Sequence record: AP029161.1
Origin: a plasmid
Length of the DNA stretch: 64,000 nt
Strand: one strand, 5' to 3'
Shown here: one piece after another, positions 1 through 64,000 of the stretch
Numbering within the stretch: position 1 is the stretch's first letter
Layout of the letters: each line of letters begins with the position of its first letter
Program-made: the position numbers and the translations under genes
The notes under the pieces: model-generated
Told to the model about the DNA's origin: nothing
Databases searched by the model: none
Seen by the model: only the letters and a program-made list of their open reading frames with translations

Positions 1-132
1 TATAAAAATTACTAAGTCCTTTCAATCCTCTCGAAATTCAAACAATCCAACAACTTAAATATCTGTTCCAAATATTTCTCTTTAATATTAGCTATAATTT
101 GGTTTTTTATCTAATAATTTATTGGATTAATT

Positions 133-462
133 ATGCTAAATATTGAAGATTTTAACAAATATGATTTTTCTGACGTGCTTCGCTACATGAAAAAATACGT
201 AGATATTACCATCGAAGATGCAAAAGATGGGCAAATAAATGAAGCACTAGAAACCGTGAGCGTGGATGAAGTCATGCTTTTTATTGTAAATTATAATATC
301 AATGACGTTAAATATCGGAGCGAGGAGTTTTTAAGATTGTTGTCTATGTATTTAAACGAAGAAATCAAAAGCTATATTTTAAGCAAAGGTTTTAATGTTA
401 AAAATTCTTATTTTCTTAAAGATAAATTAGGGAATATCATTTTTAATATATTTGATAAATAA
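133..462 (+). CDS. hypothetical protein
   Basis: ORF track only; no recognisable motif. Confidence 0.35.
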   Translation: MLNIEDFNKYDFSDVLRYMKKYVDITIEDAKDGQINEALETVSVDEVMLFIVNYNINDVKYRSEEFLRLLSMYLNEEIKSYILSKGFNVKNSYFLKDKLGNIIFNIFDK

Positions 463-473
463 AAGATTCATTA

Positions 474-1238
474 TCACGCATAATCAAGTAATTTAGGCAA
501 ATTAATTTGGTGTAATTTTAACTCGTTCTCAATTTCATGTTTTAAAATTTCAAGCTTTTCTCCATGAGTATAGCCCATTATATTCTCAATTACTAGTTCA
601 TATTTATCATCACTAGATTGTAGAGTTCTATAATATAATTGCTTTAGGCATGAACCATCTATTTTTAAATATACTCTATTTGAATTGGTATCTAAGAATA
701 TTTTAAAATGACTAAAACCTTTTCCAGTATTTTCTGTTTCTATATCTAAATAAAAACTAGATATTTCTTTTTTATTTAAAGTTTCATTTATGTATTTCCC
801 CATATATTCACTAGCAGAAATAATTTTATGAACCTCACCCATTTTAGAGCTAAAATAAAATTCATAGAATTTCATATTATCAAAAGATAAATTCCATTTA
901 TTATTAATAAATTTACAAAAATAATACTCTCCTACTTTTATTGGAGAATTTTGATAATCTATTATATGTTTTGCATATTTTTTATCACTCAATAAATATT
1001 CCCAATTTGCTGGTTCCAAAATTTTTATAATGTGCAATTTTTCCATAGAGTTTTCATATAAAATAGGTTTATTTGTTTTATCATCTCGAATAGGTATTAC
1101 TGTATATTCTAAACCAATTGGATGGGTTAATGTTTTTACTTCTGGTATTCTAATATTATAATGAGTATCATTTTCTACAAAATGAATAAATCGTTGCCAT
1201 CTTTTTTCTGTCTCTAGTTCTACTAAGTACATTCTCAC
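474..1238 (-). CDS. hypothetical protein (254 aa)
   Basis: Long ORF. Its 5' end overlaps the small membrane ORF 1168..1488, so the true start may be an internal Met. Confidence 0.45.
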   Translation of the reverse strand: MRMYLVELETEKRWQRFIHFVENDTHYNIRIPEVKTLTHPIGLEYTVIPIRDDKTNKPILYENSMEKLHIIKILEPANWEYLLSDKKYAKHIIDYQNSPIKVGEYYFCKFINNKWNLSFDNMKFYEFYFSSKMGEVHKIISASEYMGKYINETLNKKEISSFYLDIETENTGKGFSHFKIFLDTNSNRVYLKIDGSCLKQLYYRTLQSSDDKYELVIENIMGYTHGEKLEILKHEIENELKLHQINLPKLLDYA

Positions 1239-1685
1239 TTTTTTTAGTTAATTTTTTAATTTTCTTAACTTCATTTTCTAATTTTTTATCCAAGTGTAAA
1301 GTTATAAATAAAAAAATTGAACCAATTACAAAATTGATAAGTAATTCAATTAAATCAAAATTATTTTTTAAATTTCTCAAATAATATAAAAAGAAAATTG
1401 CAATAAATATTAAGAGAATATATTTTTTTCTACAAATAAATTTCAAAATATTTAGAAATATTTTTTTTAATGCTTGTGTATTAATCACTATAATCCCTCT
1501 ATTTACAAATTTAACTGAAATTTATAAATTACATATAGATACATTTATGTCAATTCAACTAAATATATTTATTAATACGCAATAGAATAAGTTAATCTGA
1601 TTTCACCAAAAAAATTCTTAATTTTTGACATTAAAGGCTCCTTTTTTATTATGTAGCCTCTTAATTAGAGGCTACATTGTGCTTT

Positions 1686-2084
1686 TTACTTTTTAGAGTT
1701 TTCCCAAAATTCTTTTTTTCTTAAAGCAGCAATATACAAGGTATATAGTATTTTATATATTCTAGGATTTTGATCTGAGTTATAATCAAACATTGATAAT
1801 TCTTTTAAAAATCTATCAAGCCTATGAGATTCTAAATACTGCATAAAACCACTTCCCGATACAATTGAAATTAATAATTTATTTAACTCATGAATTCTCT
1901 CTGACATATTTTCGTCATACCTATCAGCATAAGCACCCCAGTTACTTTCTATTAATTCATTGACTAATCTAATACCTTCTATTTTATATTCCTCATGATT
2001 TTTATTTTGATGAAAGTTAAAGTCTTCAATCAGTAATGCTGTTGCAGTACAGTAAAAACGTGTGTCGAATGCTATTACGCTCAT
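1686..2084 (-). CDS. hypothetical protein
   Basis: ORF track. Confidence 0.4.
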   Translation of the reverse strand: MSVIAFDTRFYCTATALLIEDFNFHQNKNHEEYKIEGIRLVNELIESNWGAYADRYDENMSERIHELNKLLISIVSGSGFMQYLESHRLDRFLKELSMFDYNSDQNPRIYKILYTLYIAALRKKEFWENSKK

Positions 2085-2129
2085 AATTAATCCTTTTTAT
2101 ATTGTAGTATTATATTTATTTGCCGCTGA

Positions 2130-2504
2130 TTAAGCGGCTTTTTTATTTCCAAACACTGCATTAAATAGTTTATCTCTAATATCTAAATCAAACATGTCTT
2201 CAACATTATAAAAATCAAACTCTTTTTCATCGCAAAATAAATGTAATTCGTTTTCAAAATCACTTGATTCGTCGTATGTGATTTCATTGATTTTATATTT
2301 ACCAGTAAAATCAACCGCAACTTCATTGTCAAAATCATAGTATTCGTTAAAAAGATATATATATTTCATATCTTTTGATATAAATATTAATTGCTCCAAA
2401 CCATCAATCTTATCATCATAACAAGCTTCTTCGTAAATAAAGTCATTCGGAGATAAGTTTAACTCTGTTGATGCAAGATTAAAATAAGAATCTATTTTAT
2501 TCAT
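2130..2504 (-). CDS. acidic hypothetical early protein
   Basis: Start codon embedded in conserved leader CATTTCAGTTCTCCCTTTGGGAT (2502..2524). Confidence 0.5.
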   Translation of the reverse strand: MNKIDSYFNLASTELNLSPNDFIYEEACYDDKIDGLEQLIFISKDMKYIYLFNEYYDFDNEVAVDFTGKYKINEITYDESSDFENELHLFCDEKEFDFYNVEDMFDLDIRDKLFNAVFGNKKAA

Positions 2505-2715
2505 TTCAGTTCTCCCTTTGGGATTTGTGTTGATGTGAAACTTTTTGTCTCACATATAATTGTTTACATCCGTTTAAACATTTTGTCAAACATTTTAGTT
2601 GATTAATTTAAAATATTTTTTTTATTTTTGTTTGACAAAAATTTATTTACATGTAAATATTTATTTGTGGAACGATAGTCGACCACACTAAACAAATCCC
2701 TTAGGGAGAACTGAA

Positions 2716-3105
2716 ATGGTAAATAATAAGATTCTATTACCTCTTCGCAATATTAATTTATTGGATCTTAATCCAAATGATACTGTCATTTTTTCAAACG
2801 GTGAGCAAAGAAAAGTTAAAAAAGTACAAATAGATAATGAACAAAAGGTTTATTATTTTGATATAGAATTTGATAAAGCTATTAAACTTCATCCAGAATC
2901 AAGAACAAAATCAAAAAGTAATTTATTTTACATTGATGGCAAATACATAGAAGATGAAAACAACAATTGTGTGAACATTGTTTCAATTTTGCCTTGTAAC
3001 TCAGATCAGAAAATAACATCAAAATATGCACACTATTCTAAAGAAGAGTTGATCTTACAAATCGAGAACTTATTAAGAAGCACAAAAAAGCTTGCCTCAA
3101 ACTAA
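2716..3105 (+). CDS. hypothetical early protein
   Basis: ATG preceded by conserved leader CCCTTAGGGAGAACTGAAATG. Confidence 0.5.
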   Translation: MVNNKILLPLRNINLLDLNPNDTVIFSNGEQRKVKKVQIDNEQKVYYFDIEFDKAIKLHPESRTKSKSNLFYIDGKYIEDENNNCVNIVSILPCNSDQKITSKYAHYSKEELILQIENLLRSTKKLASN

Positions 3106-3126
3106 AAATTATTTGGAGAAATTAAA

Positions 3127-3354
3127 ATGAAAGCATCTCAAGCAATTGAACTTATGCAGATGATAATTGATATTTATGGAGATTGTGATTTTTGGATATT
3201 CAATGACACATACGGAGATCATAAAGTTCAATCCATCAAATTTGGAAAAAATAAATTAGGTAAAGACGTTGTGTTTCTTGACTTTGACGACAAAGAAGAT
3301 GGGAAAGATAAGGAATTTACATTAAAAGATTTAAATGAAGTTAAAGCATCTTAA
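3127..3354 (+). CDS. hypothetical protein
   Basis: ORF track; RBS-like gga 8 nt upstream. Confidence 0.4.
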   Translation: MKASQAIELMQMIIDIYGDCDFWIFNDTYGDHKVQSIKFGKNKLGKDVVFLDFDDKEDGKDKEFTLKDLNEVKAS

Positions 3355-3385
3355 TTAATTTAGATAATCAGAATGTAGGAATATC

Positions 3386-3652
3386 ATGAAAGTAACTAAT
3401 AAACACAAAGTAAAAAAAATTATTCAAAATATCTTTCTTATTTTAAGAAAAGACGCAAAATGTAGCAGATGTGAAAAAGATATTTTTAATATAATTCATG
3501 ATTTTCAAGCAAGATTAAATTCTAAGGATTTTGATTTAAAATTTAGATGTAAAAATTGCAAGCATGACTATGTAATGGGAATTAAATACAAAGCAATTGA
3601 TAAAATTATAGATAGAATTGACACAATTAATTACTATACAAATTTAAAATAA
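3386..3652 (+). CDS. small Cys-pair protein (CSRC..CKNC, zinc-ribbon-like)
   Basis: Two CxxC pairs in translation. Confidence 0.4.
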   Translation: MKVTNKHKVKKIIQNIFLILRKDAKCSRCEKDIFNIIHDFQARLNSKDFDLKFRCKNCKHDYVMGIKYKAIDKIIDRIDTINYYTNLK

Positions 3653-3895
3653 AGGATATTTCATGAATTCTGAAATTATAGTTATTTGTATATATTCTTT
3701 TCTCTTTTTACTTTATGTAGTTGCTCAAATAGTGTTTTTAGTAGGACTAAATGATATAAGAAAAATTTGTAGAAAGAGGAAATAATAGAAATGTTTTATC
3801 AAGACAATTTATGGCATTCGAGAAGAAAATTATGGACTAGTAGCAGCACTTTCAAAATTTTGCGAACTATATTCTAAAGACAAAAATCAAGAGCA

Positions 3896-4660
3896 ATGCT
3901 AATATTAGCATTGCTTACTAAGATTTATTATTTTGAAGGGAATTATATGAATTGCGTTAAAAATTCAAAGCTTCAAGAAAATTTAAATTACTTTACTGAT
4001 CATTTTTTAATTGTTGAATCGGATATTCATTTTGTAAAATCATTTTTATGCCGAAGAGAAAAAACAACCTCTTATGCATTTAGAGTTATATTTTCACAAA
4101 ACTATATAACTATTTATGGAGATATAGGTAATCTGTGCTTTAGTAATATCAATCATGATTTAAATGATAAAGACCCTTTGAATTGGCTTCTTTCAATCAA
4201 TAAAAGTAATATTGATTATTTAATGAGTAAAGTCCCTTTAGTATTCAAGTCTGCTGTTTTTGAGTTTTCAACTAATAAAGCATTAGAAAAACTTCGCGAA
4301 TTAGAATTAGATCTTGAAAATGAAATTAAGGAAGAAAAAGAGTTTGACGAAGATTTCGATTACTATGAAGATAAGATGTTTTTTCAAAGAGAAAATGAAA
4401 AAATAAAAGAGTATGAAGATAAAATTAAAAAAATACGAGTGCTTAAAAAGGACTTGATTGATTTATCAGAATTTGAGTTTGTTCAACGATATATCAATGA
4501 TTTAAACTTTACTAGCTTTACTGAAGGAGATATTTTTAAAGATTATACTAGCAATGCTTATATTACGGCGGCCGCTTTATTTAAATTCTGTGAATTATAT
4601 ATTGATTATAAAAATAATAAAATACAGTTTCAAAAGAATATTGCTAATAAACAAGCATAA
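3896..4660 (+). CDS. hypothetical protein (start possibly at internal Met 3947)
   Basis: ORF track. Confidence 0.4.
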   Translation: MLILALLTKIYYFEGNYMNCVKNSKLQENLNYFTDHFLIVESDIHFVKSFLCRREKTTSYAFRVIFSQNYITIYGDIGNLCFSNINHDLNDKDPLNWLLSINKSNIDYLMSKVPLVFKSAVFEFSTNKALEKLRELELDLENEIKEEKEFDEDFDYYEDKMFFQRENEKIKEYEDKIKKIRVLKKDLIDLSEFEFVQRYINDLNFTSFTEGDIFKDYTSNAYITAAALFKFCELYIDYKNNKIQFQKNIANKQA

Positions 4661-4688
4661 CAGATGTTTTAATTTGAAGGAGTAAATT

Positions 4689-5411
4689 ATGACTAAGGTT
4701 TTAATTTTAGATACTGAAACTACAGGACTCGATAAAAGATCTCATTCAATAGTTGAAGTTGCAGCTATTAGCGTTGATTTAAGGTATAAAAAAATTGAAT
4801 CACAAAGAGCTGGTTTAATTTACGCAGTAACTAATCTCGATTCTGAAAATTTAACTGGAATCACTCAAGAAATGCTTGATGGTGTTAAAAATGCTACTGA
4901 CGACCCATTTGATACAATAAAATTAATGGCTAACTATTGCGATTGCATTGTGGCTCATAATGCTGAATTTGATAAAGGATTCGTTGAAGCAAGAGGAATT
5001 ATTCTAAAGGGTAGGAACAATCTTCCTTTAGAATGGATTTGCTCTTATCGCGACCTTGAGTATGACCTTCCAACAATCAATAAAAAATTAGGGACACTTG
5101 CAGAGGCTTATAGCGTAAATTCAGGTGGAGCACATAGAGCATTAGCTGATGTTACTATGCTCGCTCAGGTCCTCTTTAAATTACCTAACATCGAAGAGCA
5201 AATTATTAGAGCAATTGAAAATAAGAAAAAGCCTGAGATAAAAATTATCTCGCTAGCACATTACGATAGAAAGGATGATGTAAAAAGGGCTGGCTTTAGA
5301 TGGGACCCACAAAATAGAATCTGGTGGAAAAGCATCAGAGCAGCTAATGAAAATGAATTAAGAAATATAATTGATATACTTGGGTTTGATGTGAAAATTT
5401 TAACTCATTAA
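4689..5411 (+). CDS. DEDDh 3'-5' exonuclease (DnaQ/epsilon-like) domain protein
   Basis: Motifs LDTETTGLD (Exo I), VAHNAEFDKGFV (Exo II), HRALADV (Exo III) in order. SD aaggag upstream. Confidence 0.75.
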   Translation: MTKVLILDTETTGLDKRSHSIVEVAAISVDLRYKKIESQRAGLIYAVTNLDSENLTGITQEMLDGVKNATDDPFDTIKLMANYCDCIVAHNAEFDKGFVEARGIILKGRNNLPLEWICSYRDLEYDLPTINKKLGTLAEAYSVNSGGAHRALADVTMLAQVLFKLPNIEEQIIRAIENKKKPEIKIISLAHYDRKDDVKRAGFRWDPQNRIWWKSIRAANENELRNIIDILGFDVKILTH

Positions 5412-5431
5412 TAATAATTTGAGGTTCAGTA

Positions 5432-5713
5432 ATGTTTGAATATTTAATATTAAATGATTATGAAATCAATAACAGAGTCCCAAGCAATGAAGATTGGGAA
5501 AAATATGGTGAATTCTTTAAATCAAATTGGTCTTCTGAAAATTTAAAAAATGTAGCACAAGAGTATTTTTCAAAAAAGCATGATGGAACAAATGATTTAT
5601 CCGAAAAAATCATATTTATAAAAGAAAATAAACTTTACTCAGAAACTAAAAAGTTTTCTGTAGAGGCAATACCTGTTTTAGAATTTCATGCTAGTGAAGA
5701 AGATTTAATATGA
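5432..5713 (+). CDS. hypothetical protein
   Basis: ORF track. Confidence 0.4.
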   Translation: MFEYLILNDYEINNRVPSNEDWEKYGEFFKSNWSSENLKNVAQEYFSKKHDGTNDLSEKIIFIKENKLYSETKKFSVEAIPVLEFHASEEDLI

Positions 5714-6132
5714 ATTTGAAGAAAAAAAATCGCAAAAGAAAAGAACTTACTGAACATCAAATTTTATCGATGAGTAGTGAAGAATGGCGTGCATATAAAA
5801 AAAGGCAATATCGAGCAAATAGAACTCCAGAGCAGCGAGAGAAAGAACTTGCTAAACGTAGGGTAAATAGACCTAAATTAAAAACAGGTAAAAAGGCTCC
5901 AGTTTGGTTTGTAGACTTATTAAAGCTTCCAAAGGGAAAATATTTAGCTAAAGATATTGCTAATAAATTAGGAATTTCAGACAGAAATTTGAAAATAGTT
6001 TTGCGCAAGAGAGGAATTGAACCAGCAGGAACTGAATTAATTGACGGCTATTATTGTGCGTATTATCTTACATCTCAATTTAAAAGTTTACCGAAAGAAG
6101 AAATTGAAGACGCTAAAGAAAAATTAAAATAA
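5710..6132 (+). CDS. basic Lys/Arg-rich hypothetical protein
   Basis: ORF track; 4-nt overlap with upstream gene. Confidence 0.45.
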   Translation: MNLKKKNRKRKELTEHQILSMSSEEWRAYKKRQYRANRTPEQREKELAKRRVNRPKLKTGKKAPVWFVDLLKLPKGKYLAKDIANKLGISDRNLKIVLRKRGIEPAGTELIDGYYCAYYLTSQFKSLPKEEIEDAKEKLK

Positions 6133-6136
6133 ATAT

Positions 6137-6445
6137 TTGACACTTTATTGTAAATATTTACTAGTCATGTTATTCTTTTATTTGTTGAATATATGGAGGT
6201 TTATCATGAACTTTATACAATTAGATTTATTTGGTTTAAGTGCAGTAGTAAAAAAAGTAATAGATAAGGTTTGCTACGAGTCCAGATATTTAATCGAAAA
6301 AGTAGGTGATATCTACTGCTGCTATGTTCAAAAAAGAAAAGGTAAAGGCCGTTGGTCTAAAAAAACTTTAGTTGATAAGTCAAAGAAATGTTTTCATATT
6401 GAATATGCTAGTAATGACTTGGGTTTAAAGTTAAAGGGTATTTAA
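6137..6445 (+). CDS. hypothetical protein
   Basis: ORF track. Confidence 0.3.
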   Translation: MTLYCKYLLVMLFFYLLNIWRFIMNFIQLDLFGLSAVVKKVIDKVCYESRYLIEKVGDIYCCYVQKRKGKGRWSKKTLVDKSKKCFHIEYASNDLGLKLKGI

Positions 6446-6706
6446 ATGTTCTTACATTCAAGAATATTTATTTTATCTTTATTTACTTCAATATTTTTAT
6501 CAACTATTTATTTAATAATTAGTTGCATAAAAGTCTCTTTTGATGTTCAACTTTTTAGACCTGACTATTTAAAATATTTATATTTTAATTTATTATTTTT
6601 TATACTAATTATTTCTTCAATTTATTCATTCGTGATATTTTGTAAAAGAAGAAGAGATAAAATAATTCTAAAAAATAGAAAAAAATTTAATGATGATTAT
6701 AACTAA
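6446..6706 (+). CDS. small membrane protein (two hydrophobic helices)
   Basis: Translation is mostly hydrophobic. Confidence 0.35.
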   Translation: MFLHSRIFILSLFTSIFLSTIYLIISCIKVSFDVQLFRPDYLKYLYFNLLFFILIISSIYSFVIFCKRRRDKIILKNRKKFNDDYN

Positions 6707-6725
6707 TTGAATTTAGGAAATATTA

Positions 6726-7049
6726 ATGGAAACAAAACACTCTGATAATGATGTAGATTATTTTGAAAATTTAACTAAAAAATATGATATTAATCCTTTG
6801 CTTTTTCATAAAGCTGTGAACGCTTTTCCAGAATTTATAGAAGCAATAAACCTAAGTGATGATCAAGCTAGGATCTGGGCTGAAAAACAGCAATATTCAA
6901 AAGCTTTAAGATTCTTTCTTAAAAGTAGATTTCCATTGGATTGGCAAAATATTGTGAATAAAATAATTAATAAAAATAATGAGCCTTTACTTGGAAATAA
7001 AGGAGAGATTCAAGTCGATATATTTACTGATAATGATAAATTGTCATGA
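6726..7049 (+). CDS. hypothetical protein
   Basis: ORF track. Confidence 0.4.
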   Translation: METKHSDNDVDYFENLTKKYDINPLLFHKAVNAFPEFIEAINLSDDQARIWAEKQQYSKALRFFLKSRFPLDWQNIVNKIINKNNEPLLGNKGEIQVDIFTDNDKLS

Positions 7050-7615
7050 GTGCATTTATTTTTGACAATTTTTACCGCTATTCTTCTATAATTAGTGCAT
7101 GGCCTGATGGCACATTTTTAATACCTCAAAGTACAGAAAAATACGATAAAAAATTAGATAAATACTTACGTGATAAATATTATTTAGAAGTATATTCCAA
7201 TAGCCCTTATTCTTACTTTATAAGTCCACACGAAAAAACATTAGAAAAAGCAGAAAGTAAAGCTTACAAGATATTCTTAAATTATTTGAATTGTAAAAAT
7301 CATGAATTTGAACGTCAAGATTATTTTAGAGGTACTGGAATTTGTCGTAAATGCGATTTATTTTCTTTTAATGCTTTTACACCTGTTTTTAGATGTGTAA
7401 TTTGCAATATTCCTACTGCTTATTGTCATGATGATGAATACAAATTTTATTGTGAGGGACACAAAGATCTTAATAAATCACAATACTTTGCTATCCTCCA
7501 AAACAATATGATGAGGTCTAAAAGATGTTATGAAAGGATTGCAGAAATAAATGATGAATATAATTTTGCACAATTTAATTATATGGTTGAGAGAATTTAC
7601 TTTGATAAAAGATAA
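7046..7615 (+). CDS. Cys-rich (zinc-finger-like) hypothetical protein
   Basis: CRKC..CVIC..C..CEGH cluster. Confidence 0.4.
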   Translation: MSAFIFDNFYRYSSIISAWPDGTFLIPQSTEKYDKKLDKYLRDKYYLEVYSNSPYSYFISPHEKTLEKAESKAYKIFLNYLNCKNHEFERQDYFRGTGICRKCDLFSFNAFTPVFRCVICNIPTAYCHDDEYKFYCEGHKDLNKSQYFAILQNNMMRSKRCYERIAEINDEYNFAQFNYMVERIYFDKR

Positions 7616-7641
7616 TTTTTCTTATTGAACGTAGAATCTGA

Positions 7642-7791
7642 TTAGTAATTGTGCCGAGGAAAATAAGGTGGCGGATCTTTTGGGGGATCGTAAATAGAAC
7701 ATCTTTTAGGATTTACCCAATGGCAAGGAAACCTATATTGTAAGACTAATAATCCTACTAACGATACAAGTACAAAAAAATATTTCTTCAT
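7642..7791 (-). CDS. 49-aa putative secreted peptide (MKKYFFVLVSLVGLLVL signal-like, Pro-rich C-terminus)
   Basis: Read by eye on minus strand. Below ORF-track size cut-off, and locally GC-richer than surroundings. Confidence 0.25.
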   Translation of the reverse strand: MKKYFFVLVSLVGLLVLQYRFPCHWVNPKRCSIYDPPKDPPPYFPRHNY

Positions 7792-7919
7792 TTGAACCTC
7801 TATTAGATTTTAGGAATTTATTTTTATAAGTATGGACAAACATTTATTAATTTATTATAAATGTTATGTCAATCGTTATCTCAAAAAGTCAATATGTGTT
7901 TTTATTCCTTTAGATAAAT

Positions 7920-8306
7920 TTGAAAGGAAATTTTATGGTTGCTAAAAAAACTAGAAAGTCAACTGCAAAAAAAACTGGAGCAAAAAAAGCGACTCGTAAA
8001 AAGTCAACTAGAAAAACGTCAGTAAAGAAAAAGAAGGTAGCTGGTAAAAAGACTACTAAGAGGAAAACTATAAAAAGAAAAACAGCAAAAAAGACAACTA
8101 AAAAGAAGACTACAGCAAAAAATAAAACTACTAAACGCGGTCGTCCAAAAAAAGCTGGAGCAAAAATAGCTAAAAAACGAGGTCGTCCTAGTAAATTAGA
8201 GAAATTAAAAAAGAAAACACGGACTAGAAAATCCAAGAAATCATCTTCAGAATCGGGTCCTGACGAATATACACAATCATTAAATGTAAATCTGATAACA
8301 AAATAA
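7920..8306 (+). CDS. histone H1-like, Lys-rich DNA-binding protein with two AT-hook-like KRGRP motifs
   Basis: Translation is K/A/T-repeat rich with KRGRPKK and KRGRPSK. The antisense ORF 7910..8236 is an artefact of low-complexity sequence. Confidence 0.55.
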   Translation: MKGNFMVAKKTRKSTAKKTGAKKATRKKSTRKTSVKKKKVAGKKTTKRKTIKRKTAKKTTKKKTTAKNKTTKRGRPKKAGAKIAKKRGRPSKLEKLKKKTRTRKSKKSSSESGPDEYTQSLNVNLITK

Positions 8307-8318
8307 GGTTAAATATAA

Positions 8319-8927
8319 TTGAAAAACTTACTGGATACAAATCATTTAAAAGTATGGATTAGTATATCTGGCTTAGGTAAGTTATGGTCCAATGAAGCAA
8401 AAAAACTAAGTGATGCTTGTAAAAATTTTAGCATCACATTTATATTCGGATTTATCATATCAACAGTAACAAAATTAGATTTAAGTTCACTATTCAATGA
8501 CTATTTGTTGATAATAATTTACATAGAATTATATTTGTCGCTAACTTTTATTATTTTTGATTTTCTTCATTTCTTTTTCCCTTTTATTTTTGCATTATTC
8601 ATCAAATGCGATTATGAGAAAAAAAGAAAATATTTTTTAAGTACCAGAGATAAATCTGATCTAATTGAAAAAGGATATTTGAATTATGATCGCGAAAAAG
8701 ATTATACAGAAAAAATAACTAATGAAACACGTGATTTATACTTTTATACCATAATACAGCAATCCTTCTTTCTTTCAAAAGTCTTTATATCTATTATAAT
8801 ATTTCTATTATTTATATTATTTATGTTCATTATTACTAAAATTTACTATTTTTGTGCTCCATTTTTAATACCAATAATAATATTTTTTTCTTTAAGACAC
8901 TTAAGAAATAAACATGACAATATATGA
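8319..8927 (+). CDS. polytopic membrane protein
   Basis: Multiple hydrophobic segments. TTG start assigned by ORF track. Confidence 0.4.
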   Translation: MKNLLDTNHLKVWISISGLGKLWSNEAKKLSDACKNFSITFIFGFIISTVTKLDLSSLFNDYLLIIIYIELYLSLTFIIFDFLHFFFPFIFALFIKCDYEKKRKYFLSTRDKSDLIEKGYLNYDREKDYTEKITNETRDLYFYTIIQQSFFLSKVFISIIIFLLFILFMFIITKIYYFCAPFLIPIIIFFSLRHLRNKHDNI

Positions 8928-8959
8928 ACTAAAATTTTATGAAAAGATAAAATATAAAT

Positions 8960-10060
8960 TCATTTTATAAACCGACTATACAGCTCTGATATTTTTCCAC
9001 CGCTTTGAAGAAAAAATGAATTTTTTTCGTTGCTATTTTCATGAATAAAATATTTGTATTTGTTTGTCTTATTTTTAAAATCATTTTTTAACTCATACTC
9101 AGCATCTTCTCTTGAATCAAAGTACTCAATAAATTCTGAAATATTTTCTACTCCGTGCTGAGGATAGGTTGAGTTAATCATTTCCAAAAAAAGATGTTTT
9201 AAAGAATTATTAATATAAAAATAAGAAGATACATATTCTCTTCTATAATATTTACTTTCATCTTTTTTAACCTGCAAAATAGAAGGAAGAGGAATGCCAA
9301 ACCTACCACCATCACACCATACCAAAATCAATTCACCAATTTTGGTTTCTTTGTATTTAATTGTTAAAATGTCGGTGTAAGATTTCTGATCGTTAAAAAC
9401 TAAAACCCAATTTTCAAAATATTCTCTATTAAATTTACTTTTCTCAGAAATTATTGAAAAATTAGGATCTGGTTCATAATAAAAATGCAGTTTAGTATCA
9501 TTTACATAATTGTATTTCCAATTATTTTTATCTTTAAGATAAGTCATTATTTTTTCATTTGGAGTTTTGTCGATATTAAATCTTTCACGGTACATGTCTT
9601 CTATTTGTTTAGGAGTTGCGCTTCCATTCTTTGGTGTATTGCTGCTGCCAAGTCTCGTGTAAACTACACCTGCTCTAATTGTATCTTTTCCTTGACCATA
9701 GTCTTGCGTTAGAAAATAAGGTTTATGATTTATGTTTTGAATTTGAATAATATCTATAGGATTATCTCTGTAATTTAAAGCAAATAACTTTATATTAGGA
9801 AGATTATTTAATCTTGCATTTTTTACTAAGTCCATTAAGTCATTTTCTTTTTTTCTCTTAATATCATTTTTAATATCAAAGAAATTTTTATCGTCATCAA
9901 CGCCAAAAATAAGATATTTATACTTGCTATCAGTTTTTGAATTTGCAAGACATAATATGTCATGAATTAAATCTGAATTATTTTTATGATATTCTCTTTT
10001 AAAATCTATAAATTCACATTCTTGATTATTAATCAATTGCTTAATTTCTTCGTGATTCAT
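8960..10060 (-). CDS. AlbA_2 / Schlafen-like (divergent AAA) DNA-binding domain protein
   Basis: N-terminal pattern EFIDFKREY..LANSK..YLIFGVDDD typical of the AlbA_2 domain. The C-terminal ~200 aa are unassigned. Confidence 0.55.
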   Translation of the reverse strand: MNHEEIKQLINNQECEFIDFKREYHKNNSDLIHDILCLANSKTDSKYKYLIFGVDDDKNFFDIKNDIKRKKENDLMDLVKNARLNNLPNIKLFALNYRDNPIDIIQIQNINHKPYFLTQDYGQGKDTIRAGVVYTRLGSSNTPKNGSATPKQIEDMYRERFNIDKTPNEKIMTYLKDKNNWKYNYVNDTKLHFYYEPDPNFSIISEKSKFNREYFENWVLVFNDQKSYTDILTIKYKETKIGELILVWCDGGRFGIPLPSILQVKKDESKYYRREYVSSYFYINNSLKHLFLEMINSTYPQHGVENISEFIEYFDSREDAEYELKNDFKNKTNKYKYFIHENSNEKNSFFLQSGGKISELYSRFIK

Positions 10061-10113
10061 TATTCCTCCAATAAATTTTAACTATATATTTTGTTTAAAA
10101 CTTTTCAACTAAT

Positions 10114-10127
10114 TTAGACAGTCCGTT
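10114..10127 (+). promoter_or_regulatory. late-operon motif TTAGACAGTCCGTT, copy 1 (upstream of terS)
   Basis: 33 nt before the ATG at 10160. TAAATT lies 17 bp after TTAGACA. Confidence 0.55.
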
Positions 10128-10159
10128 ACAAACCCAATAAATTATTTTTTGGGGGTGTT

Positions 10160-10624
10160 ATGAAAAAGCAAACTAAAAAAATAAAAAACCCAAAAGGATC
10201 TGGTCGAAAAAAACTATTTCAAGAAAAGTATCACGAAGAAATTATTCAGACCATGAAAAAAGGCCAAGGAGTTTCATTTTTTGCAGCTAAGATAGGAGTT
10301 TCAAAACAAACCATCTACAACTGGATTAACGAAAATGTAGAATTTAAGGAATCATTTGAAATTGCTCAGACAGCATGCCAAGCATTTTGGGAGAATTTGG
10401 CTTTAAATAATGCAGTAACAGCAAAAGGAAATGGGAATCAAATACAATACCAAATGAGTAAAAGATTTAGAGATGACTATGCTGATTCTTCTCAAATAAA
10501 TATTTTTAACTCTAATAATCAAAATGTAAATAGATCTATAAAAGATATGACAAGAGAAGAACTAGAAGCATATGAAAAAGATTTACTTCAAAAGTTGAAT
10601 TTAGAAAGCAATAATGAGCATTGA
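10160..10624 (+). CDS. terminase small subunit-like HTH protein
   Basis: Basic N-terminus with HTH (GVSKQTIYNWINEN). It lies immediately upstream of terL and overlaps it. Confidence 0.5.
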   Translation: MKKQTKKIKNPKGSGRKKLFQEKYHEEIIQTMKKGQGVSFFAAKIGVSKQTIYNWINENVEFKESFEIAQTACQAFWENLALNNAVTAKGNGNQIQYQMSKRFRDDYADSSQINIFNSNNQNVNRSIKDMTREELEAYEKDLLQKLNLESNNEH

Positions 10625-12029
10625 TATTCAAGAAAGAATTGCAATTCTTGAAAAGCTAAAAAAGATAAAAGAAAGAAAAAAAGAGCAAGATGATTTTCTA
10701 TCCTTCTGTATAAAAAGTTTTCCCAGATATAAAGCTGGTTGGGTCCATGAAGAAATTTGTAAAAAGTTAGAAAAATTTGCTCATGATGTTTATCTTGAAA
10801 AATCTCCTAGACTGATGATCTTTATGCCACCAAGACATGGAAAATCTTTTTTAGTTAGCGAAAGATTTCCTGCTTGGGTTTTAGGTAAATACCCTTATTT
10901 TGAATTTATTTCTGCAACATATGGAAAATCTTTAACACAAGGCTTTTCAAGAAAGTGCAGAAATTTAATTCACTCAAAATGGATAAAAGAAATATTCCCT
11001 AACTTTGACTTAAAGAAAGATAGTAAATCAGTTGATTTTTGGGAAACAACTTATGGTGGAGCTTTCATCGCAACTAGTATTGGTGGATCAGTAACTGGTA
11101 AAGGCGCACACATTTTATCAATTGATGATCCTCATAAAGGTATAGAAGAAGTTTTATCAGAAGTGATGAGAAACAAAACTCATGATTGGTATAAAACAGA
11201 TGCTTTTACACGTCTTTTACCTGGCGGTGGAGTAATTTTAACTCTTACGAGATGGCACGATGATGATTTAGCAGCAAGAATATTAGCAGAAGATACGGAT
11301 AATGAATGGGAAGTAATTTGTTACCCAGCGATAGCTACTGAAGATGAAGCGCATAGGAAAAAAGGAGAAGCATTACATCCAGAACGTTATCCTTTAAAAA
11401 TGCTTCAAAAGCTTTTAAAAACCCTTGGTTCGTTTTTCTTTAATGCTCTCTATCAACAGGACCCAGTGCCTGCTTCTGGAACAGTATTTAAAAAAGAATT
11501 TTGGAGATTCTATAATGAGCGATTTACTTTTTACGACAAAATTATTCAGGTTTGGGATTTAAGTTTTAAGGGTGACGAGAAAAGCGACTATACTGTGGGG
11601 CAAGTTTGGGGCAAAAAAGGAGCAAACTTTTATTTACTCGATCAAGTACGAGGTCAATGGGAATTTACTCAGCAAATTGAACAAATAAAAATGTTATCAA
11701 AAAAATATCCACTTGCATATTCAAAATACATAGAAGAAAAAGCTACGGCGACAGCGGTTATTTCTACACTCAAAAAAGAAATTACAGGTTTAATTCCATT
11801 CAATCCAAAATCTGATAAATACTCACGAGCTTTAGTTGCACAGCCTCCACAACAAGCAGGAAATATTCATCTACCTAACCCTCAACTAAATCCTTGGGTA
11901 AACGATTATATTGATGAACATTCTCGTTTTCCAAAAGGCAAAAATGATGATCAAGTCGATTGTACAAGTTTGGCGATGATTCAATTAAATAATAATGGGC
12001 TGGAGCATTTAAAAGCTTTGGTTTCTTAA
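10614..12029 (+). CDS. terminase large subunit
   Basis: ATPase motifs PPRHGKS and ILSIDDPHK, coupling motif LTRWHDDDL, and C-terminal nuclease Asp cluster GKNDDQVDCT. Confidence 0.85.
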   Translation: MSIDIQERIAILEKLKKIKERKKEQDDFLSFCIKSFPRYKAGWVHEEICKKLEKFAHDVYLEKSPRLMIFMPPRHGKSFLVSERFPAWVLGKYPYFEFISATYGKSLTQGFSRKCRNLIHSKWIKEIFPNFDLKKDSKSVDFWETTYGGAFIATSIGGSVTGKGAHILSIDDPHKGIEEVLSEVMRNKTHDWYKTDAFTRLLPGGGVILTLTRWHDDDLAARILAEDTDNEWEVICYPAIATEDEAHRKKGEALHPERYPLKMLQKLLKTLGSFFFNALYQQDPVPASGTVFKKEFWRFYNERFTFYDKIIQVWDLSFKGDEKSDYTVGQVWGKKGANFYLLDQVRGQWEFTQQIEQIKMLSKKYPLAYSKYIEEKATATAVISTLKKEITGLIPFNPKSDKYSRALVAQPPQQAGNIHLPNPQLNPWVNDYIDEHSRFPKGKNDDQVDCTSLAMIQLNNNGLEHLKALVS

Positions 12030-12859
12030 ATTTTAAATCCGAAATGCTTAAATGCTTTTTCTAGTAAATTCTTTTCATCTTCGGTTAGATTATTTTCTAA
12101 AATGTAGTTGCTAAATTTTTCGCTAGTAAATTTTTTACTTTCTTTTTGGGGAACGCGTTCCCCAGTCAGCCCACAAATTAAATTAAGCTCATCGATTAGT
12201 TTATCATCGCTTTCCCATTTTTTCTTGGAAATATTACAAAGAGAACGAAGGCTGAATTTTTCAGGGAACTCTTTGATTAACTCTCTTGCTTTTATTGGCC
12301 ACTGACCAACTTTTATTATATTTTTAATATATTTTTTATCTCGACTAAATTTTTTCGCTATGTCGTCAGCATCCCATCCTTGCGCAACTAGATCAGCGTA
12401 GCCCTCAGCTACATCAATTGGATGCAAGTCTTCACGTAGTAAATTTTCAATTAAAGCATGTTCAGTTCGTTTTGAAGAATTAGATGAGTAAACTTTAAGA
12501 TTAGCTTTAATTTTTTCAATACCAAGTTCTTTGCATGCTAAGATTCTTCTATGACCAGCGACAGCAATTAGTTCAAAATCATCACCATCAATGTTTCTCC
12601 TAACCTCAACTAGAACTGGCTGGATCACTCCCTCACTTGCAATACTATTCTTTAAATCCAAAAATTCAGGTTTACTAATATCAATTCTGTTTCTAATATT
12701 TTCATTTAATTTTATCTGATTTACGTTTAATGCCACTGTTTTATTTTCTTCAGCAGCTTTTTCATAAAGTAAAACAGTATTTAGTCTATCAGAATTAGAA
12801 ACAACGCTAGCAAATCTACTTAATTTTTCAGCTTCAATCGCTTGACTAATAGTACTCAT
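12026..12859 (-). CDS. parB: ParB-like partition protein
   Basis: ParB-box motifs GHRRILACKELG and ENLLREDLHPID. It lies downstream of parA and overlaps it by 4 nt. Confidence 0.8.
   Translation of the reverse strand: MSTISQAIEAEKLSRFASVVSNSDRLNTVLLYEKAAEENKTVALNVNQIKLNENIRNRIDISKPEFLDLKNSIASEGVIQPVLVEVRRNIDGDDFELIAVAGHRRILACKELGIEKIKANLKVYSSNSSKRTEHALIENLLREDLHPIDVAEGYADLVAQGWDADDIAKKFSRDKKYIKNIIKVGQWPIKARELIKEFPEKFSLRSLCNISKKKWESDDKLIDELNLICGLTGERVPQKESKKFTSEKFSNYILENNLTEDEKNLLEKAFKHFGFKI
12148..12163. promoter_or_regulatory. 16-bp perfect palindrome GGGGAACGCGTTCCCC (candidate parS copy inside the parB 3' end)
   Basis: Identical to the copy at 13810..13825. A GC palindrome of this kind is very improbable by chance in AT-rich DNA. 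Confidence 0.5.
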
Positions 12860-13737
12860 ATTTCAAGATCCTCTATTTCGATAGAATTTAAACTGTAATT
12901 TTCTTTCTTAATTTCTAATTTAGAAGTTGCTCCTGTAATTTCTTTCTGTGCTAAATCAATCTGTTTTTGAACTTCTTCAGCTAGGCTCAAATATGCTTTT
13001 GAAATTGGGCTTTTTTCTTTATAAATAATTAGTGCTTGATGTTTCATCGATGCACCATAAATCATTTGCGAAAATGGAATAATAGTTTCAAAAATGTGGA
13101 TATCATTTTCATTACCTATTTTTCTTAGAAGCTTTTCACCTGCTAATTGGAATGCGCTTTTTTTATCGAATTTCTGAATTACACATCCAAGCATTTTTAG
13201 ATTTGAATTGTAGTATTGTTTTATTTTTTCGGCATTGCCAACAACCATTGCTAGCCCGTCAATCACGTCGTTTTCAGCAAACATTGGGACCAAGTAAAAA
13301 TCACTCTCGCGAAGTGCTGACTGAAAAAGGCAATCAGGATTCGGATTTGTATCAATGATGACAAAATCATAACTATTGCGAACATCACTTAAAACATCTG
13401 CTAGCAAAAAAAGTTGTTCGGGCTTTCCTGTATGACGTAAAACTATTTCCTCTAAAGCTGTCGAACTTGGCAGTAAATCTAAATTCTCTACATTTGTTTT
13501 CACTGCAAACTTTTTAAAATTAACTTTTTTTAAAATTGCATTAGCTACAGATTGTTCTGATTTTAATTCACGACTACGAACATTCAACAATTCAGTAGCA
13601 TTAGCTTGATAATCGAGGTCCACCAAAAGAACTTTTTTTCCTGAATAAGCAAGGCATGAAGCTAAATTAACAGCACATGTTGTTTTTCCAGAACCTCCCT
13701 TCTGAATTGTGACCGTTATAATTTTTCCCATTCTCAT
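12856..13737 (-). CDS. parA: ParA partition ATPase (type Ib)
   Basis: Deviant Walker A KGGSGKTT. Confidence 0.85.
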   Translation of the reverse strand: MRMGKIITVTIQKGGSGKTTCAVNLASCLAYSGKKVLLVDLDYQANATELLNVRSRELKSEQSVANAILKKVNFKKFAVKTNVENLDLLPSSTALEEIVLRHTGKPEQLFLLADVLSDVRNSYDFVIIDTNPNPDCLFQSALRESDFYLVPMFAENDVIDGLAMVVGNAEKIKQYYNSNLKMLGCVIQKFDKKSAFQLAGEKLLRKIGNENDIHIFETIIPFSQMIYGASMKHQALIIYKEKSPISKAYLSLAEEVQKQIDLAQKEITGATSKLEIKKENYSLNSIEIEDLEI

Positions 13738-13809
13738 TCTCCTTTAATAAAATTTTTAATTAAAAATATTTTATTAAATTTTCATGTGATTAAAAGAGTC
13801 AAAAAAAAT

Positions 13810-13825
13810 GGGGAACGCGTTCCCC
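13810..13825. promoter_or_regulatory. 16-bp perfect palindrome GGGGAACGCGTTCCCC (candidate parS upstream of parA)
   Basis: Lies 73 bp upstream of the parA start codon. Confidence 0.55.
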
Positions 13826-13896
13826 TAATTTTACTAACTAAACGTTTAAATTTAATTTGTATATAGTTCCACTAATTTAATTTATAAGTAAACATT

Positions 13897-14550
13897 TTAG
13901 TTGAACATTCTTCCAGTTTTTTGAATATTTTTTTCTACTTCTTTTGCCTGAAGTGCTAATTGTTCAATTATTTCTTGATGAGGTCTATTTTTAAATTTAT
14001 CTATTACAGCTCTTCGTTCAGGATTATCAGGTGGTAGAACAGTTAGTATAACAGCTGCCATATTCTCCATATTTCCTTCTAATTGCTTAACCTTTTCCTC
14101 TAACTTAGATACTCTTTCAACATCTGCTTTATCGTTAATTTTAACATCCAATTTTGTAATGTCTTCAACTGTTGCAACTGTTGATCTAGAAAGTCTCTCT
14201 CTATTTATGTAGTTCAAAACGCCCGATGATGGAGCAAAGTAATTTTTTTTGTAAATGAAATTTGGATCATTAGGTTTAACTTTCCAAACTAAAACTCCTT
14301 TAAGTATAAGTTTCTCCCTTAGCGAATCAAAAGATTGTCCTTCTGAAATTAAACCAGCTCTTTCAAAATCATGTCGATAAAGCAAAACAAATTCTCCATC
14401 TCTTTTTTCTAATGGAGCTTCAACAAAAGCGTTTAGTAAAAAATGAGCTAGTTTCGATGCACTTTCAATTTTTTTTCTTCGTAAAAATTGTTCCAAGCTT
14501 CCATAGACCTTATATTTACCATTTACAGCCATGTTACTTCGTCCTTCCAT
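13897..14550 (-). CDS. putative replication initiator (Rep). Assignment is by context only.
   Basis: Gene lies immediately downstream of the iteron array and upstream of parS-parAB. The protein itself has no recognisable motif, only a C-terminal coiled coil. Confidence 0.35.
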   Translation of the reverse strand: MEGRSNMAVNGKYKVYGSLEQFLRRKKIESASKLAHFLLNAFVEAPLEKRDGEFVLLYRHDFERAGLISEGQSFDSLREKLILKGVLVWKVKPNDPNFIYKKNYFAPSSGVLNYINRERLSRSTVATVEDITKLDVKINDKADVERVSKLEEKVKQLEGNMENMAAVILTVLPPDNPERRAVIDKFKNRPHQEIIEQLALQAKEVEKNIQKTGRMFN

Positions 14551-14670
14551 AGTAGATAAATGACTAGGAAAAATATTACCATTTCATTTTTTTTTGGTCT
14601 AGCGTAGTTAGTTAATTTCTGACTGTGAGTAATGTAACATTCGCTAATTTAAATGTTGTTACTATGGATT

Positions 14671-14843
14671 TACTACGAATTTACTACGCTATAATTTTAA
14701 GCTACTACGAATTTACTACGCTAAAGTAACAGATCGTAGTAAATTCGTAGTATGAAATTTTAATAACTATTTAATATTATTAAAAATACTAGTTTATGAG
14801 TGCGTAGTAAATTCGTAGTAAATTCGTAGTAAATTCGTAGTAG
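14671..14843. repeat. iteron-like array of TACTACGAATTT (11-12 bp period) repeats
   Basis: Two direct 19-mers TACTACGAATTTACTACGC, one inverted copy, then 3.5 tandem inverted units CGTAGTAAATT. Confidence 0.65.
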
Positions 14844-15242
14844 ATTTTTTTTAAAAGGTGCTATTTTATTAAATAAGTCTGCTATAGTAATGTACGGAAA
14901 AACACCTATGCTCAACGATTAGGGCAACATCAAAAAAATACGATCCCAATGATATTTTGAATCGATGTAGCTTGTGTCCGCAGTTTAAGCAATCTGAAAA
15001 TTAAAAATTTGTGGGCGGCCACATGGTGCGAAATTTTCTTTGAAAATTATCGCACCTATCTTATCGCTAGTACAAGCATGTTAGTACTAGCGTCTTGTAG
15101 TCATGATCCTAGAAAAAAATAGTCGCCAGAGTATTTTAAACTTATAGTAAGTGAGATTTTAAAAATAGATGTTCCAATAGTCATCAGATTTTTTAATGAG
15201 CCTTAAAACGGCTTAAAATGATTTTGTTTATTTTTTATGCAT

Positions 15243-15671
15243 TTAGCGTTTTTTTAAAACAAGTTCCCATTCATAGCCCAGACCTTCAACGACTTTATTA
15301 AACGTAGAAATAGAAGGTTCACGCTTTCCATCTTCGTATTGTGAATAAGATGTTTTTGCGCAATTCAATTTGTCGGCAATTTTAGATTGTGAGAAATGTT
15401 CTTTATTCCTAATACTTTTGAATATTGTGGATGTAGCTAGTTTGAAGTTTTTAAACTTAATGTAAAATCGAACATCATCAACAATTTCAAGAGTAAAATC
15501 ATCATCCTTAAATTTTTCTTTCGAATTACAATTGAACATTAAAAGTAATCGATTGTTTAGTTTGCTAAAAAGATCTTCAACATCAGCCGTAGAGATTTCT
15601 AAAACATCAAGCAGTTCAATTTTTGCAATCCATCGTTCATTTTTAAAATAGTATTGGCCTTCCAAGTTCAT
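15243..15671 (-). CDS. XRE-family HTH repressor (CI-like) with C-terminal HTH
   Basis: SQSKIADKLNCAKTSYSQYEDGKREPSISTFNKVVEGLG helix-turn-helix. Lies divergent to the 15731 gene with a palindromic operator between them. Confidence 0.6.
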   Translation of the reverse strand: MNLEGQYYFKNERWIAKIELLDVLEISTADVEDLFSKLNNRLLLMFNCNSKEKFKDDDFTLEIVDDVRFYIKFKNFKLATSTIFKSIRNKEHFSQSKIADKLNCAKTSYSQYEDGKREPSISTFNKVVEGLGYEWELVLKKR

Positions 15672-15692
15672 AAATTTTTCTCCTAAATTTCG

Positions 15693-15708
15693 ACAGTCAA
15701 TTGACTGT
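15693..15708. promoter_or_regulatory. perfect 16-bp palindrome ACAGTCAATTGACTGT (candidate operator of the 15243 repressor)
   Basis: Centred in the 59-bp divergent intergenic region. Confidence 0.55.
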
Positions 15709-15730
15709 ATAAAAAATATTTATTTTTGCA

Positions 15731-16060
15731 ATGGATAAAAAAAAGTATTTTTGTAAAAATTGGGAACAAATGGAGGGACCTATGCAAAATTATATTTCGG
15801 TCACAGAATCAGAAATTGAAAAAATTAAAAATGAATTTGAATTTTACATAAATAAATTGTCAGAGATAAGTTCAATTTTAAATAATGAAATGGAAGCTTC
15901 TTTAGTCCTTCTATCTGCTGCAAGAATAAATATAGATAATATAAATGATAAGTTTAAAGTTGATTTTCCTTTGGCTGCTGAGCTATATAAAAATTTGTCT
16001 ACACAGGTTAAAGATTTTGAAGATGAAATTGCAGCTCATATAATTGCGGCTAAAAAATAG
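15731..16060 (+). CDS. hypothetical protein
   Basis: ORF track. Confidence 0.4.
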   Translation: MDKKKYFCKNWEQMEGPMQNYISVTESEIEKIKNEFEFYINKLSEISSILNNEMEASLVLLSAARINIDNINDKFKVDFPLAAELYKNLSTQVKDFEDEIAAHIIAAKK

Positions 16061-16628
16061 GGGTTTTATTATGGCTTTTAATTATAAAACAGCTTCCAAA
16101 GAAGAAAGACAAAATGAATTTAATAGGATTGCTAAAATTACAGGAGATAATCAAATCCATACAAAAAAAGAGCTTCATTATCTTCCTGAGATTTTAAGAG
16201 ATGATGAGGAATTACTTGCATTTTCATCTGGGTTTATGGACGGAAATTCTTGGCTTATAGCTTTAACTGATAGAAGAATTATATTTTTAGATAAAGGAAT
16301 GATTTATGGATTAAAACAATCATTTATTGATATTGATAAAATAAATTCAATTTCTTGCTCTTCTGGTATTTTATTTGGAGATATTATAGTAACAGATGGT
16401 GCAGTACAAAGAAATATTTCATATGTGGAAAAACATACTGTTAAATTATTTACCAATAAAGTTCAAGAGGTTATAGATTCTAGGAAAAAAACTAAGGAAG
16501 ATAATAAATACAACTTTAACCAAGGCTCAATTATTGAACAACTAGAAAAGTTAGCCGCTTTAAAAGACAAAGGAATTTTAACTCTATCTGAGTTCGAAAA
16601 TCAAAAACAAAAATTACTTAATTTATAA
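16044..16628 (+). CDS. bacterial PH (YdbT/bPH_2-like) domain protein with C-terminal SHOCT motif
   Basis: C-terminus LKDKGILTLSEFENQKQKLL matches the SHOCT pattern. Confidence 0.5.
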   Translation: MRLKNRGFIMAFNYKTASKEERQNEFNRIAKITGDNQIHTKKELHYLPEILRDDEELLAFSSGFMDGNSWLIALTDRRIIFLDKGMIYGLKQSFIDIDKINSISCSSGILFGDIIVTDGAVQRNISYVEKHTVKLFTNKVQEVIDSRKKTKEDNKYNFNQGSIIEQLEKLAALKDKGILTLSEFENQKQKLLNL

Positions 16629-16682
16629 TTACTATTTGGACATTCCGTTTATCTCTTCTTAATATAAAAATTAGGAGGAGAT

Positions 16683-18041
16683 ATGAAAAAGATTCAAAAT
16701 CTCAAAAAAACAAATGAATTAAATTTAGATGGCTGGCAAGATGTAAAGAGAGGTTTAAACTCTTTTAAAGACAAAAGAAATTCTATTCAATTAACTGATT
16801 TTTCGGTCAGTAAATCTTATGCTGATATTCTTTACAAAACCGATAGCCTAGCAAAAAAAATAGTTAACGAACCAGTTGAAGACTCGCTTAGAGAAGGTTT
16901 TAGTTATGTTCTTAAAAGAAAAAAAGAATCTGAAAAATTAAACCATGAGTTTAAACGTTTGCACTTAAGAAACAAAATAGAGTCAGCTTGGAAAGATGCA
17001 AGAAAATATGGAGGAGCTGTACTTCTTTTTGGGTTTGATGATGGAGATACGTTAGTAAATGAATTGGAAATAGAAAAAATTAAAGGAATAAAATGGATAC
17101 TTCCTTTTAATAAACATCAAATACAAGCAGAAGGAATTGATGAAAATTTAGAGTCATCAAACTTCGGAAGACCTTTATTTTATAAATTTAACTATTCAAA
17201 TAATTTTAAAGAAAATAACAATGTTGTAGAAAAATTCCACGCTTCAAGATGTATAGTTTTTGATGGAGATATTTTAGATTATGAAAGTTTTAAAAGAAAT
17301 GGATTTTTTCACGAAAGCATTCTAACCTCAATTTATCCAGCCCTAAAAAATTACAATATAGCCCACGAAAGTATAGCCGCTGCATTTCCTGAAATATGGC
17401 AAGGAATTTATAAAATTCCGTCATTTATGGATGCAGTAGCTTCTAGCAATGAGGAATTAGTTAAAAAAAGAATCCAAATAATGGATGATATGCGCTCAAA
17501 TTTTAGGGCATTAGTTTTAGGTGAAGGTGAAGATTTTGACAGAAAAGCTTTATCATTTGCAGGAATTCCTGAACTATTAAATAAAGTGACAGAAAGACTT
17601 GTTGCTGTAGCAAAAATGCCACACACAAAATTACTAGGTGAAGGTAGCCAAGGAAATACTAGCGGACGAACAGAGCAAACTGAATGGTACGATATTGTTT
17701 CTCACATTCAAGAACAATATCTACAACCTAAATTAGAAACTATTGGAGAGTATTTAAAACAATATATTTGTCAAGATAAAGAGCAGGAAATACAAATAGA
17801 ATTTAATTCTTTGTACCAGCAAGATCCATTAAAAGAAGCTGATGTCTATTTAAAATATGCACAAGCTGATAATCTTTATATTAATAACCAAACAATAGAT
17901 CCGCATGAAGTAGCGCAATCAAGATTTAGTGGGCTTAAATTTGGAAATAGAATTATTCTTGATAAAAAAATAAGAAAGGCTAATAAATTAACTTCTGAGA
18001 TTACAGAAAATAATGGAAATAGCGAGCCAGAAAATGAATAG
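16683..18041 (+). CDS. portal protein
   Basis: 452 aa; position immediately upstream of the Mu-F-like gene. SD aggagg upstream. Confidence 0.6.
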   Translation: MKKIQNLKKTNELNLDGWQDVKRGLNSFKDKRNSIQLTDFSVSKSYADILYKTDSLAKKIVNEPVEDSLREGFSYVLKRKKESEKLNHEFKRLHLRNKIESAWKDARKYGGAVLLFGFDDGDTLVNELEIEKIKGIKWILPFNKHQIQAEGIDENLESSNFGRPLFYKFNYSNNFKENNNVVEKFHASRCIVFDGDILDYESFKRNGFFHESILTSIYPALKNYNIAHESIAAAFPEIWQGIYKIPSFMDAVASSNEELVKKRIQIMDDMRSNFRALVLGEGEDFDRKALSFAGIPELLNKVTERLVAVAKMPHTKLLGEGSQGNTSGRTEQTEWYDIVSHIQEQYLQPKLETIGEYLKQYICQDKEQEIQIEFNSLYQQDPLKEADVYLKYAQADNLYINNQTIDPHEVAQSRFSGLKFGNRIILDKKIRKANKLTSEITENNGNSEPENE

Positions 18042-18876
18042 CATTCAATTTATTGAATATGCTCTTTTGAATTCAAAACCAAATTTAAAAGTCAGAATTC
18101 AAGCTGAACCTCCAATTTCTCTTGAACGTCAATTTCAAAATGAAGTTCAAAATTTAGTAAAACCATTTTTTAAGAAATTTAGAAATGATTTACTTTTAAA
18201 ATATAACAATTGGAATGATAAATATTCTTTAAATTTAGATTCTGAAGATGAAGAAGATAAGAGTGATATTGAAATATTTTTCAGTAATATTTTAAAAGGA
18301 TTAGGAATTTATTTTAGCTATAAAGTTTTAAAATCATTAATTAGTAATTTTGCACAAAAGATTTTTTTCTTTTCAAAAAACAAATTATCTAATCAGTTGG
18401 AAAAAATATTTGGATTGAAGCCATTTTATAGTCAAGAAAATTTAAAAATAGCAATTAATTTATGGGTGGAAAAGAACATAACTAAATTGAATAATAATTT
18501 AATTCAGTATGTAAATAATAATAAACTTACAATTTATTCAATGCTTGAAAAAGAAGAAAAAGGAAAAGATTATTTAAAAAAACAAGTAATTGAAAATGAA
18601 TTTAAATTTGAGTCTTCCATTGCCTTCTTAGCTCGTGATCAGGTTTCTGGGCTTGACGGCTTATTAACTAAAATTTTGCATGCGGAAATAGGTTTGGACG
18701 ATTTTATATGGTCAACATGCAGAGATGACAAAGTAAGACCCACACATCGAGCACTAGAAGGTAAGCTATGTTCTTGGTCTAACTTACCGAAATCAAATGG
18801 AATTTATATATATCCAAGTTCAGAAAATGGTTGTAGATGTGTTGCTCGCCCATTAGTTAGTCGCAAATTAATTTAG
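18013..18876 (+). CDS. head morphogenesis protein (Mu gpF / SPP1 gp7 family)
   Basis: C-terminal STCRDDKVRPTHRALEGK motif, characteristic of Phage_Mu_F. Confidence 0.7.
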   Translation: MEIASQKMNSIQFIEYALLNSKPNLKVRIQAEPPISLERQFQNEVQNLVKPFFKKFRNDLLLKYNNWNDKYSLNLDSEDEEDKSDIEIFFSNILKGLGIYFSYKVLKSLISNFAQKIFFFSKNKLSNQLEKIFGLKPFYSQENLKIAINLWVEKNITKLNNNLIQYVNNNKLTIYSMLEKEEKGKDYLKKQVIENEFKFESSIAFLARDQVSGLDGLLTKILHAEIGLDDFIWSTCRDDKVRPTHRALEGKLCSWSNLPKSNGIYIYPSSENGCRCVARPLVSRKLI

Positions 18877-18886
18877 ACAGTCCGTT
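18873..18886 (+). promoter_or_regulatory. late-operon motif TTAGACAGTCCGTT, copy 2
   Basis: 21 nt upstream of the ATG at 18907. Confidence 0.55.
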
Positions 18887-18906
18887 TTTAATTAAATATT
18901 TTTTAA

Positions 18907-20022
18907 TTGATTCAAGAAAATAATTTTTTGAATCCAATGGAGATTTTTTTAATGAGTGCCAATGTTTTTCCAAGTTACTCAAGGCAAGTAACAAATTATA
19001 CTTTACAAAGTGAAGAGAGTGAATCTATTAATTTGCAAGGTTTGCAATTTAACTATAATGAGTCTCAATTTATAGCTACAGTTAACAATAAATATGAGAA
19101 AATTATTAACTTTAAAAGAGAAGGTAATAATATATTTTTTGAAACTGATTCTTTGTTAATCACGCCAGATAGTGGCAAACCTACAACTAATATTATTGTC
19201 AAAAATAAAACGAAACAAATACTTTCTTATAACTTATATGTAGTTCCATGGTGTGATACTTATTTTGATGAAATTTGTGATATTAAGAAATCGATAGCAA
19301 ATAGCTCATTTAATTTTAATAAAACATTTCCATCTATTGAGTTTATACCATCTAATTCTATTACTACCTTAACTCATAATTTAAATAGAAGTGTCGCTGA
19401 TCTGACAGTTAGGATTTTAGACTTTTCTGAAAATCCAACTATTAAGAGGCCAATATATGGTAAATTTATTGGTGGTATTTTTAATTATGAAAATGTTGTT
19501 ATCTCACAAAATGTTTTAAACCCAAATAATGCTATTGATGTTAAATTTAATTCAGACGTAAAGCCAAGCTATTGTCTCATGAAATTAGAAGGTAGAAATT
19601 TAACATTAGAATTTCTCGATAGTCAAAATAAAAACTTTAACTTTTCAAATAGAAATTTAGACCAAGGTGCTTCTGATTTATTAAAACACAATTTAAACAT
19701 TGATATTTCAGTCTTGCCAATCCATGTGAAAATTGAGTACTTAGTAAATGGAAAAGCTGTTTTTGTCCCTGCTAACAAACCTAGAACATTAAAATTTAGC
19801 AAGATTGGAAATAGCACGTTAGCTAATCTTTTGAATCAAGATATTCTTTCAGACTCAGGAAATATTGTATTAATTATTTCAAATGAAAATCCTAAAAAAG
19901 AAATCACAATCAGCAATAATGTTGGATTAATTGCAAATAATTTTAAATCAATTGGTTATACAATTGATGTTAATGAGGTATTTGTTGGATTAACTTTGCA
20001 CATTGAATTAAAACAAGAATAA
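18907..20022 (+). CDS. hypothetical protein (371 aa), first gene of a block inserted into the head module
   Basis: ORF track; Asn-rich, no motif. Confidence 0.4.
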   Translation: MIQENNFLNPMEIFLMSANVFPSYSRQVTNYTLQSEESESINLQGLQFNYNESQFIATVNNKYEKIINFKREGNNIFFETDSLLITPDSGKPTTNIIVKNKTKQILSYNLYVVPWCDTYFDEICDIKKSIANSSFNFNKTFPSIEFIPSNSITTLTHNLNRSVADLTVRILDFSENPTIKRPIYGKFIGGIFNYENVVISQNVLNPNNAIDVKFNSDVKPSYCLMKLEGRNLTLEFLDSQNKNFNFSNRNLDQGASDLLKHNLNIDISVLPIHVKIEYLVNGKAVFVPANKPRTLKFSKIGNSTLANLLNQDILSDSGNIVLIISNENPKKEITISNNVGLIANNFKSIGYTIDVNEVFVGLTLHIELKQE

Positions 20023-20034
20023 GAAGGAAATAGA

Positions 20035-20253
20035 ATGAAAAATATTGAATCACTAAACGTTTCTGACTTAAATTTAGTAAATAAAAATCAAGAAATCATT
20101 GAGAATAAATTAAACTCTATAATCATTCAATTCAATGAATTAAAAGAGGAATTTAAAAAAATACCAATTGGAGCAAGTGCTTCTTCATTATCTGATTTGC
20201 AATTAAAATTAAATAACTTAGAAATAAAGCTTAACAATATTATAGGAGAATAG
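20035..20253 (+). CDS. small coiled-coil protein
   Basis: ORF track. Confidence 0.35.
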   Translation: MKNIESLNVSDLNLVNKNQEIIENKLNSIIIQFNELKEEFKKIPIGASASSLSDLQLKLNNLEIKLNNIIGE

Positions 20254-20254
20254 T

Positions 20255-21028
20255 GTGATTGATTTGTTTGATAAGTTACAACTTAATATCTTAAAAGTTA
20301 ATAAACTTTTAGAAAAAAAAGTAAATAAAGTTTTTTATGATACTACTGAATATAAATCAAAAGTAAACGGTGATATAGAGATTAAAGCGATTTCTAAAGG
20401 TAATCCAGTTCAACAAAATGTAGTTATAGGTAATAACAATATATCGATTTATAAAGATTTTATTGGAGGAATATTTATTGATTCTTTCCTTGGAAAGTCA
20501 AAAGAATCTGATGTTTTTGGTAGTAGTATAAGAAGATTCTATGATGGTAGAAATGGAACTGAATATACATATAAATTAAAAATTAGCAAGAATGATACAA
20601 TAAAAATTTCTAATTTGGAAAGCAATAGTAACTCAAAAATTACAAATCCAAAAATACAAATTAATAATAAAGATGTAACCACAAACGTATATTCAGAATT
20701 AATAAATTATCAAATGACTGAAGTGACTTCAGCTTCAGATAATAAAAGATTTGATAATTTTACGGTTGGAGAAATTTATAATTATTCATTATACGAAAGA
20801 AATTATAATGGAAAATCTCCGGGTGAAGGAGGAAAAGTAGGTAGATTTAAATTTAGATATTTAGGAAAAACAGAAGGTACAATTTATAAACTTGATACTT
20901 ATGACATTGAAATAATTGAAAAAGAAGGAGATGGAGTTCCATTCCCTCATGGTCAAGTGAGTATTTCTTTTAAATTAGATATTGATTTAATTAATTTTGA
21001 TTCAAATATAGTGAAAGGTATAAAATGA
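20255..21028 (+). CDS. hypothetical protein
   Basis: ORF track; GTG start. Confidence 0.4.
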   Translation: MIDLFDKLQLNILKVNKLLEKKVNKVFYDTTEYKSKVNGDIEIKAISKGNPVQQNVVIGNNNISIYKDFIGGIFIDSFLGKSKESDVFGSSIRRFYDGRNGTEYTYKLKISKNDTIKISNLESNSNSKITNPKIQINNKDVTTNVYSELINYQMTEVTSASDNKRFDNFTVGEIYNYSLYERNYNGKSPGEGGKVGRFKFRYLGKTEGTIYKLDTYDIEIIEKEGDGVPFPHGQVSISFKLDIDLINFDSNIVKGIK

Positions 21029-21309
21029 GATCCTTAGTTGAAATAAGAAAAATAACTTACTTAAAAATAAACAACTGCATAGAACTAATTAATGAGTTGA
21101 ATAAGATACTAGATTTAAACTCTGAGGAAATCAAAAAAGAAGAAGAAAATAAAAATAAAATTTCTTTACCATACCTCGATAGTTCAATAGTCTTATGTGA
21201 GAATTTAATTTCCGAATTGAAGAGAAAAGTTTATTTAGTTGATTATTTGTCAAAAAAGAATAATGAATGCATAGAAAAGTATAACTTATTGATGGAGAAA
21301 ATTAGCTAA
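21025..21309 (+). CDS. hypothetical protein
   Basis: ORF track; overlapping stop/start. Confidence 0.4.
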   Translation: MRSLVEIRKITYLKINNCIELINELNKILDLNSEEIKKEEENKNKISLPYLDSSIVLCENLISELKRKVYLVDYLSKKNNECIEKYNLLMEKIS

Positions 21310-21884
21310 TGAGTTTGACTATTAAATCAATTGATGAAAAATTAAGTAATATAGTTACTGAAACAGATAGTCTTTTCGATAAAGCTAGATATCTAGTAAA
21401 AAACGATAAAGATATTTTTATTAAATTGATGGAGTTTGAAAAAAATATTGATTTATTTTTGAATAATATTCCAGATGTTTTTGAAAATAATTCAGTTTTT
21501 ATTAAATTAAAAGAAGATAAAATTCCAGAAATTATAGTAAAATTTAAACAGATTTTAATTGAATGTGGTTGTTTGGAATTATCTAATCTTGGAAATTCTG
21601 AAAGAAATTTTTTAATAAAAGATAAAAATGAAAAAACATTATTAGGTCTACTATTAATAGATAAAATGAAATATAAACAATATTTTGGAGATCCTGAAGA
21701 TCTAAATTTAGAAGAGCTTATAAAAACAAATTCAGAAATTAAGAATGCAGTAAAATCTATTTATAATGTTTTCAAAGATGCTAAAATAGAAAAGAAACTT
21801 AAGTTTGAACTATTTAGTGATATTGATATAATAAAAATTAAAAATAGAGTAAAAAAATATTATGATATTGCAAAACAATTATAG
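21309..21884 (+). CDS. hypothetical protein
   Basis: ORF track. Confidence 0.4.
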   Translation: MSLTIKSIDEKLSNIVTETDSLFDKARYLVKNDKDIFIKLMEFEKNIDLFLNNIPDVFENNSVFIKLKEDKIPEIIVKFKQILIECGCLELSNLGNSERNFLIKDKNEKTLLGLLLIDKMKYKQYFGDPEDLNLEELIKTNSEIKNAVKSIYNVFKDAKIEKKLKFELFSDIDIIKIKNRVKKYYDIAKQL

Positions 21885-21890
21885 ATACTT

Positions 21891-22691
21891 TTATTTTTCA
21901 ATATAATATTCTAATGTAAAATTACTAAATACTCTGCATGTATCGTTATTTGTACAATCCCCATAAGATCCAAATCTAAATCCATTAACACGAAGTAAAA
22001 TAAAGTCTAAACCCTTAATAGGCAATTTCTTTACTTCGTTGTTTTGGATTTTTTCAGCCACTTCAGAGCAGCTGCCTGCATTTTTGTATTTAATTGTATC
22101 GATAGCAAATTCAAAAGTTGAATACAATCCTTTGAAAGATTTGTAGCACAATAAATAACTACTAGTATGATATGAATTTCCAACTGTTCCCCATATTCCA
22201 ATATCTATGTGATATTTATCGTCAGAACCTTTTCCATCAACTGATTTTATTGGATCGAATGCAATTTTATCAGGAATCTTGATAAATGAATGCTTATCAT
22301 TTGGAAATAGAGAAGATTTAGAAATTGAGTAATTTGTTGAATCAAATATTCCATCTGATTCAACTAGATTTTTATAATCAAAATCAGCATTTATCTCAGC
22401 ATCAATTTTAAAATCTGATGTTTCATTGTTTAGAGTTAATTTCCCATTTCCAAAATGCAAAACAGATTCTTTTTCTTTAACCGCAATTGGATGAAAATCA
22501 GGTGGATTTACTGGCGGTAATGGTGCTTCTGGCTCTAATGGTGGAGGATTAACTGGTTTATTTTGAGTTGGTGTTTCTATATTTTCACTTCCTGCATTTG
22601 AAGCGTTACCGCTACTTTTTTGATTTTCACCTTTATTACAAGAAACAGTAAGTAAAGGAATTAAAAGAAAAGGAAGCATCATTTTTGACAT
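21891..22691 (-). CDS. Pro-rich lipoprotein (moron candidate)
   Basis: Signal peptide plus LLTVSC lipobox-like Cys, and a PPPLEPEAPLPPVNPP tract. It sits in antisense orientation inside the structural region. Confidence 0.5.
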   Translation of the reverse strand: MSKMMLPFLLIPLLTVSCNKGENQKSSGNASNAGSENIETPTQNKPVNPPPLEPEAPLPPVNPPDFHPIAVKEKESVLHFGNGKLTLNNETSDFKIDAEINADFDYKNLVESDGIFDSTNYSISKSSLFPNDKHSFIKIPDKIAFDPIKSVDGKGSDDKYHIDIGIWGTVGNSYHTSSYLLCYKSFKGLYSTFEFAIDTIKYKNAGSCSEVAEKIQNNEVKKLPIKGLDFILLRVNGFRFGSYGDCTNNDTCRVFSNFTLEYYIEK

Positions 22692-22782
22692 ATATTTTTC
22701 CTTAAAAAAACAATTAAATATTAAATTAAACTTAATGAATATAGCATGTTTAAGAATTTTATCAACATTTTTAAATAATTAT

Positions 22783-23136
22783 TTAGGCAAGCAGATCTTC
22801 AAACAGGTCTTTCAATTTGCTTGAAGAATGTTTCGAGTAAAGTTTAACAAGTTTTCTAAACTTTTCATGACTAAATTTTTTCTTAACTTTTCCATTTTTT
22901 ATCAAGTCAAGATATTTATTTTTAATTTTATTGCTACAGTATAAAGATTTTTTCGTTTTATTTATTTTAATATAGCCATCATGTTTAAAATTATTCCTTT
23001 TAAAAAACATAGTAATAGCTGAATGACTTGTGCCAAGTAATTCAGATAATTCATAAAGAGTGTATTGTTGATTTGGATTTAAATTTAATATTTTTTCTGA
23101 CCATTTAGGAAGAGGTCTTCCTCCTTTAAATTCCAT
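22783..23136 (-). CDS. HTH DNA-binding protein, paralog B (candidate late regulator)
   Basis: GGRPLPKW..YTLYELSELLGTSHSAITMF is paralogous to the N-terminus of the upstream gene. Confidence 0.45.
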   Translation of the reverse strand: MEFKGGRPLPKWSEKILNLNPNQQYTLYELSELLGTSHSAITMFFKRNNFKHDGYIKINKTKKSLYCSNKIKNKYLDLIKNGKVKKKFSHEKFRKLVKLYSKHSSSKLKDLFEDLLA

Positions 23137-23540
23137 TATTTCTCCAATATTTTACACAGTTCTTTTGCTATATTTTTGTCTGACTTAGCACTAATCGTTA
23201 AAAATAGATTAATTTTATGTTCAAGTTTTTCTTTTCTCTTAGCTATTTTTTTTATATCGCATACAATTAATTCATCAACAAGACCTTTTTCTCTCAATAG
23301 TTTTTTTTGTATTCCTGTTCTTATGTCTTGACCTAAAAAAAGACAAACTCTCGATCTTAAATGTATTTTGCGATATCGCGATGGTTTAATTTTTGCTTTT
23401 CTTATTTGACCTTCAATAGCATTCTTACTTTTATTGAAGATAAGACTTAAATCTTCAAATGAATATTCGATAGTAGGATCTAAATCAAAAAATCCCGTTA
23501 CCCAATCAGCAAAAGATCTTCCTCTATATGTCTTTATCAA
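23136..23540 (-). CDS. HTH DNA-binding protein, paralog A (TTG start)
   Basis: RGRSFADW..YSFEDLSLIFNKSKNAIEGQI. The start lies inside the conserved leader, with TTG in place of ATG. Confidence 0.45.
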   Translation of the reverse strand: MIKTYRGRSFADWVTGFFDLDPTIEYSFEDLSLIFNKSKNAIEGQIRKAKIKPSRYRKIHLRSRVCLFLGQDIRTGIQKKLLREKGLVDELIVCDIKKIAKRKEKLEHKINLFLTISAKSDKNIAKELCKILEK

Positions 23541-23574
23541 TTCAGTTCTCCCTATGGGATTGGTTTTACATTGA

Positions 23575-23587
23575 CGGACTGTCTAAA
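23575..23587 (-). promoter_or_regulatory. late-operon motif, copy 3a (reads TTAGACAGTCCGT on the minus strand; drives the regulator/lipoprotein operon)
   Basis: Plus strand reads ACGGACTGTCTAA. Confidence 0.5.
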
Positions 23588-23602
23588 TTGTTTAGTTAAA
23601 GA

Positions 23603-23613
23603 GACTGTCCGTC
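23603..23613 (+). promoter_or_regulatory. late-operon motif variant GACTGTCCGTC, copy 3b (faces the head operon)
   Basis: Forms an imperfect dyad with 3a (TTGACGGACTGTC .. GACTGTCCGTCAA). Lies 35 nt before the ATG at 23648. Confidence 0.45.
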
Positions 23614-23647
23614 AAAGTGCTTTTATATTGAGCTATGAGGAGGCTTC

Positions 23648-24814
23648 ATGTCAACTGGGTACAATTTTGTAAAAATAAATACCGACAAACCGCACATAAC
23701 ATCGCAGGGTTTTTTAAGATGCAAGGTTGCAGCAAGTAAAACAGGAGTCTTCACTTATTATGATAAGCACGGAAAAATTAGAAGAGAGTTAAGACTACCA
23801 GAGGAAGTCTTTAATAAAGATAGCATGGCTAGTTTGGCGAATATTCCTTTTACTAATGATCATCCTTTAGAAGCTGTTAATGCTTTTAATTCAGAAAAAT
23901 ATACTAAGGGTTTTACAGATTCTACAGTTCAACAAAATAAAGATTTACTAGAAACCTACGTAACTATTACTGATGCAAAACTAATTCAAAATATTTTAGA
24001 TGGAAAAAAAGAAGCATCAGCAGGATATTCGAGGGATTTAGAATATAAAAGCGGAGAATACGAAGGAAAACCATACGACTGCATTCAAAGAAATATTCGC
24101 TACAACCATTTAGCTCTCGTAAATAAAGGTAGAGCAAATAAAGATGAAGAATTAGCAAGAGTAAAGTTAATTTTAGATTCAGCAGATGCTGAAGATGATA
24201 TTTCGATAGAAATAGAAAATGAAAATTTAAATAGTTTAGAAAAAGAAGGAGAAAAATTTTCTATGAAGTTAAATTTAGATGGTATTGATCACGAATTTAC
24301 AGATGCTAATTTAGCAATTGCTGTAAATGATAAAATAAATAAAGATCTATTAAAAATAAATGAACTAAAAAATGCAAATGAAGATTTTAAGAAAAAGCTT
24401 GATGCTGTTAGTGCAGAAAAAGACGCTCTTAAGCTTAATTTAGATTCATTAAGCAATGAAATTAATGAATTGAAAAACGCTCCAAAAATTGATGATAAAT
24501 TGATATTAGAAAAAGCAAACGAATTAATTGAAGTTAAATCTTTTGTGGCTAGAGCCTTACCAAAGCTAAATCTAGACGGACTCAGTGCGGAAGAAATCAG
24601 AAAACAATTTGTCTCAGAAAAATTTGGAAAAGAACATACTAGTGACAAATCGATTGATTACATCAGAGCTTCATTTGATGCGTTTAAGAAATTAAATAAC
24701 GTTACTAATAATGATGCAGAAGCAAAAGCAGTGGCGAGTCATTTTCAAAATAGCACTAATGATTCAAGAGCTTCAGCAAGAGATAATTATATGAATAAAT
24801 TTTCTGGTAAATAA
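23648..24814 (+). CDS. prohead protease / scaffolding fusion protein (XkdF/DUF2213-like N-terminus, coiled-coil C-terminus)
   Basis: Position before the capsid gene. C-terminal half is a heptad coiled coil (KINELKNANEDFKKKLDAVSAEKDALK). Confidence 0.45.
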   Translation: MSTGYNFVKINTDKPHITSQGFLRCKVAASKTGVFTYYDKHGKIRRELRLPEEVFNKDSMASLANIPFTNDHPLEAVNAFNSEKYTKGFTDSTVQQNKDLLETYVTITDAKLIQNILDGKKEASAGYSRDLEYKSGEYEGKPYDCIQRNIRYNHLALVNKGRANKDEELARVKLILDSADAEDDISIEIENENLNSLEKEGEKFSMKLNLDGIDHEFTDANLAIAVNDKINKDLLKINELKNANEDFKKKLDAVSAEKDALKLNLDSLSNEINELKNAPKIDDKLILEKANELIEVKSFVARALPKLNLDGLSAEEIRKQFVSEKFGKEHTSDKSIDYIRASFDAFKKLNNVTNNDAEAKAVASHFQNSTNDSRASARDNYMNKFSGK

Positions 24815-24831
24815 TAATAAGGAGAAATTTA

Positions 24832-25317
24832 ATGGGTTATAGCATGTATATGGATATCGCTTATGCTGGTCAATTAGCAGATATAAATACATATATTGCA
24901 AGAACATATTCAGCAAGTGAGGATATTCCATTAGGAGTACTTGTTGCAAGAACTGAATTAGGGAAAGAAGATGCAAAAAAAGCAATTAAAAAAGAAGACG
25001 AAATTCTAGGAATATCAATGAGAGATGTTTCTGCAATTAATGATGGAACAGATGGTTTTAAAGCTAAATCTCCATTAGCGGCAATAAGTTTTGGTTGTAT
25101 TTATGTTGCCGTTGAGTCGGATGTTAAATCTGGCCAACCTGTTTTTGTAAGAGTAGTAGAAGATGGGTCTTTAAAAGTTGGCGGATTTTCTGGAAAAGAA
25201 GATTCAACAAAATCTAATACATTAAAATTAAAAAATGCAAAATTTGTAACATCTGCTCCAGCGGGAAAGATTGCGCAAGTAGAATTACTTGGAAATCTTG
25301 AGCTTGTTGCAGTTTAA
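24832..25317 (+). CDS. head structural protein (decoration/auxiliary). Assignment is by position only.
   Basis: SD aaggag. Lies between the scaffold and capsid genes. Confidence 0.35.
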   Translation: MGYSMYMDIAYAGQLADINTYIARTYSASEDIPLGVLVARTELGKEDAKKAIKKEDEILGISMRDVSAINDGTDGFKAKSPLAAISFGCIYVAVESDVKSGQPVFVRVVEDGSLKVGGFSGKEDSTKSNTLKLKNAKFVTSAPAGKIAQVELLGNLELVAV

Positions 25318-25336
25318 ATAAGGAGTCAATTAATTA

Positions 25337-26236
25337 ATGAATGATACGTTTTATGTAGAAGAACAGCTTAAAAATATAATTCCCAAAGCCTATGAAGCGA
25401 AATTTCCAGCATTGAAAGCTAAAGAAATTTTCCCTGTCGATTATTCAGATGGTAATGGCGTGGACGTGATTGAATGGTATTCATATGGTGCAAGGGGTAT
25501 TGCCAAAATTATTGCAAGTTACGCAGCTAAAGATATTCCACGAGTAGATGTTGATGGAAAAAAGAATTTTATAAAGGTTTTCTCTGGTGGAGATTCTTTT
25601 GGGTACAGTATCGATGATATTAGAAAATCTCAAAGAACAGGAAAATCACTCGAAGTTAGCAAAGCAACTGCTGCTTTAAGAGCAAATGAAGAGCTTATAG
25701 AGCGTATTGCATTTAAGGGTGATCCTAAATTTGGAATTTTAGGAATTTTAGATCATCCAAATATCCCAAGATTTTCTACATTAAAAAGTTCTACTAATAA
25801 ATTTGCATGGAAAGATAAGTCAGCAAAAGAAAAACTAGACGATTTATATGCAATGTTTAACACAATTACAAAATCTACTAATGATATGGAAACGCCTGAC
25901 TCTATCGCTTGGTCACCTGATATTCATAATTTTATGCACGAAACTCCTTATTCAGATAGGGATGCAACGCCAATTATTGAAATATTTAAAAAGGCAAAAC
26001 CTGAAATAAAAAACTTTTTTAAAGTTCCTCATTTCAGCAAAGCAGGAGCAAATGATTCAGATATCGTAATAATGTTTAATAAAGATCCTGAAAAAATATG
26101 TCTTAAAATTCCACATGAAACAGAGTTCCTACCTCCGCAAACAGAAGGATTGGAACAGGTGGTTTATACAACTCTTAGAATTGCTGGGGTTGTTATTTTT
26201 ATGCCATTTTCTGTTCTTATTGGTGAGGGTTATTAA
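25337..26236 (+). CDS. major capsid protein (by position and size)
   Basis: 299 aa, strong SD taaggag, follows the protease/scaffold. Confidence 0.5.
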   Translation: MNDTFYVEEQLKNIIPKAYEAKFPALKAKEIFPVDYSDGNGVDVIEWYSYGARGIAKIIASYAAKDIPRVDVDGKKNFIKVFSGGDSFGYSIDDIRKSQRTGKSLEVSKATAALRANEELIERIAFKGDPKFGILGILDHPNIPRFSTLKSSTNKFAWKDKSAKEKLDDLYAMFNTITKSTNDMETPDSIAWSPDIHNFMHETPYSDRDATPIIEIFKKAKPEIKNFFKVPHFSKAGANDSDIVIMFNKDPEKICLKIPHETEFLPPQTEGLEQVVYTTLRIAGVVIFMPFSVLIGEGY

Positions 26237-26559
26237 TGAAAATCAAGTCAAATTTAAATTACATTCACTATTTCGAAAACGTTGCGATTTTACCAAATGT
26301 AAATAATATTAGCGAAGATGATTATAATAAAATCAAAGATAATCCAATTTTTAAATACAAAAATGATGAAGGTTATTTTGAAACTAAATATGAATTTAGT
26401 CTTCAAAATTTAAATCCAGCAAGAGCAATTAAGTCTATAAATGATTGCATTGATGTGAATTTACTAAATAGTGAGCTGGAAAAAGAGACAAGAGAATCAG
26501 TTAAAAAAGCTATCATTAATAGAATTAAAGATATTTCAACTCCTGAAGAAGTGAAATAA
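26236..26559 (+). CDS. head completion/neck protein
   Basis: Position in a translationally coupled series. Confidence 0.35.
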   Translation: MKIKSNLNYIHYFENVAILPNVNNISEDDYNKIKDNPIFKYKNDEGYFETKYEFSLQNLNPARAIKSINDCIDVNLLNSELEKETRESVKKAIINRIKDISTPEEVK

Positions 26560-26910
26560 ATGGAACTTACAGCAGATTTTCTTAAATCAATATTTCCTGA
26601 ATTTAAAGATTATGAAAATAAAACGATCCAATATTTTATTGATTCAAATTCTAAGAAGTTAAATAAAGATTTTTATAACATTGATTGGGAAATGGCTGTA
26701 TTAAATTTATCTGCACATCAAACTTTATTAGCTAAAAAAGGTTCAAACAAAAAAGGTGAATTAGTTTCTGAAACGATTGCGGGTGTGGACAGAACCTATA
26801 AAACAAGTCACACAAATCCAAACGATTCTTATTTTTTATCAACTATTTATGGCTCTGAGTATCTGAGGATTAAAAAGGAAAATTCATATTTTAGAGGTTT
26901 CACTACATGA
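26560..26910 (+). CDS. head-tail adaptor protein
   Basis: Position. Confidence 0.35.
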   Translation: MELTADFLKSIFPEFKDYENKTIQYFIDSNSKKLNKDFYNIDWEMAVLNLSAHQTLLAKKGSNKKGELVSETIAGVDRTYKTSHTNPNDSYFLSTIYGSEYLRIKKENSYFRGFTT

Positions 26911-27425
26911 AAGTTTCTATTAAAGAAAAAATAAATATCAATTTAAAAAAGAAACTTAATGAAGTCTGCTCTTATGAAGCTTTAGTTGGAATAAACGAAA
27001 GAGATGCTCAAAAAAAGAAAACATATTTTAGTTATTCTGAGAAAAATGGAAAGCAATTAAAATTTTCAAAAGATGTAACTCTTGGAGAAGTAGCTGCAAT
27101 TCATGAGTTCGGCGACCCATCTAATAATATTCCTGAGCGTTCATTTTTACGTGACACGTTAGAAATAAAAAAAGATGAAATTATAAATAACATTAAAGAA
27201 CAAATAGAGACGGCAATAAAAAGTAAATCAAGTGCAAAAATGGCTGTTAAAGCGATTTCTAATGATTTTCTGAACAAGGTTCAAGAAAGAATTTTAGATG
27301 GAATCGAACCACAACTAAGCTCTGAGACAGTTGAAAGAAAAGGTCATGATTTACAATTAGTGGATACTGATCAGCTATTTGATTCTATAAAAAGCAGGGT
27401 AAATAAAAAAGGTGTTTCATCATGA
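26907..27425 (+). CDS. head-tail joining protein
   Basis: Position; overlapping starts. Confidence 0.35.
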   Translation: MKVSIKEKININLKKKLNEVCSYEALVGINERDAQKKKTYFSYSEKNGKQLKFSKDVTLGEVAAIHEFGDPSNNIPERSFLRDTLEIKKDEIINNIKEQIETAIKSKSSAKMAVKAISNDFLNKVQERILDGIEPQLSSETVERKGHDLQLVDTDQLFDSIKSRVNKKGVSS

Positions 27426-27757
27426 ATATTTTAGAAATGATGGAAGACAAGCAAATAAATATCAAAATTTTAAGAAAAAATCCTGCAAGATTTGAAAGAG
27501 GAAGGGAAATAAAAGATTCTGCTAATGAATTTGAATTAATAGGTTTCGCTTCACCTACAAAAAATAATTCCTCTACTCAAAGCCAAGGGTCTTATTCTTT
27601 TACTTCATTAGATGTTTATACTGAAGTAGAACTGCTTACGGATGATAATGAAAGTAAAATAGCTGACAGAGTCATTATAAATAATAAAAAATACAAAATA
27701 TTAGGATGTAATTTTTGTCATGATTTTTATATCTCGCAAGGAGAATTAGAAAAATGA
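27422..27757 (+). CDS. neck/tail completion protein
   Basis: Position. Confidence 0.35.
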   Translation: MNILEMMEDKQINIKILRKNPARFERGREIKDSANEFELIGFASPTKNNSSTQSQGSYSFTSLDVYTEVELLTDDNESKIADRVIINNKKYKILGCNFCHDFYISQGELEK

Positions 27758-28239
27758 GTTACATCGAAAAATTTAAGGATTATTTATATGATTGGTTAGT
27801 GGGATTTGGCGAGGTTCGCTTTGCAAATCAATCCGTAGGAATTCCAAAATATCCTTTTATTATTTGCAGCATTAAGTCAATCAATAAAAGAGGTTTAGAT
27901 CAAGAAATTTTGAATTTAAAAGATGATGAAGTTTTAAGATATGGTTCTAGGGATTTTAATGTTTCAATAGATATCTACGATAATGAAAATGGAAATGCTC
28001 AAGAAATTGCACAAAATATAGCGGATTATATAGATTCGAGAAGTACAAGTTTATTCTTTAGACAAATAAATTTTGTTTTAAATAGCGATGTTAAAATTGT
28101 AGATTTAACAACCCTAATTAAAACAAAATTTGAACAAAGAGTTCATATTGACTTAACAGCAAAATACACTGCAAATATTAAAGAAAAAATTGAAACAATT
28201 GAATTAAACAAAATTAAAATAAAAGGAGAATTTAACTAA
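27754..28239 (+). CDS. tail completion protein
   Basis: Position. Confidence 0.35.
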   Translation: MSYIEKFKDYLYDWLVGFGEVRFANQSVGIPKYPFIICSIKSINKRGLDQEILNLKDDEVLRYGSRDFNVSIDIYDNENGNAQEIAQNIADYIDSRSTSLFFRQINFVLNSDVKIVDLTTLIKTKFEQRVHIDLTAKYTANIKEKIETIELNKIKIKGEFN

Positions 28240-29330
28240 TGGTGTCAGTCAGTAACGTTGTCGAAGTTAATTTATCTCGACAAACAGCAGTTCCTAAAGA
28301 GGAAACATTTAATGTCCCATTAATATTAGGATTTAATAATTTACCTGCTTTCAATGATAAATTAGCACTGGAGTTTTATGACCCAAGTGAACTACTAGAC
28401 CCTAGTATTGGGTTCACAAGCACAAGTAAAGAATATTTGATGGCACAACAAATCTTTATGCAGGAGCCATCAATTAAAAAGTTTGTGGTTGGAAAAAGAA
28501 AAGTAAGTGTAGTAAATCCAACAGATGCAACAAAATCAATTTATAAAATTACTGATGACCTAGATGAAATTATTAGAGCAAATAACAACTGGTACGCTCT
28601 TTTTCTTGCTGACTTTTCAGAAAAAGATGACTTAATGCAAGCGTGCAAATGGGTTGAAGCGAGTAAAAATAAAATTGGTTCTTTTAGATCTGCTGATAAA
28701 AATATTTTAGATAGTTCAAAAAATTCTGATATTGCAAATACTTTAGCAGCAGTTGGATTTAATAGATCAATGTTAACCTACCATGCAACAAATAATGAAT
28801 TTCCAGAGGCTGCAATTTTAGGAAAATTTCTATCAAAAGAAGCTGGAACATACTGTTTAGCACATAAAAATCTAAACGGGATAACAAGTCAAAATATTTT
28901 GGATAGAGAATTTAAAGCAATTCAAAACGCTTCTTGTAATGTTTATACTGATATTCTCAGTACTCCCACATTTCAAGACGGTCGTGTATTAAATAAAGTT
29001 ACTAATTTTATAGATAATCCTATTACAGAAGATTCTCTTAAAGCAAAATTACAATCAAGAATTTTCGGTACATTTTCATTAGTTGATAAAGTTTCTTATG
29101 ATAGTGATGGACTTTTAATAATCGAAAACCAAATAAGATCTGTTTTGGAAGAATTTGAAAAGAAAAAAGCTATTCTTAAAGGTTGGGAAGTTAGAGTTCC
29201 TAAATTAGAAGAAATAATTAAAAAGTATAAGGAAGACAGACAGAAAAGAGAACTAAATAATATTTGGTTTAATGCAATAATTAATGGAGCAATACAAAAA
29301 GTTTCAGTAAACGGATTTATTTCATATTAA
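28239..29330 (+). CDS. tail sheath protein
   Basis: 363 aa, directly upstream of the tube, chaperone and tape-measure genes. Confidence 0.5.
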   Translation: MVSVSNVVEVNLSRQTAVPKEETFNVPLILGFNNLPAFNDKLALEFYDPSELLDPSIGFTSTSKEYLMAQQIFMQEPSIKKFVVGKRKVSVVNPTDATKSIYKITDDLDEIIRANNNWYALFLADFSEKDDLMQACKWVEASKNKIGSFRSADKNILDSSKNSDIANTLAAVGFNRSMLTYHATNNEFPEAAILGKFLSKEAGTYCLAHKNLNGITSQNILDREFKAIQNASCNVYTDILSTPTFQDGRVLNKVTNFIDNPITEDSLKAKLQSRIFGTFSLVDKVSYDSDGLLIIENQIRSVLEEFEKKKAILKGWEVRVPKLEEIIKKYKEDRQKRELNNIWFNAIINGAIQKVSVNGFISY

Positions 29331-29347
29331 TTTAGAAAGGTTAAATA

Positions 29348-29806
29348 ATGGCGATAGCAACTTACTCTCCAAAAGATGTAAAAGTCGTAGTTGGTGCAGC
29401 ACCAATGGTTGGTTTTGCAGATGGGAGTTTTGTAGATGTTGAATATAACGAGGAGGCTTTTAAACCATTTACGGGCGCAGATGGTAATCATGCTCGCACA
29501 AAAAATGCAAACGAAAGCGGAAAAATTACAATCAAATTAAGTCAGACTTCTCCATGCAATGATATTTTATCTGTAATCCACAACGTGGATAGAGAAACAG
29601 GAAATGGCATTGTTCCAATTATTATCAAAGATAATTATGGGACAACTTTAGTTGTTGGAGCTGAGTGTTACATCGAAAAATCTCCAAAAATTGGTTACGG
29701 AAAAGAAATCGAAGGAAGAGAATGGGTTTTTTATGTAGCTAAATTAAAAATGCATCTTGGCGGAAATAATGTTTATGGACAACTTTATGATGGAGGTAAT
29801 AAATAA
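29348..29806 (+). CDS. tail tube protein
   Basis: 152 aa; lies between sheath and chaperone. Confidence 0.5.
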   Translation: MAIATYSPKDVKVVVGAAPMVGFADGSFVDVEYNEEAFKPFTGADGNHARTKNANESGKITIKLSQTSPCNDILSVIHNVDRETGNGIVPIIIKDNYGTTLVVGAECYIEKSPKIGYGKEIEGREWVFYVAKLKMHLGGNNVYGQLYDGGNK

Positions 29807-29808
29807 TA

Positions 29809-30342
29809 ATGAGTAAAGATTTAGGAAAAGATTTATTCACTGCAATTAATTTAGATGGATATGAATATATTTGTTATCTATGGAATTCAGATAAAGCTGC
29901 TCGCTGGGTAAGGCGGTGTCAAGAAATATTTTTTAAACCTATTGCAGCTACAATCGGGAAAAATATTTCAGTTGAACAATTTTCACCAGATGAGTTTGAA
30001 TTAAAAAATATGCAATTAGATATCGAAAATGGTTTTAATTCATTTTTAAACTCTGTTGATGAAGTAAAATACGTTCAATATTTGAAAGAATTATTTGCTG
30101 GAGTTGCATACAAAAATAATTCAATAAATTTTGAAATGCATTTCAGAGGAAAAATGCTCCATATGCACAAACTCGCATACAAAATTTTGGAGTTTCAATT
30201 AGCGGATTTTTTCGACGCCGTGAGAGGCGGCGCATCGAGATACCTCTCTCAGGCATCGAACAAAAAATCCATCAACTTGACGGAGGAGAAATTGAATGGG
30301 GAGTCTGGCGATTGGTCGCAGGAAGGCTTGGAAACCCAGTAG
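29809..30342 (+). CDS. tail assembly chaperone (0-frame product, gpG-like)
   Basis: Position before the TMP. Contains the slippery site TTTTTTC. Confidence 0.6.
   Translation: MSKDLGKDLFTAINLDGYEYICYLWNSDKAARWVRRCQEIFFKPIAATIGKNISVEQFSPDEFELKNMQLDIENGFNSFLNSVDEVKYVQYLKELFAGVAYKNNSINFEMHFRGKMLHMHKLAYKILEFQLADFFDAVRGGASRYLSQASNKKSINLTEEKLNGESGDWSQEGLETQ
30207..30213 (+). other. -1 programmed ribosomal frameshift site T_TTT_TTC with downstream hairpin CGCCG-TGAGAG-GCGGCG
   Basis: Heptamer is in the X_XXY_YYZ phase of the 29809 frame. The -1 frame stays open to TGA at 30453..30455 (gpGT-like extension ..EIKNNWSLYDVANAHDYLDLKQEQEHLMNEYMKSKKQ). Confidence 0.6.
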
Positions 30343-30451
30343 AAATTAAAAATAATTGGTCTCTATATGATGTTGCAAATGCTCATGATTATCTTGATTT
30401 AAAGCAAGAGCAAGAGCATCTAATGAATGAATACATGAAGAGTAAAAAGCA

Positions 30452-33400
30452 ATGACAATAATTCAAGATTTGCAGATTAAAATTGACTTTATACTAAATG
30501 AAAAGCAATTAGAAAATCTTGAAAAAATACTTCATAATATTAAGGCGGATTCTTTAAGTTTAGGAAAGAGTCATGAGGAAATAAATAAAAAGCTAAAAGA
30601 AACTGCTAATATTTATGCTAAAGAGATATTTAGTAAAAGAGAAAATTTAAGCTTAAATAGAAAGCTGAGTGACTCTCAACATAAATTCAACGAAGCTATC
30701 AAACAAACAAATAAGCTTATTGCTTCTAGTAAAGATTTAACTCAAGACCAGTTAAAACAATTTCAAATTAAAGCCCCATCAGCTCCTAGAATTCCTCGAC
30801 AAAAAAAAGAAGTAGTTGTCGAAGAAATTAAAAAAGTAATTCAAGAAAAAGTTCAACCTAAAGTTGAAAAAAAAAGAAGATCTTTGCCTGATGCTAAACT
30901 AAGGATTCAGGAACTCGAAAATAATCTTTTTAGCGGATTTTTTAATAAAAGCTATGGTGTAACTCCAACTTTTCTAAAAAACATAGAAAATCAAAAACCT
31001 AAAGATAATACATTAAATTTAGGAAGTAATTTAAATAAAAATATCAACGCAGCTAATAGCAGCGCAATCAATTTGAAATCAAATTTAAATTCATTGAATT
31101 CTATTTTTTTAAATACGACTAAAATTAAAGTTCCTCTTCCACAAATTCCAATTCAAAATCCTGTACAAAATATTCCTATTGCTCCAAAAGTACCCAATTT
31201 TGTATTAGAAAAAAATTCAGGTATTGTTAAGGATTTAAATTTAAAAATAAATTTTGACTTAAATGATCAACAATTAAAAGCATTAGAAAATACAATTCAT
31301 AATATAAAATCTGAAGCTTTAGGTTTAGGTCATAGTCATGAAGCTATTAATAAAAGTATTCAAAAAAATGCGAATTTGTATGCAATTGCAACATTGGATG
31401 CAGAAAATAAGTTAAATCAATTAAGCAACTCTGATTATGAATTTGCAGAAGCTTTAAAACAATCTAATTTAGGGATGTATGAAGATATCAAATTAAAAAG
31501 CATACAAGCTAAAGAAGGAAGCAAAGTATATCAAATTAATACAAAGATTATTGAATCTCAAAAAAGATATAATGATTTAAAAAGACAAGGCGCAAATTTC
31601 ACTTCGTTTTCTGACTTTCTTAAGAAAGAAGCTTTAGTTGAAAAGCAAATTCAAGACCAGAATAATAGAAATTTATTGAAAAAAATTGTTCTATATAAAG
31701 ATTTATCTACTCAAGTTGCAAGTACAGGAAATAAAATAGCTCAGTCTAATCAAACAATAAATAAGAGTTTAACTAGTGCAAATTATAGAATAAATAATTT
31801 TTCAGATAATCTAAGAAATTTTACTTCTCAATTAATGTTTGTAAATCCTGCAACAATGTCCTTTGCTTTTGCTCTCCAAGGCTTTGGGCAAATGTTTAAA
31901 TCTTTATCGGTTATTGCTCAAAATTCTACCGATATTGTTAAAAAATCTATTGCTTCCTTGCAACAAATTATTTTTGGATTGGGAGTTGCTGCCGCTGGAG
32001 CTGCAGGCAGTGTAGCTTATATTTCACTTTCAACAGCTAAATATGCTGAAGATATTAAAAAGAATTCTGAAATTATTGGTATGAGCGCAGACGAGTATCA
32101 GAGAATTTCTTATGCTGCAAAAATTAGTGGAATAAATCAGCAGGAAATGGCCAGTTCTATGTCTGGTTTATTTCAAGCATTAAAAACTAATAAAGATGGA
32201 ACTCTTTCAGAAGTTCAAGAGAGGTTTATAAGTTTAGGAGTTGCATTAAAAAAGTCCAATGGTGAAGCAAGAAATGTATCTGAAATTCTTAGTGATGTAG
32301 CAGATAAATTTTCTAAAATAGATTCTCCAGTTAAAAGAGCAATATTAGCGGCTGAATTATTTGGTGAAGGCGGTAGAAAAATGCTGCCATTTTTAAGCGA
32401 AGGTTCAGAAAAATTAAGACAACTAGGAATTGAAGCTGAATTGACTGGAAATGTTTTATCTGATGAACAAGTTACTAAATTAGTTATTTTGCAAAATAGT
32501 TATCGCCGTTTAACTTCAATGTTGCATGGATTAAAATTATCAATTGGTATGAGTTTAATCCCATTTATGAGTAATGTTATTCGTAGACTTTCTGATTGGT
32601 ACGAAGCTAACGGGATGATTATACGTCAAAATCTATCTTCATTTTTTACAAATGTTTCTGATAGCCTTGGGCGTTTTGCTCAATTAATAAGAAACACATA
32701 TAATGTAATAACTGGATTTGCGGAAGGATTGGATAAAATAGGAATTTCTCTTTCATTTATTTCAAAAATATTATTACTTTTTGCAAGCTGGAAATTATTT
32801 GGAATTATCGGAAATATTTTATTAGGAAAATCAACTACAGGATTTTTTGGATTTATAGCCTCCAAATTTAGATGGCTTTATGCTGTTATCGCTGGGTTTT
32901 TTACTAGCATAGCTACATTTGCAACAACTCTAATTGCTGCATTTGGCTCAGGCGGATTAACTGGAGTATTAATATTTTTGGGAGATGTGATTTTAGGAAT
33001 ATTGGGGGCATTATTTACTGTTCCTGTTTTAATTGGCCTTGCTGTAGCTGGAATATTTTTATTAATCCAAGATTTTCTAACATGGATGGAAGGTGGAGAT
33101 TCTTTATTTAAGCGGATGTTTGGTGATTGGGAGCCAGCGAAAAAGAAGATAGATGAATTTATTGAAAATGTTAAACTATTTTTTAAAAATATGTGGCAAG
33201 ATATAAAGAACTTCTTCATAGAAAAATTTATAAATCCTATTAAAGAACATGGTTTAGTCGGGATTGTAGAAGCATTTGGAAATTTATTTATAAAAATATG
33301 TGAACTAATTGTAAAATTCACTTTATATTTAGAAGATAAATTCGTTGAAATATGTTCTTCATTATTTGATATTATTGCTGAATACTCGCCTAAGTTATTT

Positions 33401-33964
33401 AGCTATATTTGTGATAAAATAAAAGATTTATGGAATTTTTTAAAGCCATATTTAAAAACATTTTTTAACTGGATAATATATTCTACTCTTGACGGATTTA
33501 AATCTGTTGGTGATAAAATATATAATGTATTCATAAAAATCGTTGATGATATTAAGAAAATATTTTTGGGATTATTTGATTGGCTTGGTAGTAAATTAAA
33601 TAAAGGTTGGGATGCTTTTAATAATTTTTTAGGGCTAAGTAATCCTTTTGGTCTATCTAAAGGCAATTCTTATATGATTAAAGCAATTAGTGATGAAAAT
33701 GGTAAACTTAAAATAATTGAAGAAAAAGAACCTAGTAATAAAAACCTAGATAATTCTTTAGGATTCTCTTCTGGAATTCCTAGACTTAATAATAATATAA
33801 ACAACACTAATAAAAATGTTAATTTTAATATTCAATCTCCTTTAAATTTAAATGTATCTTCTAATTCAGATCCCCAAGAAATCGCTAGCATGGTTCAAAA
33901 AACATGGACTGAAAACTGGGAATACCAAATGCGAATTGCAAATGATAATATTTATAGAGGTTAA
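30452..33964 (+). CDS. tail tape measure protein
   Basis: 1170 aa, internal duplication, central hydrophobic segments. Its ATG overlaps the stop of the frameshift product. Confidence 0.85.
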   Translation: MTIIQDLQIKIDFILNEKQLENLEKILHNIKADSLSLGKSHEEINKKLKETANIYAKEIFSKRENLSLNRKLSDSQHKFNEAIKQTNKLIASSKDLTQDQLKQFQIKAPSAPRIPRQKKEVVVEEIKKVIQEKVQPKVEKKRRSLPDAKLRIQELENNLFSGFFNKSYGVTPTFLKNIENQKPKDNTLNLGSNLNKNINAANSSAINLKSNLNSLNSIFLNTTKIKVPLPQIPIQNPVQNIPIAPKVPNFVLEKNSGIVKDLNLKINFDLNDQQLKALENTIHNIKSEALGLGHSHEAINKSIQKNANLYAIATLDAENKLNQLSNSDYEFAEALKQSNLGMYEDIKLKSIQAKEGSKVYQINTKIIESQKRYNDLKRQGANFTSFSDFLKKEALVEKQIQDQNNRNLLKKIVLYKDLSTQVASTGNKIAQSNQTINKSLTSANYRINNFSDNLRNFTSQLMFVNPATMSFAFALQGFGQMFKSLSVIAQNSTDIVKKSIASLQQIIFGLGVAAAGAAGSVAYISLSTAKYAEDIKKNSEIIGMSADEYQRISYAAKISGINQQEMASSMSGLFQALKTNKDGTLSEVQERFISLGVALKKSNGEARNVSEILSDVADKFSKIDSPVKRAILAAELFGEGGRKMLPFLSEGSEKLRQLGIEAELTGNVLSDEQVTKLVILQNSYRRLTSMLHGLKLSIGMSLIPFMSNVIRRLSDWYEANGMIIRQNLSSFFTNVSDSLGRFAQLIRNTYNVITGFAEGLDKIGISLSFISKILLLFASWKLFGIIGNILLGKSTTGFFGFIASKFRWLYAVIAGFFTSIATFATTLIAAFGSGGLTGVLIFLGDVILGILGALFTVPVLIGLAVAGIFLLIQDFLTWMEGGDSLFKRMFGDWEPAKKKIDEFIENVKLFFKNMWQDIKNFFIEKFINPIKEHGLVGIVEAFGNLFIKICELIVKFTLYLEDKFVEICSSLFDIIAEYSPKLFSYICDKIKDLWNFLKPYLKTFFNWIIYSTLDGFKSVGDKIYNVFIKIVDDIKKIFLGLFDWLGSKLNKGWDAFNNFLGLSNPFGLSKGNSYMIKAISDENGKLKIIEEKEPSNKNLDNSLGFSSGIPRLNNNINNTNKNVNFNIQSPLNLNVSSNSDPQEIASMVQKTWTENWEYQMRIANDNIYRG

Positions 33965-33969
33965 TTAGT

Positions 33970-34545
33970 ATGGGGCTATTAAGTTTTTTTCAAAACGGTA
34001 AATCATGTTTGGCTTTTGATGATTTGGATATTGATGTTTCTTTATCAGAAACTCATTCATACGAGTCAGATATTACCAAAAACCCAGTCGAAAAAGGTTC
34101 TCCAATTTGTGATAATATTGTGCATAAACAACCCAAAGTTTCTATTAAAGGTTTATGCAGTCCATTGAAAATTGAATACTTAGGCGGAATAAAAGCTATG
34201 TCCGCTCAGTCTTTCGTCCAAAATAAATGGCAACAATTATTAAAATTAAAACTATCAGGTGAAACTCTTACATTATTTACAGGTCTTGATATTTATCCTG
34301 ATATGATAATGACAACTTTGAATAAAACAAGAGACGCTTCAAACTCAAATCATTTAGAATTCACAGCTACTTTTGAAAGAATAAAAATTGTTCCAGTTGA
34401 ATATACTTCTTTAAAAATAAATATGCCAAAATCTGCAAGCAAATCAAAAGTAAACTCAGAAAATAAAACTAATGCTGGATTACAAGAGAAAAAACCCGCA
34501 AGTAACTCATATATAATTGGTTTAAAGAATTTATTTGGTTTTTAA
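33970..34545 (+). CDS. tail protein (XkdP-like position)
   Basis: Immediately after the TMP. Confidence 0.35.
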   Translation: MGLLSFFQNGKSCLAFDDLDIDVSLSETHSYESDITKNPVEKGSPICDNIVHKQPKVSIKGLCSPLKIEYLGGIKAMSAQSFVQNKWQQLLKLKLSGETLTLFTGLDIYPDMIMTTLNKTRDASNSNHLEFTATFERIKIVPVEYTSLKINMPKSASKSKVNSENKTNAGLQEKKPASNSYIIGLKNLFGF

Positions 34546-34582
34546 ATTATAATAATTAGTAAAATAATATAAAATAAATAAT

Positions 34583-34596
34583 TTAGACAGTCCGTT
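34583..34596 (+). promoter_or_regulatory. late-operon motif TTAGACAGTCCGTT, copy 4 (upstream of dam)
   Basis: 39 nt before the ATG at 34635. TATTAA lies 17 bp after TTAGACA. Confidence 0.55.
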
Positions 34597-34634
34597 AATT
34601 CTCTCCTATTAAAAATTTAGGAGGTTTTTTATTT

Positions 34635-35480
34635 ATGCAACCAGCATTTAGCTACTATGGCGGCAAGTGCCGCATGGCAAAAGAGATTTTAAAATTGACA
34701 CCCAATCACGTAACTTACGTGGAACCTTTTTGTGGTTCTGCTGCAGTTTTATTCAAAAAGAATTACATAGAGCCATCAAGTAAATATCAGGAGGTTATTA
34801 ATGATAGTAATGGGTATTTAATTAATTTTTATCGTCAATTAAGAAACAACGGAGATCAGTTAATTGAAAAACTTGAACAAACTCTTTATTCAAAAGCTGA
34901 GCATGAACTAGCAATTAAAATTGCTAAAAATCTTGATCAGTATTCCGAGCTTGAGAGAGCATGGAGTTTCTATGTTAATATTCAGCAATCATTTTCTAGT
35001 TCTTTAAATAAGGTTTGGAATATTTCCAGATGCTCAAAGAGCATGTCGTTTACATGGGTAAATAAGTTAAAAAATTTAAGAGAAATTCACTCAAGGCTTT
35101 TAGAGCTTACTGTAGAAAACGAAGATGCAATTAAATGCATTCAGAAATGGGATGATCATGGGGTCTTTTTTTATGTAGATCCTCCTTATATTAATACTGA
35201 TTGTGGGCATTATAAAGGTTACACTGTAGAACAGTATAAAGAGCTTATTTATACTTTGGATCACTGCAAAGGTTCTTTTATTTTATCATCATATGAGAAT
35301 GAATACTTGCCTAAAAAATGGAAAAAAGAGTTTCATGAACTGAAAGTAACATTTAATTCAAAAATAAAAGATAAGTCTCGGACAGAAGTTTTAAGTTTCG
35401 TAGATCGTTCTCGCTATATTAAAGATGAAAAAATCAAGGAAAATGCTAAAAAATTTGGGGAGTTATTAAGGGCTGTATAG
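34635..35480 (+). CDS. dam: N6-adenine DNA methyltransferase (Dam / D12 class)
   Basis: Motif I VEPFCGSAAV and motif IV DPPY (YVDPPYINTD). SD taggagg. Confidence 0.8.
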   Translation: MQPAFSYYGGKCRMAKEILKLTPNHVTYVEPFCGSAAVLFKKNYIEPSSKYQEVINDSNGYLINFYRQLRNNGDQLIEKLEQTLYSKAEHELAIKIAKNLDQYSELERAWSFYVNIQQSFSSSLNKVWNISRCSKSMSFTWVNKLKNLREIHSRLLELTVENEDAIKCIQKWDDHGVFFYVDPPYINTDCGHYKGYTVEQYKELIYTLDHCKGSFILSSYENEYLPKKWKKEFHELKVTFNSKIKDKSRTEVLSFVDRSRYIKDEKIKENAKKFGELLRAV

Positions 35481-35493
35481 AATATTTAGAACA

Positions 35494-35808
35494 CTATTTT
35501 TTTCTTTTAATTTCATAAATCGTATCGTTTAAAGTATCGTGATCAAATCCAATATAATCTTTTGTTATTTCAACTATTTCTTTTGAAGTTGAATGTGATA
35601 TTTCATTTTTTTTCATCTGCAATTTACTTTTCTTTAGTTCTAGTTCTTGAATTTCAATTAAATGTTTATCAATTTGCAAATCTATTTCTTCTATATCGAG
35701 ATCGATATTTTTAAATTCTAAATTAATTATATTTCTTAACTTGTCTAGCTCTTTTTCTAACATCACAAGAATCCCTCGAAACCAAAATATGATACTATAT
35801 ACTATCAT
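35494..35808 (-). CDS. small coiled-coil protein
   Basis: ORF track; antisense orientation between late units. Confidence 0.35.
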   Translation of the reverse strand: MIVYSIIFWFRGILVMLEKELDKLRNIINLEFKNIDLDIEEIDLQIDKHLIEIQELELKKSKLQMKKNEISHSTSKEIVEITKDYIGFDHDTLNDTIYEIKRKK

Positions 35809-35872
35809 AAATATTATTAATTAACATAAAAAATATAGAAACATTTAAATAAATGATTTTAGTATACTTAAT

Positions 35873-35886
35873 TTAGACAGTCCGTT
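35873..35886 (+). promoter_or_regulatory. late-operon motif TTAGACAGTCCGTT, copy 5
   Basis: 32 nt before the ATG at 35919. Confidence 0.55.
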
Positions 35887-35918
35887 CTTCTTTTTTTAAA
35901 TTGAAAAGAGGAGGTTTT

Positions 35919-36236
35919 ATGGCTTTATTTGAAATCCCATTAATAAAATATAAATATTATGAATTTTCAGTTCCTCTTGATGGAATCTTATATAATTTTG
36001 AATTTTGCTGGAACGAAAGAGCTGAAAGATTTTTTATTAGCCTTTTTGATTCAGAAAAGAACTTAATTATAGCGAGTGTCCCTGCAGTTTTAAAAATCCC
36101 ACTTTTTTATGGAATAAAAGAAAAAAGACTCCCTAAAGGACAGCTATTATTTATAGACACGACTAATTCATTAAAAAAACATAATTTTGAGGATTTTGGA
36201 ACAAAAATAAAATTATTTTATGAAGGAAAAAATTAA
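35919..36236 (+). CDS. baseplate-module protein (start revised from the TTG at 35901 to the ATG at 35919)
   Basis: SD agaggagg lies 5 nt upstream of the ATG. Confidence 0.4.
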   Translation: MALFEIPLIKYKYYEFSVPLDGILYNFEFCWNERAERFFISLFDSEKNLIIASVPAVLKIPLFYGIKEKRLPKGQLLFIDTTNSLKKHNFEDFGTKIKLFYEGKN

Positions 36237-37066
36237 TGGAAAAGGAAATGCAATTTGAAAGGAATATTTCAATTATTGTCACTCCTTCTATTGGTGGAGA
36301 AGGTTTAATTTTTAAAAACTTTAGAATTAATTTTGAAGTACAAAAAAGTGTTGAAAAAAAAGTACAAAATACAGCAAAAATTCAAATATACAACTTAGGA
36401 GATAATTCGTTTAATTTTATAAAACAAAATAATATGGTAGTAACAATTAAAGTTAGATGGAAAGATCAAACCGATAAATTACTATTTTTTGGCAAAATTA
36501 ATAGAGCTTCTAAAGAAAAAAAAGATACTGATTGGATTATAAAAATTGAATCAGGAGATTCAGGAAATGCTTATAATTCAGCAAAATTAAGTAAATCTTA
36601 TCCTGAAAAAACTACTCATACAAATGTATTTGAGGATTTAAAAAACGAATTACTCAAAGGAAATATTATAAAAGGTATAAAAGGTTTTTTCTCAAGTGAT
36701 AATTTATTTAATAATGGATTTGCAGCGCATGGAAACGTTGGAAATTTAATGGATAATATTCTTACAGCTAATAATTACGAATGGCAAATTAATAATGGAA
36801 TACTAGAAATTCAAAAAAAAGGAACTTCTAATCAAATAATTAAATTAAGTTCAGAAAGTGGTCTTTTAGATTCTCCTGAAGTTACTGAAAATGGAATTAA
36901 GGCAACATGCTTATTGCAATCTGAAATCGCCCCGTTAAGACAAGTTTACGTCGAGAGTCTTTACATTAAAGGTGTTTTTATTCCTACAAAAGTTACTCAT
37001 TCAGGAGATAATTTAGAAGGAAAATTCCAAACAACATTCGAAACTAGCGAGAAGAAAAAGAAATGA
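36236..37066 (+). CDS. baseplate hub/XkdQ-like protein
   Basis: Position. Confidence 0.35.
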   Translation: MEKEMQFERNISIIVTPSIGGEGLIFKNFRINFEVQKSVEKKVQNTAKIQIYNLGDNSFNFIKQNNMVVTIKVRWKDQTDKLLFFGKINRASKEKKDTDWIIKIESGDSGNAYNSAKLSKSYPEKTTHTNVFEDLKNELLKGNIIKGIKGFFSSDNLFNNGFAAHGNVGNLMDNILTANNYEWQINNGILEIQKKGTSNQIIKLSSESGLLDSPEVTENGIKATCLLQSEIAPLRQVYVESLYIKGVFIPTKVTHSGDNLEGKFQTTFETSEKKKK

Positions 37067-37836
37067 GTACACCTTCATTTTATCAAGTAATATTTGATAC
37101 AATTGATTCTCATATCAAAAAAATTCACACATCTATGCCTGCTATAGTAAAATCATATGATGAGAAGCTTCAAAAAATTTCTGTGCAACCATGCTTTATG
37201 GATAAAGAAATTGATGAAATAACAGGACTGGAAATACCTAAACCTTTACCAGTTATCCAATCTGTTCCAGTTTTATTTCCAAGAACAAAATTTTCTTACA
37301 TTCACTTTCCAATTGATATAGGTGATTATGTTTTGTTAATTTTTACAGAAAGAAGCATTGATAAATTTACGCAAATTGGTGGTCTTGTTGAGTCCGATGC
37401 TAATTATAAACATGAACTAACTGATTGTGTTGCTCTAGCTGGCTTTTATCCTTTTTCTCATCCAATGCTAGGTGTAGACAAAAAAGCTTTGCAAATAGTA
37501 AATAATTTGTCAGAAATTAAGCTAGCAGAAGATGGAAAAATTTATTTGTCAAATCGTGGAGCTGTTTCTGCAGAAGCTAAACTTCCAGATGAACCTTTAG
37601 TTTTAGGAAATATATTAGTTGAATTTTCTAATAAATTAATTGAATTAATTGATAAAATAGCAGACGCTTTACAAAAAAATATAGGGGTTGGCAATTTAGG
37701 AGCTCCAGTTCCTGCTTCTCCATCACTAATAGCTGAATTAAAAAAAATTCAAATTGAATTAAAAAACAACAAAAGTATTTATTTAGATAACAGTGAAACA
37801 AATATAAATTCAAACCATTTTTTTGGAGAAAAATAA
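37063..37836 (+). CDS. baseplate protein (spike/XkdR-like position)
   Basis: Position. Confidence 0.35.
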   Translation: MSTPSFYQVIFDTIDSHIKKIHTSMPAIVKSYDEKLQKISVQPCFMDKEIDEITGLEIPKPLPVIQSVPVLFPRTKFSYIHFPIDIGDYVLLIFTERSIDKFTQIGGLVESDANYKHELTDCVALAGFYPFSHPMLGVDKKALQIVNNLSEIKLAEDGKIYLSNRGAVSAEAKLPDEPLVLGNILVEFSNKLIELIDKIADALQKNIGVGNLGAPVPASPSLIAELKKIQIELKNNKSIYLDNSETNINSNHFFGEK

Positions 37837-38063
37837 TGCCTTATACAAGTGCGGATGGAAAAGCTATTTATTTAAAAAATTTAAAAATTTCACTAAATAT
37901 GTCTGACTCTGATGCAAATCAAGAAATATTAGACAAGCAAGCTGAAGCTTTTGCTAAATCAATAGAAGAAATTTTACCTTTAATTTTAGTGACTGTGAGT
38001 CCATTAGGATTAGCAAACCCAGCTGGAAAAGTTGAAGGTATAGCTTTTGGTAAATTGTCATGA
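37836..38063 (+). CDS. small baseplate-module protein
   Basis: Position. Confidence 0.3.
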   Translation: MPYTSADGKAIYLKNLKISLNMSDSDANQEILDKQAEAFAKSIEEILPLILVTVSPLGLANPAGKVEGIAFGKLS

Positions 38064-38437
38064 TTGATCTCAAACTAAATGATGAGAACGATTTAGTTAT
38101 TAATCATACAGGTGATTTTGAGTTAATAAATAACGAAAAAGAATATTACAAACAGAAAGTAAAGTTAGAATTAAATACATTTTATAGCGAGTGGTTTTTA
38201 GATTCTGAAGTAGGTCTTGCTTGGCATGAGATGTTAGGAAATAAAGATTTTGATGAATCCAAATTAAATTTATATTTAAAGAAAAAAATTGAAGAAATAG
38301 ATGGAGTTAAAGAAGTTGAAATAATTAGTTCAGATTTAAATAGAGAAAAAAGACATTGTAATATAAGTTTAAAAATAAAAACAAAAAATGAGATTATCCA
38401 ACTAAATAATATTAAAGCAGGTAACAAAAATGGATAA
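38060..38437 (+). CDS. baseplate wedge protein (XkdS/gp25-like by size and position)
   Basis: 125 aa, immediately upstream of the baseplate J-like gene. Confidence 0.4.
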   Translation: MIDLKLNDENDLVINHTGDFELINNEKEYYKQKVKLELNTFYSEWFLDSEVGLAWHEMLGNKDFDESKLNLYLKKKIEEIDGVKEVEIISSDLNREKRHCNISLKIKTKNEIIQLNNIKAGNKNG

Positions 38438-39602
38438 AAAGTATGGTCTAACTAAATCTGGATTTGTAAAAAAAGATTTTCTTACTTGCTATTCGGAAAT
38501 AAGCGAATCTTTTAAAAGTAAAATAAATCAAAATATTGATTTAAGTCCTACATCTGTTTTTGGAAATATAATAGGAATTTTTGCAGAAAGAGAATCTTTA
38601 TTGTGGGATGGATTACAAGAGTTAAGTACAGCTATGAATCCAAATAACGCCACAGGAATACCATTACAAAATGCTATAGCCATTAATGGAATTTCAAAAC
38701 AAGAGGCGACAGCTTCAAAAGTTGTTCTAACATTTTCTGGAAAAATAGGAACAAAAATTCCAGCTGGAACAGGTGTTGCAATTCCTGATACTTCTTATCA
38801 ATTTAATACAAAATTAGACTCAGTAATTGGACAAAATGGGACTGTTGATATTGAAGCTGAATGCTCAATTTTAGGAGAAGTAAAAGCTTTAGCAGGAAGC
38901 ATTACTAAGATTTTAAATCCGATTTATAATATTGAGTCATGTGCAAACAAAAATGATGCGGTTGTGGGTCAATTTGAAGAAACGGAAGAAGATTTAAAAA
39001 TTAGAAGATTGCAATTACTGCAAAGAGCTGGTTCAGCAACTGAAAAAGGAATTCGTGCAGCAATACAAAAAGTTGAGGGTGTTAAAACATCTATATTATT
39101 AAATGCTGAAACTTCAAAATATATTCCTTCTGGTTCAATTCATTTGTATGTCGAGGGTGGCGAACCATTGGCAATTGCAAATGCAATTAATAATTCAAGA
39201 GGTGGTGGCTGCCTCTTATATTCAGATGAAAGTTCTATTAAAAATACCATAAAAGATTCTCAGGGAATCGACAGAGTAATTTCATTTTCTCGACCAAAAG
39301 AAAAAATAATTTATCTTTCAATTGCTTTAAAAACAAATTCAGATTTTCCTGTAAATGGATTTGATCAAGTTAAAAGTTCAATTATTGATTATGCAAATAA
39401 AAATTTAACGATTGGAAAATCACTAATAAATTCCTCTTTATATGTACCTATAAATTCTGTTAGTGGAATAATAGGAATTCAAATTTATCAAGGAATAGCT
39501 CCTAATCCAACCGATTCAATAAATATACAAGTAGAGCCTATTGAATATGCCAAATTAGATACATCAAGAATAAATTTTATTGATTGGAAAGGTAAATTTT
39601 AA
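38430..39602 (+). CDS. baseplate J-like protein (XkdT / gp6-like)
   Basis: 390 aa, follows the wedge gene, typical size and order. Confidence 0.6.
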   Translation: MDKKYGLTKSGFVKKDFLTCYSEISESFKSKINQNIDLSPTSVFGNIIGIFAERESLLWDGLQELSTAMNPNNATGIPLQNAIAINGISKQEATASKVVLTFSGKIGTKIPAGTGVAIPDTSYQFNTKLDSVIGQNGTVDIEAECSILGEVKALAGSITKILNPIYNIESCANKNDAVVGQFEETEEDLKIRRLQLLQRAGSATEKGIRAAIQKVEGVKTSILLNAETSKYIPSGSIHLYVEGGEPLAIANAINNSRGGGCLLYSDESSIKNTIKDSQGIDRVISFSRPKEKIIYLSIALKTNSDFPVNGFDQVKSSIIDYANKNLTIGKSLINSSLYVPINSVSGIIGIQIYQGIAPNPTDSINIQVEPIEYAKLDTSRINFIDWKGKF

Positions 39603-40181
39603 TTGGAAAAAATAGAAAATCATGCTGAAGAAGCTAAAAAAAGATTATTAAAACAATTTCAAAATAGCAAAATATTAAATGATTTTGTTGAAACAATTGG
39701 AGAAAGATTTCAAGAATTAGAAGATGAGCTTTTTAATTTATATTTACTGAATTATTTGAATGCAGAAGGAAATAAACTAGATGATTTTGGAGATATTATT
39801 GGGTCTTTGAAAGCTGGACTTGACGATGAGAAATTTAAAAACTTGTTAACTGCAGCTATTTGCGAAAATAATTCAGAAGGAACAATTGAAGATTTAATTC
39901 AGATTTGTAGACTCTTAACCCGTCCAAAAAAGGTTTTACTTTTTGAATCCGCTCCTAATCAAGTTTCTTTAGTTTCTATCAATCCTCAGCCTCTTGCAGA
40001 TTTAAAAACAATTTCCAGAGCATTGAGAAGTTCAAAACTTGCTAATTCAGAACTTTCTACATTTTTAATTAATTTAGACAGTCCGTATTTATTTTGCGAA
40101 AGTCAATTCATAAAGCCATGCGGATTTGGAATTGAAGAAATTCCAAAATCTGGTGGAAGATTTGCGATAGAATTGGAGTAA
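39603..40181 (+). CDS. tail protein (XkdU/DUF2313-like position), TTG start
   Basis: Follows baseplate J. Late motif copy 6 lies in its 3' end. Confidence 0.4.
   Translation: MEKIENHAEEAKKRLLKQFQNSKILNDFVETIGERFQELEDELFNLYLLNYLNAEGNKLDDFGDIIGSLKAGLDDEKFKNLLTAAICENNSEGTIEDLIQICRLLTRPKKVLLFESAPNQVSLVSINPQPLADLKTISRALRSSKLANSELSTFLINLDSPYLFCESQFIKPCGFGIEEIPKSGGRFAIELE
40074..40087 (+). promoter_or_regulatory. late-operon motif TTAGACAGTCCGTA, copy 6 (internal to the 39603 gene, upstream of the tail-fibre/lysis genes)
   Basis: Exact 13-mer. Confidence 0.45.
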
Positions 40182-40183
40182 CA

Positions 40184-40870
40184 ATGACAGTAGAAAGACC
40201 TGATGAATTTCCAGAATGGGCTACAAAAAATGAATCACTGATAAAATCGCCCACAATTGAGAAGAGAAAATTAGGATATTCGATAGACTCTACAACAGGA
40301 CTTCCTGATATCCCATCTTTAAAAGGTGAAAACTGGTTTAGGAATTTAGTATATAAATGGTTAAAGTATTTTGATGATAAAGTTTCTAATATAAGTTTCT
40401 CTATAAATTCTTTGTCTATTTCAAGTAAAGAAAAAAAGATCGATCTAAATAAATGGTATGATTTGGAATCTTTTGTTGTTCCAAAAGGAAAATGGCTTTT
40501 TATTATTTCTTTTAATCATTCAATTATGCGAGAACAACAACTTTCTAACATTGAACAATCACCTGTTTTTATTTGTGGTATTAGTAAAAATAGAGGTGAG
40601 CTTTCAGATATAAAATCAGGCACTAATATTGAAATAGTAAAAAGAATTCTTAGTTTAAGTGAGGTAGGGAATACTCTTTATAGTTCATATTTAGCTAAAG
40701 AATATGAGCAAGGAAAATTAGGTGCAGCAGTAGAAAATATTGGTTATTCGTGTGTAATAAATGAACCAGTAGATACAACATATTATATTAAAGATTTATG
40801 TTTTTCGTTTCCAAATGGGCAGGATATTTTTAAAGTATTTTATCAAATTAACGCAATTAAATTAGGATAA
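40184..40870 (+). CDS. tail fibre / receptor-binding protein candidate
   Basis: Last structural gene before the lysis cassette. Confidence 0.4.
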   Translation: MTVERPDEFPEWATKNESLIKSPTIEKRKLGYSIDSTTGLPDIPSLKGENWFRNLVYKWLKYFDDKVSNISFSINSLSISSKEKKIDLNKWYDLESFVVPKGKWLFIISFNHSIMREQQLSNIEQSPVFICGISKNRGELSDIKSGTNIEIVKRILSLSEVGNTLYSSYLAKEYEQGKLGAAVENIGYSCVINEPVDTTYYIKDLCFSFPNGQDIFKVFYQINAIKLG

Positions 40871-40880
40871 AGGAGTATAA

Positions 40881-41252
40881 ATGTCAGAATCCAAAGAAGA
40901 TATTGCCGCAGCTGTACGAGAGTTTTTTATTGCAATTAAATCTTCTCCAAATACCATGATTTTATTATTGGTTTTAGTTTGCGTTGGTTTTTCCTCATTG
41001 GTTACTTATTTAGTTTTTCAGAATTCAGGACAAAATAGTAAATATTATTCTGAATCTTTAATGAATCAACTTCAAGTTGCTAATCAGCAAGTGAAGCAAT
41101 TTAATGAAAATATATCAGTTACTAATATTGCTTTAAGTCAGCTTAAGGAACAATTTTCTGATTTTAAATCAATGCAAAGTGAAATTCAAAGTTCTATCAA
41201 GGATCATGAGAGAAGGCTTATAAAAATTGAAGTTAAGGAAGGAATTAGGTGA
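40881..41252 (+). CDS. holin-like membrane protein (one TM helix plus coiled coil)
   Basis: TM segment ILLLVLVCVGFSSLVTYLVF, directly upstream of the endolysin, SD aaggag. Confidence 0.4.
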   Translation: MSESKEDIAAAVREFFIAIKSSPNTMILLLVLVCVGFSSLVTYLVFQNSGQNSKYYSESLMNQLQVANQQVKQFNENISVTNIALSQLKEQFSDFKSMQSEIQSSIKDHERRLIKIEVKEGIR

Positions 41253-41677
41253 ATAAATTATCAGAAAATTTTTCATTAGAAGAATTTGAATATTCAAATA
41301 AAGCATTAGAACTTTCAGTAAAAAATAAAGCTCCTGAAAATGTTGTTTTAAATTTGAAAGCAATGTGCGAAGGATTATTGGAAATATTAAGGGAAAATTT
41401 AAATTGTAGTATTAAAGTTTCTTCAGGATATCGCTGCCCAGAACTAAACAAAGCAGTAGGTGGAAGACCTAATTCTAAACACATGCTCGGACAAGCGGCA
41501 GATATTTATGTTGATAAATTCTCTGCTCTAGAATTATTTAATTACATCAAAAATAATAAAGATAAATTTGATTATGACCAGCTTATTTTTGAAAAATCAG
41601 GGGCAAAAAGATGGGTTCATATTTCATATGTAAGTACTGAAAATAATAGAAAACAAGATTTAATTTTGAGTTTTTAA
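41249..41677 (+). CDS. endolysin, peptidase M15 (L-Ala-D-Glu / D-Ala-D-Ala peptidase family)
   Basis: Motifs SSGYRCPELN..SKHMLGQAADIY (zinc ligands H/D/H). Confidence 0.8.
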   Translation: MNKLSENFSLEEFEYSNKALELSVKNKAPENVVLNLKAMCEGLLEILRENLNCSIKVSSGYRCPELNKAVGGRPNSKHMLGQAADIYVDKFSALELFNYIKNNKDKFDYDQLIFEKSGAKRWVHISYVSTENNRKQDLILSF

Positions 41678-42247
41678 ATGAGTTTAAAATATAAGATAAT
41701 ATTCATTTTAATTATTATTGTTTCATCATTTCTTATTGGGAGAATAACTTCACCTGAAAAATTAATTACTGAAACTAAAATTGAAAAGTATCGGGATGAG
41801 GAAGCGATTAAAGTTGCTGTTGAGCAAGCAATTCAAAAAACTCGTGCTGAATTTAAGAAAAAGGTTGTCATCGACAAAACCAAATTAAAAGATGGGACTG
41901 AAACTTTACATAAGGAAATATTTAGCGAAGGAATAATGCTTAGCGAGAAATTAAACTTAGGAATCCAAAAAGAAGATGTCAGAGTTAGAGAGTATCAATT
42001 AACCGAGTTTAAAAGCCCTTTAAAACGCTTCTCTGTAAATATTGTTGTAGGAGTTGAATATCTTATTCCTAACAATATTAATGAATTTAATTTAAGCAAT
42101 TTTAATAAATTCGATGCCTATGCTTCAGGCAAAGCTTCTTTAAGAGTGATTGATAATTTTTGGTTCGGAACAGGCGCAAAAAAATATTTAACAAAAGATC
42201 AAAATTTTGTTTTTTCAGAAATCGGATACCATACTTATTTATGGTAG
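41678..42247 (+). CDS. spanin/outer-membrane-associated lysis protein candidate
   Basis: N-terminal TM helix. C-terminal alternating aromatic beta-signal ..GYHTYLW. Confidence 0.4.
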   Translation: MSLKYKIIFILIIIVSSFLIGRITSPEKLITETKIEKYRDEEAIKVAVEQAIQKTRAEFKKKVVIDKTKLKDGTETLHKEIFSEGIMLSEKLNLGIQKEDVRVREYQLTEFKSPLKRFSVNIVVGVEYLIPNNINEFNLSNFNKFDAYASGKASLRVIDNFWFGTGAKKYLTKDQNFVFSEIGYHTYLW

Positions 42248-42273
42248 TGTAAAAATGAAAGGAAGAAAAACGC

Positions 42274-42915
42274 ATGGATGCTGTTTTTGATAAAATTTTT
42301 AAAAATGGAATTTTAAACAAATATAAGGTTGAGCGAATTACAGGACGTGAATATTGGGATATTTTTTATCGAGAATTTGAGCAAGATAATCTTCAAAAAA
42401 TAACTTTCATTAGAGAAGGACTTCTCACTGAAGAGCAGAAAGAAAAAAGAAAATCTTTAGAAGAAAGATATAAGTCTGAAAAAATTGAAAATTACATTGT
42501 TGTAAAAGATGGTGATTTAAATATTGCTTTGTTTAGAGGTGAACAAAAAGATATCGATATTTATTACATGCGACATGCAATTGTTAGAAAAGAATATCGT
42601 GGAAAAGGAATTTATAACGATTACCTAGATAAGATTATAGAATACGCAAATGAGCGTGGATTCTTACAAATTATAAGCTGTTTTGTTTTGTCCAACATAG
42701 ATATTTATCGAACTAAAACAAAAAAAGATTTTTATATCACAGCAACCGAAACTCATGCTGAATGGGGACAAATTGGGTGGCTATGTAAATTCCTAAATGA
42801 AGATTTAAGAAAAGCTTTTCTTTTTAGATGTGGGAATATCGAATTTTCTAAAAAGCTTTATAATAATTCTGAAAGAAGCGCAAATAGCTTTATAAAATTT
42901 CTAAACGGATTTTAA
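42274..42915 (+). CDS. GNAT-family N-acetyltransferase
   Basis: Acetyl-CoA motif IVRKEYRGKGIYNDYL. Confidence 0.5.
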   Translation: MDAVFDKIFKNGILNKYKVERITGREYWDIFYREFEQDNLQKITFIREGLLTEEQKEKRKSLEERYKSEKIENYIVVKDGDLNIALFRGEQKDIDIYYMRHAIVRKEYRGKGIYNDYLDKIIEYANERGFLQIISCFVLSNIDIYRTKTKKDFYITATETHAEWGQIGWLCKFLNEDLRKAFLFRCGNIEFSKKLYNNSERSANSFIKFLNGF

Positions 42916-42984
42916 TCTTTTTTTATTGACTACTAAATTTTTTTTTGTTTTCATTTATACCTTAGTTCAAATATTGAGGAATAA

Positions 42985-43509
42985 ATGAAGTATATTTTTG
43001 TGTTTATCATCCCATTTATTTTATTTGTGATCTATTTTTATTCTGATGATGACAAAATATTTCTTCCAGATAAAGAAGCGGCTAAAAAATTAGATGAGGC
43101 AATTGAACTTTGCTTAATAAGATTTAACGTAATGAAATCTGTACTTTCAAATATGTATAATGAAAGATATTCTTTTAAAAATGATAATAATGGTTATATA
43201 TTTATTGATTTAATTAGAGAATTTAACATCTCTAAAGATAGATGTATTTCATCACAAAGTAATATTAAAGAAATTTTAAATAATTATAAATTCACAAGAG
43301 AAATGGAATATAAATTCGACAAAGCTTCAAGTAAAATTGATTTATATTATGATTATAATAGAAAATTTTCATATGAATTAACAAATTATATTAATGTAAA
43401 AATTTTAAATTCAAGCGATTTTAATACTTTCTTTTATTTAAGTGGGCATAGAGAATTAGCAGAATTACTAACTGCTTTTTTAAAAGCTGAAAATCAGAGA
43501 AAAATTTAA
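42985..43509 (+). CDS. secreted/membrane-anchored hypothetical protein
   Basis: N-terminal hydrophobic helix. Confidence 0.4.
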   Translation: MKYIFVFIIPFILFVIYFYSDDDKIFLPDKEAAKKLDEAIELCLIRFNVMKSVLSNMYNERYSFKNDNNGYIFIDLIREFNISKDRCISSQSNIKEILNNYKFTREMEYKFDKASSKIDLYYDYNRKFSYELTNYINVKILNSSDFNTFFYLSGHRELAELLTAFLKAENQRKI

Positions 43510-43521
43510 TAAAGGAGTTTT

Positions 43522-43932
43522 ATGAAAAGATGTTTAATAGTTTCATTTTTACTAAGTCCTTCAATTTTATTTGCTTCATATAAAATTGATTTTAATCTAT
43601 ATCCTCATGAGAAAGGAGGGAACTCAGATGCTTCAACTTTTTCATCTTCAAAGCTAATAAATTTTCCTAAAAATTATATTGGTAAAACAATTACAGCTCC
43701 GATACTTTACTGTTTTACGTCAGAATTAAAAGGAAAAGATTTAAATAATAAAGAAGTACTATTTGATGGTGTGAGGTGTGCATCTGGAGATATTTCGGTA
43801 GGTGTTATAATGGATTTAAAAGACAGAGAACTAGCAAAAAATGATAAATATAGAAATGTAACTGGAAAAATTGTTGCTACTGATCCTGGTGGATTTAATA
43901 TCCTTATAATAAAACCTGAAATACTTAAATAA
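43522..43932 (+). CDS. secreted protein
   Basis: Signal peptide MKRCLIVSFLLSPSILFA; SD aaggag. Confidence 0.4.
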   Translation: MKRCLIVSFLLSPSILFASYKIDFNLYPHEKGGNSDASTFSSSKLINFPKNYIGKTITAPILYCFTSELKGKDLNNKEVLFDGVRCASGDISVGVIMDLKDRELAKNDKYRNVTGKIVATDPGGFNILIIKPEILK

Positions 43933-44009
43933 CTAATTAAAATTATTTATTTTTATCTTAATTTTAAAATTGTGATTTACGTAATATTTTAATATTATTA
44001 ATTTTCTTA

Positions 44010-45614
44010 TTATTCATATATTTCTTTAATAAAATCTTTAAATGCTTCAGCTATTTCATATAGAGTAATACTACTATTTAATTCACTTTTTTGATGAAGA
44101 ATTTCTTGATTTAAATTTAAAATTTTATTTGATTGTTCAATAATTTTTTCTACACCAAAATTTTTTAAATTATCTTTATTTATAAATAAAATCATCATCC
44201 AATTATATATATTTACATACTCAATTTTACTAAATATTGATTCAATTTTATACTCCCTGTAAAATTCATTTAAAACAAACTCTCTAAATAGATAATATTC
44301 TACAGGAAAACCAAAGAAATTACATTTTTTATGATATACAATAGTGATAAAGTAGAGTTCTTTAAATTTTAAATAGTGATCGAAATTTTCTTTTACTATG
44401 TTATTAATTAAAGAATTCCAAAAATTATGAATTATACTTTGATTATTAAAATCTTTAAGATTTGTATCTCCTAATCTTAGATGGTTACATAAAACCTTTA
44501 AATTTTCTTCTAGTTCAAATTCATTTAAATGTATTTTTTTGGAAATTCTCCTTATTAAATCATTTAAAGTATTAAATTTTACTAGCATACTATAGCTATG
44601 GTAATCAGAATTGCTATTATTTAAATTAAAATATAGCATAAATTCAAAGTAATCAATTATTTCTATAATCTCTCTTGTGCTAAATATTTTTAAAAACTTA
44701 AGCTCATCAGGAAGAGATTTTGTTTCATTTAAAATAAATGGAAACATGTTGTTATTAATTTTTTTATGCAAAATATTATTTAATATCTCAGGAATTATAT
44801 CTAATTGAAAATATTTCGCATTTAATTTTTCGATCATTTCAATAGCATTGTTTTTATTGTCATTTTTCGAGTATCCAAAGGGGACTATGTATTTTCTCCT
44901 GTATCTGAGTAAATTTGATAATAAGGCCCAACGGTCTTCTTCTTTTAATGAACTTCGATCAAGATCATCTAAAATTATTACTTTAATTTTGTTATCGTAC
45001 CATAATTCAATAGATTCAAAAAAACAATTATAAATGTATGATATTTTTAATTTATTTGTTGCAAAAATAAAAGGAATAATTAAAAAAATGAAATAAATAA
45101 TTGTACTGTATGATGAATAATCAAAACCGACAATTTTTTTAAAATATAATTCATTATAAAATATAATCAAAATTGATAATATAAAATAATAAATGGAAAA
45201 AAATATTTTCCAGTGTTTTGGTGCTATATGTGAATACGCTTCATCTAAAGTAGAAATTCCAAAAAAAGAAATTTTCTTTTTATAATATCTACTATTCAAG
45301 CATAATTCATGAACTACTCTATCTGAAAGAGCGGATTTACCCGCACCCCATTCACCAATTATAAACACTGTTTTATTATTTCTATCTAAAAAAGCTTTAA
45401 TTTCACTAATTTTATTAGTATGATATTTGAATTCTATAAAATCCGAAGGAGTATTATTTTTATCTATTTCATTCCAAAATAGATAAAAAGATTCTTTCAA
45501 TATTTCATAGTATGTATATATGTTAAAAATTCTTTTGATTTTATTAGTACAATTATCTTTTAATTTAATATATTTTTCAGATTTTATCATACAAATTATT
45601 TCACCAGTGTACAC
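44010..45614 (-). CDS. KAP-family P-loop NTPase
   Basis: Walker A GEWGAGKSAL and Walker B VIILDDLDR are separated by two inserted TM helices (FFSIYYFILSILIIFY and IIYFIFLIIPFIFA), the hallmark of the KAP family. Confidence 0.7.
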   Translation of the reverse strand: MYTGEIICMIKSEKYIKLKDNCTNKIKRIFNIYTYYEILKESFYLFWNEIDKNNTPSDFIEFKYHTNKISEIKAFLDRNNKTVFIIGEWGAGKSALSDRVVHELCLNSRYYKKKISFFGISTLDEAYSHIAPKHWKIFFSIYYFILSILIIFYNELYFKKIVGFDYSSYSTIIYFIFLIIPFIFATNKLKISYIYNCFFESIELWYDNKIKVIILDDLDRSSLKEEDRWALLSNLLRYRRKYIVPFGYSKNDNKNNAIEMIEKLNAKYFQLDIIPEILNNILHKKINNNMFPFILNETKSLPDELKFLKIFSTREIIEIIDYFEFMLYFNLNNSNSDYHSYSMLVKFNTLNDLIRRISKKIHLNEFELEENLKVLCNHLRLGDTNLKDFNNQSIIHNFWNSLINNIVKENFDHYLKFKELYFITIVYHKKCNFFGFPVEYYLFREFVLNEFYREYKIESIFSKIEYVNIYNWMMILFINKDNLKNFGVEKIIEQSNKILNLNQEILHQKSELNSSITLYEIAEAFKDFIKEIYE

Positions 45615-45680
45615 GAATAGAAAAAAAACTAATCCGAGTATTATAACATAGATATTAAATTTCTAAATAATTGCATCTAT

Positions 45681-46370
45681 TTATTTGTTTTTTTTCTCTC
45701 TAATCAATCTTCTCTGCTCATTTCCAACCGCTTGCATTCTTATAAAGTATGATCGATGCCTATACCCAGCTTCATAATATTCAGGTTCGTGAATTAATCT
45801 AAAAAGTTCATCAGGGGATTTTTTTAAAGCTTCCTCGGCTTTTTCTTTTCCAATAGCCTTAATTGCTCCACAGGCATGAGCGATAAAAGCAGGTCTTGCA
45901 ATTTCTGGGCGTTTTAAACACTTGGCTAGCAAACGTCGGGTCCAGTTACCAATCCTTTTGTCTATGTGATATAGTAAAAAATTTGGAGCGCATTTTAATT
46001 TTGTGTCTTTACCTCTTTTTTCTATGCTAATCTTTTTACGATTCAAAATATGCTGAATCTCTTTTTCTGCAAATTCAGCATCTTGAATTTTATCAGCTTT
46101 AATAAGCATTATAGAAAGTCCCTTTTTTTGACTTTCTGATAACTTATCCCCGTCTTTAAATGAGCAAATAATAGAAGCTATGGCTTCAACAAATTGCGGG
46201 TCCACCTGCTTAACTGTTTGTGGAATTTTAATTTTGCGAAGCTCTTCCCTAAACTCACTTTTTTGATTTCTAAGATAAAGAGATCTATTTTTGCCCATTA
46301 TACAACCATTTCTGATAGTTAAAATTCGCCATCTGCACATTGAAGACAGGTAAGTCCCAGCTTGCGCCAC
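45681..46370 (-). CDS. hypothetical protein (start probably at the internal Met near 46298)
   Basis: ORF track; overlaps the HAD gene only if the long start is used. Confidence 0.4.
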   Translation of the reverse strand: MAQAGTYLSSMCRWRILTIRNGCIMGKNRSLYLRNQKSEFREELRKIKIPQTVKQVDPQFVEAIASIICSFKDGDKLSESQKKGLSIMLIKADKIQDAEFAEKEIQHILNRKKISIEKRGKDTKLKCAPNFLLYHIDKRIGNWTRRLLAKCLKRPEIARPAFIAHACGAIKAIGKEKAEEALKKSPDELFRLIHEPEYYEAGYRHRSYFIRMQAVGNEQRRLIREKKNK

Positions 46371-46816
46371 ATATCAACTACTTGTCTACGATCATCAACG
46401 CAAAAAATCACGTCATATTTTGGCTGAATGTGCAAATTGTAGATCTCTTGCTTAATCACTGCATCCTGTCGAAAATCTTGATCTTTTCTCATTAGCAGTA
46501 AATCGTAATATTGATCATGGGTGGCTAGCCATTCTTCAGTTATTTTTCTTGTAAATTCATTTCTACCAGTAACTAATATTATTTTGTGAGAATCTTTAAA
46601 ACTTGAAATTATTGAAGCGCACCAAGTGTTTAACTTATCTTGAATTATATTTTCATCTTTTGAAAATGATTTCCAATCTTTTTTAGTTCCTGCAATAAAG
46701 CATCTTCTGTGCTCACAATCTGCTAAAGTTCCATCCAAATCGATTATAATTGCTTTTTGTTTCATAATTTTTCCTTTTATTAATACATTGGGCTTTGTTG
46801 ATATAGAGCACTCCAA
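46319..46816 (-). CDS. HAD-superfamily phosphatase (polynucleotide 3'-phosphatase / 5'-nucleotidase-like)
   Basis: Motif I IIDLDGTLAD, motif III K, motif IV VDDR. Confidence 0.65.
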   Translation of the reverse strand: MECSISTKPNVLIKGKIMKQKAIIIDLDGTLADCEHRRCFIAGTKKDWKSFSKDENIIQDKLNTWCASIISSFKDSHKIILVTGRNEFTRKITEEWLATHDQYYDLLLMRKDQDFRQDAVIKQEIYNLHIQPKYDVIFCVDDRRQVVDMWRKLGLTCLQCADGEF

Positions 46817-47487
46817 AATGTTTTATGAATATTATCTTTCAATAATTGATAATCAAATCTATCACTTAAAAATTTTCCATCATCATCAATAGCTTTATAA
46901 ATTAAATGTTTCCATTCTAGTTTTTTAAATTTGGTCATTAAATAAGCTGTATTATCATTAAGAGACCATCTTGATCCAACATGAATAAAAATACCACCTT
47001 TTTTCATGTGTTTTCTTATTAACTGATTTAAGCATTGTTTCATACTATCTCTTATTAATTTATTATTTAGTTTGTGCTCATCATTAATAAAATCATCTGT
47101 TATAATTAAGTCATATCTAGCTCCTTTTAATAGGGATAAATTGCTGTATGAATTAAAATTTAAATTTGTACATGAGAAATTTTCACGTAATTTTATCTTA
47201 CTTAATATTTTAAATTCTCTAAATATTTTTTCAGAAGAATAATTATTTGTCCCTACTACACAAATATTTATTTTATCATTTTTAGAATATAAATAACTTG
47301 GTAAGTATTTACAGAATAATTCAGTTTTTAAATGCCTTGGAGGCAAGTCAAATATTAAATACGATTTATTTTTGAATAAATTTGTTTCAATTTCATAATC
47401 TATCTTTGATAATATATCATCAATATAAGGATACATTTCAAGATTTATAAATTTTTTAACAAAATAATTTCTAAAATTGTTTTCCAT
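46780..47487 (-). CDS. terminase large-subunit ATPase-domain-only paralog
   Basis: PPRHLKT, YDLIITDDF, IFIHVGSRWSLND and ALYQQSP align with terL PPRHGKS, ILSIDDP, ILTLTRWHDDD and ALYQQDP. The protein ends 5 aa after the Q motif, with no nuclease domain. Confidence 0.5.
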   Translation of the reverse strand: MENNFRNYFVKKFINLEMYPYIDDILSKIDYEIETNLFKNKSYLIFDLPPRHLKTELFCKYLPSYLYSKNDKINICVVGTNNYSSEKIFREFKILSKIKLRENFSCTNLNFNSYSNLSLLKGARYDLIITDDFINDEHKLNNKLIRDSMKQCLNQLIRKHMKKGGIFIHVGSRWSLNDNTAYLMTKFKKLEWKHLIYKAIDDDGKFLSDRFDYQLLKDNIHKTFWSALYQQSPMY

Positions 47488-47553
47488 GTAATAATTCTTT
47501 CATTTAAGTTGAATTTATTGAAATAGTTAGCTCTAAAAAGTAATAGGTATCTA

Positions 47554-47967
47554 CTAAAAGGGAATATCATCCATCATAGGTCTTGAATTTGAACTAAATT
47601 CAGAATCATATCCATCATAATCATCTGTTTTTTTATCTCCATTACTCTCTAAAAATTGCATGTTATGACCAAGGATTTCTGTCGCATAACGTTTTTGTCC
47701 TTGCTGATCTTCCCAAGAGCGAGTTTGAAGTTCTCCCTCGATATAAAGTAATCTTCCCTTTTTTAAATATTTTCTTGCATTTTCTGCATGATTTCCCCAC
47801 AAAATAACTCTGTGCCATTCTGTTTTAGTTTCTTTTTTCCCATCTTTAGTCCAAGTCTTACTTGTAGCGAGGCTTAATGTGCAAACATTATGACCCGATG
47901 TTGTTGCTCGTAATTCTGGATCTTGACCTAATCTTCCTACTAAAATAACTTTATTTACGCTCGACAT
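47554..47967 (-). CDS. ssb: single-stranded DNA-binding protein
   Basis: OB-fold motifs ([18 protein letters not shown]) and acidic tail DDIPF. Confidence 0.85.
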
Positions 47968-47999
47968 TTATTATATTCCTTTTAAAAATTAATTTTATT

Positions 48000-48575
48000 T
48001 TAAACAATAGCCAAAACTTCTTCTCTACCTGCTTTACTCCCGCAAGGTATTTCATATCCTTTTCTAATTGCTTCTGCTAAAGCTTTTTTATCTACAATTT
48101 TAATAGTTTTTTCTTCAATAAATTCTTGAGGTATTTTGCTTTCATCTAATTGATTGACAACGTTTTTAATATCAGAAAAATCAACATTCCAATTAATCGC
48201 TTCAACTCCACCTTTGTTTCTAATTTTAAAAGATTTAATTGAGCCATGTATTTCTCGAACATTATTTTCTAGCATGATATTTAAAGTTTTCTTGTAAATA
48301 TCATCTTTAATTTTTGCAAGTTTTGTTTGTTTAATTTTAATATCTTTTATTATTTCATCAAATTGTTTCATTTGAATATCTAAAGCATCAATTAAAAAAA
48401 TCATTTTGTCAGTAGCTACTTGTGAATTAACTTCTGCAATATCTAGCGATGGAATTAAATCGTCTGGAATTTCTCCAGCTGTTACTTCCAAATATTCCAA
48501 GAATTCTGCTAATTTTTTTTGAGTTTCGGCGAAAGGAATTATTGCAGGAATAATAGCATTATCTTTTTTAGCCAT
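48000..48575 (-). CDS. Gp157-like recombination-associated protein
   Basis: Size, coiled coil, position beside SSB and divergent from RecT. Start lies in the conserved leader. Confidence 0.4.
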   Translation of the reverse strand: MAKKDNAIIPAIIPFAETQKKLAEFLEYLEVTAGEIPDDLIPSLDIAEVNSQVATDKMIFLIDALDIQMKQFDEIIKDIKIKQTKLAKIKDDIYKKTLNIMLENNVREIHGSIKSFKIRNKGGVEAINWNVDFSDIKNVVNQLDESKIPQEFIEEKTIKIVDKKALAEAIRKGYEIPCGSKAGREEVLAIV

Positions 48576-48768
48576 TTCAGTTCTCCCTTTGGGATAGGTT
48601 TTAAAATCGTCACAACGACGACAATGTTATTTTTACCACGTTGTAAATATTTGTCAACGGGTCGATATTAAAAAAATATTTACAATTATCAATTGACAAA
48701 TATAAAAATTAATTTTATTTTATATTTGTTACTTTTTAATCAACTCAAATCCCAAAGGGAGAACTGAA

Positions 48769-49767
48769 ATGGATACACAACGTCAGTGGAACGATTCTAA
48801 GAATCAGAAAACACCAATAATAAGTGAAAAAGACTTAAAGGAATTATCAAAAAGATATTCTGAATATTCAATTGAAAAATTAGATGCTTTACTCAAAACA
48901 ATAATTGTAAAAGAAGTTACACTAGCTGAAGTAGAAGCTTTTTTATACATTGCTAAACAATCTGGATTATGTCCATTCAAAAAACAAATTCAGCTAATAG
49001 ATTTTAAGGGAACTAAAAGACCATATACTACTATAGATGGCTTTAGAGTATTGGCTGAAAGAAGTTCGCAATATGTAGGTCAGACAACTCCATTATTTTG
49101 TGGGAAAGATAAAATATGGACTGAAGTATGGACGGAAAATACTCCGCCACTTGCAGCTAAAGTGGGAATTCTTCGTAAAGGATTTTTGGAACCTATTTTT
49201 GCTATTGCAAAATATTCTTCGTACAACAGCGATACTCCTACTTGGAAAAAAATGCCAGATGTCATGTTAGCAAAATGCGCTGAAGCATTAGCTTTTAGAA
49301 AAACATTTCCAGATAATATGTGTGGTTTATACACACTTGAAGAAATGACTCAAGCATCTAGTGAATTTAGTAATGAAATTGAATCACAAAATACAGAAAT
49401 AAAATCAATTACACCTAAGAGTAAAAAGACAGAAATTATTTCGGATGTGATTGAAGTTAAAACAGAACCTGAAAAAATAGTTAGTGTTCCTGAAGATGTT
49501 GTTAAAGCTAAAAATAGTTTAGAAAAAAAAGTGCAGTCTATAGACTGCAATGAAGATTATGAAGCCGTTTATAATGGCTGCGATGTACACAGAAGAAAAT
49601 TATGGGATTTATTTAGGGAGTTAAAAATATTTTCAGAAGTAAAAAATGACCCTAAAAAAACCGTTGAAGTATCTAAATATTTTGCAGAAAGATGCTTTGG
49701 CGTGCCACTTAATCAATTGCAAGAACATTTATTATCGCTGCAAGAAGAATATTTAAATGCTTGTTAA
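48769..49767 (+). CDS. recT: RecT-family single-strand annealing recombinase
   Basis: TIDGFRVLAERS..WKKMPDVMLAKCAEALAFRKTFPD..GLYTLEE core. Confidence 0.8.
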   Translation: MDTQRQWNDSKNQKTPIISEKDLKELSKRYSEYSIEKLDALLKTIIVKEVTLAEVEAFLYIAKQSGLCPFKKQIQLIDFKGTKRPYTTIDGFRVLAERSSQYVGQTTPLFCGKDKIWTEVWTENTPPLAAKVGILRKGFLEPIFAIAKYSSYNSDTPTWKKMPDVMLAKCAEALAFRKTFPDNMCGLYTLEEMTQASSEFSNEIESQNTEIKSITPKSKKTEIISDVIEVKTEPEKIVSVPEDVVKAKNSLEKKVQSIDCNEDYEAVYNGCDVHRRKLWDLFRELKIFSEVKNDPKKTVEVSKYFAERCFGVPLNQLQEHLLSLQEEYLNAC

Positions 49768-50057
49768 AATGGTAGTCAATTTCGAGTCGTAAATTTTTAG
49801 GTTTCCTATATGTATTATATAATTTTGAATTTATTAATAATAATTTTTAGCAATAAAAAAATTTTAAAAATTTAATTTATAATGAAATATATTATTTATT
49901 TCTCAAGTATTATAGATGTATTCTTTATATTATTGATAGTAAAGTTTTTTATGCTAATTTATCTTGAATTAGTAGATTTTTTATATAATATAAATTAATA
50001 CCATATATTTGTATGGTTCTATAAATTGTCCTTATTATTAAAAAAGGAACTTTATTA

Positions 50058-50294
50058 ATGTTTGTATTATTTGAAAAACTATTACGTAAAATTTATGGGA
50101 TAAAAGAAAATGAATTAAACATAATTTCTGTAAGTAAAGATAAAGATGAAAATATAGTAGTAGAATATAAAGAAACAATAAGTAGAGTAGTATATAAAGA
50201 TAAACTGAAAAACTTAGAGCTCAATACTAAACAAAATATTGATATAAAAAAATGTAGTGCAAAGCTAATTTCAAAAAATTTAGATTTAGAATAA
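50058..50294 (+). CDS. small hypothetical protein
   Basis: ORF track. Confidence 0.3.
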   Translation: MFVLFEKLLRKIYGIKENELNIISVSKDKDENIVVEYKETISRVVYKDKLKNLELNTKQNIDIKKCSAKLISKNLDLE

Positions 50295-50308
50295 TAGAAG
50301 GAGTAGAT

Positions 50309-51502
50309 ATGCAAAATAATAGAAATAATTTGAGTAATCCGAAATATTTATGGTTCTTTGTAATGTCATTTACAGTAATTATGATTTTTGCGAATTGGTT
50401 TGATCCCAGACTAATTTTAATTCCTTTTTTTAATTTAGAAACTGATGCTGGAACTTTAATCTTTCCACTTACATTTTTAGTTTCAAATATCATTACAGAA
50501 GTATATGGATACAAACATGCCAGAAAAGCTATTTGGTGCGGCTTTGGATTTAATTTATTTGGCCTCTTATTTGGCCAGTTACTAATACATTTTCCTTCTC
50601 CAATTTATGCTGATAATGTAGCTTTTGATTCTGTAATTAAAAAAAGCTCGATTATTGTAATTGCTTCAATGATTAGCTATCTTGTTTCAGAGCCATTAAA
50701 CTCATATATAATGTCCAAAATGAAAATTAAATTTAAAAATTTAACTGCTTTGAGATTTGTAATGTCAACTTTTTTTGCTGCATTTGTTGATTCTATTGTT
50801 TTTACAGCGATAGCATTTTCTTGGTACTTAAAAATTGAAGACTGTGTAAAATTAGCTTTAACTATGTGGATGTTAAAAGTTTTAATTGAATCAATTGGTA
50901 CATTATTTTCTGTTAGGCTAACAAATTACTTAAAAAATAAAGAAAGAATAGATATTTATGATCGAAAAACAAAATTCAATATATTTAGTTTAAACACAAA
51001 TTACACTACTGAAGATAATGAATACAAAAATAATTTATCAAGTATAAACTCAGAAAACAATACTGAATATTATATAACAAATGATTTAACTGAAAAAGAA
51101 ATTGAAAGCTCATGGAATTTAGTAAAAAATTGTTTTTGGTCTGAAGAGATTCCTTACGTTAAGTTCAAAAGTGCTTTAAATAATTCATTAAATTTTTGCA
51201 TTGTTAATGTAAATTCGGGTCATATATGTGGGTTTGGAAGAGTAATAACTGATTACTACACTTATGCATATTTATGCGATGTCGTGATTCATCCTGAATA
51301 TAGGAAAAAAGGATTAGGAAATATATTAATTGACAATATTTTAAATCATAAGGATTTACAGGGATTGAAAACTATAAATTTACGTACAACTAAAGAAGCT
51401 AAAAAAATATATATTAAAAATGGTTTTAAATTAGCAAAAGATCCTGAATATATTTTAGAAAAAGAAGATTTAAATATTTATAAAAAATTTAAGGCAGTTT
51501 AA
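50309..51502 (+). CDS. fusion protein: N-terminal Vut_1/YhhQ queuosine-precursor transporter domain, C-terminal GNAT acetyltransferase domain
   Basis: FPLTFLVSNIITEVYG, FVDSIVFTAIAF and MWMLKVLIES resemble YhhQ. C-terminus has HPEYRKKGLGNILI GNAT motif A. Confidence 0.65.
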   Translation: MQNNRNNLSNPKYLWFFVMSFTVIMIFANWFDPRLILIPFFNLETDAGTLIFPLTFLVSNIITEVYGYKHARKAIWCGFGFNLFGLLFGQLLIHFPSPIYADNVAFDSVIKKSSIIVIASMISYLVSEPLNSYIMSKMKIKFKNLTALRFVMSTFFAAFVDSIVFTAIAFSWYLKIEDCVKLALTMWMLKVLIESIGTLFSVRLTNYLKNKERIDIYDRKTKFNIFSLNTNYTTEDNEYKNNLSSINSENNTEYYITNDLTEKEIESSWNLVKNCFWSEEIPYVKFKSALNNSLNFCIVNVNSGHICGFGRVITDYYTYAYLCDVVIHPEYRKKGLGNILIDNILNHKDLQGLKTINLRTTKEAKKIYIKNGFKLAKDPEYILEKEDLNIYKKFKAV

Positions 51503-52151
51503 CCTTAATTATTTCTCCAAGTATTTCATAATTTATATTTAGCTCTTCGATCTGAGAAGATTCTTTATCAATACTGCCTAACAAAATTCTTTTTCCATTA
51601 ATCAAAATTCTTTTTAATGATATTTTATCTTTATATTTAATAGCACAAATTGTATCATTTTCAGGTTTTTTATTAATATTTACAAACCAAATTGAGCCTT
51701 CATTAAAAATAGGTTTTATAAAATCATCAAATTTAAAGCCAAATATCTTATCGTTTATATATTTTATATCAATATCAGTATCAGTGTAAAACAAAGCTTC
51801 TTTTGAATCAGAAGGACTATAAACTGGAATATTTTTCAGTGTTTTCTTTGGAATAATACTAACATCTTCAGTGTAAATTTTCTTGACTCCTAGAATATCA
51901 TCAAGTGAAATATTATACCCATTATTTTGAAAATAATTAGCAATTTTTTTCAAAACCATTTTAGAAATGTATTTCGTTTTTTTTGTTTCATCATTACTTA
52001 ATAAACGATAAAAAACAGATGAAGAAACGTCTATAGCCTCAGCCAAAGCATTTAAAGAAAAATTAGAGTCTTTATCTTTTTTTAAATTTATTAATTTAAT
52101 TATCTGATTTTGAATATGATGCGTATTTTCGACGCTGTCCCACGCTGCCAC
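51489..52151 (-). CDS. CI-like HTH transcriptional regulator
   Basis: N-terminal HTH LNALAEAIDVSSSVFYRLL. C-terminal domain lacks clear S24 catalytic residues. Confidence 0.45.
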   Translation of the reverse strand: MAAWDSVENTHHIQNQIIKLINLKKDKDSNFSLNALAEAIDVSSSVFYRLLSNDETKKTKYISKMVLKKIANYFQNNGYNISLDDILGVKKIYTEDVSIIPKKTLKNIPVYSPSDSKEALFYTDTDIDIKYINDKIFGFKFDDFIKPIFNEGSIWFVNINKKPENDTICAIKYKDKISLKRILINGKRILLGSIDKESSQIEELNINYEILGEIIKVKLP

Positions 52152-52279
52152 GACATCTCTCCTAAATTTTTAAAATTATATTGCTAAAAAAATCGTTATG
52201 CTTTATAAGCATATTCAACACTTAGCATTATCAAGGAGATAAGTGAAGTGGTTTAAAAAAAAAGAGGCGCACATTTTGA

Positions 52280-53584
52280 ATGCACACCACTACCGCAAAT
52301 AGAATGTATCTCAAATGTGCACAAAAATCAAATATTTCGCACAGGGAGAGCTACGTGTCTGATTTTATTATGTCAAATGCTTACCAAAAATCCTCCAAAA
52401 CCAGAAAAACATACAAAAATAAATTAATTTTAAGACCGATGAAAGAGGGTTATACGCTTGGGCATGCTCAAAAAGAAGCTTATAATGGTGGACGCTCATT
52501 AAGAGCGATTTGGTCAAATTCGAGTTTAAAGCCAAATCAAAAATTAGTGTTGTTGTGTCTTGCGTCCCACTTAAATTTCAAAAATACTTTTAAAGCTTGG
52601 CAGAAAATTTCTGCAAAACAAATTGCAAGTGAAACGCAATTTGGAATTCGTACTATCCATTCTATTTTAGCTGATTTAGTAAAAAATGGTTATTTGTTAA
52701 AAAAACAAAATTTTTCAAGCAAAACTTTTTTACAAGAAGAAAATAGTTATTGTTTATCAGATAAGCTTTTTGATGAGCATGTTATTTATTTGCAAAAAAG
52801 TTTTATCCCCAAGCACGATGAGCACGTTAAAGAATTTAAGCAACAAAAATTTGCAAAAAAGAGTTATATACCTTCTGCAAAACCTGCAGAGGCGGTAAGC
52901 AAAGCCTGCAACCCTGCCTTGCAAGATTCGCAAGCCGCCATTGCAAAACCTGCAGACGTTTTTCCTCTTGTATTTTCCCCTAATTTTCTCCCTTTAAATA
53001 ATTCCATGTGTGGTGAAAATAAATCACACACAAAAAATGAACATAAAAATAGCAAAAATTTAAAACAGGCAAGTATTATTGTTTGCGAGTTGCTTAAGCA
53101 TAAATTAAATAAACGCTTTATCCCAAATTTTGAATGTGAGGGCATTATAGAAAGGTCAATAAGCAAGCTTAATATTATTGATATTAAGATAATCTTAGAC
53201 TTTTGTAAGGAAGCAATCTCTAATCCCAATTACAAGAAGATTAACAGTTATGAAAATATTGAAGTTATTTTCATTCAAGAGCTTGAAAGTTTCATTAATG
53301 ATAAAAATTATATTTCAAATTTCAGAATTTCAGATCATAAAGAAATAAAAACGGAGATAATTAAAGCTGAACCTCTTGCAGAAAACAAAACTCAAACTGT
53401 AATAGAAGAATATCCTGAACCATTCAAATCATGGTTCAAGACGCTCAACGAAACAACAAAAAATACTATTCGAAAAGAAATAAAAATTCATGGCAGAGTT
53501 AAATTTTTTAACTTAATCCTTCCATCCGTAAGAGCTTATAAATCCTTTATAGAGCAATTAGACTCAGAAAGAAGGGCTGCATGA
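52280..53584 (+). CDS. putative phage replication initiator (winged-helix N-terminal region). True start is probably downstream of 52280.
   Basis: NQKLVLLCLASHLN..ISAKQIASETQFGIRTIHSILADLVKNGYL winged-helix-like. Confidence 0.35.
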   Translation: MHTTTANRMYLKCAQKSNISHRESYVSDFIMSNAYQKSSKTRKTYKNKLILRPMKEGYTLGHAQKEAYNGGRSLRAIWSNSSLKPNQKLVLLCLASHLNFKNTFKAWQKISAKQIASETQFGIRTIHSILADLVKNGYLLKKQNFSSKTFLQEENSYCLSDKLFDEHVIYLQKSFIPKHDEHVKEFKQQKFAKKSYIPSAKPAEAVSKACNPALQDSQAAIAKPADVFPLVFSPNFLPLNNSMCGENKSHTKNEHKNSKNLKQASIIVCELLKHKLNKRFIPNFECEGIIERSISKLNIIDIKIILDFCKEAISNPNYKKINSYENIEVIFIQELESFINDKNYISNFRISDHKEIKTEIIKAEPLAENKTQTVIEEYPEPFKSWFKTLNETTKNTIRKEIKIHGRVKFFNLILPSVRAYKSFIEQLDSERRAA

Positions 53585-53841
53585 TTAATAAATATTGCTA
53601 CGTGTGCAGCTTCCCGATTGTTTTTTCAAAAACCAGAACAAAAAAATATTACTGCGAAAAGCATAATATTTGTGCTACCGAAAAAACAAAGATTCTGAAA
53701 AAAAGAGGTCGGAAAAAGCTTGATGAAATAGATAGAATAGAAAAAGAAATAGAAAGAAAAAAATATAAAAAAATACTGAATAGAGACTATTATAATTTCG
53801 TAGTAAGAGAAAAAAGACAAATTAAAAAAGAATCGAGATAA
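53581..53841 (+). CDS. small basic zinc-binding protein
   Basis: CYVC..CEKHNIC, followed by a hairpin terminator TTTTACCA..TGGTAAAA. Confidence 0.4.
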   Translation: MINKYCYVCSFPIVFSKTRTKKYYCEKHNICATEKTKILKKRGRKKLDEIDRIEKEIERKKYKKILNRDYYNFVVREKRQIKKESR

Positions 53842-54030
53842 TTTTTTTCGTATTTTACCACTACCTGATGGTAAAATACCCTTAAAAAAAGTCAGACAAA
53901 AAAATCGACACATGAGATTTTTTAAATTACATTTTTATCAGAACCCTTTTATAAAATCGTTCCTTTAGGAATAGCCGAAGTAAAAAGTAAAAGGGTTCAC
54001 AAGAAACCATTCCCTTTGGGAGTACCGAAA

Positions 54031-54621
54031 ATGCAGAGTATTAAGATAATTAATACCTCTAATAATGAGGTATTTTATGCTACTGAAAAATCAGTAGGAT
54101 TTGATATTGCAGCGGATGAAAGTGTTTTAATTTTACCGCTGCAAGTTAAAAAAATAAAAACTGGCTTAAAATGGAAAATAGAAGATAATTCTGAATTAAT
54201 AAGCATAAAAGAGGCTGCTAAATTAGTTAAATGCTGCACCTCAACAATCCATCGACAATGTAAAAAAGGTAGGCTTAATTTTGAAAAAATAGATGGAGTT
54301 TATTTTATAAATAAGGATCATCTTTTATCGTATTTTAATAATGAAGAAATAATCGATTTACCTGAAAAATATGAGCTTCAAATAAGACCTAGAAGCTCCT
54401 CACTACTAAAAGAAAAACTTCATATACAAATAGGAACAATTGACCCTGATTACACTGGTGAAATTTGTATTATCGCACAAAATATTTCTTTTAAACCAAA
54501 ATTAATTTTAAAAGGGGAGCGGATTGCTCAAGGAATAATATCGAAAGTTTGTTTAGCTGAAAACGTATTTAGTAGAAATATAATTAGAAACAATAATGGT
54601 TTTGGGAGTACTGGAAAATGA
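54031..54621 (+). CDS. dut: dUTPase with ~50-aa HTH-containing insertion between motifs I and II (start revised to the ATG at 54031)
   Basis: All five dUTPase motifs present (VGFDIAA, RPRSS, GTIDPDYTGE, RIAQG, NNNGFGSTGK). Insertion ISIKEAAKLVKCCTSTIHRQCKKGRL is excisionase/MerR-like HTH. Confidence 0.65.
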   Translation: MQSIKIINTSNNEVFYATEKSVGFDIAADESVLILPLQVKKIKTGLKWKIEDNSELISIKEAAKLVKCCTSTIHRQCKKGRLNFEKIDGVYFINKDHLLSYFNNEEIIDLPEKYELQIRPRSSSLLKEKLHIQIGTIDPDYTGEICIIAQNISFKPKLILKGERIAQGIISKVCLAENVFSRNIIRNNNGFGSTGK

Positions 54622-54818
54622 ATAATTTAAATTTACATAAAGAATATATGGATAAAATTGAAGATATAACTAAATCATATGCTTTTATGAAAAAGATTAT
54701 TAGAGAAAATAATGTTCAAAAAAATATTGTAAATAACAAAAATATTTACGTATCACTTATGAATTTAAAAAAGTCTGTTGAAAATCTTATGTTTACATAT
54801 CAAAGAGATAAAAAATGA
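54618..54818 (+). CDS. hypothetical protein
   Basis: ORF track. Confidence 0.35.
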   Translation: MNNLNLHKEYMDKIEDITKSYAFMKKIIRENNVQKNIVNNKNIYVSLMNLKKSVENLMFTYQRDKK

Positions 54819-55045
54819 TAAACAATGAAAATAAAAATAATTTTTCTATAAATAAGTATTCTAAAACTGAATTATATATTAATTGTAAAATATTAAAAGA
54901 AATTAATGATGCAAGAAAATTAATCGGATTAAAAGAACTTTCACAGAAAGATAGAAAATGCATTTGTTGTAATAAAATTATTAAGAATTCAACATCTGAA
55001 AGACTTTGTCAAAGTTGCAGAAATAACGCAAATAATACTTATTAA
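54815..55045 (+). CDS. zinc-ribbon protein (CICC..CQSC)
   Basis: Cys pairs. Confidence 0.35.
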   Translation: MINNENKNNFSINKYSKTELYINCKILKEINDARKLIGLKELSQKDRKCICCNKIIKNSTSERLCQSCRNNANNTY

Positions 55046-55058
55046 GGAATTTTAAAAT

Positions 55059-55322
55059 ATGGAAGAAAATAATTTAATTAAATTTTTAGAAGATGAAAAT
55101 AATCAATTAAAAATTGAAATAGATAACTTAAAAAATGATAAAAAAGTTTTATTAAATTTAATTGAACAAATTTCTATTAAAACAGTAAATCAGCTTTCAA
55201 ATTTAGAAAAAACTCTTTCATACTTCAGAGATTTTAATAACAAAATTAAGGCTCCTCCTCCATCTACATCTAAAGCTCCTGAACCAAATTTAAATATCTG
55301 TAATAGAAGGTATGCTCCATGA
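55059..55322 (+). CDS. coiled-coil hypothetical protein
   Basis: ORF track. Confidence 0.35.
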   Translation: MEENNLIKFLEDENNQLKIEIDNLKNDKKVLLNLIEQISIKTVNQLSNLEKTLSYFRDFNNKIKAPPPSTSKAPEPNLNICNRRYAP

Positions 55323-55525
55323 AATATAACAAAATAGATAAAAGAAAAAACAAGAAGCTATTAGAATATTATATTATGGCAATTGAAAAATTTGGAAATA
55401 TTTCTACCGTATCAAAACATTCCAAAATTTCTAAAAGCACTCTAAAGAAAATTTCTCTTGGTGAAAATCCAACAACAAGAACATATCAAAAATTAGAAAA
55501 TTTTGTCTTAAACCTTGAGTCTTAA
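55319..55525 (+). CDS. small HTH protein
   Basis: ISTVSKHSKISKSTLKKI helix-turn-helix. Confidence 0.4.
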   Translation: MKYNKIDKRKNKKLLEYYIMAIEKFGNISTVSKHSKISKSTLKKISLGENPTTRTYQKLENFVLNLES

Positions 55526-55543
55526 TTATAAAAGGATTTTAAA

Positions 55544-56173
55544 ATGACTGCATTGTCCTCAAAAAATGAAAACGAAGCTTTAGAAATATTGTTAACTAAT
55601 TTAGATGAAACAAAAACTATAACTGATGAATTTTTAGCAGAATTCGCTGGAGTCAGAAAGGACAATTTTAATCGGCGAGCCGATCAGCTAATTTCAATGG
55701 ATGTAATCGGTAATTTTAATAAAGTAACAATTGAGAATCTGAATAACATTGGACATATTAATAAAAAAATAATCAGAAAATATTCTCTTCCTGATGTTAT
55801 CCTTGTTTTGAGCCAATATGAAAACTCCTATCAAAGAAGAGCATTAAAAATATGTAGGCTAGCTCTACAGAAGTTTGTTAACGAGTCTGTGCAAACCTGT
55901 ACTAATTTAATGCCCAGAAATTCAACAATTCCAGCTCCTCTTTACGCTGAAAATATTTTTGGTGAATTGGTAAAAGTAGGATCGACAACTAAAAATATTT
56001 TGGACTTGAGTTATGAAGATTTAATTGAAGCAAAGCTTTCGCATATCCAAAAAATTATAATCGGATTAAATAAAAAACAGAAACAATTCAGTGAAGAACT
56101 CTTACAAATAAAAAATTCAAAATTAAACAAAATATCGAAAGTTGTAAAAGAATTAAAAGCTTGTGGCGTTTGA
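55544..56173 (+). CDS. antirepressor-like hypothetical protein
   Basis: ORF track; weak resemblance only. Confidence 0.3.
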   Translation: MTALSSKNENEALEILLTNLDETKTITDEFLAEFAGVRKDNFNRRADQLISMDVIGNFNKVTIENLNNIGHINKKIIRKYSLPDVILVLSQYENSYQRRALKICRLALQKFVNESVQTCTNLMPRNSTIPAPLYAENIFGELVKVGSTTKNILDLSYEDLIEAKLSHIQKIIIGLNKKQKQFSEELLQIKNSKLNKISKVVKELKACGV

Positions 56174-56302
56174 AATTAGCCCAAAAACTAGAGTGGCCAG
56201 CGCATGCCGCTGACCCCTACTCGATTACCGAAATGCTATAAAGCATACAGAACTATAGAATAACATGTAGTTTTGTAAAAGCAATACGAAAGTTAAAAAT
56301 CT

Positions 56303-57262
56303 ATGAATGCTTCATTTATAAAGCTATCGTTTCCATTAAGTGCAAAATTGGGGATACCTAAAGCATTAATTTTACAACGCATTTGCGACTGGATTAGATA
56401 TAATAAGACTAAAAAAAATATGAATATTAATGGAAATGTATGGGTCTATAGATCTGCAAAAGAGCTTGCAGATGATTTAGATGGCAATTTTTCCATTAGA
56501 TCTATTGAAAGACATTTAAATTCTCTTATTAAAAACGGTTGGATAATAAAAGAAAACTTTAATAAAAATACTTTTGATAGGACCTGTTGGTATACGGTCA
56601 ATGCAAAAAAAATAAAGGAAACTTTTAATAATTGGGAACTTGAAACAAACTTTAAAGATTCTGACCTAATTGATGATCTCGATCCGTCACATCTGTCGGA
56701 TTCGTGTCCGACAGATGTGACGGATCGAGATCATCAAGTTGTCGGAATGGATTCCGACAATCATGAAAATCTCCCTATATATAATAAAAGAGAAGAAATA
56801 AAAGAAGAAAAAAAGAAGAAGATTGCAAAAAAAGAAAATTCTTGCTTGAAAGAAAAAAAACTTAATGAACGAGCCTCTCAAATGCTTAAGTCAGGGATTG
56901 AGGCTTATGTCAAAGCTTATGAGTATCGTTACAAAGCAAAATTTCTTGATTTTCCCACTCTGAGTCGCTCAATTCAACAAATCATAAAAAAAATGGGCAC
57001 ATCATTTTCGGAACAAAATTTAATTGATTGCATCAATTGCTATATGCGCTCTCAAAATTCATGGCATGTAACTAAAGGCCATTCGCCACTTTATCTAGCA
57101 TCAGATATTCAAGGAATTTTTGCAGCGACTCAGAACAAACAGCAAATCAAGACACAAACACAGGCACGCAAGGACGACGTTTCACAGTCAATCGACACTA
57201 ACATCATCAACGCTATCAACTCGCTTAAAAACGAAAAGAATAATGAAATTTTGGAGATTTAA
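56303..57262 (+). CDS. replisome organizer / DnaD-like replication protein containing a candidate internal origin
   Basis: N-terminal winged-helix-like region. Internal 31-bp perfect palindrome with four GATC sites. Confidence 0.4.
   Translation: MNASFIKLSFPLSAKLGIPKALILQRICDWIRYNKTKKNMNINGNVWVYRSAKELADDLDGNFSIRSIERHLNSLIKNGWIIKENFNKNTFDRTCWYTVNAKKIKETFNNWELETNFKDSDLIDDLDPSHLSDSCPTDVTDRDHQVVGMDSDNHENLPIYNKREEIKEEKKKKIAKKENSCLKEKKLNERASQMLKSGIEAYVKAYEYRYKAKFLDFPTLSRSIQQIIKKMGTSFSEQNLIDCINCYMRSQNSWHVTKGHSPLYLASDIQGIFAATQNKQQIKTQTQARKDDVSQSIDTNIINAINSLKNEKNNEILEI
56670..56737. repeat. 31-bp perfect inverted repeat TTGATGATCTCGATCCGTCACATCTGTCGGA / loop TTCGTG / TCCGACAGATGTGACGGATCGAGATCATCAA (candidate ori)
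   Basis: Read directly. Contains four GATC. GC-rich relative to flanks. Confidence 0.7.
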
Positions 57263-57300
57263 ATTTTGATTAGTATTAAAGCAAATCTGGAGATTATTAA

Positions 57301-57510
57301 ATGAGCAAATTAGGAAAGCGATACATTAATGAGATCTGTAAAAATAATTGCAGAGCAGGTGAAACAAAAACTTTAGATTCTGTTTGCAAAGAGTTTATTT
57401 CATTAAAGACAAAAGCGATTAATAAAAAATACGAATTATTAAAAGCGATAGAAGATATCGATGAATTTATTTTATTTTGTGAAGAAAAAATTAGCAATCT
57501 TAAAATGTAA
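57301..57510 (+). CDS. small protein, paralog of the 57808 gene
   Basis: MSKLGKRYINEI vs MSGLGKQYIANI, and similar C-termini. Confidence 0.4.
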   Translation: MSKLGKRYINEICKNNCRAGETKTLDSVCKEFISLKTKAINKKYELLKAIEDIDEFILFCEEKISNLKM

Positions 57511-57530
57511 TTAAAAAAAGGATTTTTAAA

Positions 57531-57794
57531 ATGATTTTTATTGATGGAACATTTAAAGATACAATTCTTAAAAAGTATAAAAGTTTATCTTGTACTCCTA
57601 AAAAATGTTCAGCGTGTAAAAAAGAACCATGGGAAAATGGAAAGTTTGAATTTTGGATTTCAAAAGACAATGTTGGGTACCTTCGAACATGTTTAAAATG
57701 TGGAGAAAGTCAGACTTTAGCAACTCCCAAAAAAATAAAAGACCAAATTCAACTTAATAAGGTAATTTTTAATCTTACTTCTAAACTTAAATAA
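57531..57794 (+). CDS. zinc-ribbon protein (CSACK..CLKCGES)
   Basis: Two CxxC pairs. Confidence 0.4.
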   Translation: MIFIDGTFKDTILKKYKSLSCTPKKCSACKKEPWENGKFEFWISKDNVGYLRTCLKCGESQTLATPKKIKDQIQLNKVIFNLTSKLK

Positions 57795-57807
57795 AATTGG
57801 AACAATT

Positions 57808-58014
57808 ATGAGCGGACTAGGAAAACAATACATTGCAAATATTTTAAATAATGGTAGTAAAATTGGCACCACAAGATCGCCTAATCCAAATTATAATTTG
57901 ACCATTTTATGTAAAGAAAAAGCTTTAAAAAAAATTAATGAACTTTCTGAAGCAATTGTAGAGTTAGAAAAATTTGTCATTAAATGCGATGAAATAATTA
58001 AGGAAATTAAATGA
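57808..58014 (+). CDS. small protein, paralog of the 57301 gene
   Basis: See paralog. Confidence 0.4.
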   Translation: MSGLGKQYIANILNNGSKIGTTRSPNPNYNLTILCKEKALKKINELSEAIVELEKFVIKCDEIIKEIK

Positions 58015-58397
58015 AAAGTTATAAAACAAAAATTAACAAAGAAATTTTAGAGCTAGCAAAATCTATAGGCACTGAAATAAGAGTTGCACCTACTTTAAAA
58101 GACGCAAATATCGATTGGCTTTCTGAAAAAGATAATGAACTTTTATCTTTATATACTAACGGAATTATTTTTGTAAAATCCGAATCAAACTACAAGCCAA
58201 GAGATTTAAATTTAGTCGTATTGCATGAAATTGGTCATGTTTTTATTCAACATCATCAAATGAGAGGTTTTAAAATTGAAGATAAGACGGAAGAAATTGC
58301 AGCTAATTGTATTTCTTTTTCTTTAGCATATTTGATGGGTTTAAAAGTTTCAGATCATATGATTGAGCAATTTAATAAATTTAATGAATTAACTTAA
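58011..58397 (+). CDS. ImmA/IrrE-family zinc metallopeptidase
   Basis: HEIGH motif in VVLHEIGHVF. Confidence 0.65.
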   Translation: MKSYKTKINKEILELAKSIGTEIRVAPTLKDANIDWLSEKDNELLSLYTNGIIFVKSESNYKPRDLNLVVLHEIGHVFIQHHQMRGFKIEDKTEEIAANCISFSLAYLMGLKVSDHMIEQFNKFNELT

Positions 58398-58410
58398 GGG
58401 GGTAATTAAA

Positions 58411-59079
58411 ATGACTATTACAGCATTCATTGGTCAAGAAACTTCGAATTTGTTCTCAAGATTAAGTGTTGATAAAAGGTTTAAATTAAGAGAATCATCT
58501 CATGTAATTTCATTTGATATGGTTGTTAGAGCGTATATTGAAGAATTTTTTTTAAAATTTAAAACTACCAATAAAGAAGAAGAATTGATAATTAATAAAT
58601 GCAAAGAATTAGCATCGATTTTAGTTGATACAATCAAAGAAGAAAAAAAAATTTTACAAGGAATAATGGATATAAAAGCAATAATAGAATTAAGTCAAGA
58701 TTTTGATTTTTTTAATACTAACGAAAATAAATTAATGAAAAAGGATAAAGTTTTGCAACTATCAGAAGAAAAATGCTCTGAAGTTATTAATGGAATTAGT
58801 AGCGGACTGTTTTTTGAATGGCTTGAAGTTGAAATTTTAAAATGCGCTAATAACGGTTCAAGTTTATTATCATATAAAATCTTATTCGAAGAAAGATATA
58901 AATACTCAGGGATAAAATTAAAACTATTTCATTTTGATAGAGAAAATAAAATAAACTTTATAATAAAGCATCTAAAAAAACTTAACTATTCAGTTAAAAA
59001 AAGAGATATTATAAAAAGAAATATATTTTTTAAAAAGAAAATTGTTGGATTTAAATTTGAAATATCATGGGATGAATAG
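58411..59079 (+). CDS. hypothetical protein
   Basis: ORF track; SD gggggt. Confidence 0.4.
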   Translation: MTITAFIGQETSNLFSRLSVDKRFKLRESSHVISFDMVVRAYIEEFFLKFKTTNKEEELIINKCKELASILVDTIKEEKKILQGIMDIKAIIELSQDFDFFNTNENKLMKKDKVLQLSEEKCSEVINGISSGLFFEWLEVEILKCANNGSSLLSYKILFEERYKYSGIKLKLFHFDRENKINFIIKHLKKLNYSVKKRDIIKRNIFFKKKIVGFKFEISWDE

Positions 59080-59090
59080 GAGATTTTAAA

Positions 59091-59414
59091 ATGACATCTA
59101 TAGATAATTTTAATGCAGATTATGTAAAAAAACTCGCTTCATTAGAAGCGCAAAAGGATAATGAAATATTTACAAATGATACTGATAAATTAATAAATAT
59201 TTTAAAAGATTTAATTTTAAAAGACAAACAGAAAAAATTTGTTCTTGTTACAAATAATAATTGTCCAGAATTTAGTAGTTATATTAAAAAGCATAACAAA
59301 AATAAAAATCTAATAAACTATTTTGAAACTTTAGGCTTCAAAGTGGAATTTAATCACACAAATGTAAGATCTTTTAAGGGTGGTGAGTTTTTTTCGCTTA
59401 AAATCGAATGGTAA
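59091..59414 (+). CDS. hypothetical protein
   Basis: ORF track. Confidence 0.4.
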   Translation: MTSIDNFNADYVKKLASLEAQKDNEIFTNDTDKLINILKDLILKDKQKKFVLVTNNNCPEFSSYIKKHNKNKNLINYFETLGFKVEFNHTNVRSFKGGEFFSLKIEW

Positions 59415-59441
59415 AATTTATTTAAACTAAGAGGATATTTT

Positions 59442-59906
59442 ATGGATAATTTTGAAGAAAGATGTGTCGCTATTATTCGTGAAATTTGTCAGCGTTGTGA
59501 AAAAACATTATCCGAAAAGTATATAATTTCATGGCTAAAAAGCTGTAATAAACTAGGAGAGAAGAAGGCTTATCTTGCTTTGTCTGAGATTTATAAAAAA
59601 GCAAAGCAAGGCTATCAAATTCCCTCTATTTATGAGTTTGAACAGCTTGCTAATGAAGAAACAGAATCTAATTTATTGATAGCAGATAAAATTGTGCAAG
59701 CTATGAGCTTGTTTGGTGGTTATAGAAATGATGAAGCAAAAAAATTTATAGGTGAATTGGGTTGGAAAGTTGTACAAAATAATGGAGGCTGGCAAGAAAT
59801 GTGTTGGTCTGCTAATGTTAAATATATTGATGTACTGAAAAAGAGGCTTAAACAACAAATTAAAGATGTTAAAAATCAAGATAATAATGTGTTGATGATT
59901 TCTTAA
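59442..59906 (+). CDS. hypothetical protein
   Basis: ORF track. Confidence 0.4.
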   Translation: MDNFEERCVAIIREICQRCEKTLSEKYIISWLKSCNKLGEKKAYLALSEIYKKAKQGYQIPSIYEFEQLANEETESNLLIADKIVQAMSLFGGYRNDEAKKFIGELGWKVVQNNGGWQEMCWSANVKYIDVLKKRLKQQIKDVKNQDNNVLMIS

Positions 59907-59966
59907 GTATTTGCTACTCCTATCTATCTGCTTTAGAGAGCAAAGTTAAGAGATAGGAAAAATAAA

Positions 59967-60713
59967 ATGATTTCAGAAAGCAAGCCTAAATATTCAAAAA
60001 ACATGCTACCAAATATTGACTATGAAGAGCTAGAAAATCCTACACTTTTTTCTAGTAGTATTGTTGATTTAGAACATGGAATTATGAGACATTTGAGTCA
60101 TTTTGTTGAAGACCTAACCGAAATTTTAAAGCAAGAAAAAATGGCTCAAACGCCAGAAACAATGATTGCTCATCTATGCGCTTATCTTGGATTTTTAACT
60201 GCTAAAAATCTTAACGCTAAAAAATATTTAGATATAATTCCTCAGATTCAAAAACTGATTGAATCGGAATCTAAAAAATCCTATGAAATTTTTTCAAAGT
60301 TTTTACATGATTATAAGAACAAAACTAAAGAAGAAAAAGAGAAACAATTCTCAGAATTACGGAATAACACTCCAAGTAGTATTGTTGCGCAAACACTGCG
60401 TTTAGGTAGAGATATTTTCGATTCACTAGATTCTCTTCGTTATAATTCTTCTTTTTATAATAAAGATAAGTTTTTTTGTCCTCAAAATCTGTTCTTTGAA
60501 TTGCTAAATAAACATCAAAAAGTATTAAAAAAAGAATGGAGAGACCATCTATCAATGATGTTTATTATCAATCAAGCATCTATTCAAATCGGGTGGATTA
60601 TAGGTTATTACGGATATTATGATAAAAATTATCCGAATAATTATTTAGAATTTGGGTTGCCGTGTATAGAACTTTATTGTCAATTTGAACTAAAAAAATC
60701 TACTTTAAAATAA
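59967..60713 (+). CDS. hypothetical protein
   Basis: ORF track. Confidence 0.4.
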   Translation: MISESKPKYSKNMLPNIDYEELENPTLFSSSIVDLEHGIMRHLSHFVEDLTEILKQEKMAQTPETMIAHLCAYLGFLTAKNLNAKKYLDIIPQIQKLIESESKKSYEIFSKFLHDYKNKTKEEKEKQFSELRNNTPSSIVAQTLRLGRDIFDSLDSLRYNSSFYNKDKFFCPQNLFFELLNKHQKVLKKEWRDHLSMMFIINQASIQIGWIIGYYGYYDKNYPNNYLEFGLPCIELYCQFELKKSTLK

Positions 60714-60714
60714 C

Positions 60715-60948
60715 TTAATTATTTAAAAAATCTTTAAAATCTGGATTATTTTTTTCTTCATCTTTAATTACATTATTTAAATTTTGATTTGTTTTTAGAG
60801 CAAATAACTCAACGTTTCTCATATTTATATTTGCAGATCCAGCTTCGTACCGCTCCCAAGATCTTTTGGTAATCCCAATTAATTCTGCCGCTTCTTTTTG
60901 AGTAAGTTTTGCATTATTTCTTAGTCTTTTTAAAATTATTTTAAGCAT
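60715..60948 (-). CDS. XRE/Cro-like HTH regulator
   Basis: LTQKEAAELIGITKRSWERYEAG. Confidence 0.6.
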   Translation of the reverse strand: MLKIILKRLRNNAKLTQKEAAELIGITKRSWERYEAGSANINMRNVELFALKTNQNLNNVIKDEEKNNPDFKDFLNN

Positions 60949-61049
60949 ATAGTACCCCTTAAATTAGCACGGTTACCCGCAAGACTTGTACGGTAAACGA
61001 CAAAATGACGGTAGTCAATTAAAACTACCGCTTCTTCCAAAATAAGTTG

Positions 61050-61388
61050 TTAGAATGTGAGGTATTTTTTAAACCAATCTAAATAAAGAAATATCGAGTT
61101 ATCTTTATTTTCAAATTTTGAGGAAAGATAGTCTAAAAACAATTTAAATTCTTTTATATTATTTGGTTTTAAATAATATAATAAGTAGTCTGTACTTTCA
61201 TTCATATCACGCACAAATTCTTTTAATATAGTTTTGAATTCTTTATGTGTTTTATTATTATCATCAAATATATAATCGATGAATAAATCTACATTTTTAA
61301 AAGCTAATTCATTATTGTTTTGATATCCTTTTATTAAGATTGCTGCTGCTATGCAATAATAATTCTCATTAAATATTGAAGTACTCAT
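61050..61388 (-). CDS. hypothetical protein
   Basis: ORF track. Confidence 0.4.
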   Translation of the reverse strand: MSTSIFNENYYCIAAAILIKGYQNNNELAFKNVDLFIDYIFDDNNKTHKEFKTILKEFVRDMNESTDYLLYYLKPNNIKEFKLFLDYLSSKFENKDNSIFLYLDWFKKYLTF

Positions 61389-61451
61389 TTTAAAATCTCC
61401 TATTGAATTAAATTTTTACTTTAAAATTATAAGGCAGGTTACCCTGCCCTT

Positions 61452-61910
61452 TTAAATTTCTGATTGAGATACTCGATTATAAAAATTATCTATTAATCTG
61501 TCTTCGATATTAAATTTATTCATAAAAGATACGAATTTATAATAATTTTCAGACTGACAAATTTCAATTGCTTTTATTAAAGTTCTGTTAGTTTTAAATT
61601 TGTAGCTAAATTCTTTAAAAACATCTCTAATAAATTTCAATTTAATTTTGTGCAATTTTTTAATAGATTTTTTGAGTTTCTCAAGATCTTCTGAGTTATT
61701 TAGATTTAATTGAATTTTATAGCTATTATCGAAAGAGCCTAATTCTAAACTCTCTTTTTTGTAATTTGTTTTTAAATATTCAATGCGAGAAAAAATATTA
61801 TTTTGCATATCTGCTAATGAATATGAATTCATGTCGTCAATTTCAGAATTAATAAGGCTTAAAGCGATTTTTTCATGAGAAGCTTTTTTTGCAGATAATA
61901 ATTTAGTCAT
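61452..61910 (-). CDS. hypothetical protein
   Basis: ORF track. Confidence 0.4.
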   Translation of the reverse strand: MTKLLSAKKASHEKIALSLINSEIDDMNSYSLADMQNNIFSRIEYLKTNYKKESLELGSFDNSYKIQLNLNNSEDLEKLKKSIKKLHKIKLKFIRDVFKEFSYKFKTNRTLIKAIEICQSENYYKFVSFMNKFNIEDRLIDNFYNRVSQSEI

Positions 61911-61954
61911 TTTGAAATCTCCTATTGTTTTAAAATAAAATTCGTTTAAAATAG

Positions 61955-62019
61955 GAGACGGGATTTACCAGATCCCGTCTCGTGCGTAGAGACAGCCCGC
62001 TTTTTAAGCGGGTTTTTTT
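61955..62019. terminator. tandem hairpins GAGACGGGA..TCCCGTCTC and CCCGCTT-TTT-AAGCGGG followed by T7 (intrinsic terminator, probably bidirectional)
   Basis: Read directly; GC stems in an AT-rich context. Confidence 0.6.
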
Positions 62020-62284
62020 ATTTTTTTATGCTGTGATTCTTATAAAGATAATCTTCTAATTCCTCCATTTTATTTTCAAATTCTTGATAGATTTCTGAAA
62101 AATTACATGGCTTTTGGATATATTTTTCCCATCCAATTTTTTTAATGCAATCTCTATAGTCAATGTGTTCAATTGCTTCTATAAGTGGAACAATATCATT
62201 TGATGAAACAGAAAATGAAAAATAACTAGTCTTATATTTTTCAATATATACAGAATTGCCTTGAATAATAAAAAAGTCGCACAT
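62018..62284 (-). CDS. hypothetical protein (88 aa)
   Basis: SD AGGAGG 7 nt upstream on the minus strand. GC-rich structured leader upstream. Confidence 0.45.
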   Translation of the reverse strand: MCDFFIIQGNSVYIEKYKTSYFSFSVSSNDIVPLIEAIEHIDYRDCIKKIGWEKYIQKPCNFSEIYQEFENKMEELEDYLYKNHSIKK

Positions 62285-62400
62285 AAATTCCTCCTAGGCT
62301 CGCAAGCCATTGTGTTTGCGTATCAGAGGGTTCGCATTGCTCGTCTCACCCACGAGTGCGGTCGCTTCCCTCTTTAATATTTATAACCGACATTTTGTCG
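62285..62400 (-). other. GC-rich structured element in the 5' leader of the 62018..62284 gene (unclassified cis-regulatory RNA or att remnant)
   Basis: Nested stems GAGGG..CCCTC, CTCGT-CTCACCC-ACGAG, GGCTCGCAAGCC. Locally high GC. Confidence 0.3.
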
Positions 62401-62644
62401 GTTGTCAAACTTTCAACATCTTTTTTTTATTAGTTTTTTTGTTATCAAGATTTGTTTAATTAATTGGCAATTTGTTTTATCAAGTTTTGACTTATCTATA
62501 TTTTATAAGTGTTTTTTAGTTTTTTGAAATTTTACTTAGTTTGGATAGTGTTTTTATACTTTAAAATAAAAGATAAGTTTAAATTTGATGATTTTTTAGG
62601 CGATTCTTTGGATTTGGTAAAATTGATTTAAATTATTGATATTA

Positions 62645-63319
62645 TTAAGTTAAGTTGGGTTTAATTTTTTGACTGTGGTGACGAGATATTATTTTTAAGT
62701 TATCTACAAAAAAATAAATTTCAAGAATTATAATTAATATTAAAATATAATAAAGTATATTTATGCAGAAATAGTAATTTTCATAGATCATCTTACTCAA
62801 CTCAATATTTTTGAGCTGAGTAAGTTCTGATATTCTATTGCTATTATCTTTGCTTTCAACAACATCTTTCCATATTTTAAGGAAAATAAAAGATAAAATT
62901 ATTAATATAAGAGATGAAATATTATAGAATAGAGATGTTACTTTTTCAGAAGTTTGTTGTGAAATATTTCTAGTTAGATTTATTTTTAATTCTTCATTAT
63001 TTTTCTCTTCGTTTTCTGATATTGTCTTAATAGTACCAAGCAATAGATTCTGATAGTAATATATATCTATTACGTGTATACATTTCCAAAATAAATATAT
63101 GACTAAAATAGAGCAAGATATTACAAAATTGCTTATGAATTGTATAATCATTTTCTGAGAAATAATTATAGAAGCTGCACTTAAACTAACTACGACTGTT
63201 AAGCTTTTAGTTCTTAAATCTATAATTAATTCATTAAAATGTCTTGCAGTTTCTTGATAGAAAACCCATTTTTTATATTCAATATTTTTTTCATCATCTT
63301 CTTTTTCTGAGTCGGGCAT
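62645..63319 (-). CDS. polytopic membrane protein
   Basis: Several hydrophobic helices. Confidence 0.45.
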   Translation of the reverse strand: MPDSEKEDDEKNIEYKKWVFYQETARHFNELIIDLRTKSLTVVVSLSAASIIISQKMIIQFISNFVISCSILVIYLFWKCIHVIDIYYYQNLLLGTIKTISENEEKNNEELKINLTRNISQQTSEKVTSLFYNISSLILIILSFIFLKIWKDVVESKDNSNRISELTQLKNIELSKMIYENYYFCINILYYILILIIILEIYFFVDNLKIISRHHSQKIKPNLT

Positions 63320-63823
63320 AAATATTCCAAATAAAAATTAATCAATGATTTTATCGTAATATGATAAAATTTATTTAGAATTTATTTGAAATGAGAATGA
63401 ATTCATGTGACTTTAAAGCTAGTCAATTATTTTGAATTTATGAAATATTTTAAGAACTTACAGAGCTTGGCAGGAAACTTAAATTTTAAGTTGAGGAAGG
63501 CTATAGGCTTATGAAAAGCTCGCCTTTGGCTTCAAAGGTAATCTGCAAGTTGGATACTTCTATGTGAGTATTTTTTTGATAGCTCATCTGCCAAGTGCGG
63601 GGGTTCCTGAATATTCAGGCCAAAAGTCTAACAAAGAAAAAGTTATCATTGCATTTCAATGGTAACTCTTAAAAACCGAAAAAACATTATCCTACTTTTT
63701 CCCTTTTTCGTTCCAACCACTTTTTAGCCCTCCTTGTGCAAAAAATTTTTCTAACATAGAATGCATACCATTGTAATTGTTACAAAATAGAAAATTTTTT
63801 TTGCACACAAAAGGAGGAATTTT

Positions 63824-64000
63824 GTGAGATCAATTGTGAAGTTAATCGCAGTTTGCTCAACATTAGCTTTGAGTCATCCAATATTTGCAAATACCAATAT
63901 TGGTATTAATGTTGGTAATCATTACTTTGGTATAAGTCATTATCATAGTAATGGTGATCATTATTATGGTGGTGGTGTCTACTTTGGAGGAAAATACTAT
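63824..64000 (+). CDS. partial secreted Gly/Tyr/His-rich protein (GTG start, runs off the window end)
   Basis: SD AAGGAGG 7 nt upstream. Signal peptide IVKLIAVCSTLALSHPIFA. Confidence 0.4.
   Translation, partial: MRSIVKLIAVCSTLALSHPIFANTNIGINVGNHYFGISHYHSNGDHYYGGGVYFGGKYY

Follow-up and report, generated by a model that had tools for sequence, protein, structure and literature searches.

A hairpin-bearing Shine-Dalgarno cassette at six operon-leading genes of a Silvanigrellaceae phage-plasmid

In the Silvanigrellaceae phage-plasmid that Pigmentibacter ruber carries as a plasmid-like prophage, the first genes of six operons are each headed by a near-identical cassette of about 30 nt, a specific, non-generic and selected feature tied to translation starts. 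As related elements also keep it, the cassette is probably a dedicated signal for translation control. The analysis covered a 64,000-nt stretch of sequence record AP029161.1 (the window), which we infer to represent ~94% of the phage-plasmid pGTC16762-2.

Six cassettes on start codons

Searching the window with CCCWWWGGGAGAACTGAAATG at up to three mismatches returned five matches (Table 1), and none of 100 dinucleotide shuffles contained any; a single mismatch gives site S3 its TTG start. The set comprises five copies of CCCWWWGGGAGAACTGAA(A/T)TG and a sixth, diverged copy, TTCCCTTTGGGAGTACCGAAAATG (54010-54033, plus strand), every one terminating exactly on the start codon of its open-reading frame. 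A covariance model trained on the copies of the window and of its relatives recovers exactly these six from the window, with E-values between 2e-9 and 4e-7 against more than 5 for the next match. The near-identical leaders described at six gene starts in the initial annotation are real. Conservation extends further 5' than the 21-23 nt given there, to AAAC[AC]WAT, and the third site (23541-23563) had been placed 3 nt off, the cassette including its TTG occupying 23538-23560. GGGAGA lies 6 nt from the ATG in the window (7 nt in the dUTPase copy) and GGGAG 6 to 9 nt from it in relatives, the fixed 8-9-nt spacing once proposed being recovered only by counting from the middle of the Shine-Dalgarno (SD) sequence. 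ORF 54618-54818 is headed by GGGAGTACTGGAAAATG (54604-54620), an incomplete seventh site that lacks the CCC arm and escapes the covariance model.

The functional labels first attached to these genes fared less well. The S3 gene, whose (M)IKT N-terminus agrees with an ATG-started orthologue in L031, had been called a late regulator, a label left without support by a 134-aa product with no match in Pfam, PHROG or PDB and no usable model. The term early gene is unsupported at every site, and as S3 stands behind a motif common to structural-gene operons (TTAGACAGTCCGT), the cassette set is not purely early. The dUTPase gene is indeed cassette-headed; it is in fact an HTH_17-dUTPase fusion starting at ATG 54031, and the TTG at 54016, listed by the ORF finder, falls inside the S6 cassette.

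A further account, chance or a generic host ribosome-binding site, can appeal to the GGAG core, which is an ordinary SD. It is refuted within the available data and its probability is practically nil: besides the empty shuffles, ~87 other window genes carry plain AGGAG or AAGGA with A/T spacers and no cassette, CC lies within 9 nt upstream of the SD at just 2 of the 72 ordinary starts that have one, and on the co-resident plasmid pGTC16762-1 neither the covariance model (124 kb scanned) nor inspection of the 69 annotated starts revealed a cassette. As an exact string, the 21-mer is absent from the metagenome collection and has just two chance matches among 185,579 species-representative genomes. 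The copies S1-S5 differ in the loop (AAA, TTA, ATA, TTT) but never in the stem, SD or tail, a pattern which suggests position-specific constraint and not recent copying. Identity ends abruptly at the cassette edges, leaving no flanking homology able to drive gene conversion.

Table 1 Cassettes, candidate promoters and predicted leader structures in the window
Feature	Sequence or structure	Position	Strand	Basis	Gene, relatives and remarks
S1 cassette	AACACAAATCCCAAAGGGAGAACTGAAATG	2502..2531	-	covariance model, 38 bits, E 1e-7	match to CCCWWWGGGAGAACTGAAATG 2502-2522; 124-aa ORF 2130-2504; orthologous cassette in S. paludirubra
S2 cassette	TAAACAAATCCCTTAGGGAGAACTGAAATG	2689..2718	+	motif search, covariance model	match 2698-2718; 129-aa ORF 2716-3105, orthologue in S. 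paludirubra; operon contains RNase_T-type exonuclease (4689-5411)
S3 cassette	AAAACCAATCCCATAGGGAGAACTGAATTG, TTG start	23538..23567	-	motif search, covariance model	match 23538-23558; 134-aa ORF 23136-23540 in structural module, divergent from head-protease gene; orthologous cassettes in L021, L022, L023, L031
S4 cassette	AAAACCTATCCCAAAGGGAGAACTGAAATG	48573..48602	-	covariance model, 44 bits	match 48573-48593; gp157/Gam-like gene 48000-48575, then SSB; orthologues in ~10 relatives
S5 cassette	AACTCAAATCCCAAAGGGAGAACTGAAATG	48742..48771	+	motif search, covariance model	match 48751-48771; RecT gene 48769-49767; orthologous cassettes in relatives
S6 cassette, diverged	GAAACCATTCCCTTTGGGAGTACCGAAAATG	54003..54033	+	covariance model	HTH_17-dUTPase gene 54031-54621; S6 version kept orthologously in L016, L017
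S1 sigma70-like promoter candidate	TTGACA-17-TAAACA	2561..2589	-	consensus match only	
S2 sigma70-like promoter candidate	TTGACA, then TAAATA/AATATT	2632..2661	+	consensus match	
S3 sigma70-like promoter candidate	TTGACA-17-TCAATA	23626..23654	-	conserved in L021, L022, L031	overlaps protease gene start
S4 sigma70-like promoter candidate	TTGACA-17-AAAAAT	48629..48657	-	TTGACAAAAATTTACATCTA block conserved in relatives	
S5 sigma70-like promoter candidate	TTGACA-17-TATTTT	48693..48721	+	consensus match	
S6 sigma70-like promoter candidate	TCGACA-17-TACATT	53905..53933	+	consensus match	
S1 promoter-proximal hairpin	-8.2 kcal/mol	2534..2554	-	homologous hairpin GTGAGACAAAACGACTCAC in S. paludirubra	
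S2 promoter-proximal hairpin	-4.2 kcal/mol	2667..2686	+	folding, S. paludirubra comparison	
S4 promoter-proximal hairpin	UCGUC GUUGU GACGA	48607..48621	-	covariation	
Long inverted repeat 5' of S3	two divergent copies of structural-module motif TTAGACAGTCCGT	23571..23615	-		
S6 long stem-loop	GAACCCTTTT...AAAAGGGTTC	53941..53998	+	-15.8 kcal/mol	
Second cassette-like hairpin and tail	GTTCC TTTA GGAAT AGCCGAAG	53959..53980	+		no SD or start codon

Predicted hairpin, leaders and relatives

Each cassette is predicted to form a hairpin of 3-6 bp with a 3-nt A/U loop, in which the SD itself, GGGAG, makes up the 3' arm and is followed by a conserved tail W-A-Y-Y-G-A, then 0-3 nt and AUG (UUG at S3). 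The CCC-N3-GGG mini-hairpin proposed from a single sequence holds as a prediction and is stronger in relatives, where stems of 5-6 bp cover the whole SD; the five main window copies have 4 bp, and S6 has 6 bp (AUUCCC/GGGAGU), again spanning the whole SD. Predicted energies are modest (-3.9 to -6 kcal/mol), and at 37 °C the SD of each of the six sites has a predicted chance of at most 0.003 of being unpaired, whereas the median among 38 other genes is 0.14. Pairing is kept despite sequence change (CCC/GGG, UCC/GGA, UUCC/GGAA, with U.G pairs common), the closing pair flips between A-U and U-A within single genomes (S4 vs S5 in L015 and L030, S1 vs S2 in S. paludirubra), and U.G or a mismatch, never C-G, occupies the closing position. 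Covariation across copies is suggestive but not conclusive: for the ten TCC-type copies the score was matched by just 8 of 500 shuffles, whereas formal covariation is weak among the 16 of CCC type, whose core of four pairs is invariant and whose outer pairs scored no better than shuffles (176/500). Other operon heads of the element (portal, at -15.8 kcal/mol, and ORFs 10160, 34635 and 35919) also occlude their SD, with unrelated sequences, and the portal structure covaries in relatives.

Upstream, each unit has a TTGACA-type candidate promoter about 41-91 nt before the start codon, and most units show the predicted order of a promoter-proximal stem-loop, an A-rich single-stranded linker (AAAC[AC]WA) and the cassette; promoters, transcription starts and hairpin formation are all predictions. 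The gap between cassette and start codon differs by just 0-3 nt, whereas the predicted promoter-to-cassette distance is variable (leaders of about 41-91 nt), and orientation always follows the gene; judged by position, the cassette is tied to the start codon and not to the promoter. The S4 leader hairpin retains 7 of 9 consensus pairs through two-sided changes in eight relatives, and the inverted repeat 5' of S3 could form an RNA hairpin of -16.2 kcal/mol whose arms covary in L021 and L022. In the S6 leader, the long stem of L016 (GAACTCTTTT/AAAAGAGTTC) reads as a compensatory change, and nested within this stem is the second cassette-like hairpin, kept with its tail in three genomes (GTTCCTTTAGGAATAACCGAA in L016, ATTCCTCTAGGAATAACCGAA in L017); as this conserved copy lacks an SD and AUG, the motif also occurs outside a ribosome-binding role.

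Cassettes of the same kind head orthologous genes of Silvanigrellaceae elements from Silvanigrella, Fluviispira and metagenomes. The S. paludirubra element has one at all of S1-S6, and those of S3, S4 and S5 are present in up to ~10 further lineages. Their sequence is lineage-specific, with copies inside a genome closer to each other than to their orthologues: window paralogues (S1-S5) share 91% identity, orthologues 82%, the tail reads ACUGA at five sites of the window and AYCGA at all six of S. paludirubra, and in L019/L026, as in L028, S4 and S5 carry identical copies. Tails are genome-specific (ACUGAA; AYCGA; UCCAAC; ACAGAG) in hosts that presumably share an anti-SD. In L017 the S4/S5 cassettes (ATCCTTTAGGAGA) differ strongly from that of S6 (ATTCCCCTAGGGAGTACCGA), and in F. 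vulneris a cassette variant stands in front of the major capsid gene. Among known elements, the start-associated sequences found in cluster K mycobacteriophages are the nearest analogue.

Candidate roles of the cassette

In our preferred reading, to which we give a probability of roughly 0.4, the cassette acts at the RNA level as a translational operator of first cistrons, and a putative sequence-specific factor reads it. With the SD paired by the hairpin, de novo 30S loading on the six first cistrons would be held low and uniform, and the hairpin plus its sequence-specific 3' tail would serve as a shared handle for one RNA-binding factor. That factor, most likely encoded by the element itself, might repress translation, activate it or, as a nuclease, cut the SD. 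Neither kind of reader suggested at the outset came to light: no trans-RNA complementary to the cassette was found, and the ~70 window proteins compared with Pfam, most of them without assigned function, included no match to the RegA, RegB, CsrA, Hfq, S1, KH, CSD or NusG families. The late operon heads indicate that occlusion itself requires no specific factor, the L017 divergence means that one factor need not read all sites, and the F. vulneris capsid-gene cassette would fit a good ribosome-binding site equally well.

Several of these points favour the main rival, only slightly less probable, of a purely cis-acting, standardised initiation module without a dedicated factor. A 5' stabiliser hairpin, A-rich standby linker, weakly hairpinned strong SD and optimal spacing would give context-independent, moderately throttled and possibly temperature-sensitive translation of the first cistron, and the likeness of the copies would go back to shared ancestry, strong purifying selection and occasional copying events. 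Translational coupling brings no benefit to first cistrons, and all six cassettes head operons; SD-sequestering leaders are a general habit of the element, hairpin energies are modest, and the closing position avoids C-G as if stability were capped. However, many sequences can occlude an SD, as the late operons illustrate, so occlusion alone leaves an invariant tail and stem at sites 21-46 kb apart unexplained; the genome-specific tails and the non-ribosome-binding copy in the S6 leader are likewise unaccounted for, and the sharp cassette edges speak against gene conversion. A DNA operator is unlikely. Here a dimeric protein would bind the palindrome TCCC-W3-GGGA and block or modulate transcription immediately 5' of the six genes; like many operators, the core is palindromic, over 11 bp, around an A/T-rich centre of variable sequence, dispersed DNA motifs are clearly used elsewhere in the element (TTAGACAGTCCGT), and HTH proteins are available (a CI-like HTH+S24 protein at 51489-52151, an HTH_3 protein at 15243-15671 and another at 60715-60948). 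Conservation is nevertheless asymmetric, the 3' tail and 5' AAAC linker not being mirror images, and the T opposite G in the extended stem (10/16 CCC-type and 6/10 TCC-type copies) pairs in RNA but mismatches in a DNA palindrome; fixed position relative to the start codon, variable position relative to the promoter and gene-bound orientation also count against it.

Lower in probability again is a target for an SD-cutting endoribonuclease of the T4 RegB/S1 type, in which GGAG plus the 3' tail would be a cleavage signal inactivating the mRNAs at a set time, with access modulated by the hairpin. T4 RegB sites and cassettes are alike in being SDs of non-structural operon heads, and GGAGAACUGAA agrees at 10 of 11 positions with the published strong-site consensus GG*AGRAYARAA (PMC3014915). 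That degenerate consensus is, however, equally frequent in shuffles at up to one mismatch (15 found, 13.5 expected), the scanned proteins include no RegB-family member, and secondary structure protects from RegB (PMC3014915), whilst cassette SDs are predicted to be paired. Lowest of these is a recombination linker, the shuffled module junction of the initial annotation, with the shared 20-30 bp as micro-homology for exchanging modules between related elements, or as inverted repeats for a promoter-inversion switch. Promoter/stem-loop cassettes of T4-type phages have been proposed as such micro-homology, the element encodes RecT, a gp157/Gam-like protein, SSB and an exonuclease, and S1/S2 and S4/S5 form inverted repeats around promoter regions of 170-190 bp. 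One BLASTN block against S. paludirubra stops at the very start of RecT, whose N-terminus is divergent, but blocks otherwise cross the cassettes and the S3 breakpoint lies within the gene. Between-lineage differences in cassette sequence defeat a shared-linker role, the promoter segment keeps one orientation in all ~10 relatives, S3 and S6 are solitary, and the idea leaves unexplained both why the hairpin contains the SD and why the cassette keeps a fixed place relative to the start codon.

The interpretation first proposed is, as a whole, partly supported. If the cassette is a translational operator, factor and operator would co-evolve, which would explain likeness within genomes alongside difference between lineages, and such a factor would switch together the translation of recombination (gp157/SSB, RecT), dUTPase and unknown-function operons.

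Cassette copies, their specificity and the element that carries them

A pattern scan of the window with CCCWWWGGGAGAACTGAAATG at up to three mismatches returned five matches, and none were returned across 100 dinucleotide-preserving shuffles; together with a sixth, diverged copy (TTCCCTTTGGGAGTACCGAAAATG, 3′ end at 54033) these confirm the cassette that the initial annotation had placed at six gene starts. The 3′ end of all six copies is the start codon of an open-reading frame, whilst at the 5′ side the conserved stretch reaches AAAC[AC]WAT, beyond the limit first drawn, so the element is ~30 nt long (sites S1–S6, see table of coordinates). A covariance model, trained on the copies in the window and its relatives, picked out precisely S1–S6 in the window, at E values between 2e-9 and 4e-7; its next match had E>5. 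Some details required correction: the cassette at the third site is present but had been placed 3 nt off, GGGAGA lies 6 nt from the ATG and not the 8–9 nt reported, and the dUTPase gene, which is indeed headed by a cassette, is an HTH_17-dUTPase fusion starting at 54031. At the six window cassettes 7–8 nt separate GGGAG from the start, and in relatives 6–9 nt. The N-terminal HTH_17 domain is excisionase/MerR-like and the same fusion occurs in three related loci (L016, L017 and L018). Within the 3′ end of this dUTPase gene a partial cassette-like RBS without the CCC arm, GGGAGTACTGGAAAATG, heads an overlapping ORF, and is kept in L016 and L017.

The cassette is not simply the generic RBS, as judged within the window and a co-resident plasmid. 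The ~87 other predicted window genes possess AGGAG/AAGGA-type SDs with A/T-only spacers, and a CC no more than 9 nt upstream of the SD core is found at 2/72 ordinary SD-bearing starts versus 6/6 cassettes. Across 124 kb of the co-resident plasmid pGTC16762-1 there was no covariance-model match better than E=5 and no copy of the 11-mer GGGAGWAYYGA, and among its 69 annotated starts GGGAG is present at two and the cassette at none. Searches with the exact 21-mer gave only two matches, judged chance, in 185,579 species-representative genomes, and 0 in a metagenome collection; 11 exact matches in viral contigs were also set aside as chance, because each was single and inside a coding region of unrelated contigs (36–55% GC). 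Rfam curated covariance models gave no match at gathering thresholds in the window and none at cassettes or leaders at E<=1. Elsewhere, a long near-perfect hairpin inside an ORF (56303-57262) drew weak microRNA-precursor matches (E 0.004–0.02) with scores far below gathering, and is probably just a palindrome.

The window (27.6% G+C) encodes a large terminase, portal, MuF-like protein, head protease and major capsid protein, along with ParA, ParB, a CI-like HTH+S24 repressor, an O-like replication initiator, and the recombination proteins RecT, gp157/Gam-like and SSB; no tRNA genes were found in it. The announcement of the P. ruber GTC16762 genome lists a circular plasmid, pGTC16762-2, of 67,953 bp and 27.75% G+C, which it does not call a phage (PMC11385108). 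Two proteins encoded in the window match Pigmentibacter ruber GTC16762_33060 and GTC16762_32700 at 100% identity. We infer that the window represents 64,000 bp of pGTC16762-2, and hence of a phage-plasmid. Megablast of two 4-kb pieces against known phages gave no match, TerL relatives among known phages reached at best <=41% identity, and a RecT-based locus search of viral contigs found no relatives. Syntenic relatives are present as separate ~63–68 kb contigs in Silvanigrella paludirubra (WFLM01000009.1, 67.6 kb; loci L016, L021 and L086) and Fluviispira vulneris (JACRSE010000008.1, 63.4 kb; L022), and also in freshwater metagenomes. This is apparently a phage-plasmid family across three Silvanigrellaceae genera, so far undescribed; in the window a myovirus-like structural module is combined with ParAB and a CI-like repressor, and the P. 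ruber isolate is human.

Several further genes were noted in passing. A Schlafen/AlbA_2-domain protein and a weak nSTAND3 NTPase match are possible defence or counter-defence cargo, as is an Acb2/Tad1-hairpin-domain protein encoded in the dUTPase operon of relatives (L016 1858-2187). The 140-kb pGTC16762-1 carries a type II CRISPR-Cas9 locus. The RecT operon contains a fusion of Vut_1 (a putative vitamin/queuosine-precursor transporter) with a GNAT acetyltransferase, in place of which relatives have MFS transporter and GNAT genes.

Coordinates of cassettes, motif copies, leader hairpins and other features in the window
Feature	Coordinates	Strand	Remark
S1, 124-aa ORF	2502-2531	-	CCCWWWGGGAGAACTGAAATG match 2502-2522
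S2, 129-aa ORF	2689-2718	+	CCCWWWGGGAGAACTGAAATG match 2698-2718
S3, 134-aa ORF	23538-23567	-	CCCWWWGGGAGAACTGAAATG match 23538-23558; single mismatch turns ATG into TTG
S4, gp157/Gam-like gene	48573-48602	-	CCCWWWGGGAGAACTGAAATG match 48573-48593
S5, RecT gene	48742-48771	+	CCCWWWGGGAGAACTGAAATG match 48751-48771
S6, HTH_17-dUTPase gene	54003-54033	+	diverged copy
HTH_17-dUTPase gene	54031-54621	+
Extra hairpin, S6 leader	53959-53980
Partial RBS GGGAGTACTGGAAAATG	54604-54620	+
ORF headed by partial RBS	54618-54818
TTAGACAGTCCGT, exact	10114-10126	+
TTAGACAGTCCGT, exact	18873-18885	+	farther than 33-35 nt upstream
TTAGACAGTCCGT, exact	23574-23586	-
TTAGACAGTCCGT, exact	34583-34595	+
TTAGACAGTCCGT, exact	35873-35885	+
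TTAGACAGTCCGT, exact	40074-40086	+	farther than 33-35 nt upstream
TTAGACAGTCCGT, diverged	16636-16648	+
TTAGACAGTCCGT, diverged	23600-23612	+
Leader hairpin burying SD, portal	16650-16685		-15.8 kcal/mol
Leader hairpin burying SD, ORF 42985	42950-42987		-11.5 kcal/mol
Leader hairpin burying SD, ORF 35919	35886-35921		-9.6 kcal/mol
Leader hairpin burying SD, ORF 10160	10127-10162		-8.9 kcal/mol
Leader hairpin burying SD, ORF 34635	34596-34637		-7.8 kcal/mol
terS-like gene	10176-10336		161-bp stretch of the gene
Schlafen/AlbA_2-domain protein; weak nSTAND3 match	8960-10060; 44010-45614	-; -
Vut_1-GNAT fusion	50309-51502	+
Near-perfect hairpin	56664-56751	both

Leader anatomy and variation among relatives

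Every cassette stands at the first gene of a transcription unit: S1/S2 (2.5 kb) and S4/S5 (48.6 kb) head divergent pairs, S3 is divergent from the head-protease gene and S6 leads the dUTPase operon. The leaders run from a promoter candidate of TTGACA type (consensus match only, 41–91 nt 5′ of the start codons) through a promoter-proximal stem-loop, present in most, and an A-rich linker to the cassette; in the S4 (gp157) leader, 7/9 consensus pairs of this stem-loop are maintained via two-sided changes in eight relatives. The window cassette is predicted to fold as UCCC-WWW-GGGA (4 bp, about -3.9 kcal/mol) and S6 as AUUCCC-UUU-GGGAGU (6 bp, -5.9 kcal/mol), with the SD as the 3′ hairpin arm in every cassette, and at 37 °C a fully unpaired SD has a predicted probability of <=0.003 at each of the six cassettes versus a median of 0.14 in 38 other genes. 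The 90-nt S6 leader contains an extra hairpin and tail, GTTCC-TTTA-GGAAT-AGCCGAAG, nested in a long stem and with no usable SD or start codon. Two other genomes keep this copy, as (G/A)TTCC-loop-GGAAT-AACCGAA, so the hairpin-plus-tail is not confined to ribosome-binding sites.

In relatives, the orthologous genes have an element of this kind whose sequence is lineage-specific (see table of relatives), and all six sites are common to the P. ruber and S. paludirubra elements. Each of the 29 copies examined contains an inverted repeat whose 3′ arm is the SD (CCC/GGG, UCC/GGA or UUCC/GGAA), U·G pairs were frequent, and the closing pair alternates between A-U and U-A within single genomes (L015, L030, and S1 versus S2 of S. 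paludirubra). Five window sites share the tail ACUGA; in S. paludirubra the tails of all six read AYCGA. Copies in the same genome are more alike than orthologues, S1–S5 of the window sharing 91% identity among themselves versus 82% to their orthologues. A single alignment of all 28 copies was dropped, and CCC-type copies (3-nt loop) and TCC-type copies (4-nt loop) were analysed apart because their pairing registers differ. Covariation, which the initial annotation had proposed as a check, was indicated in the TCC-type (n=10; score reached in 8/500 shuffles, core pairs invariant, outer pair covarying) but was not significant in the CCC-type (n=16; four core pairs invariant, outer pairs no better than shuffles, 176/500), and these formal pair counts are only suggestive.

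Cassette sequences in relatives of the element
Genome or locus	Site	Cassette
S. paludirubra	S1	CATTCCCATAGGGAGTATCGAAAATG
S. paludirubra	S2	CTTTCCCATAGGGAGAACCGATATG
S. paludirubra	S3	CATTCCCTCAGGGAGAACCGAATG
S. paludirubra	S4	CTTTCCCAAAGGGAGAACCGACATG
S. paludirubra	S5	AAATCCCAAAGGGAGAATCGAAAATG
S. paludirubra	S6	CATTCCCTAAGGGAGTACCGATTAATG
L017	S4/S5	ATCCTTTAGGAGA(CTCAA/TCACA)ATG
L017	S6	ATTCCCCTAGGGAGTACCGAAAAATG
L019/L026	S4 and S5	TTCCAAAAGGAGTCCAACATG (L019 cassette type: UUCCAAAAGGAGUCCAAC)
L015/L029	S4/S5	TTCCATTAGGAG(AA/T)CCA(AT/TC)ATG
L028	S4 and S5	TTCCCAAAGGGAGTACCGTGATG
F. vulneris	S3	ATCCCAAAGCGGAGACAGAGATG
F. vulneris	capsid gene	TTTCCAAATGGAGACAGAGATG (variant)
L023	S3	TTTCCATAAGGAAGGCCAAAAATG

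The S3 cassette and the structural-module operon heads

The gene behind S3 had been labelled a late regulator, for which we found no support, its 134-aa product having no detectable relatives of known function. Nor does the label 'early' hold for the whole set, as S3 lies 33 nt downstream of TTAGACAGTCCGT, a motif facing structural operon heads, and the cassettes are therefore not purely early; for the recombination and dUTPase operons the label is plausible. The products of S1, S2 and S3 gave no Pfam or PHROG match and no PDB sequence relatives, and AlphaFold single-sequence models among them had pLDDT of 38 and 49, too poor for a fold search.

The 13-mer TTAGACAGTCCGT, usually found after AAT, occurs in exact form six times in the window, each time facing a structural-module operon head, and in diverged form at two positions. 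Most copies lie ~33–35 nt upstream of operon-head start codons, the heads being the terS-like gene, portal, protease, ORFs 34635 and 35919 and the S3 gene, and four relatives keep the motif ahead of the portal gene; its probable role is that of a late promoter or an activator site. A 'long hairpin' adjoining S3 is in fact two divergent copies of the motif. Over 161 bp, the terS-like gene shares 82% identity with a small ORF of the co-resident plasmid pGTC16762-1 (AP029160.1 54052-54212; L014 20001-20161). Several late operon heads possess long leader hairpins that bury the SD, and sometimes the AUG too, in mutually unrelated sequences, and in the portal hairpin the pairing is maintained in relatives despite sequence change. 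The phage-plasmid seems to occlude the SD of first cistrons as a general design.

Readings of the cassette and comparison with known systems

The cassette is tied in position to the start codon rather than the promoter, is asymmetric and gene-oriented and tolerates U·G in its stem, which argues for an RNA rather than a DNA element and makes a DNA operator improbable. Within S1–S5 the loop is variable whilst stem, SD and tail are invariant, and this pattern, the genome-specific tails and the copy outside an RBS suggest that a sequence-specific partner reads the hairpin and tail. On these RNA-like features and signs of a partner we tentatively favour, at a probability of roughly 0.4, a translational operator common to the six first cistrons. 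An element-encoded RNA-binding protein (or nuclease) would read the SD-containing hairpin together with its 6-nt tail, and from lineage to lineage the factor would evolve in step with its operator. A Pfam scan of ~70 window products (~25 structural ORFs and the 3.95 kb outside the window excluded) produced no candidate factor, and an RNAduplex search of both strands for a complementary RNA, as the initial annotation had proposed, found only the cassettes' own antisense; the best non-cassette site, at about -22 kcal/mol, lies within coding sequence and was judged chance. The lack of a factor among the products scanned and of a complementary RNA, the two different cassette types in the single genome of L017, the variant at the F. 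vulneris capsid gene, and the SD occlusion by unrelated sequences at other operon heads all support a purely cis-acting, standardised and mildly throttled RBS module for genes unable to use translational coupling, which is the main rival and, in our estimate, only slightly less probable.

The initial annotation had also raised a recombination-shuffled module junction, yet BLASTN against 12 related loci revealed no breakpoints at cassettes. The promoter segment has a constant orientation in about 10 relatives, so promoter inversion was rejected, and the window products scanned included no recombinase; a recombination linker or inversion switch is thus very improbable. The target of a RegB-like nuclease is quite improbable: the cassettes fit the consensus GG*AGRAYARAA at 10/11 positions (PMC3014915), but 15 matches with <=1 mismatch were found versus 13.5 expected, which is not above chance, and the ~70 products scanned contain no REGB_T4 match. 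The T4 RegB site is GGAG with a specific 3′ extension, and RegB is inhibited by structure (PMC3014915). Other candidates were rejected: a hairpin promoter as in N4 or a GGGAGA promoter as in T7 (a phage RNA polymerase gene is absent, and the SD-like position counts against it), GAAC as a -35 box of ECF type (not followed by a conserved -10), and a lambda nut or HK022 put-like antitermination site (loop not conserved, element locked to the start codon).

Among known phage regulators, T4 RegA binds unstructured, AU-rich sites. The likeness to RegA and RegB would be in one phage factor at the initiation regions of many non-late mRNAs; the difference is that no RegA-family member was found in the ~70 products (Pfam, with the same exclusions). 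In the coat-protein operators of MS2, Q-beta and PP7 and in Mu Com/mom, a small hairpin at the SD or start is the protein-binding site, its marginal stability shifted by the protein; these have a single target and loop-specific recognition, whereas the cassette has six targets and a loop free to vary. PeSL cassettes of T4-type phages, reportedly described by Arbiol, Comeau and Krisch in 2010, are said to be promoter and stem-loop repeats at early gene starts, proposed for modular shuffling. They repeat the promoter, whereas the cassette repeats the RBS itself and has no mosaic breakpoints there. SD-sequestering RNA thermometers (ROSE, fourU) are short hairpins that pair with the SD and melt physiologically. 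The cassette hairpin is likewise predicted to pair with the SD at a stability in the physiologically meltable range, but shows no fourU/ROSE sequence features and no Rfam match at cassettes, and the hairpins are weaker in the host isolated from a human, the reverse of what simple temperature compensation would give.

Of the systems described so far, the nearest is the start-associated sequence (SAS) of the cluster K mycobacteriophages, a motif of 13 bp that includes the SD and sits within about 3–9 nt of the starts of non-structural genes, absent from the host and often preceded by ESAS, a promoter/inverted-repeat element (PMC3203893). Its authors, who described it in 2011, considered both a role in cis and a factor, either protein or RNA (Pope et al., PMC3203893), and its function was still untested according to PMC11373665 (2024) and PMC12699233 (2025). 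Both are short asymmetric motifs with an SD core, a few nt from the start, in a single orientation (six of six cassettes) and with symmetric outer G/C triplets; both mark a subset of mostly non-structural genes in temperate phage, with subsets preceded by a promoter-plus-inverted-repeat element and an associated-repeat consensus that varies between sub-lineages. In SAS, conservation continues past the positions that can pair with 16S rRNA; in the cassette the 5′ arm, linker and 3′ tail are conserved, and would lie past them if canonical anti-SD pairing is assumed for the host 16S. SAS is absent from its host; the cassette is absent from the 124 kb of pGTC16762-1 and its exact 21-mer from the species-representative genomes, bar the two chance matches. 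The cassette looks like SAS yet is outside the SAS family, because the consensus is absent (GGGATAGGAGCCC had 0 window matches at <=2 mismatches and no sequence relationship), neither phage type nor host phylum is related, the hairpin is built differently (the SD is the 3′ arm of CCC-N3-GGG in the cassette and lies between GGG and CCC in SAS), and there are 6 copies versus 11–19, at operon-leading genes only. SAS is restricted to non-structural genes, whereas S3 stands in the structural module and F. vulneris has its capsid-gene variant, and unlike SAS the cassette has relatives that give some evidence for RNA pairing. A convergent counterpart of SAS, in the form of a six-operon post-transcriptional regulon of Silvanigrellaceae phage-plasmids under an element-encoded RNA-binding protein or nuclease, is conceivable, if rather uncertain.

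RBS-containing repeats that extend past the SD have been known from cluster K mycobacteriophages since 2011, and the cassette is an independent, much simpler case, with six sites, all at first cistrons, and a predicted SD-occluding hairpin. Its host phylum, Bdellovibrionota, is little-studied, and the plasmid-prophage family is undescribed, with one member in a human clinical isolate. A dedicated factor, if it exists, would represent a new regulator of translation in phages, acting through a compact and portable operator; without one, the cassette would be a natural 'standard RBS part' showing how phages insulate the expression of operon-leading genes. Under either reading the lineage-specific variants are natural material for specificity swaps, and if the six-operon regulon is true, the long-open SAS question could become experimentally tractable through its six sites and lineage variants.

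Follow-up and report, generated by a model that had tools for sequence, protein, structure and literature searches.

A conserved 16-base motif as the putative upstream part of late promoters in a temperate phage-plasmid of Pigmentibacter ruber

Described systems and the present phage-plasmid

Dispersed late promoters have been described for the phage-plasmid P1, in which 11 of them combine an ordinary −10 with a conserved phage-specific element, the binding site of the early-expressed activator Lpa (PMC10695390, PMC8198154). A similar arrangement, with many dispersed late promoters, an ordinary −10 and a conserved phage-specific element, is predicted here for a roughly 68-kb phage-plasmid of Pigmentibacter ruber (Silvanigrellaceae), of which a stretch of 64,000 nucleotides (AP029161.1; the window) was analysed. 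In P1 this element consists of a 9-bp inverted repeat, whereas the present one is a 16-nt asymmetric block that overlaps a −35-like hexamer and in which only GACnGTC is palindromic; the hosts, Enterobacteria for P1 and Bdellovibrionota here, are unrelated. In the middle promoters of phage T4, a MotA box near −30 replaces the normal −35 and is combined with a TAnnnT −10 used by the host sigma factor. The conserved box and standard TAnnnT −10 are common to both systems, but the MotA box is about 9 nt long and of another sequence, whereas the present block has 16 nt and keeps a near-consensus −35-like hexamer; among the window proteins scanned, none showed a MotA or AsiA domain.

In T4, translation of genes e, soc, 49 and I-TevI is gated by promoter choice (PMC3014915), the Shine-Dalgarno (SD) sequence being locked in a hairpin on longer transcripts, as is predicted here. 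In T4 a handful of genes have this device, in combination with gp55-type TATAAATA promoters, whereas the present hairpin is predicted at most late-regulon heads, in a fixed register and with a different promoter type. The late activators of temperate phages, RinA/ArpU/LtrC (RinA: PMC3152322), Mu C and P2 Ogr, are, like the candidate proposed below, small phage-encoded DNA-binding proteins from an early or middle operon. Genes for such activators are usually located just upstream of terS, and their products turn on packaging, morphogenesis and lysis.

Motif copies and promoter layout

Eight sites were found in the window (Table 1), namely exact TTAGACAGTCCGT at five positions on the plus strand and one on the minus strand, and two variants, TTGGACATTCCGT (34 nt upstream of the portal gene) and AGAGACTGTCCGT (3 mismatches to TTAGACAGTCCGT). 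An earlier note on this DNA had counted seven copies; the motif and its repetition proved real, the copy at 16636 had been overlooked, and the minus-strand and variant copies that it placed at 23575 and 23603 are present at 23574-23586 and 23600-23612. Its view that the recurrence is far beyond chance was borne out, as 100 dinucleotide-preserving shuffles gave a mean of 0.51 matches at up to 2 mismatches (maximum 3), compared with 7 in the window, 6 of them exact. The absence of copies elsewhere also held at up to 2 mismatches, and the further 3-mismatch matches in the window all lacked the downstream layout. All eight copies are co-directional with the next gene, in agreement with the claim that each precedes a co-directional gene string, and the gene labels given (terS/terL, portal, Mu-F-like head protein, protease, D12-class adenine methylase, baseplate, endolysin) were right. 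The distance from motif end to start codon is 33-39 nt for six copies; the proposed 15-40 nt stands for these and fails for 18873 (66 nt to ATG 18952) and 40074 (97 nt to gene 40184).

The conserved block includes AAT on the upstream side and T on the downstream side, about 16-17 nt in total. No conservation was found upstream of AAT among the aligned flanks, so the motif is not a dispersed repeat element. The palindromic GACAGTC core, to which attention had been drawn, is probably irrelevant because motif use is strictly strand-specific.

The scan of related genomes that had been proposed yielded the identical motif at corresponding gene heads in four relatives: Silvanigrella paludirubra (R1), Fluviispira vulneris (R2), a second P. 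ruber plasmid (R3) and a metagenome contig (L158). R1 holds six exact copies and R2 four, plus one with 1 mismatch; at the portal gene the motif is exact in R1 and has one mismatch in R2. The motif is identical across phages from three host genera, although the flanking DNA shows only about 66% identity and the terS-terL cassette is inverted in R1, R2 and R3. The 124 kb examined of a non-phage plasmid of the same strain contain a single copy, preceding a truncated terS remnant.

In the standard unit, AAT and TTAGACAGTCCGT are followed by an 11-nt pyrimidine-rich spacer, TAnnnT, 7 nt, GGAGG (starting at offset 38 in aligned sites) and, 4-9 nt after the SD, ATG. Over 22 sites from five replicons, TAnnnT lies exactly 12 nt past the motif (offset 25) at 11 and nAnnnT at 14, with a background rate for TAnnnT of 3.3% per position and at most 3 sites at each other offset from 14 to 44. 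The phased hexamer occurred at none of 138 chance 15-mer occurrences in unrelated genomes. These counts agree with the earlier reading of TTAGACA as −35-like, with an A/T-rich −10 17 bp on. TAGACA matches TTGACA at 5 of 6 positions, with 17 bp to the −10; the early promoters of the phage-plasmid have TTGACA without any mismatch, which implies that −35 elements of this kind are recognised by the host polymerase.

A short gap beside an oppositely oriented gene must contain a promoter, and at least four copies lie inside such gaps (10061-10159, 35809-35918 and the divergent region 23541-23647). The gene at 8960-10060 is on the opposite strand, hence a promoter is needed before terS; likewise, gene 35494-35808 lies on the opposite strand upstream of the baseplate operon, whose genes match baseplate families. 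Taken with the gene heads of the relatives and the phased −10, these gaps sustain the core of the earlier reading, a late-promoter element: the 16-base motif is almost certainly the shared part of late promoters in this temperate phage-plasmid. TAGACA, the 17-bp spacer and TAnnnT are read from sequence as −35-like and −10 elements, and the start at the SD is predicted.

Table 1. Putative late promoter units, motif copies and candidate regulatory genes in the window.
Feature	Position	Strand	Motif	Hexamer at −10 position	SD and start codon	Hairpin or other details
Best candidate motif-binding factor	5710..6132	+				140-aa early protein, C-terminal winged helix-turn-helix
Unit before terS	10111..10159	+	AAT + TTAGACAGTCCGT 10114-10126	TAAATT 10138-10143	GGGGG from 10151; ATG 10160	Anti-SD spacer; about 10128-10137 pairs 10149-10158; −8.9 kcal/mol, z −3.3
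Unit before portal gene	16633..16685	+	Variant TTGGACATTCCGT 16636-16648	TAATAT 16660-16665	ATG 16683	16650-16683, 14-bp perfect anti-SD/SD; −15.8 kcal/mol, z −7.5
Unit before gene 18952-20022	18870..18954	+	Exact, 18873-18885	TATTTT 18897-18902	ATG 18952	
Tandem winged-helix genes	23136-23540 and 22783-23136	−				Distant relatives of 5710-6132
Copy facing winged-helix gene pair	23574..23586	−	Exact, 23574-23586			Within divergent region 23541-23647
Unit of protease-capsid-tail operon	23600..23650	+	Variant AGAGACTGTCCGT 23600-23612	TATATT 23624-23629	GAGGAGG; ATG 23648	
Unit before adenine methylase gene	34580..34637	+	Exact, 34583-34595	TATTAA 34607-34612	ATG 34635	About 34602-34624, anti-SD/SD, then U-run
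Unit before baseplate operon	35870..35921	+	Exact, 35873-35885	TAAATT 35897-35902	ATG 35919	35886-35914, 13-bp anti-SD/SD; z −3.8
Internal unit in last baseplate gene (39603-40181)	40071..40110	+	Exact, 40074-40086	GAAAGT 40098-40103		

Three site types, 18873, 40074 and 23574(−), depart from the standard layout. At 18873 the motif shares bases with the TAG that ends the Mu-F-like gene, and a conserved hairpin (about 18909-18934) begins at the predicted transcript start; in the aligned R1 and R2 equivalents a hairpin begins 7-8 nt past the −10, with differing, compensating stems. Upstream of the lysis genes and gene 40184, the copy at 40074 encodes Leu-Asp-Ser-Pro in the frame of the last baseplate gene; its 13-mer is identical in the window, R1 and R2, synonymous positions included, with the R2 protein only 50% identical; the equivalents of −11 A and −7 T are retained in all three. 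At the protease-capsid-tail operon, the −10 block TTTTATATTG is conserved in the window, R1 and R2, and the upstream element differs per phage. The adenine methylase gene after the 34583 motif matches PF02086; its promoter, the gene itself and the minus-strand ORF 35494-35808 are jointly absent from R2.

Spacer hairpins and the proposed mechanism

The spacer is complementary, site by site, to its own ribosome-binding site, and a hairpin was formed at 13 of 15 standard sites on folding (z −1.5 to −7.5). Among 59 gene starts compared, motif sites hold three of the four strongest SD-masking hairpins, that of the portal unit being the strongest. In swap tests, native 5' and 3' halves averaged −10.1 kcal/mol compared with −5.9 kcal/mol for between-site chimeras (p = 2e-5), and the native pair ranked first at 9 of 12 sites. 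Folding and the swap tests show the hairpin to be under selection. U-runs follow some hairpins, most being without a convincing U-tract. No anti-SD hairpin was found on folding the unit of the protease-capsid-tail operon, the one high-output operon. The spacer hairpin around the promoter had not been mentioned in the earlier note.

At most copies the hairpin would hide the ribosome site on transcripts begun elsewhere, the same logic as in T4 gene e, where the SD is masked on longer transcripts. In the proposed mechanism, AAT-TTAGACAGTCCGT would span about −39 to −24, and TAnnnT would serve as the −10 for host RNA polymerase with its main sigma factor. TAGACA differs from the early TTGACA and adjoins an invariant GTCCGT, which suggests an extra factor; the product of 5710-6132 would be this late activator, bound over the −35 region. 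Coming from an early operon, it would turn on late genes only after that operon has run. The predicted +1 lies about 7 nt past the −10, at the first SD base, and a transcript starting there would lack the 5' arm of the hairpin and be translatable. On read-through transcripts from upstream the SD would be masked, and termination may occur at hairpins with a U-run behind them, so that every late block would have its first gene expressed from its own late promoter alone. A start at the first SD base implies an unusually short leader, which counts against this scheme, and if transcription began right after the motif, the hairpins would slow translation instead of gating it. The whole explanation, with the motif as upstream half of the late promoters, 5710-6132 as activator and gating by hairpins, is considered probable, with appreciable room for doubt.

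Candidate factors and alternative readings

The reader of the motif is probably a previously undescribed phage DNA-binding protein, and comparison of the relatives (early regions of R1 and R2 up to about 44 kb) points to the product of 5710-6132 as the best candidate for the factor acting on it. In every relative this gene belongs to an operon of early type that immediately precedes the late genes, and it always adjoins an RNase_T exonuclease gene; identity is 91% in R1, 63% in R2 and 50-56% in R3. Only 11 homologues were found among 5.8 billion proteins, an orphan family of this phage lineage. The predicted DNA-reading helix is identical in 10 of the 11 sequences wherever the motif occurs, and the recognition-helix stretch SDRNLKIVLRKRGIEP in 8 of 11, with 12 of 16 columns invariant. 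No Pfam domain was found in the 11 homologues, and the PHROG and Pfam searches gave one weak match, phrog_3910 'transcriptional regulator' (E 0.0037), and thus no sign of kinship with Lpa. Since neither partner varies, the link between protein and motif consists of co-occurrence in one lineage and matching conservation, not co-variation. Single winged-helix domains generally make contact with fewer than 16 bp, which counts against this assignment, as does the presence of a second conserved early protein, that of 7046-7615, with a CxxC-x13-CxxC motif.

The 5/6 match of TAGACA, with ideal 17-bp spacing, means that the promoters might fire without an activator, and the conserved element could be a repressor operator. 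The promoters would then be constitutive, and a phage repressor (5710-6132 or another) on AATTTAGACAGTCCGT would silence the late genes in the plasmid prophage. The conserved block covers the −35 and the spacer, a frequent repressor-binding zone, and phage-plasmid P1 and mycobacteriophage L5 offer precedents with dispersed, asymmetric repressor sites of 13-17 bp. The one mismatch to TTGACA is at the second T of the −35, which is among its most conserved positions, and the zero-tolerance spacing of motif, −10 and SD better suits a promoter element. Moreover, 5710-6132 is not part of an immunity cassette; its operon is of the early lytic type, with an exonuclease gene as neighbour, and in relative L157 the RecT and SSB genes are found just upstream of the 5710-6132 counterpart. 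Positive control of late genes is also usual in well-studied phages (PMC10695390), and the operator is considered unlikely.

Less likely again is direct reading of the motif by an alternative sigma factor, another host factor or an undetected phage sigma-like protein, with no separate activator. In one version, the motif would be a single-element promoter with a start just downstream, and the 5'-UTR hairpins would limit low-copy terS, portal, methylase and the first baseplate gene, which fits the hairpin-free high-output protease-capsid-tail operon. Identity of the motif across three host genera would be expected if a conserved host protein read it, and in T4 a very divergent sigma-like protein reads late promoters that consist of a single element (PMC3014915). 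However, no sigma-factor or RNA-polymerase domain was found by Pfam in roughly 60 window proteins, the aligned sites have no conserved second element 16-17 bp upstream of CGT, and the 124 kb of non-phage DNA yielded one copy only, that at a terS remnant; the exact offsets of TAnnnT (25) and SD (38) are left unexplained.

A loading site for a lambda Q-type antiterminator, which would bind between −35 and −10 at every late promoter and allow read-through of hairpin/U-run structures at the next operon heads, is decidedly improbable. The lambda Q-binding element lies between −35 and −10, as the conserved GTCCGT does between the present −35-like and −10 elements, U-runs follow some hairpins, and a possible antiterminator, the early protein of 7046-7615 (189 aa, CxxC-x13-CxxC), is encoded upstream of the late genes and conserved in R1 (85%), R2 (42%) and R3 (95%). 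Nevertheless, this protein had no match in Pfam, PHROG or PDB sequences and an unusable structure model (pLDDT 35), Q systems rely on one late promoter and not eight, and most hairpins lack a convincing U-tract. It is very improbable that the motif acts in RNA, as a site of processing or protein binding within the 5' UTRs of long late mRNAs; its strand specificity and fixed distance from the start codon would suit this, but it takes no part in conserved RNA structure, matches no Rfam family, faces outward from inverted or divergent cassettes where no common upstream transcript could cover the copies, and would leave the phased −10 unexplained.

The regulators at 22783-23540, proposed earlier as candidates to bind the motif, do belong to the winged-helix family and are distantly related to 5710-6132 (profile comparison: probability 83%, E 8.6e-6, 65 columns). 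As motif readers they were outranked by 5710-6132, being fast-evolving (38-43% identity to the R1 orthologues) between relatives with an identical motif and tracking a local inverted repeat. The exact 23574(−) copy forms the left half of this repeat (GACGGACTGTC / GACTGTCCGTC), and its counterparts in R1 and R2 differ, co-changing with the adjacent winged-helix pair. This copy, which had been taken as an ordinary late-operon mark, has neither the usual −10 nor the hairpin, and an operator half-site is a likelier role for it than a standard late promoter. The local repeat differs in each phage in step with the pair, whose proteins probably bind it and would from there modulate both the operon that encodes them and the main head-tail operon. 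The winged-helix gene facing this copy has the leader common to early genes.

Motif copies in the window and its relatives

The motif TTAGACAGTCCGT was located ahead of the late gene blocks on both strands of the window, each copy pointing in the same direction as the next gene, and its conservation reaches an AAT upstream and a T downstream, with nothing in common further upstream. The earlier note had counted seven copies and held this to be far beyond chance; the recurrence was upheld, shuffled sequence giving a mean of 0.51 matches at two or fewer mismatches and a maximum of 3, and the count was amended by the addition of the two-mismatch copy at 16636. The spacing of 15–40 nt to the start codon claimed in the same place holds for six copies, and is exceeded at 18873 and 40074. 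A dispersed repeat or mobile element was rejected because the flanks of the copies are not conserved, and a parS site, replication iterons and a pac site were rejected because the copies are dispersed and strand-specific, and each stands in fixed register with its −10 and SD.

Motif copies of the window, with the start codons that follow them, and genes between the phage modules
Feature	Position	Strand	Next start codon	Motif end to start codon (nt)	Remark
Exact copy	10114	+	10160 (terS)	33–39
Two-mismatch copy, TTGGACATTCCGT	16636		16683 (portal)	33–39
Exact copy	18873	+	18952 (ATG)	66	Real start of the gene
Exact copy	23574-23586	−	23540 (−) (winged-helix gene)	33–39
Three-mismatch copy, AGAGACTGTCCGT	23600		23648 (protease)	33–39	Faces the protease gene
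Exact copy	34583	+	34635 (methylase)	33–39
Exact copy	35873	+	35919 (baseplate gene, ATG)	33–39
Exact copy	40074	+		97	Inside ORF 39603-40181
Schlafen/AlbA_2 protein	8960-10060	−			Likely cargo or defence
nSTAND3 NTPase (weak match)	44010-45614	−			Likely cargo or defence
Vut_1 transporter fused to GNAT acetyltransferase	50309-51502	+			Likely cargo or defence

Relatives were recovered by an exact-pattern scan and by protein-anchored fetches. Three replicons of 63–68 kb are related to the window: R1 is a contig of 67.6 kb from Silvanigrella paludirubra, R2 a contig of 63.4 kb from Fluviispira vulneris and R3 a plasmid of 66.3 kb from another strain of P. ruber. The scan of related genomes that had been proposed as a check bore the motif out, in that the same gene heads carry the motif in R1 (six exact copies) and in R2 (four exact copies and one single-mismatch copy), the DNA of the latter being only ~66% identical. 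One exact copy each was also found ahead of terS in R3, in the metagenome contig L158 and in a truncated terS remnant on plasmid pGTC16762-1. In R1, R2 and R3 the terS-terL cassette has the opposite orientation to that in the window, yet it has kept its motif copy. The methylase cassette is missing from R2 as one unit with its own copy. The copy inside ORF 39603-40181 lies in frame, and its synonymous positions are all unchanged among the window, R1 and R2 despite a protein identity of only 50% in R2; selection therefore acts on the DNA sequence itself.

The terS remnant (AP029160.1, ~53991-54228, annotated as a CDS of 63 aa; 19940-20177 under the handle L149) retains the exact motif, the anti-SD hairpin and the SD, and is a fossil of a related phage-plasmid. 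It is the site of the single copy at two or fewer mismatches in 124 kb of pGTC16762-1 (29–30% GC), the large non-phage plasmid of the strain that carries the window, and this control supports the promoter reading. A type II CRISPR-Cas9 locus lies ~14 kb from the remnant.

Probable promoter layout and the predicted hairpin over the ribosome site

When 21–22 sites were aligned on the motif, a pyrimidine-rich stretch was found at offsets 14–24, followed by T25, A26 and T30 and by GGAGG at 38–42. Of the 22 sites, 11 have the hexamer TAnnnT beginning at offset 25 (14 have nAnnnT), against a background of 3.3% per position and at most three sites at each of the other offsets from 14 to 44, which supports the earlier proposal of a −35-like TTAGACA with a −10 placed 17 bp on. 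TAGACA (offsets 2–7) agrees with TTGACA at five of six positions and stands 17 bp upstream of the −10 at all canonical sites, and the SD starts exactly 7 nt past the −10. As a negative control, 138 chance copies of the 15-mer were taken from among the matches listed in unrelated viral and bacterial contigs, and the hexamer accompanies none of them. As judged from these alignments, TAGACA, the 17-bp spacer and TAnnnT have the form of a −35-like/−10 pair of a putative sigma-70-type promoter, with a predicted +1 at offset 36–38, the first base of the SD. A plain consensus promoter scan gave no more sites than shuffles and is uninformative in such AT-rich DNA. An ECF-sigma promoter with CGT as −10 was rejected, there being no conserved −35 16–17 bp upstream.

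The segment from just past the motif to the start codon was folded, and a hairpin pairing the pyrimidine-rich spacer with the SD was obtained at 13 of 15 standard sites from five replicons, with energies of −6 to −16 kcal/mol and z scores of −1.5 to −7.5. The pairing differs from site to site: terS, for example, has CCCAA/TTGGG, the portal gene a perfect 14-bp stem and the baseplate gene of R2 CTCTCTAAA/TTTAGAGAG. Native 5' and 3' halves fold at a mean of −10.1 kcal/mol, compared with −5.9 kcal/mol for chimeras of non-orthologous sites (Mann-Whitney p 2e-5), and the native pair beats all chimeras at 9 of 12 sites; moreover, among the 59 window genes with an SD, the strongest SD-masking hairpins belong to portal, 42985, methylase and terS, three of these four being motif sites. 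On both grounds, the hairpin is under selection. Its 5' arm ends at offset 28 or earlier, with the −10 at 25–30, so a start at the predicted 36–38 (6–8 nt past the −10) would give a transcript devoid of the 5' arm. The sites of the 18873 type carry a long leader with a conserved hairpin from offset 37–38 in the window, R1 and R2, whose stems show compensating changes; the predicted +1 at 18873 is the first base of this hairpin, so that hairpin start and predicted transcript start coincide.

The reading favoured here, which is held to be probable, is that of activator-dependent late promoters: the host polymerase would read them only with the help of an activator, the winged-helix protein encoded at 5710-6132 would bind at about −39 to −24, and the built-in hairpin would gate translation. 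The same −35-like/−10 pair could instead belong to otherwise constitutive promoters on which the motif is a repressor operator, a reading considered rather unlikely. Perfect TTGACA hexamers stand in the early divergent regions of the phage (2505-2715 and 48576-48768), so the late −35-like element forms a class of its own and does not simply follow the local promoter consensus. Lower still is the standing given to a direct reading of the motif by an undetected sigma-like or host factor, with the start possibly just past the motif and the hairpins throttling translation. No Pfam domain of a sigma factor or phage RNA polymerase was found in ~60 window proteins scanned, a set that included the larger ORF 474-1238 and took in only part of the small ORFs (<110 aa), of the structural genes and of the larger ORFs (not 62645-63319); the largest window ORFs are assigned to structural or other functions. 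A T7-like promoter was rejected, as no phage polymerase was found among the proteins scanned.

Candidate regulators and known late regulons

Within the retrieved parts of R1 and R2, few non-structural window proteins are shared with these phages. The early block that directly precedes terS contributes the RNase_T exonuclease (4689-5411) and the products of 5710-6132, 6137-6445 and 7046-7615. The shared proteins elsewhere include ParA/ParB (mainly with R2), 13897-14550, the winged-helix pair at 22783-23540, the HTH_3 gene 15243-15671 with its neighbour 15731-16060 and the lipoprotein-like 21891-22691 (R2 only). The 140-aa protein of 5710-6132 is 91%, 63% and 50–56% identical in R1, R2 and R3, respectively, and its gene lies directly after or near the exonuclease gene, in an early-type operon, in every relative examined. 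Only 11 homologues were found among 5.8 billion proteins and only four clusters among 1.84 billion representatives; a repeat profile search added nothing, and no Pfam domain was found in the homologues. The protein has a three-element HTH with a beta-hairpin wing behind it, which places it among winged helix-turn-helix proteins. A Foldseek search against viral structures returned generic HTH matches only (E 0.016 or worse). Eight of the 11 sequences share its segment SDRNLKIVLRKRGIEP unchanged, 12 of the 16 columns being invariant, and this invariance parallels that of the motif. We infer from these comparisons that the canonical motif would be bound by this protein.

The 189-aa protein of 7046-7615, encoded upstream of the late genes, carries CxxC-x13-CxxC and could be a co-factor of late transcription. 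It is 85%, 42% and 95% identical in R1, R2 and R3, respectively, R3 having a 45%-identical paralogue too; it gave no Pfam or PHROG match, its AF2 model has a pLDDT of 35, and PDB sequence searches with it and with 5710-6132 returned no match. A Q-type antiterminator loading site, perhaps served by this zinc-motif protein, is a very unlikely explanation of the motif, and an RNA-level element a highly improbable one.

The winged-helix pair had been put forward earlier as candidate regulators. Its genes (23136-23540 and 22783-23136) are indeed distant relatives of the 5710-6132 domain (hhalign probability 83%, E 8.6e-6), but the pair is only 38–43% identical between the window and R1 and follows a local repeat instead. 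The inverted repeat between the pair and the protease gene changes along with the pair, reading GACGGACTGTC/GACTGTCCGTC in the window, GAGCGGACTGAC/GTCAGTCCGCTC in R1 and GCAGACCG/CGGTCTGC in R2, while the −10 block of the adjoining protease promoter stays constant; from this covariation we infer that the pair probably binds the local inverted repeat. The motif copy at 23574(−) has neither −10 nor hairpin and its gene has the leader common to early genes, so this copy is probably an operator half-site.

Under the favoured activator reading, a wider cascade can be drawn, which is offered tentatively and is itself rather less likely to hold than to fail. An orphan winged-helix family would have three members per phage, the conserved early member activating hairpin-locked late promoters so that each block is translated only from its own activator-dependent promoter, and the main head-tail operon gaining a phage-specific switch from the two fast-evolving relatives.

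The closest system in function is the Lpa late regulon of P1, a phage-plasmid with 11 late promoters that each carry a conserved activator site (PMC10695390). In contrast to the Lpa sites, the present element is asymmetric, with only GACnGTC self-complementary, and is thus not a site of the Lpa type; the early-region and candidate-regulator proteins scanned gave no match in PHROG or Pfam that points to Lpa. The T4 MotA box is similar in position. Being asymmetric and unrelated in sequence, and with no homologous protein detected, the element belongs, as far as sequence can tell, to neither family. The logic of the hairpin gate has been described for the T4 genes e, soc, 49 and I-TevI (PMC3014915); in T4 the device is found at single genes, whereas here it is the predicted standard architecture of a whole regulon. 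The late-activator regulon is thus familiar as a general concept, and what appears to be new is the orphan regulator family, the promoter element and the host clade, together with the unusual way in which promoter and ribosome-site lock would be coupled across the regulon. The SD-masking hairpins around promoters at most operon heads suggest that the trick of T4 gene e is possibly a general design, which would keep late proteins off during read-through. For a phage group absent from the literature searched, the analysis provides a predicted transcription map with late operon boundaries, predicted starts and a candidate regulator, and the 16-nt element with its orphan winged-helix partner would make a compact, orthogonal promoter/activator pair of possible use as parts.

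The replicon and its other switches

Family searches of the window returned terS, terL, ParB, ParA, portal, a Mu-F-like head protein, head protease, baseplate proteins, endolysin, a D12-class adenine methylase, RecT, SSB and an S24-type CI-like repressor; tRNA and Rfam searches gave no match. The protein of 7046-7615 matches GTC16762_32490 of Pigmentibacter ruber at 100% identity, and the strain in question, GTC16762, carries the circular plasmid pGTC16762-2 (67,953 bp, 27.75% GC), published with no mention of phage (PMC11385108). Given the phage genes, ParA/ParB and the match to this plasmid, the window is almost certainly a phage-plasmid whose host belongs to the Silvanigrellaceae (Bdellovibrionota), and it has the look of a complete tailed phage published only as a plasmid. 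No description of phages of Silvanigrellaceae was found in the literature searched. By megablast, 24 kb of the window had no match in a phage collection and, as sole match in a plasmid collection, the terS remnant over 161 bp; no relative of RecT was found among viral contigs.

Likely cargo or defence genes sit between the phage modules (Table), and at comparable places L154 and the metagenome contig L158 carry other defence genes, among them those for Kiwa KwaA/KwaB, AbiJ, BrnT/BrnA and an AcrIF11-like protein. A strong SD-sequestering hairpin (42950-42990, −11.5 kcal/mol, z −5.8) precedes gene 42985-43509 with the motif absent, and could reflect another kind of control over the translation of a cargo gene. 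The dUTPase of 54016-54621 has an HTH_17 DNA-binding domain inserted at residues 62–109, and the same fusion is found in a relative, L157. By analogy with the dUTPases of staphylococcal phages, which act as derepressors, the fusion might be a regulator derived from a dUTPase.

Five genes have a 25-nt leader, AAATCCCAAAGGGAGAACTGAAATG, in common: it precedes 2130(−), 2716(+), 48000(−) and 48769(+) and recurs slightly varied at 23136-23540(−), where it occupies 23541-23565(−). It resembles a cassette for translation initiation used by early genes in common. Near the early promoter regions, repeats similar to TTGACAAATATTTACAA may be repressor operators. Additionally, a perfect 16-bp palindrome, ACAGTCAATTGACTGT (15692-15707), lies between the HTH_3 gene 15243-15671(−) and the gene 15731(+). 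R3 has it too, and its changes in R1 and R2 go along with those of the HTH_3 regulator. It was rejected as a relative of the motif because the late motif shows no such variation with this gene; it probably serves a second Cro/CI-like switch as operator and, although ACAGTC occurs in both, has no relation to the late motif.

What the first reader, a model, noticed from the sequence alone, without database searches (positions are those of the whole stretch)
12026..14843. Plasmid-type maintenance cassette inside a phage genome: iterons, Rep candidate, parS palindromes, ParA-ParB
Reading leftward on the minus strand: an iteron array (14671..14843), a putative Rep gene (14550..13897), a perfect 16-bp GC palindrome GGGGAACGCGTTCCCC (13810..13825), parA, parB, and a second identical palindrome inside the parB 3' end (12148..12163). 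Two identical 16-bp GC palindromes flanking parAB in about 28% GC DNA are best explained as centromere (parS) sites. Together with the absence of any integrase or transposase, this argues the element replicates as an extrachromosomal phage-plasmid, as P1 and N15 do.
Basis: partly seen in the sequence, partly recalled or inferred. Interest (0 to 1): 0.75.

Follow-up and report, generated by a model that had tools for sequence, protein, structure and literature searches.

The report
Phage-plasmid maintenance region: iterons, Rep candidate, ParABS
This stretch is the plasmid-style upkeep kit (a partition system with its DNA docking sites, plus a likely replication origin and its binding protein) of a tailed phage that lives as a free 68-kb circle in the human isolate Pigmentibacter ruber; the kind of element is well known, but its origin-binding protein belongs to an undescribed family.

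Summary
The window is 64 kb of pGTC16762-2, which is published as a 67,953-bp circular plasmid of Pigmentibacter ruber. It carries a complete myovirus-like gene set and no detectable integrase, so it is a phage-plasmid.

ParA and ParB are confirmed. The 16-bp palindrome is very likely parS. It is an invariant 16-nt island in parB genes down to 54% identity. More distant ParBs carry different palindromes in comparable positions.

The "Rep" has no Pfam, NCBIfam or PDB match. Its model (pLDDT 90) shows one winged helix followed by a coiled coil. In all 12 family loci examined, the gene follows its own array of short tandem repeats. These have an 11-12-bp period in 11 loci, and their sequence changes with the protein. 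Iteron binding is therefore well supported; replication initiation is inferred.

A second, phage-type replication module lies at 52-57 kb. Relatives have the terminase genes between Rep and par, so the contiguous cassette comes from a local inversion.

Verdict: a new member of a known kind, with a candidate new initiator family. Moderate interest.

The parts
12026..12859 (-). parB: ParB/Spo0J-type centromere-binding protein, 277 aa, with a ParB_N domain, an HTH domain and a GHRRILA (GxxRxxA-type) motif
   Evidence: Pfam ParB_N 1.1e-10 and HTH_ParB 2.1e-6. TIGR00180 scores 75 bits, above its cut-off of 58.45. The best PDB relatives are Spo0J, ParB and Noc, and the alignment includes the AGHRR motif.
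12148..12163 (.). parS-2: 16-bp palindrome GGGGAACGCGTTCCCC inside the parB 3' end (codons T-G-E-R-V-P-Q)
   Evidence: An invariant 16/16-nt island in parB genes of 91%, 77% and 54% identity, with diverged and indel-bearing flanks.
12856..13737 (-). parA: short ParA/Soj-type Walker ATPase, 293 aa, with the deviant Walker A motif KGGSGKT and no N-terminal HTH
   Evidence: Pfam AAA_31 1.2e-44 and CbiA 1.8e-21. phrog_164 ParA-like 1.3e-50. Sequence.
13797..13802 (-). Candidate -35 hexamer (TTGACT) of the par promoter, 7 nt downstream of parS-1 on the par strand (inferred)
   Evidence: TTGACTCT is conserved at the same distance from the palindrome in the Fluviispira relative, while the 7 nt in between differ.
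13810..13825 (.). parS-1: the same 16-bp palindrome, between the rep stop and the parA start
   Evidence: Conserved upstream of parA in L008. It also resembles a weak terminator hairpin followed by a T-run on the - strand.
13897..14550 (-). Rep candidate: 217-aa winged-helix plus coiled-coil protein of an unannotated family; probable iteron-binding initiator
14660..14846 (.). Iteron array and probable plasmid origin: 10 copies plus 1 degenerate copy of the 11-bp unit TTTACTACGAA in both orientations. Clusters are at 14660-14692, 14701-14722, 14733-14754 and 14801-14846.
14755..14800 (.). 46-bp AT-rich spacer (about 12% GC) between iteron clusters; candidate DNA-unwinding element (inferred)
15243..15671 (-). 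XRE-type HTH regulator (142 aa) that travels with the iteron-Rep module
   Evidence: Pfam HTH_3 1.8e-9. Adjacent to the iterons and the Rep homolog in L001, L002, L008 and L011.
15693..15708 (.). Palindrome ACAGTCAATTGACTGT in the divergent HTH/late-operon promoter region; probable operator of the HTH protein (inferred)
   Evidence: The same or a variant palindrome lies just upstream of the HTH gene in L001 and L002.

Best explanation
The region is the plasmid-state maintenance region of a circular phage-plasmid, pGTC16762-2 of Pigmentibacter ruber. It has two functional units.

(1) A ParABS partition system. ParB is a Spo0J-type protein with the GxxRxxA motif of the CTP-binding fold. It loads at two identical 16-bp palindromic parS sites that bracket the operon, one abutting the par promoter and one inside the parB 3' end. 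The short Soj-type ParA ATPase then segregates the ParB-DNA complexes. Binding at the promoter-proximal site probably also autoregulates parAB.

(2) An origin of the iteron type. A 217-aa protein binds about ten 11-bp iterons immediately upstream of its own gene. The protein has an N-terminal winged helix, a central coiled coil and a C-terminal helical hairpin with a conserved PPDTxERR motif. The iterons form oppositely oriented clusters spaced one helical turn apart and include a 46-bp AT-rich stretch. Binding would open that stretch and recruit host replication proteins to replicate the prophage as a low-copy plasmid. Binding would also repress the protein's own promoter.

A conserved XRE-type HTH regulator next to the iterons is probably part of the control circuit. 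A separate O-like/DnaD-like module beside the CI-type repressor at 51.5-57.3 kb would serve lytic replication, as in P1, where oriR/RepA and oriL/RepL are separate.

Shown here: all sequence features, the ParA and ParB identities, conservation and co-variation of the palindromes and of the iterons, and the phage gene content. Taken from the literature: the circular extrachromosomal state. Inferred: ParB-parS binding, iteron binding by the winged-helix protein, and above all its role as replication initiator.
For: Replicon
- The Rep protein is 100% identical to nr GTC16762_32560.
- pGTC16762-1 carries locus tags 30790-32290, so tag 32560 falls in the next replicon.
- The genome paper lists pGTC16762-2 as a circular plasmid of 67,953 bp and 27.75% GC. 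The window is 27.58% GC.

Phage content
- TerS, TerL and portal.
- Mu-F-like protein, DUF2213, major capsid and a DUF3383 protein (provisionally read as the tail sheath, Pfam name gives no function).
- Dit-like protein, baseplate hub and baseplate J.
- CI-like S24 repressor, RecT, SSB and an exonuclease.
- No integrase or transposase domain in any ORF of at least 180 aa.

parS
- Exactly two copies in the window; 0 of 100 shuffles reach this.
- Both copies are conserved in the Fluviispira vulneris relative, where ParB is 91% identical.
- The intragenic copy is a perfect 16-nt island at 77% and 54% ParB identity.
- A 35%-identical ParB in a 35.6-kb phage contig is flanked by two copies of a different palindrome, TGCTGACCGGTCAGCA. 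A 37%-identical ParB has three copies of GTGGATCATATGATCCAC between parA and parB.
- The palindrome is absent from the co-resident plasmid.

Rep and iterons
- The core is enriched tenfold and clustered.
- All 12 family loci examined, with protein identity from 100% down to about 25%, have short tandem repeats within about 250 bp upstream of the gene; the period is 11-12 bp in 11 of them.
- The repeat sequences differ between loci: TTTACTACGAA, TTTAACTAACG, GTGCTAACGCG, TTTGTCCCAAA, GTGAGAGTTTT, TGTCCCACATT, TTTTTTCGCACG, GCGAGCA-type, GTGCGGAC-type and ACGTAC-type.
- The module also occurs where the fetched flanks show no terminase or virion genes: the 140-kb plasmid pGTC16762-1, which has no annotated Rep and no MOB-suite replicon type; a contig with Tn3 and CRISPR-Cas; and a 75.7-kb contig with parAB and a ParM-like gene.
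- The model shows a winged helix.
Against: - No experiment or coverage data were available, and the GenBank record itself could not be read.
- The Rep candidate lacks the two-winged-helix architecture and the Pfam signatures of the classical iteron initiators.
- No DnaA box lies near the iterons.
- The element has two other proteins with phage replication-initiator signatures, which could suffice for replication.
- Most distant family members are in 30-50-kb phage contigs with no par genes in the parts seen. The family may therefore be a phage early-region origin binder or regulator rather than a plasmid-state Rep.
- parS-1 also resembles a weak intrinsic terminator.
- 3,953 bp of the replicon were not seen.
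Confidence: 0.7

Rival explanations
1. The winged-helix protein and its repeats are not the plasmid-state replicon. They are an autoregulated transcription factor, a phage early or lytic origin binder, or a copy-control element. On this reading, plasmid replication is driven by the O-like/DnaD-like proteins at 52280-53584 and 56303-57262.
For: The PHROG replication-initiation hits belong to the other two proteins (phrog_11233 3.8e-16; phrog_270/391 about 1e-7), and the Rep candidate has none. Distant family members head early operons of ordinary-sized phage contigs, next to Gp157, RecT and terminase, with no par genes seen. The fold is a generic winged helix shared with MarR-type repressors.
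Against: Ten tandem sites at one-turn spacing, in inverted clusters around an AT-rich core, are unusual for an operator. The module occurs in three contexts (L001, L002, L006) whose fetched flanks show no terminase or virion genes. In five loci it is linked to partition genes or sits on a large plasmid-like contig. pGTC16762-1 has no other annotated or typed replicon.
Confidence: 0.2
2. The 11-bp array plus the winged-helix protein is a centromere and adaptor of a second partition system (like R1 parC/ParR or TubR/tubC), or a packaging-recognition (pac) site working with the adjacent terminase.
Against: No conserved NTPase partner follows the gene. The downstream neighbour is parA here, TerS in L008 and L011, and unrelated genes elsewhere. 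The module exists without terminase in L001, L002 and L006. In the window the inversion separates it from the terminase with no sign of decay.
Confidence: 0.06
3. The two palindromes are not centromeres. They are a terminator hairpin (13810) plus a chance or coding-constrained copy (12148), or only an operator for par autoregulation.
For: The terminator scan calls 13810-13825 on both strands, and the - strand copy is followed by T8. It lies right after the rep stop codon.
Against: The intragenic copy has no T-run, yet it is perfectly conserved at the nucleotide level through 54% protein identity, with an indel directly beside it. Divergent ParBs have their own paired or tripled palindromes at par loci. 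Two identical 16-mers have a chance expectation of 0.01.
Confidence: 0.05
4. The element is an ordinary integrative or lytic phage whose circularly permuted or induced genome assembled as a circle. On this reading parAB serves another role.
For: Circular assembly alone cannot distinguish a plasmid prophage from replicating phage DNA. 3.9 kb were not inspected. Some phages carry par genes without a proven plasmid state (discussion in PMC7969092).
Against: No integrase was found in 94% of the replicon. A CI-type repressor indicates temperance. A full ParABS with conserved parS and an iteron module is shared with a genuine 140-kb plasmid. The F. vulneris relative is likewise a separate 63.4-kb contig of a 9-contig draft.
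Confidence: 0.05

Closest known systems
Bacteriophage P1 plasmid-prophage maintenance region (repA with incC/incA iterons at oriR, parA-parB-parS; separate lytic oriL/repL)
   Same: A circular myovirus-type phage-plasmid. An iteron-bound initiator gene lies next to a parAB operon with a cis centromere. A distinct lytic replication module sits elsewhere. No integrase is needed. (P1 facts are established knowledge; the concept of the class is from PMC7969092.)
   Different: There is no sequence relationship. The Rep here is a single winged helix plus coiled coil with 11-bp iterons, whereas P1 RepA has 19-bp iterons. ParA is short and has no N-terminal HTH, so it is not type Ia. parS is a simple 16-bp palindrome present twice, not the single asymmetric IHF-dependent P1 parS. 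No similar DNA or Rep homolog was found in 50,697 phage records.
Chromosomal ParABS (Soj/Spo0J with 16-bp palindromic parS), including the B. subtilis parS located inside the spo0J gene
   Same: The best sequence relatives of ParB are Spo0J, ParB and Noc, with ParB_N, HTH and the GxxRxxA motif. ParA is a short Soj-like protein. parS is a 16-bp perfect palindrome, and one copy lies inside the parB coding sequence.
   Different: The palindrome sequence (GGGGAACGCGTTCCCC) is unrelated to the TGTTNCACGTGAAACA consensus. The system sits on a 68-kb phage replicon, with two sites bracketing the operon.
RK2/RP4 IncC-KorB (a ParB-family protein binding palindromic OB sites next to promoters)
   Same: A short ParA is paired with a ParB-family protein. 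The palindromic site abuts a candidate -35 hexamer, which suggests a combined centromere and operator function (inference).
   Different: There are only two sites, both local to the operon. No global regulon is evident, because the palindrome occurs nowhere else in the window.
Classical iteron initiators (Rep_3/RepA/RepE/Pi; the RepA_N family of staphylococcal plasmids)
   Different: There is no Pfam or NCBIfam match. The protein has one winged helix plus a long coiled coil, not WH1-WH2. Iterons are 11-12 bp at one-turn spacing and in both orientations. No DnaA box was found.
R1 parC/ParR centromere
   Same: Ten 11-bp repeats in clusters upstream of an operon.
   Different: ParR is a ribbon-helix-helix protein and is partnered with ParM. 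Here the fold is a winged helix and there is no conserved NTPase partner.

Membership tests
Phage-plasmid (as defined in Pfeifer et al. 2021, PMC7969092) | Encodes the phage functions: packaging, virion structure and lysogeny control | tested here: met
   TerS, TerL and portal. Mu-F-like protein, DUF2213, major capsid and a DUF3383 protein (read provisionally as tail sheath). Dit-like protein, baseplate hub and baseplate J. A 1170-aa ORF in the tape-measure position. S24 CI-like repressor.
Phage-plasmid | Encodes a plasmid partition system | tested here: met
   ParA and ParB by Pfam, PHROGs and NCBIfam. Conserved parS candidates.
Phage-plasmid | Encodes a plasmid replication initiator | tested here: inconclusive
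   No known replicase family was detected. An iteron-associated winged-helix protein is shared with plasmid pGTC16762-1. Function is inferred only.
Phage-plasmid | Maintained as an extrachromosomal replicon | tested here: met
   This is indirect. The window is identified as pGTC16762-2, which a hybrid assembly reports as a circular 67,953-bp plasmid. Neither end of the window carries a recognisable host housekeeping gene: no tRNA or Rfam RNA, and no housekeeping domain among the ORFs of the first ~9 kb and last ~20 kb that gave a Pfam hit, though most of those ORFs gave none. Copy number and passage stability were not tested.
Phage-plasmid | No integration module required or present | tested here: met
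   No Phage_integrase, Resolvase, rve or transposase hit in any ORF of at least 180 aa in the window. The 3,953 bp outside the window were not seen.
ParABS with a Spo0J-type (CTP-binding fold) ParB | ParB_N domain with the GxxRxxA motif, plus an HTH | tested here: met
   Pfam ParB_N and HTH_ParB. AGHRRILA aligns to AGERRYRA of the T. thermophilus Spo0J structure 1vz0.
ParABS with a Spo0J-type ParB | ParA with the deviant Walker A motif KGGxxK[ST] | tested here: met
   KGGSGKT at residues 13-19. AAA_31 1.2e-44.
ParABS with a Spo0J-type ParB | Palindromic parS bound by ParB in cis | not testable with these tools
   Binding is not testable here. Comparative support is strong: the site is an invariant island and co-varies with ParB.
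Type Ia partition (P1/F ParA-SopA) | Long ParA (about 390-400 aa) with an N-terminal HTH repressor domain | tested here: not met
   ParA is 293 aa, and the ATPase domain starts at residue 5. The SopA and RepA equivalog scores fall far below their cut-offs.
Rep_3/RepA/RepE/Pi iteron initiators | Sequence membership (Pfam Rep_3 and related families) and tandem WH1-WH2 domains | tested here: not met
Iteron-type origin (functional class) | Multiple tandem initiator sites next to the rep gene, with an AT-rich stretch | tested here: met
   Ten copies of an 11-bp unit plus one degenerate copy, and a 46-bp spacer of 12% GC. Arrays are present in 12 of 12 family loci.
Iteron-type origin (functional class) | DnaA box(es) beside the iterons | tested here: not met
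   No TTWTNCACA match in 13,700-15,250. The nearest is at 15340, inside the HTH gene. This feature is not universal among iteron plasmids.
N15-type linear phage-plasmid | Protelomerase with telomere site, and a linear replicon | tested here: not met
   No protelomerase domain was found in the scanned ORFs. The record is reported as circular.
R1-type ParMRC | A ribbon-helix-helix adaptor and an actin-like ATPase next to the 11-bp repeat centromere | tested here: not met
   The fold is a winged helix. There is no ParM-like gene in the window cassette.

The most novel reading that the evidence does not exclude
The 217-aa winged-helix/coiled-coil protein is the founding member of an undescribed family of replication initiators. 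The family has about 136 clusters at 50% identity, almost all in metagenomic phage-sized contigs and Silvanigrellaceae replicons. Its members would fire origins built from 11-12-bp iterons at one-helical-turn spacing. The N-terminal specificity domain and the C-terminal PPDTxERR domain appear to be exchangeable modules. Phages, phage-plasmids and large plasmids would use the family interchangeably.
Probability: 0.5. Interest if true: 0.6.

Novelty: new member of a known kind. Interest (0 to 1): 0.45.

Why it matters
- In the searchable literature, no phage-plasmid is reported from Bdellovibrionota and none of the five papers combining Silvanigrellaceae with plasmid and phage concerns one. The genome paper calls the replicon simply a plasmid.
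- The work defines a testable parS sequence and three ParB-parS specificity pairs.
- It identifies a compact rep-iteron fragment of about 1.5 kb that could serve as the basis of a shuttle vector for a genus now emerging as a human pathogen.
- If the winged-helix protein is an initiator, it fills part of the known gap of plasmids and phage-plasmids that have no recognisable replicase.

Tried and rejected
- **Source record.** Reading AP029161 directly failed because the record is not in the collections. An exact look-up of the 217-aa ORF also failed, because the annotated protein starts at Met7.
- **DNA similarity.** The cassette matched only a terminase fragment in one phage and the HTH gene of pGTC16762-1.
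- **Collection scans.** A genome-contig scan with ParB returned only distant Clostridia ParBs. A metagenome-contig scan with the Rep alignment found nothing. The 84-sequence alignment was too diverse for locus scanning.
- **Structure.** The first AF2 model, built from 8 close sequences, was unusable at pLDDT 50. The 84-sequence alignment fixed this. PDB profile searches returned only coiled-coil noise. Foldseek against PDB and BFVD gave nothing at E <= 0.001. The afdb50 library was unavailable.
- **GC skew.** Skew across the window and across the whole of pGTC16762-1 follows gene orientation and does not locate an origin.
- **RNA.** Rfam found no RNA family in the window, so no known antisense copy-control RNA was detected.
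- **DnaA boxes.** None lies near the iterons.
- **Chromosomal homolog.** The degraded Rep homolog on a 730-kb contig sits in a frameshift-ridden assembly and was uninformative.
- **Palindromes as inversion end-points.** Rejected. The inverted block runs from TerS to the parA promoter, not from one palindrome to the other.

Full report
**1. Observation**

All the described features are present.

- The 16-mer GGGGAACGCGTTCCCC occurs exactly twice in the 64-kb window, at 12148-12163 and 13810-13825. No further site appears at up to three mismatches. The chance expectation is 0.01, and no shuffle in 100 reaches two.
- The minus-strand ORFs are parB 12026-12859, parA 12856-13737 and the Rep candidate 13897-14550.
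- The repeat array spans 14660-14846. Its unit is 11 bp (TTTACTACGAA).
- The 7-nt core TACTACG occurs 12 times in the window, 10 of them within 172 bp. The expectation for the whole window is 1.2.
- Four units face one way (14669-14722) and six the other (14733-14754 and 14801-14844). The last two groups are separated by a 46-bp stretch of about 12% GC.

**2. What the replicon is**

The Rep candidate is 100% identical to the nr protein GTC16762_32560 of Pigmentibacter ruber. Plasmid pGTC16762-1 (AP029160) carries locus tags 30790-32290, so tag 32560 lies about 27 genes into the next replicon. This matches the gene's rank in the window.

The genome announcement lists pGTC16762-2 as a circular plasmid of 67,953 bp and 27.75% GC, from a Nanopore plus short-read Unicycler assembly. 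The window is 27.58% GC. The window is therefore 94% of that plasmid.

Its gene content is that of a complete temperate myovirus-like phage:
- TerS, TerL and portal.
- Mu-F-like head protein, DUF2213, major capsid and a DUF3383 protein, which I read provisionally as the tail sheath; the Pfam entry itself is a domain of unknown function.
- A 1170-aa tape-measure-sized ORF.
- Dit-like protein, baseplate hub and baseplate J.
- An S24 CI-type repressor, RecT, SSB, Gp157 and an exonuclease.

No integrase, resolvase or transposase domain was found in any ORF of at least 180 aa. No tRNA gene and no Rfam RNA were found.

**3. Partition system**

ParA is 293 aa. It carries the deviant Walker A motif KGGSGKT and matches AAA_31 at 1e-44 and phrog_164 at 1e-50. 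It has no N-terminal HTH, so it is a short Soj-type ATPase and not a P1/F type Ia ParA.

ParB is 277 aa with ParB_N and HTH_ParB domains. It passes the TIGR00180 cut-off. Its nearest solved relatives are Spo0J, ParB and Noc. Its AGHRRILA aligns to the GxxRxxA motif of the CTP-binding fold.

The parS reading rests on comparison with other par loci:

| Locus | ParB identity | Context | Palindrome |
|---|---|---|---|
| L008 | 91% | 63,363-bp contig of Fluviispira vulneris | Same 16-mer, both copies in the same places |
| L021 | 77% | Metagenomic contig | Same 16-mer inside the parB 3' end |
| L022 | 54% | Metagenomic contig | Same 16-mer inside the parB 3' end |
| L023 | 35% | 35.6-kb phage contig | Two copies of TGCTGACCGGTCAGCA bracketing parAB |
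| L002 | 37% | 75.7-kb contig | Three copies of GTGGATCATATGATCCAC between parA and parB |

In a four-way nucleotide alignment, the 16 positions are invariant while the flanks diverge and carry an indel directly beside the site. Site sequence therefore tracks ParB divergence, while the association with the par operon is kept.

The upstream copy sits 7 nt from a conserved TTGACT hexamer, and the bases in between are not conserved. This suggests that it doubles as an operator. That copy also resembles a weak terminator after rep. The intragenic copy has no T-run, so a terminator-only reading fails. The palindrome is absent from the co-resident plasmid.

**4. Rep candidate and iterons**

The protein has no Pfam, NCBIfam or meaningful PHROG match. 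It has no PDB sequence relative. It has no homolog in 50,697 phage records, and only one in 72,556 plasmids, on the sister plasmid pGTC16762-1.

An exhaustive profile search found 136 clusters in a library of 1.84 billion representatives. None of the roughly 20 looked up carries any name other than "hypothetical protein".

With an 84-sequence alignment, AlphaFold gives a confident model with pLDDT 90.2. It shows an N-terminal winged helix (about residues 16-122), a long central helix (144-171) and a C-terminal helical hairpin carrying the nearly invariant PPDTxERR motif.

The informative evidence is again comparative. In every locus examined, the gene lies within about 250 bp downstream of tandem repeats whose sequence differs from locus to locus. 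The period is 11-12 bp in every locus except L018:

| Locus | Repeat unit |
|---|---|
| window | TTTACTACGAA |
| L006 | Near-identical to the window |
| L002 | TTTAACTAACG |
| L011 | GTGCTAACGCG |
| L008 | TTTGTCCCAAA |
| L001 | GTGAGAGTTTT |
| L017 | TGTCCCACATT |
| L030 | TTTTTTCGCACG |
| L031 | GCGAGCA-type |
| L029 | GTGCGGAC-type |
| L018 | ACGTAC-type: two 25-bp tandem units plus dispersed copies, not an 11-12-bp array |

 This is 12 of 12 loci, with protein identity from 100% down to about 25%.

The module occurs in three kinds of context:
- Phage-plasmids: the window, L008 and L011.
- Ordinary-sized phage contigs: L018, L029, L030 and L031.
- Contexts whose fetched flanks show no terminase or virion genes. 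These are the 140-kb plasmid pGTC16762-1, which has no annotated replicase and no MOB-suite replicon type; a contig with Tn3 and CRISPR-Cas; and a 75.7-kb contig with parAB and a ParM-like gene.

I conclude that the protein binds these iterons (well supported). It most probably initiates replication there (inferred, about 0.55-0.65).

**5. Context, and a correction to the "cassette" picture**

An XRE-type HTH gene (15243-15671) accompanies the iterons and Rep in five loci. It has its own conserved palindrome (15693-15708) in the region where it diverges from the portal-side operon.

In the relatives L008 and L011 the order is HTH, iterons, Rep, TerS, TerL and then the par genes. L011 carries a different system, a 264-aa ParA followed by a 107-aa protein. 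In the window, the block TerS-TerL-parB-parA is inverted.

The contiguity of Rep with parAB is therefore a local rearrangement. The maintenance functions are an ancestral, interleaved part of this phage lineage. They are not a plasmid cassette dropped into a phage.

The window also encodes two proteins with phage replication-initiator signatures, at 52280-53584 and 56303-57262, beside the CI-type repressor. These are the likely lytic module. They are also the main reason the Rep assignment is not certain.

**6. Mechanism proposed**

In lysogeny the circle would be replicated from the iteron origin by the winged-helix protein, which would dimerise through its coiled coil. It would occupy one face of the helix at one-turn spacing, and the AT-rich 46-mer would be the melting site. 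Occupancy of sites near its own promoter would give autoregulation.

ParB would load at the two palindromes and, with ParA, partition the copies. On induction, the O-like/DnaD-like module and the late genes would take over.

Only the sequence features and their conservation are shown here. All binding and function steps are inferred.

**7. Comparison with known systems**

Functionally the closest system is the P1 plasmid-prophage region, with RepA and its iterons, ParABS and a separate lytic replicon. There is no homology to it, the ParA type differs, and parS is a simple palindrome.

The par system is closest to chromosomal Soj/Spo0J-parS, including the parS inside spo0J. In its promoter-proximal site it resembles IncC/KorB.

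The Rep fails the membership tests for Rep_3/RepA-type initiators, while meeting the functional hallmarks of an iteron origin apart from DnaA boxes. The N15 and R1 ParMRC analogies fail their defining tests.

**8. Novelty and score**

Phage-plasmids with par and rep modules are common and well described (PMC7969092). This one is a new lineage in a phylum for which the searchable literature reports none. A search for phage-plasmid with Bdellovibrionota returned no paper, and the five papers that mention Silvanigrellaceae with plasmid and phage are unrelated to the topic. The source paper did not recognise it as a phage.

The part that is actually new is the iteron-binding protein family.

- Overall: new member of a known kind.
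- Interest: 0.45.
- The reading that the protein is a new initiator family has probability about 0.5 and would merit about 0.6.

Noticed in passing
window 10160-13830, compared with L008:5044-8705 and L011:7615-10742: The four-gene block TerS-TerL-parB-parA is inverted relative to the Fluviispira vulneris relative and to a second 67.6-kb relative. In both relatives, Rep, TerS and TerL are co-directional and the par genes lie beyond TerL. L011 carries a different par system, a 264-aa ParA followed by a 107-aa protein.
   Followed up: partly
window 46780-47487 (-): A 235-aa paralog of the TerL ATPase domain only. It shares the PPRH.K and ALYQQ motifs and matches phrog_38 at 1.5e-17. It lies among the recombination and replication genes, far from the real terminase.
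   Followed up: no
window 15693-15708 and 49532-49549; L001:12504-12519 and 6545-6560; L002:6692-6705: A CAGTC-N4-GACTG palindrome lies just upstream of the XRE-type HTH gene in three replicons and is probably its operator. A second variant copy lies inside recT in the window.
   Followed up: partly
L001:11718-11794 (pGTC16762-1): The co-resident 140-kb plasmid has its own iterons (GTGAGAGTTTT) and, beside them, seven tandem 11-bp units TCCGTAGAAGA. These match the window's iteron TTCGTAGTAAA at 8 of 11 positions. The adjacent HTH genes of the two plasmids are 79% (aa) and 80% (nt) identical. This could be a recombination relic or a cross-talk or incompatibility determinant.
   Followed up: no
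Rep family alignment A1 (P0003, P0004, P0005, P0008 against L001:10548-11201): The family is mosaic. In several close homologs the C-terminal ~60 residues (KIEKVAEYVLHQNPPDTPERKQIVVDNIDNLPKALELLAQQRK) match the C-terminus of the otherwise 29%-identical pGTC16762-1 protein. This implies domain swapping between the DNA-specificity half and the C-terminal half.
   Followed up: partly
window 51489-57262: A second, phage-type replication and immunity region. It contains an S24 CI-like repressor (51489-52151, -), an O-like HTH_36 protein (52280-53584), a dUTPase that has an additional N-terminal HTH_17 domain (54016-54621), and a DnaD/replication-initiator-like protein (56303-57262).
   Followed up: partly
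window 8960-10060 (-), 44010-45614 (-), 50309-51502 (+), 34635-35480 (+): Cargo genes: a Schlafen/AlbA_2 protein next to TerS, a weak nSTAND/KAP-like NTPase, a Vut_1 transporter fused to a GNAT acetyltransferase, and a D12 (Dam-like) adenine methyltransferase embedded among the tail genes.
   Followed up: no
L018:7899-8579; L029, L030 and L031 upstream regions: Distant members of the Rep family (about 25-30% identity) sit in 30-50-kb phage contigs, including a P22-like podovirus where the gene forms an island between the portal and head genes. In L029, L030 and L031 the gene lies behind 11-12-bp tandem repeats; in L018 the repeats are two 25-bp tandem units plus dispersed ACGTAC-type copies.
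   Followed up: partly
L006:139-15926: A 74%-identical Rep homolog with near-identical iterons lies between a Tn3-family transposase and a type I-F-variant CRISPR-Cas locus (Cas6f-like, Cas7fv, Cas1) on a 16-kb contig.
   Followed up: no
L022:290-4370: A 54%-identical ParB with the same parS palindrome is followed by a bacterial-type topoisomerase (Toprim/Topoisom_bac) rather than a terminase. The parABS unit therefore moves between different kinds of element.
   Followed up: no
window 14847-15242: About 400 bp of relatively GC-rich non-coding DNA lies between the iterons and the HTH gene. It contains a terminator-like hairpin at 15197-15215 and has no Rfam match. It could encode a small regulatory RNA.
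   Followed up: partly
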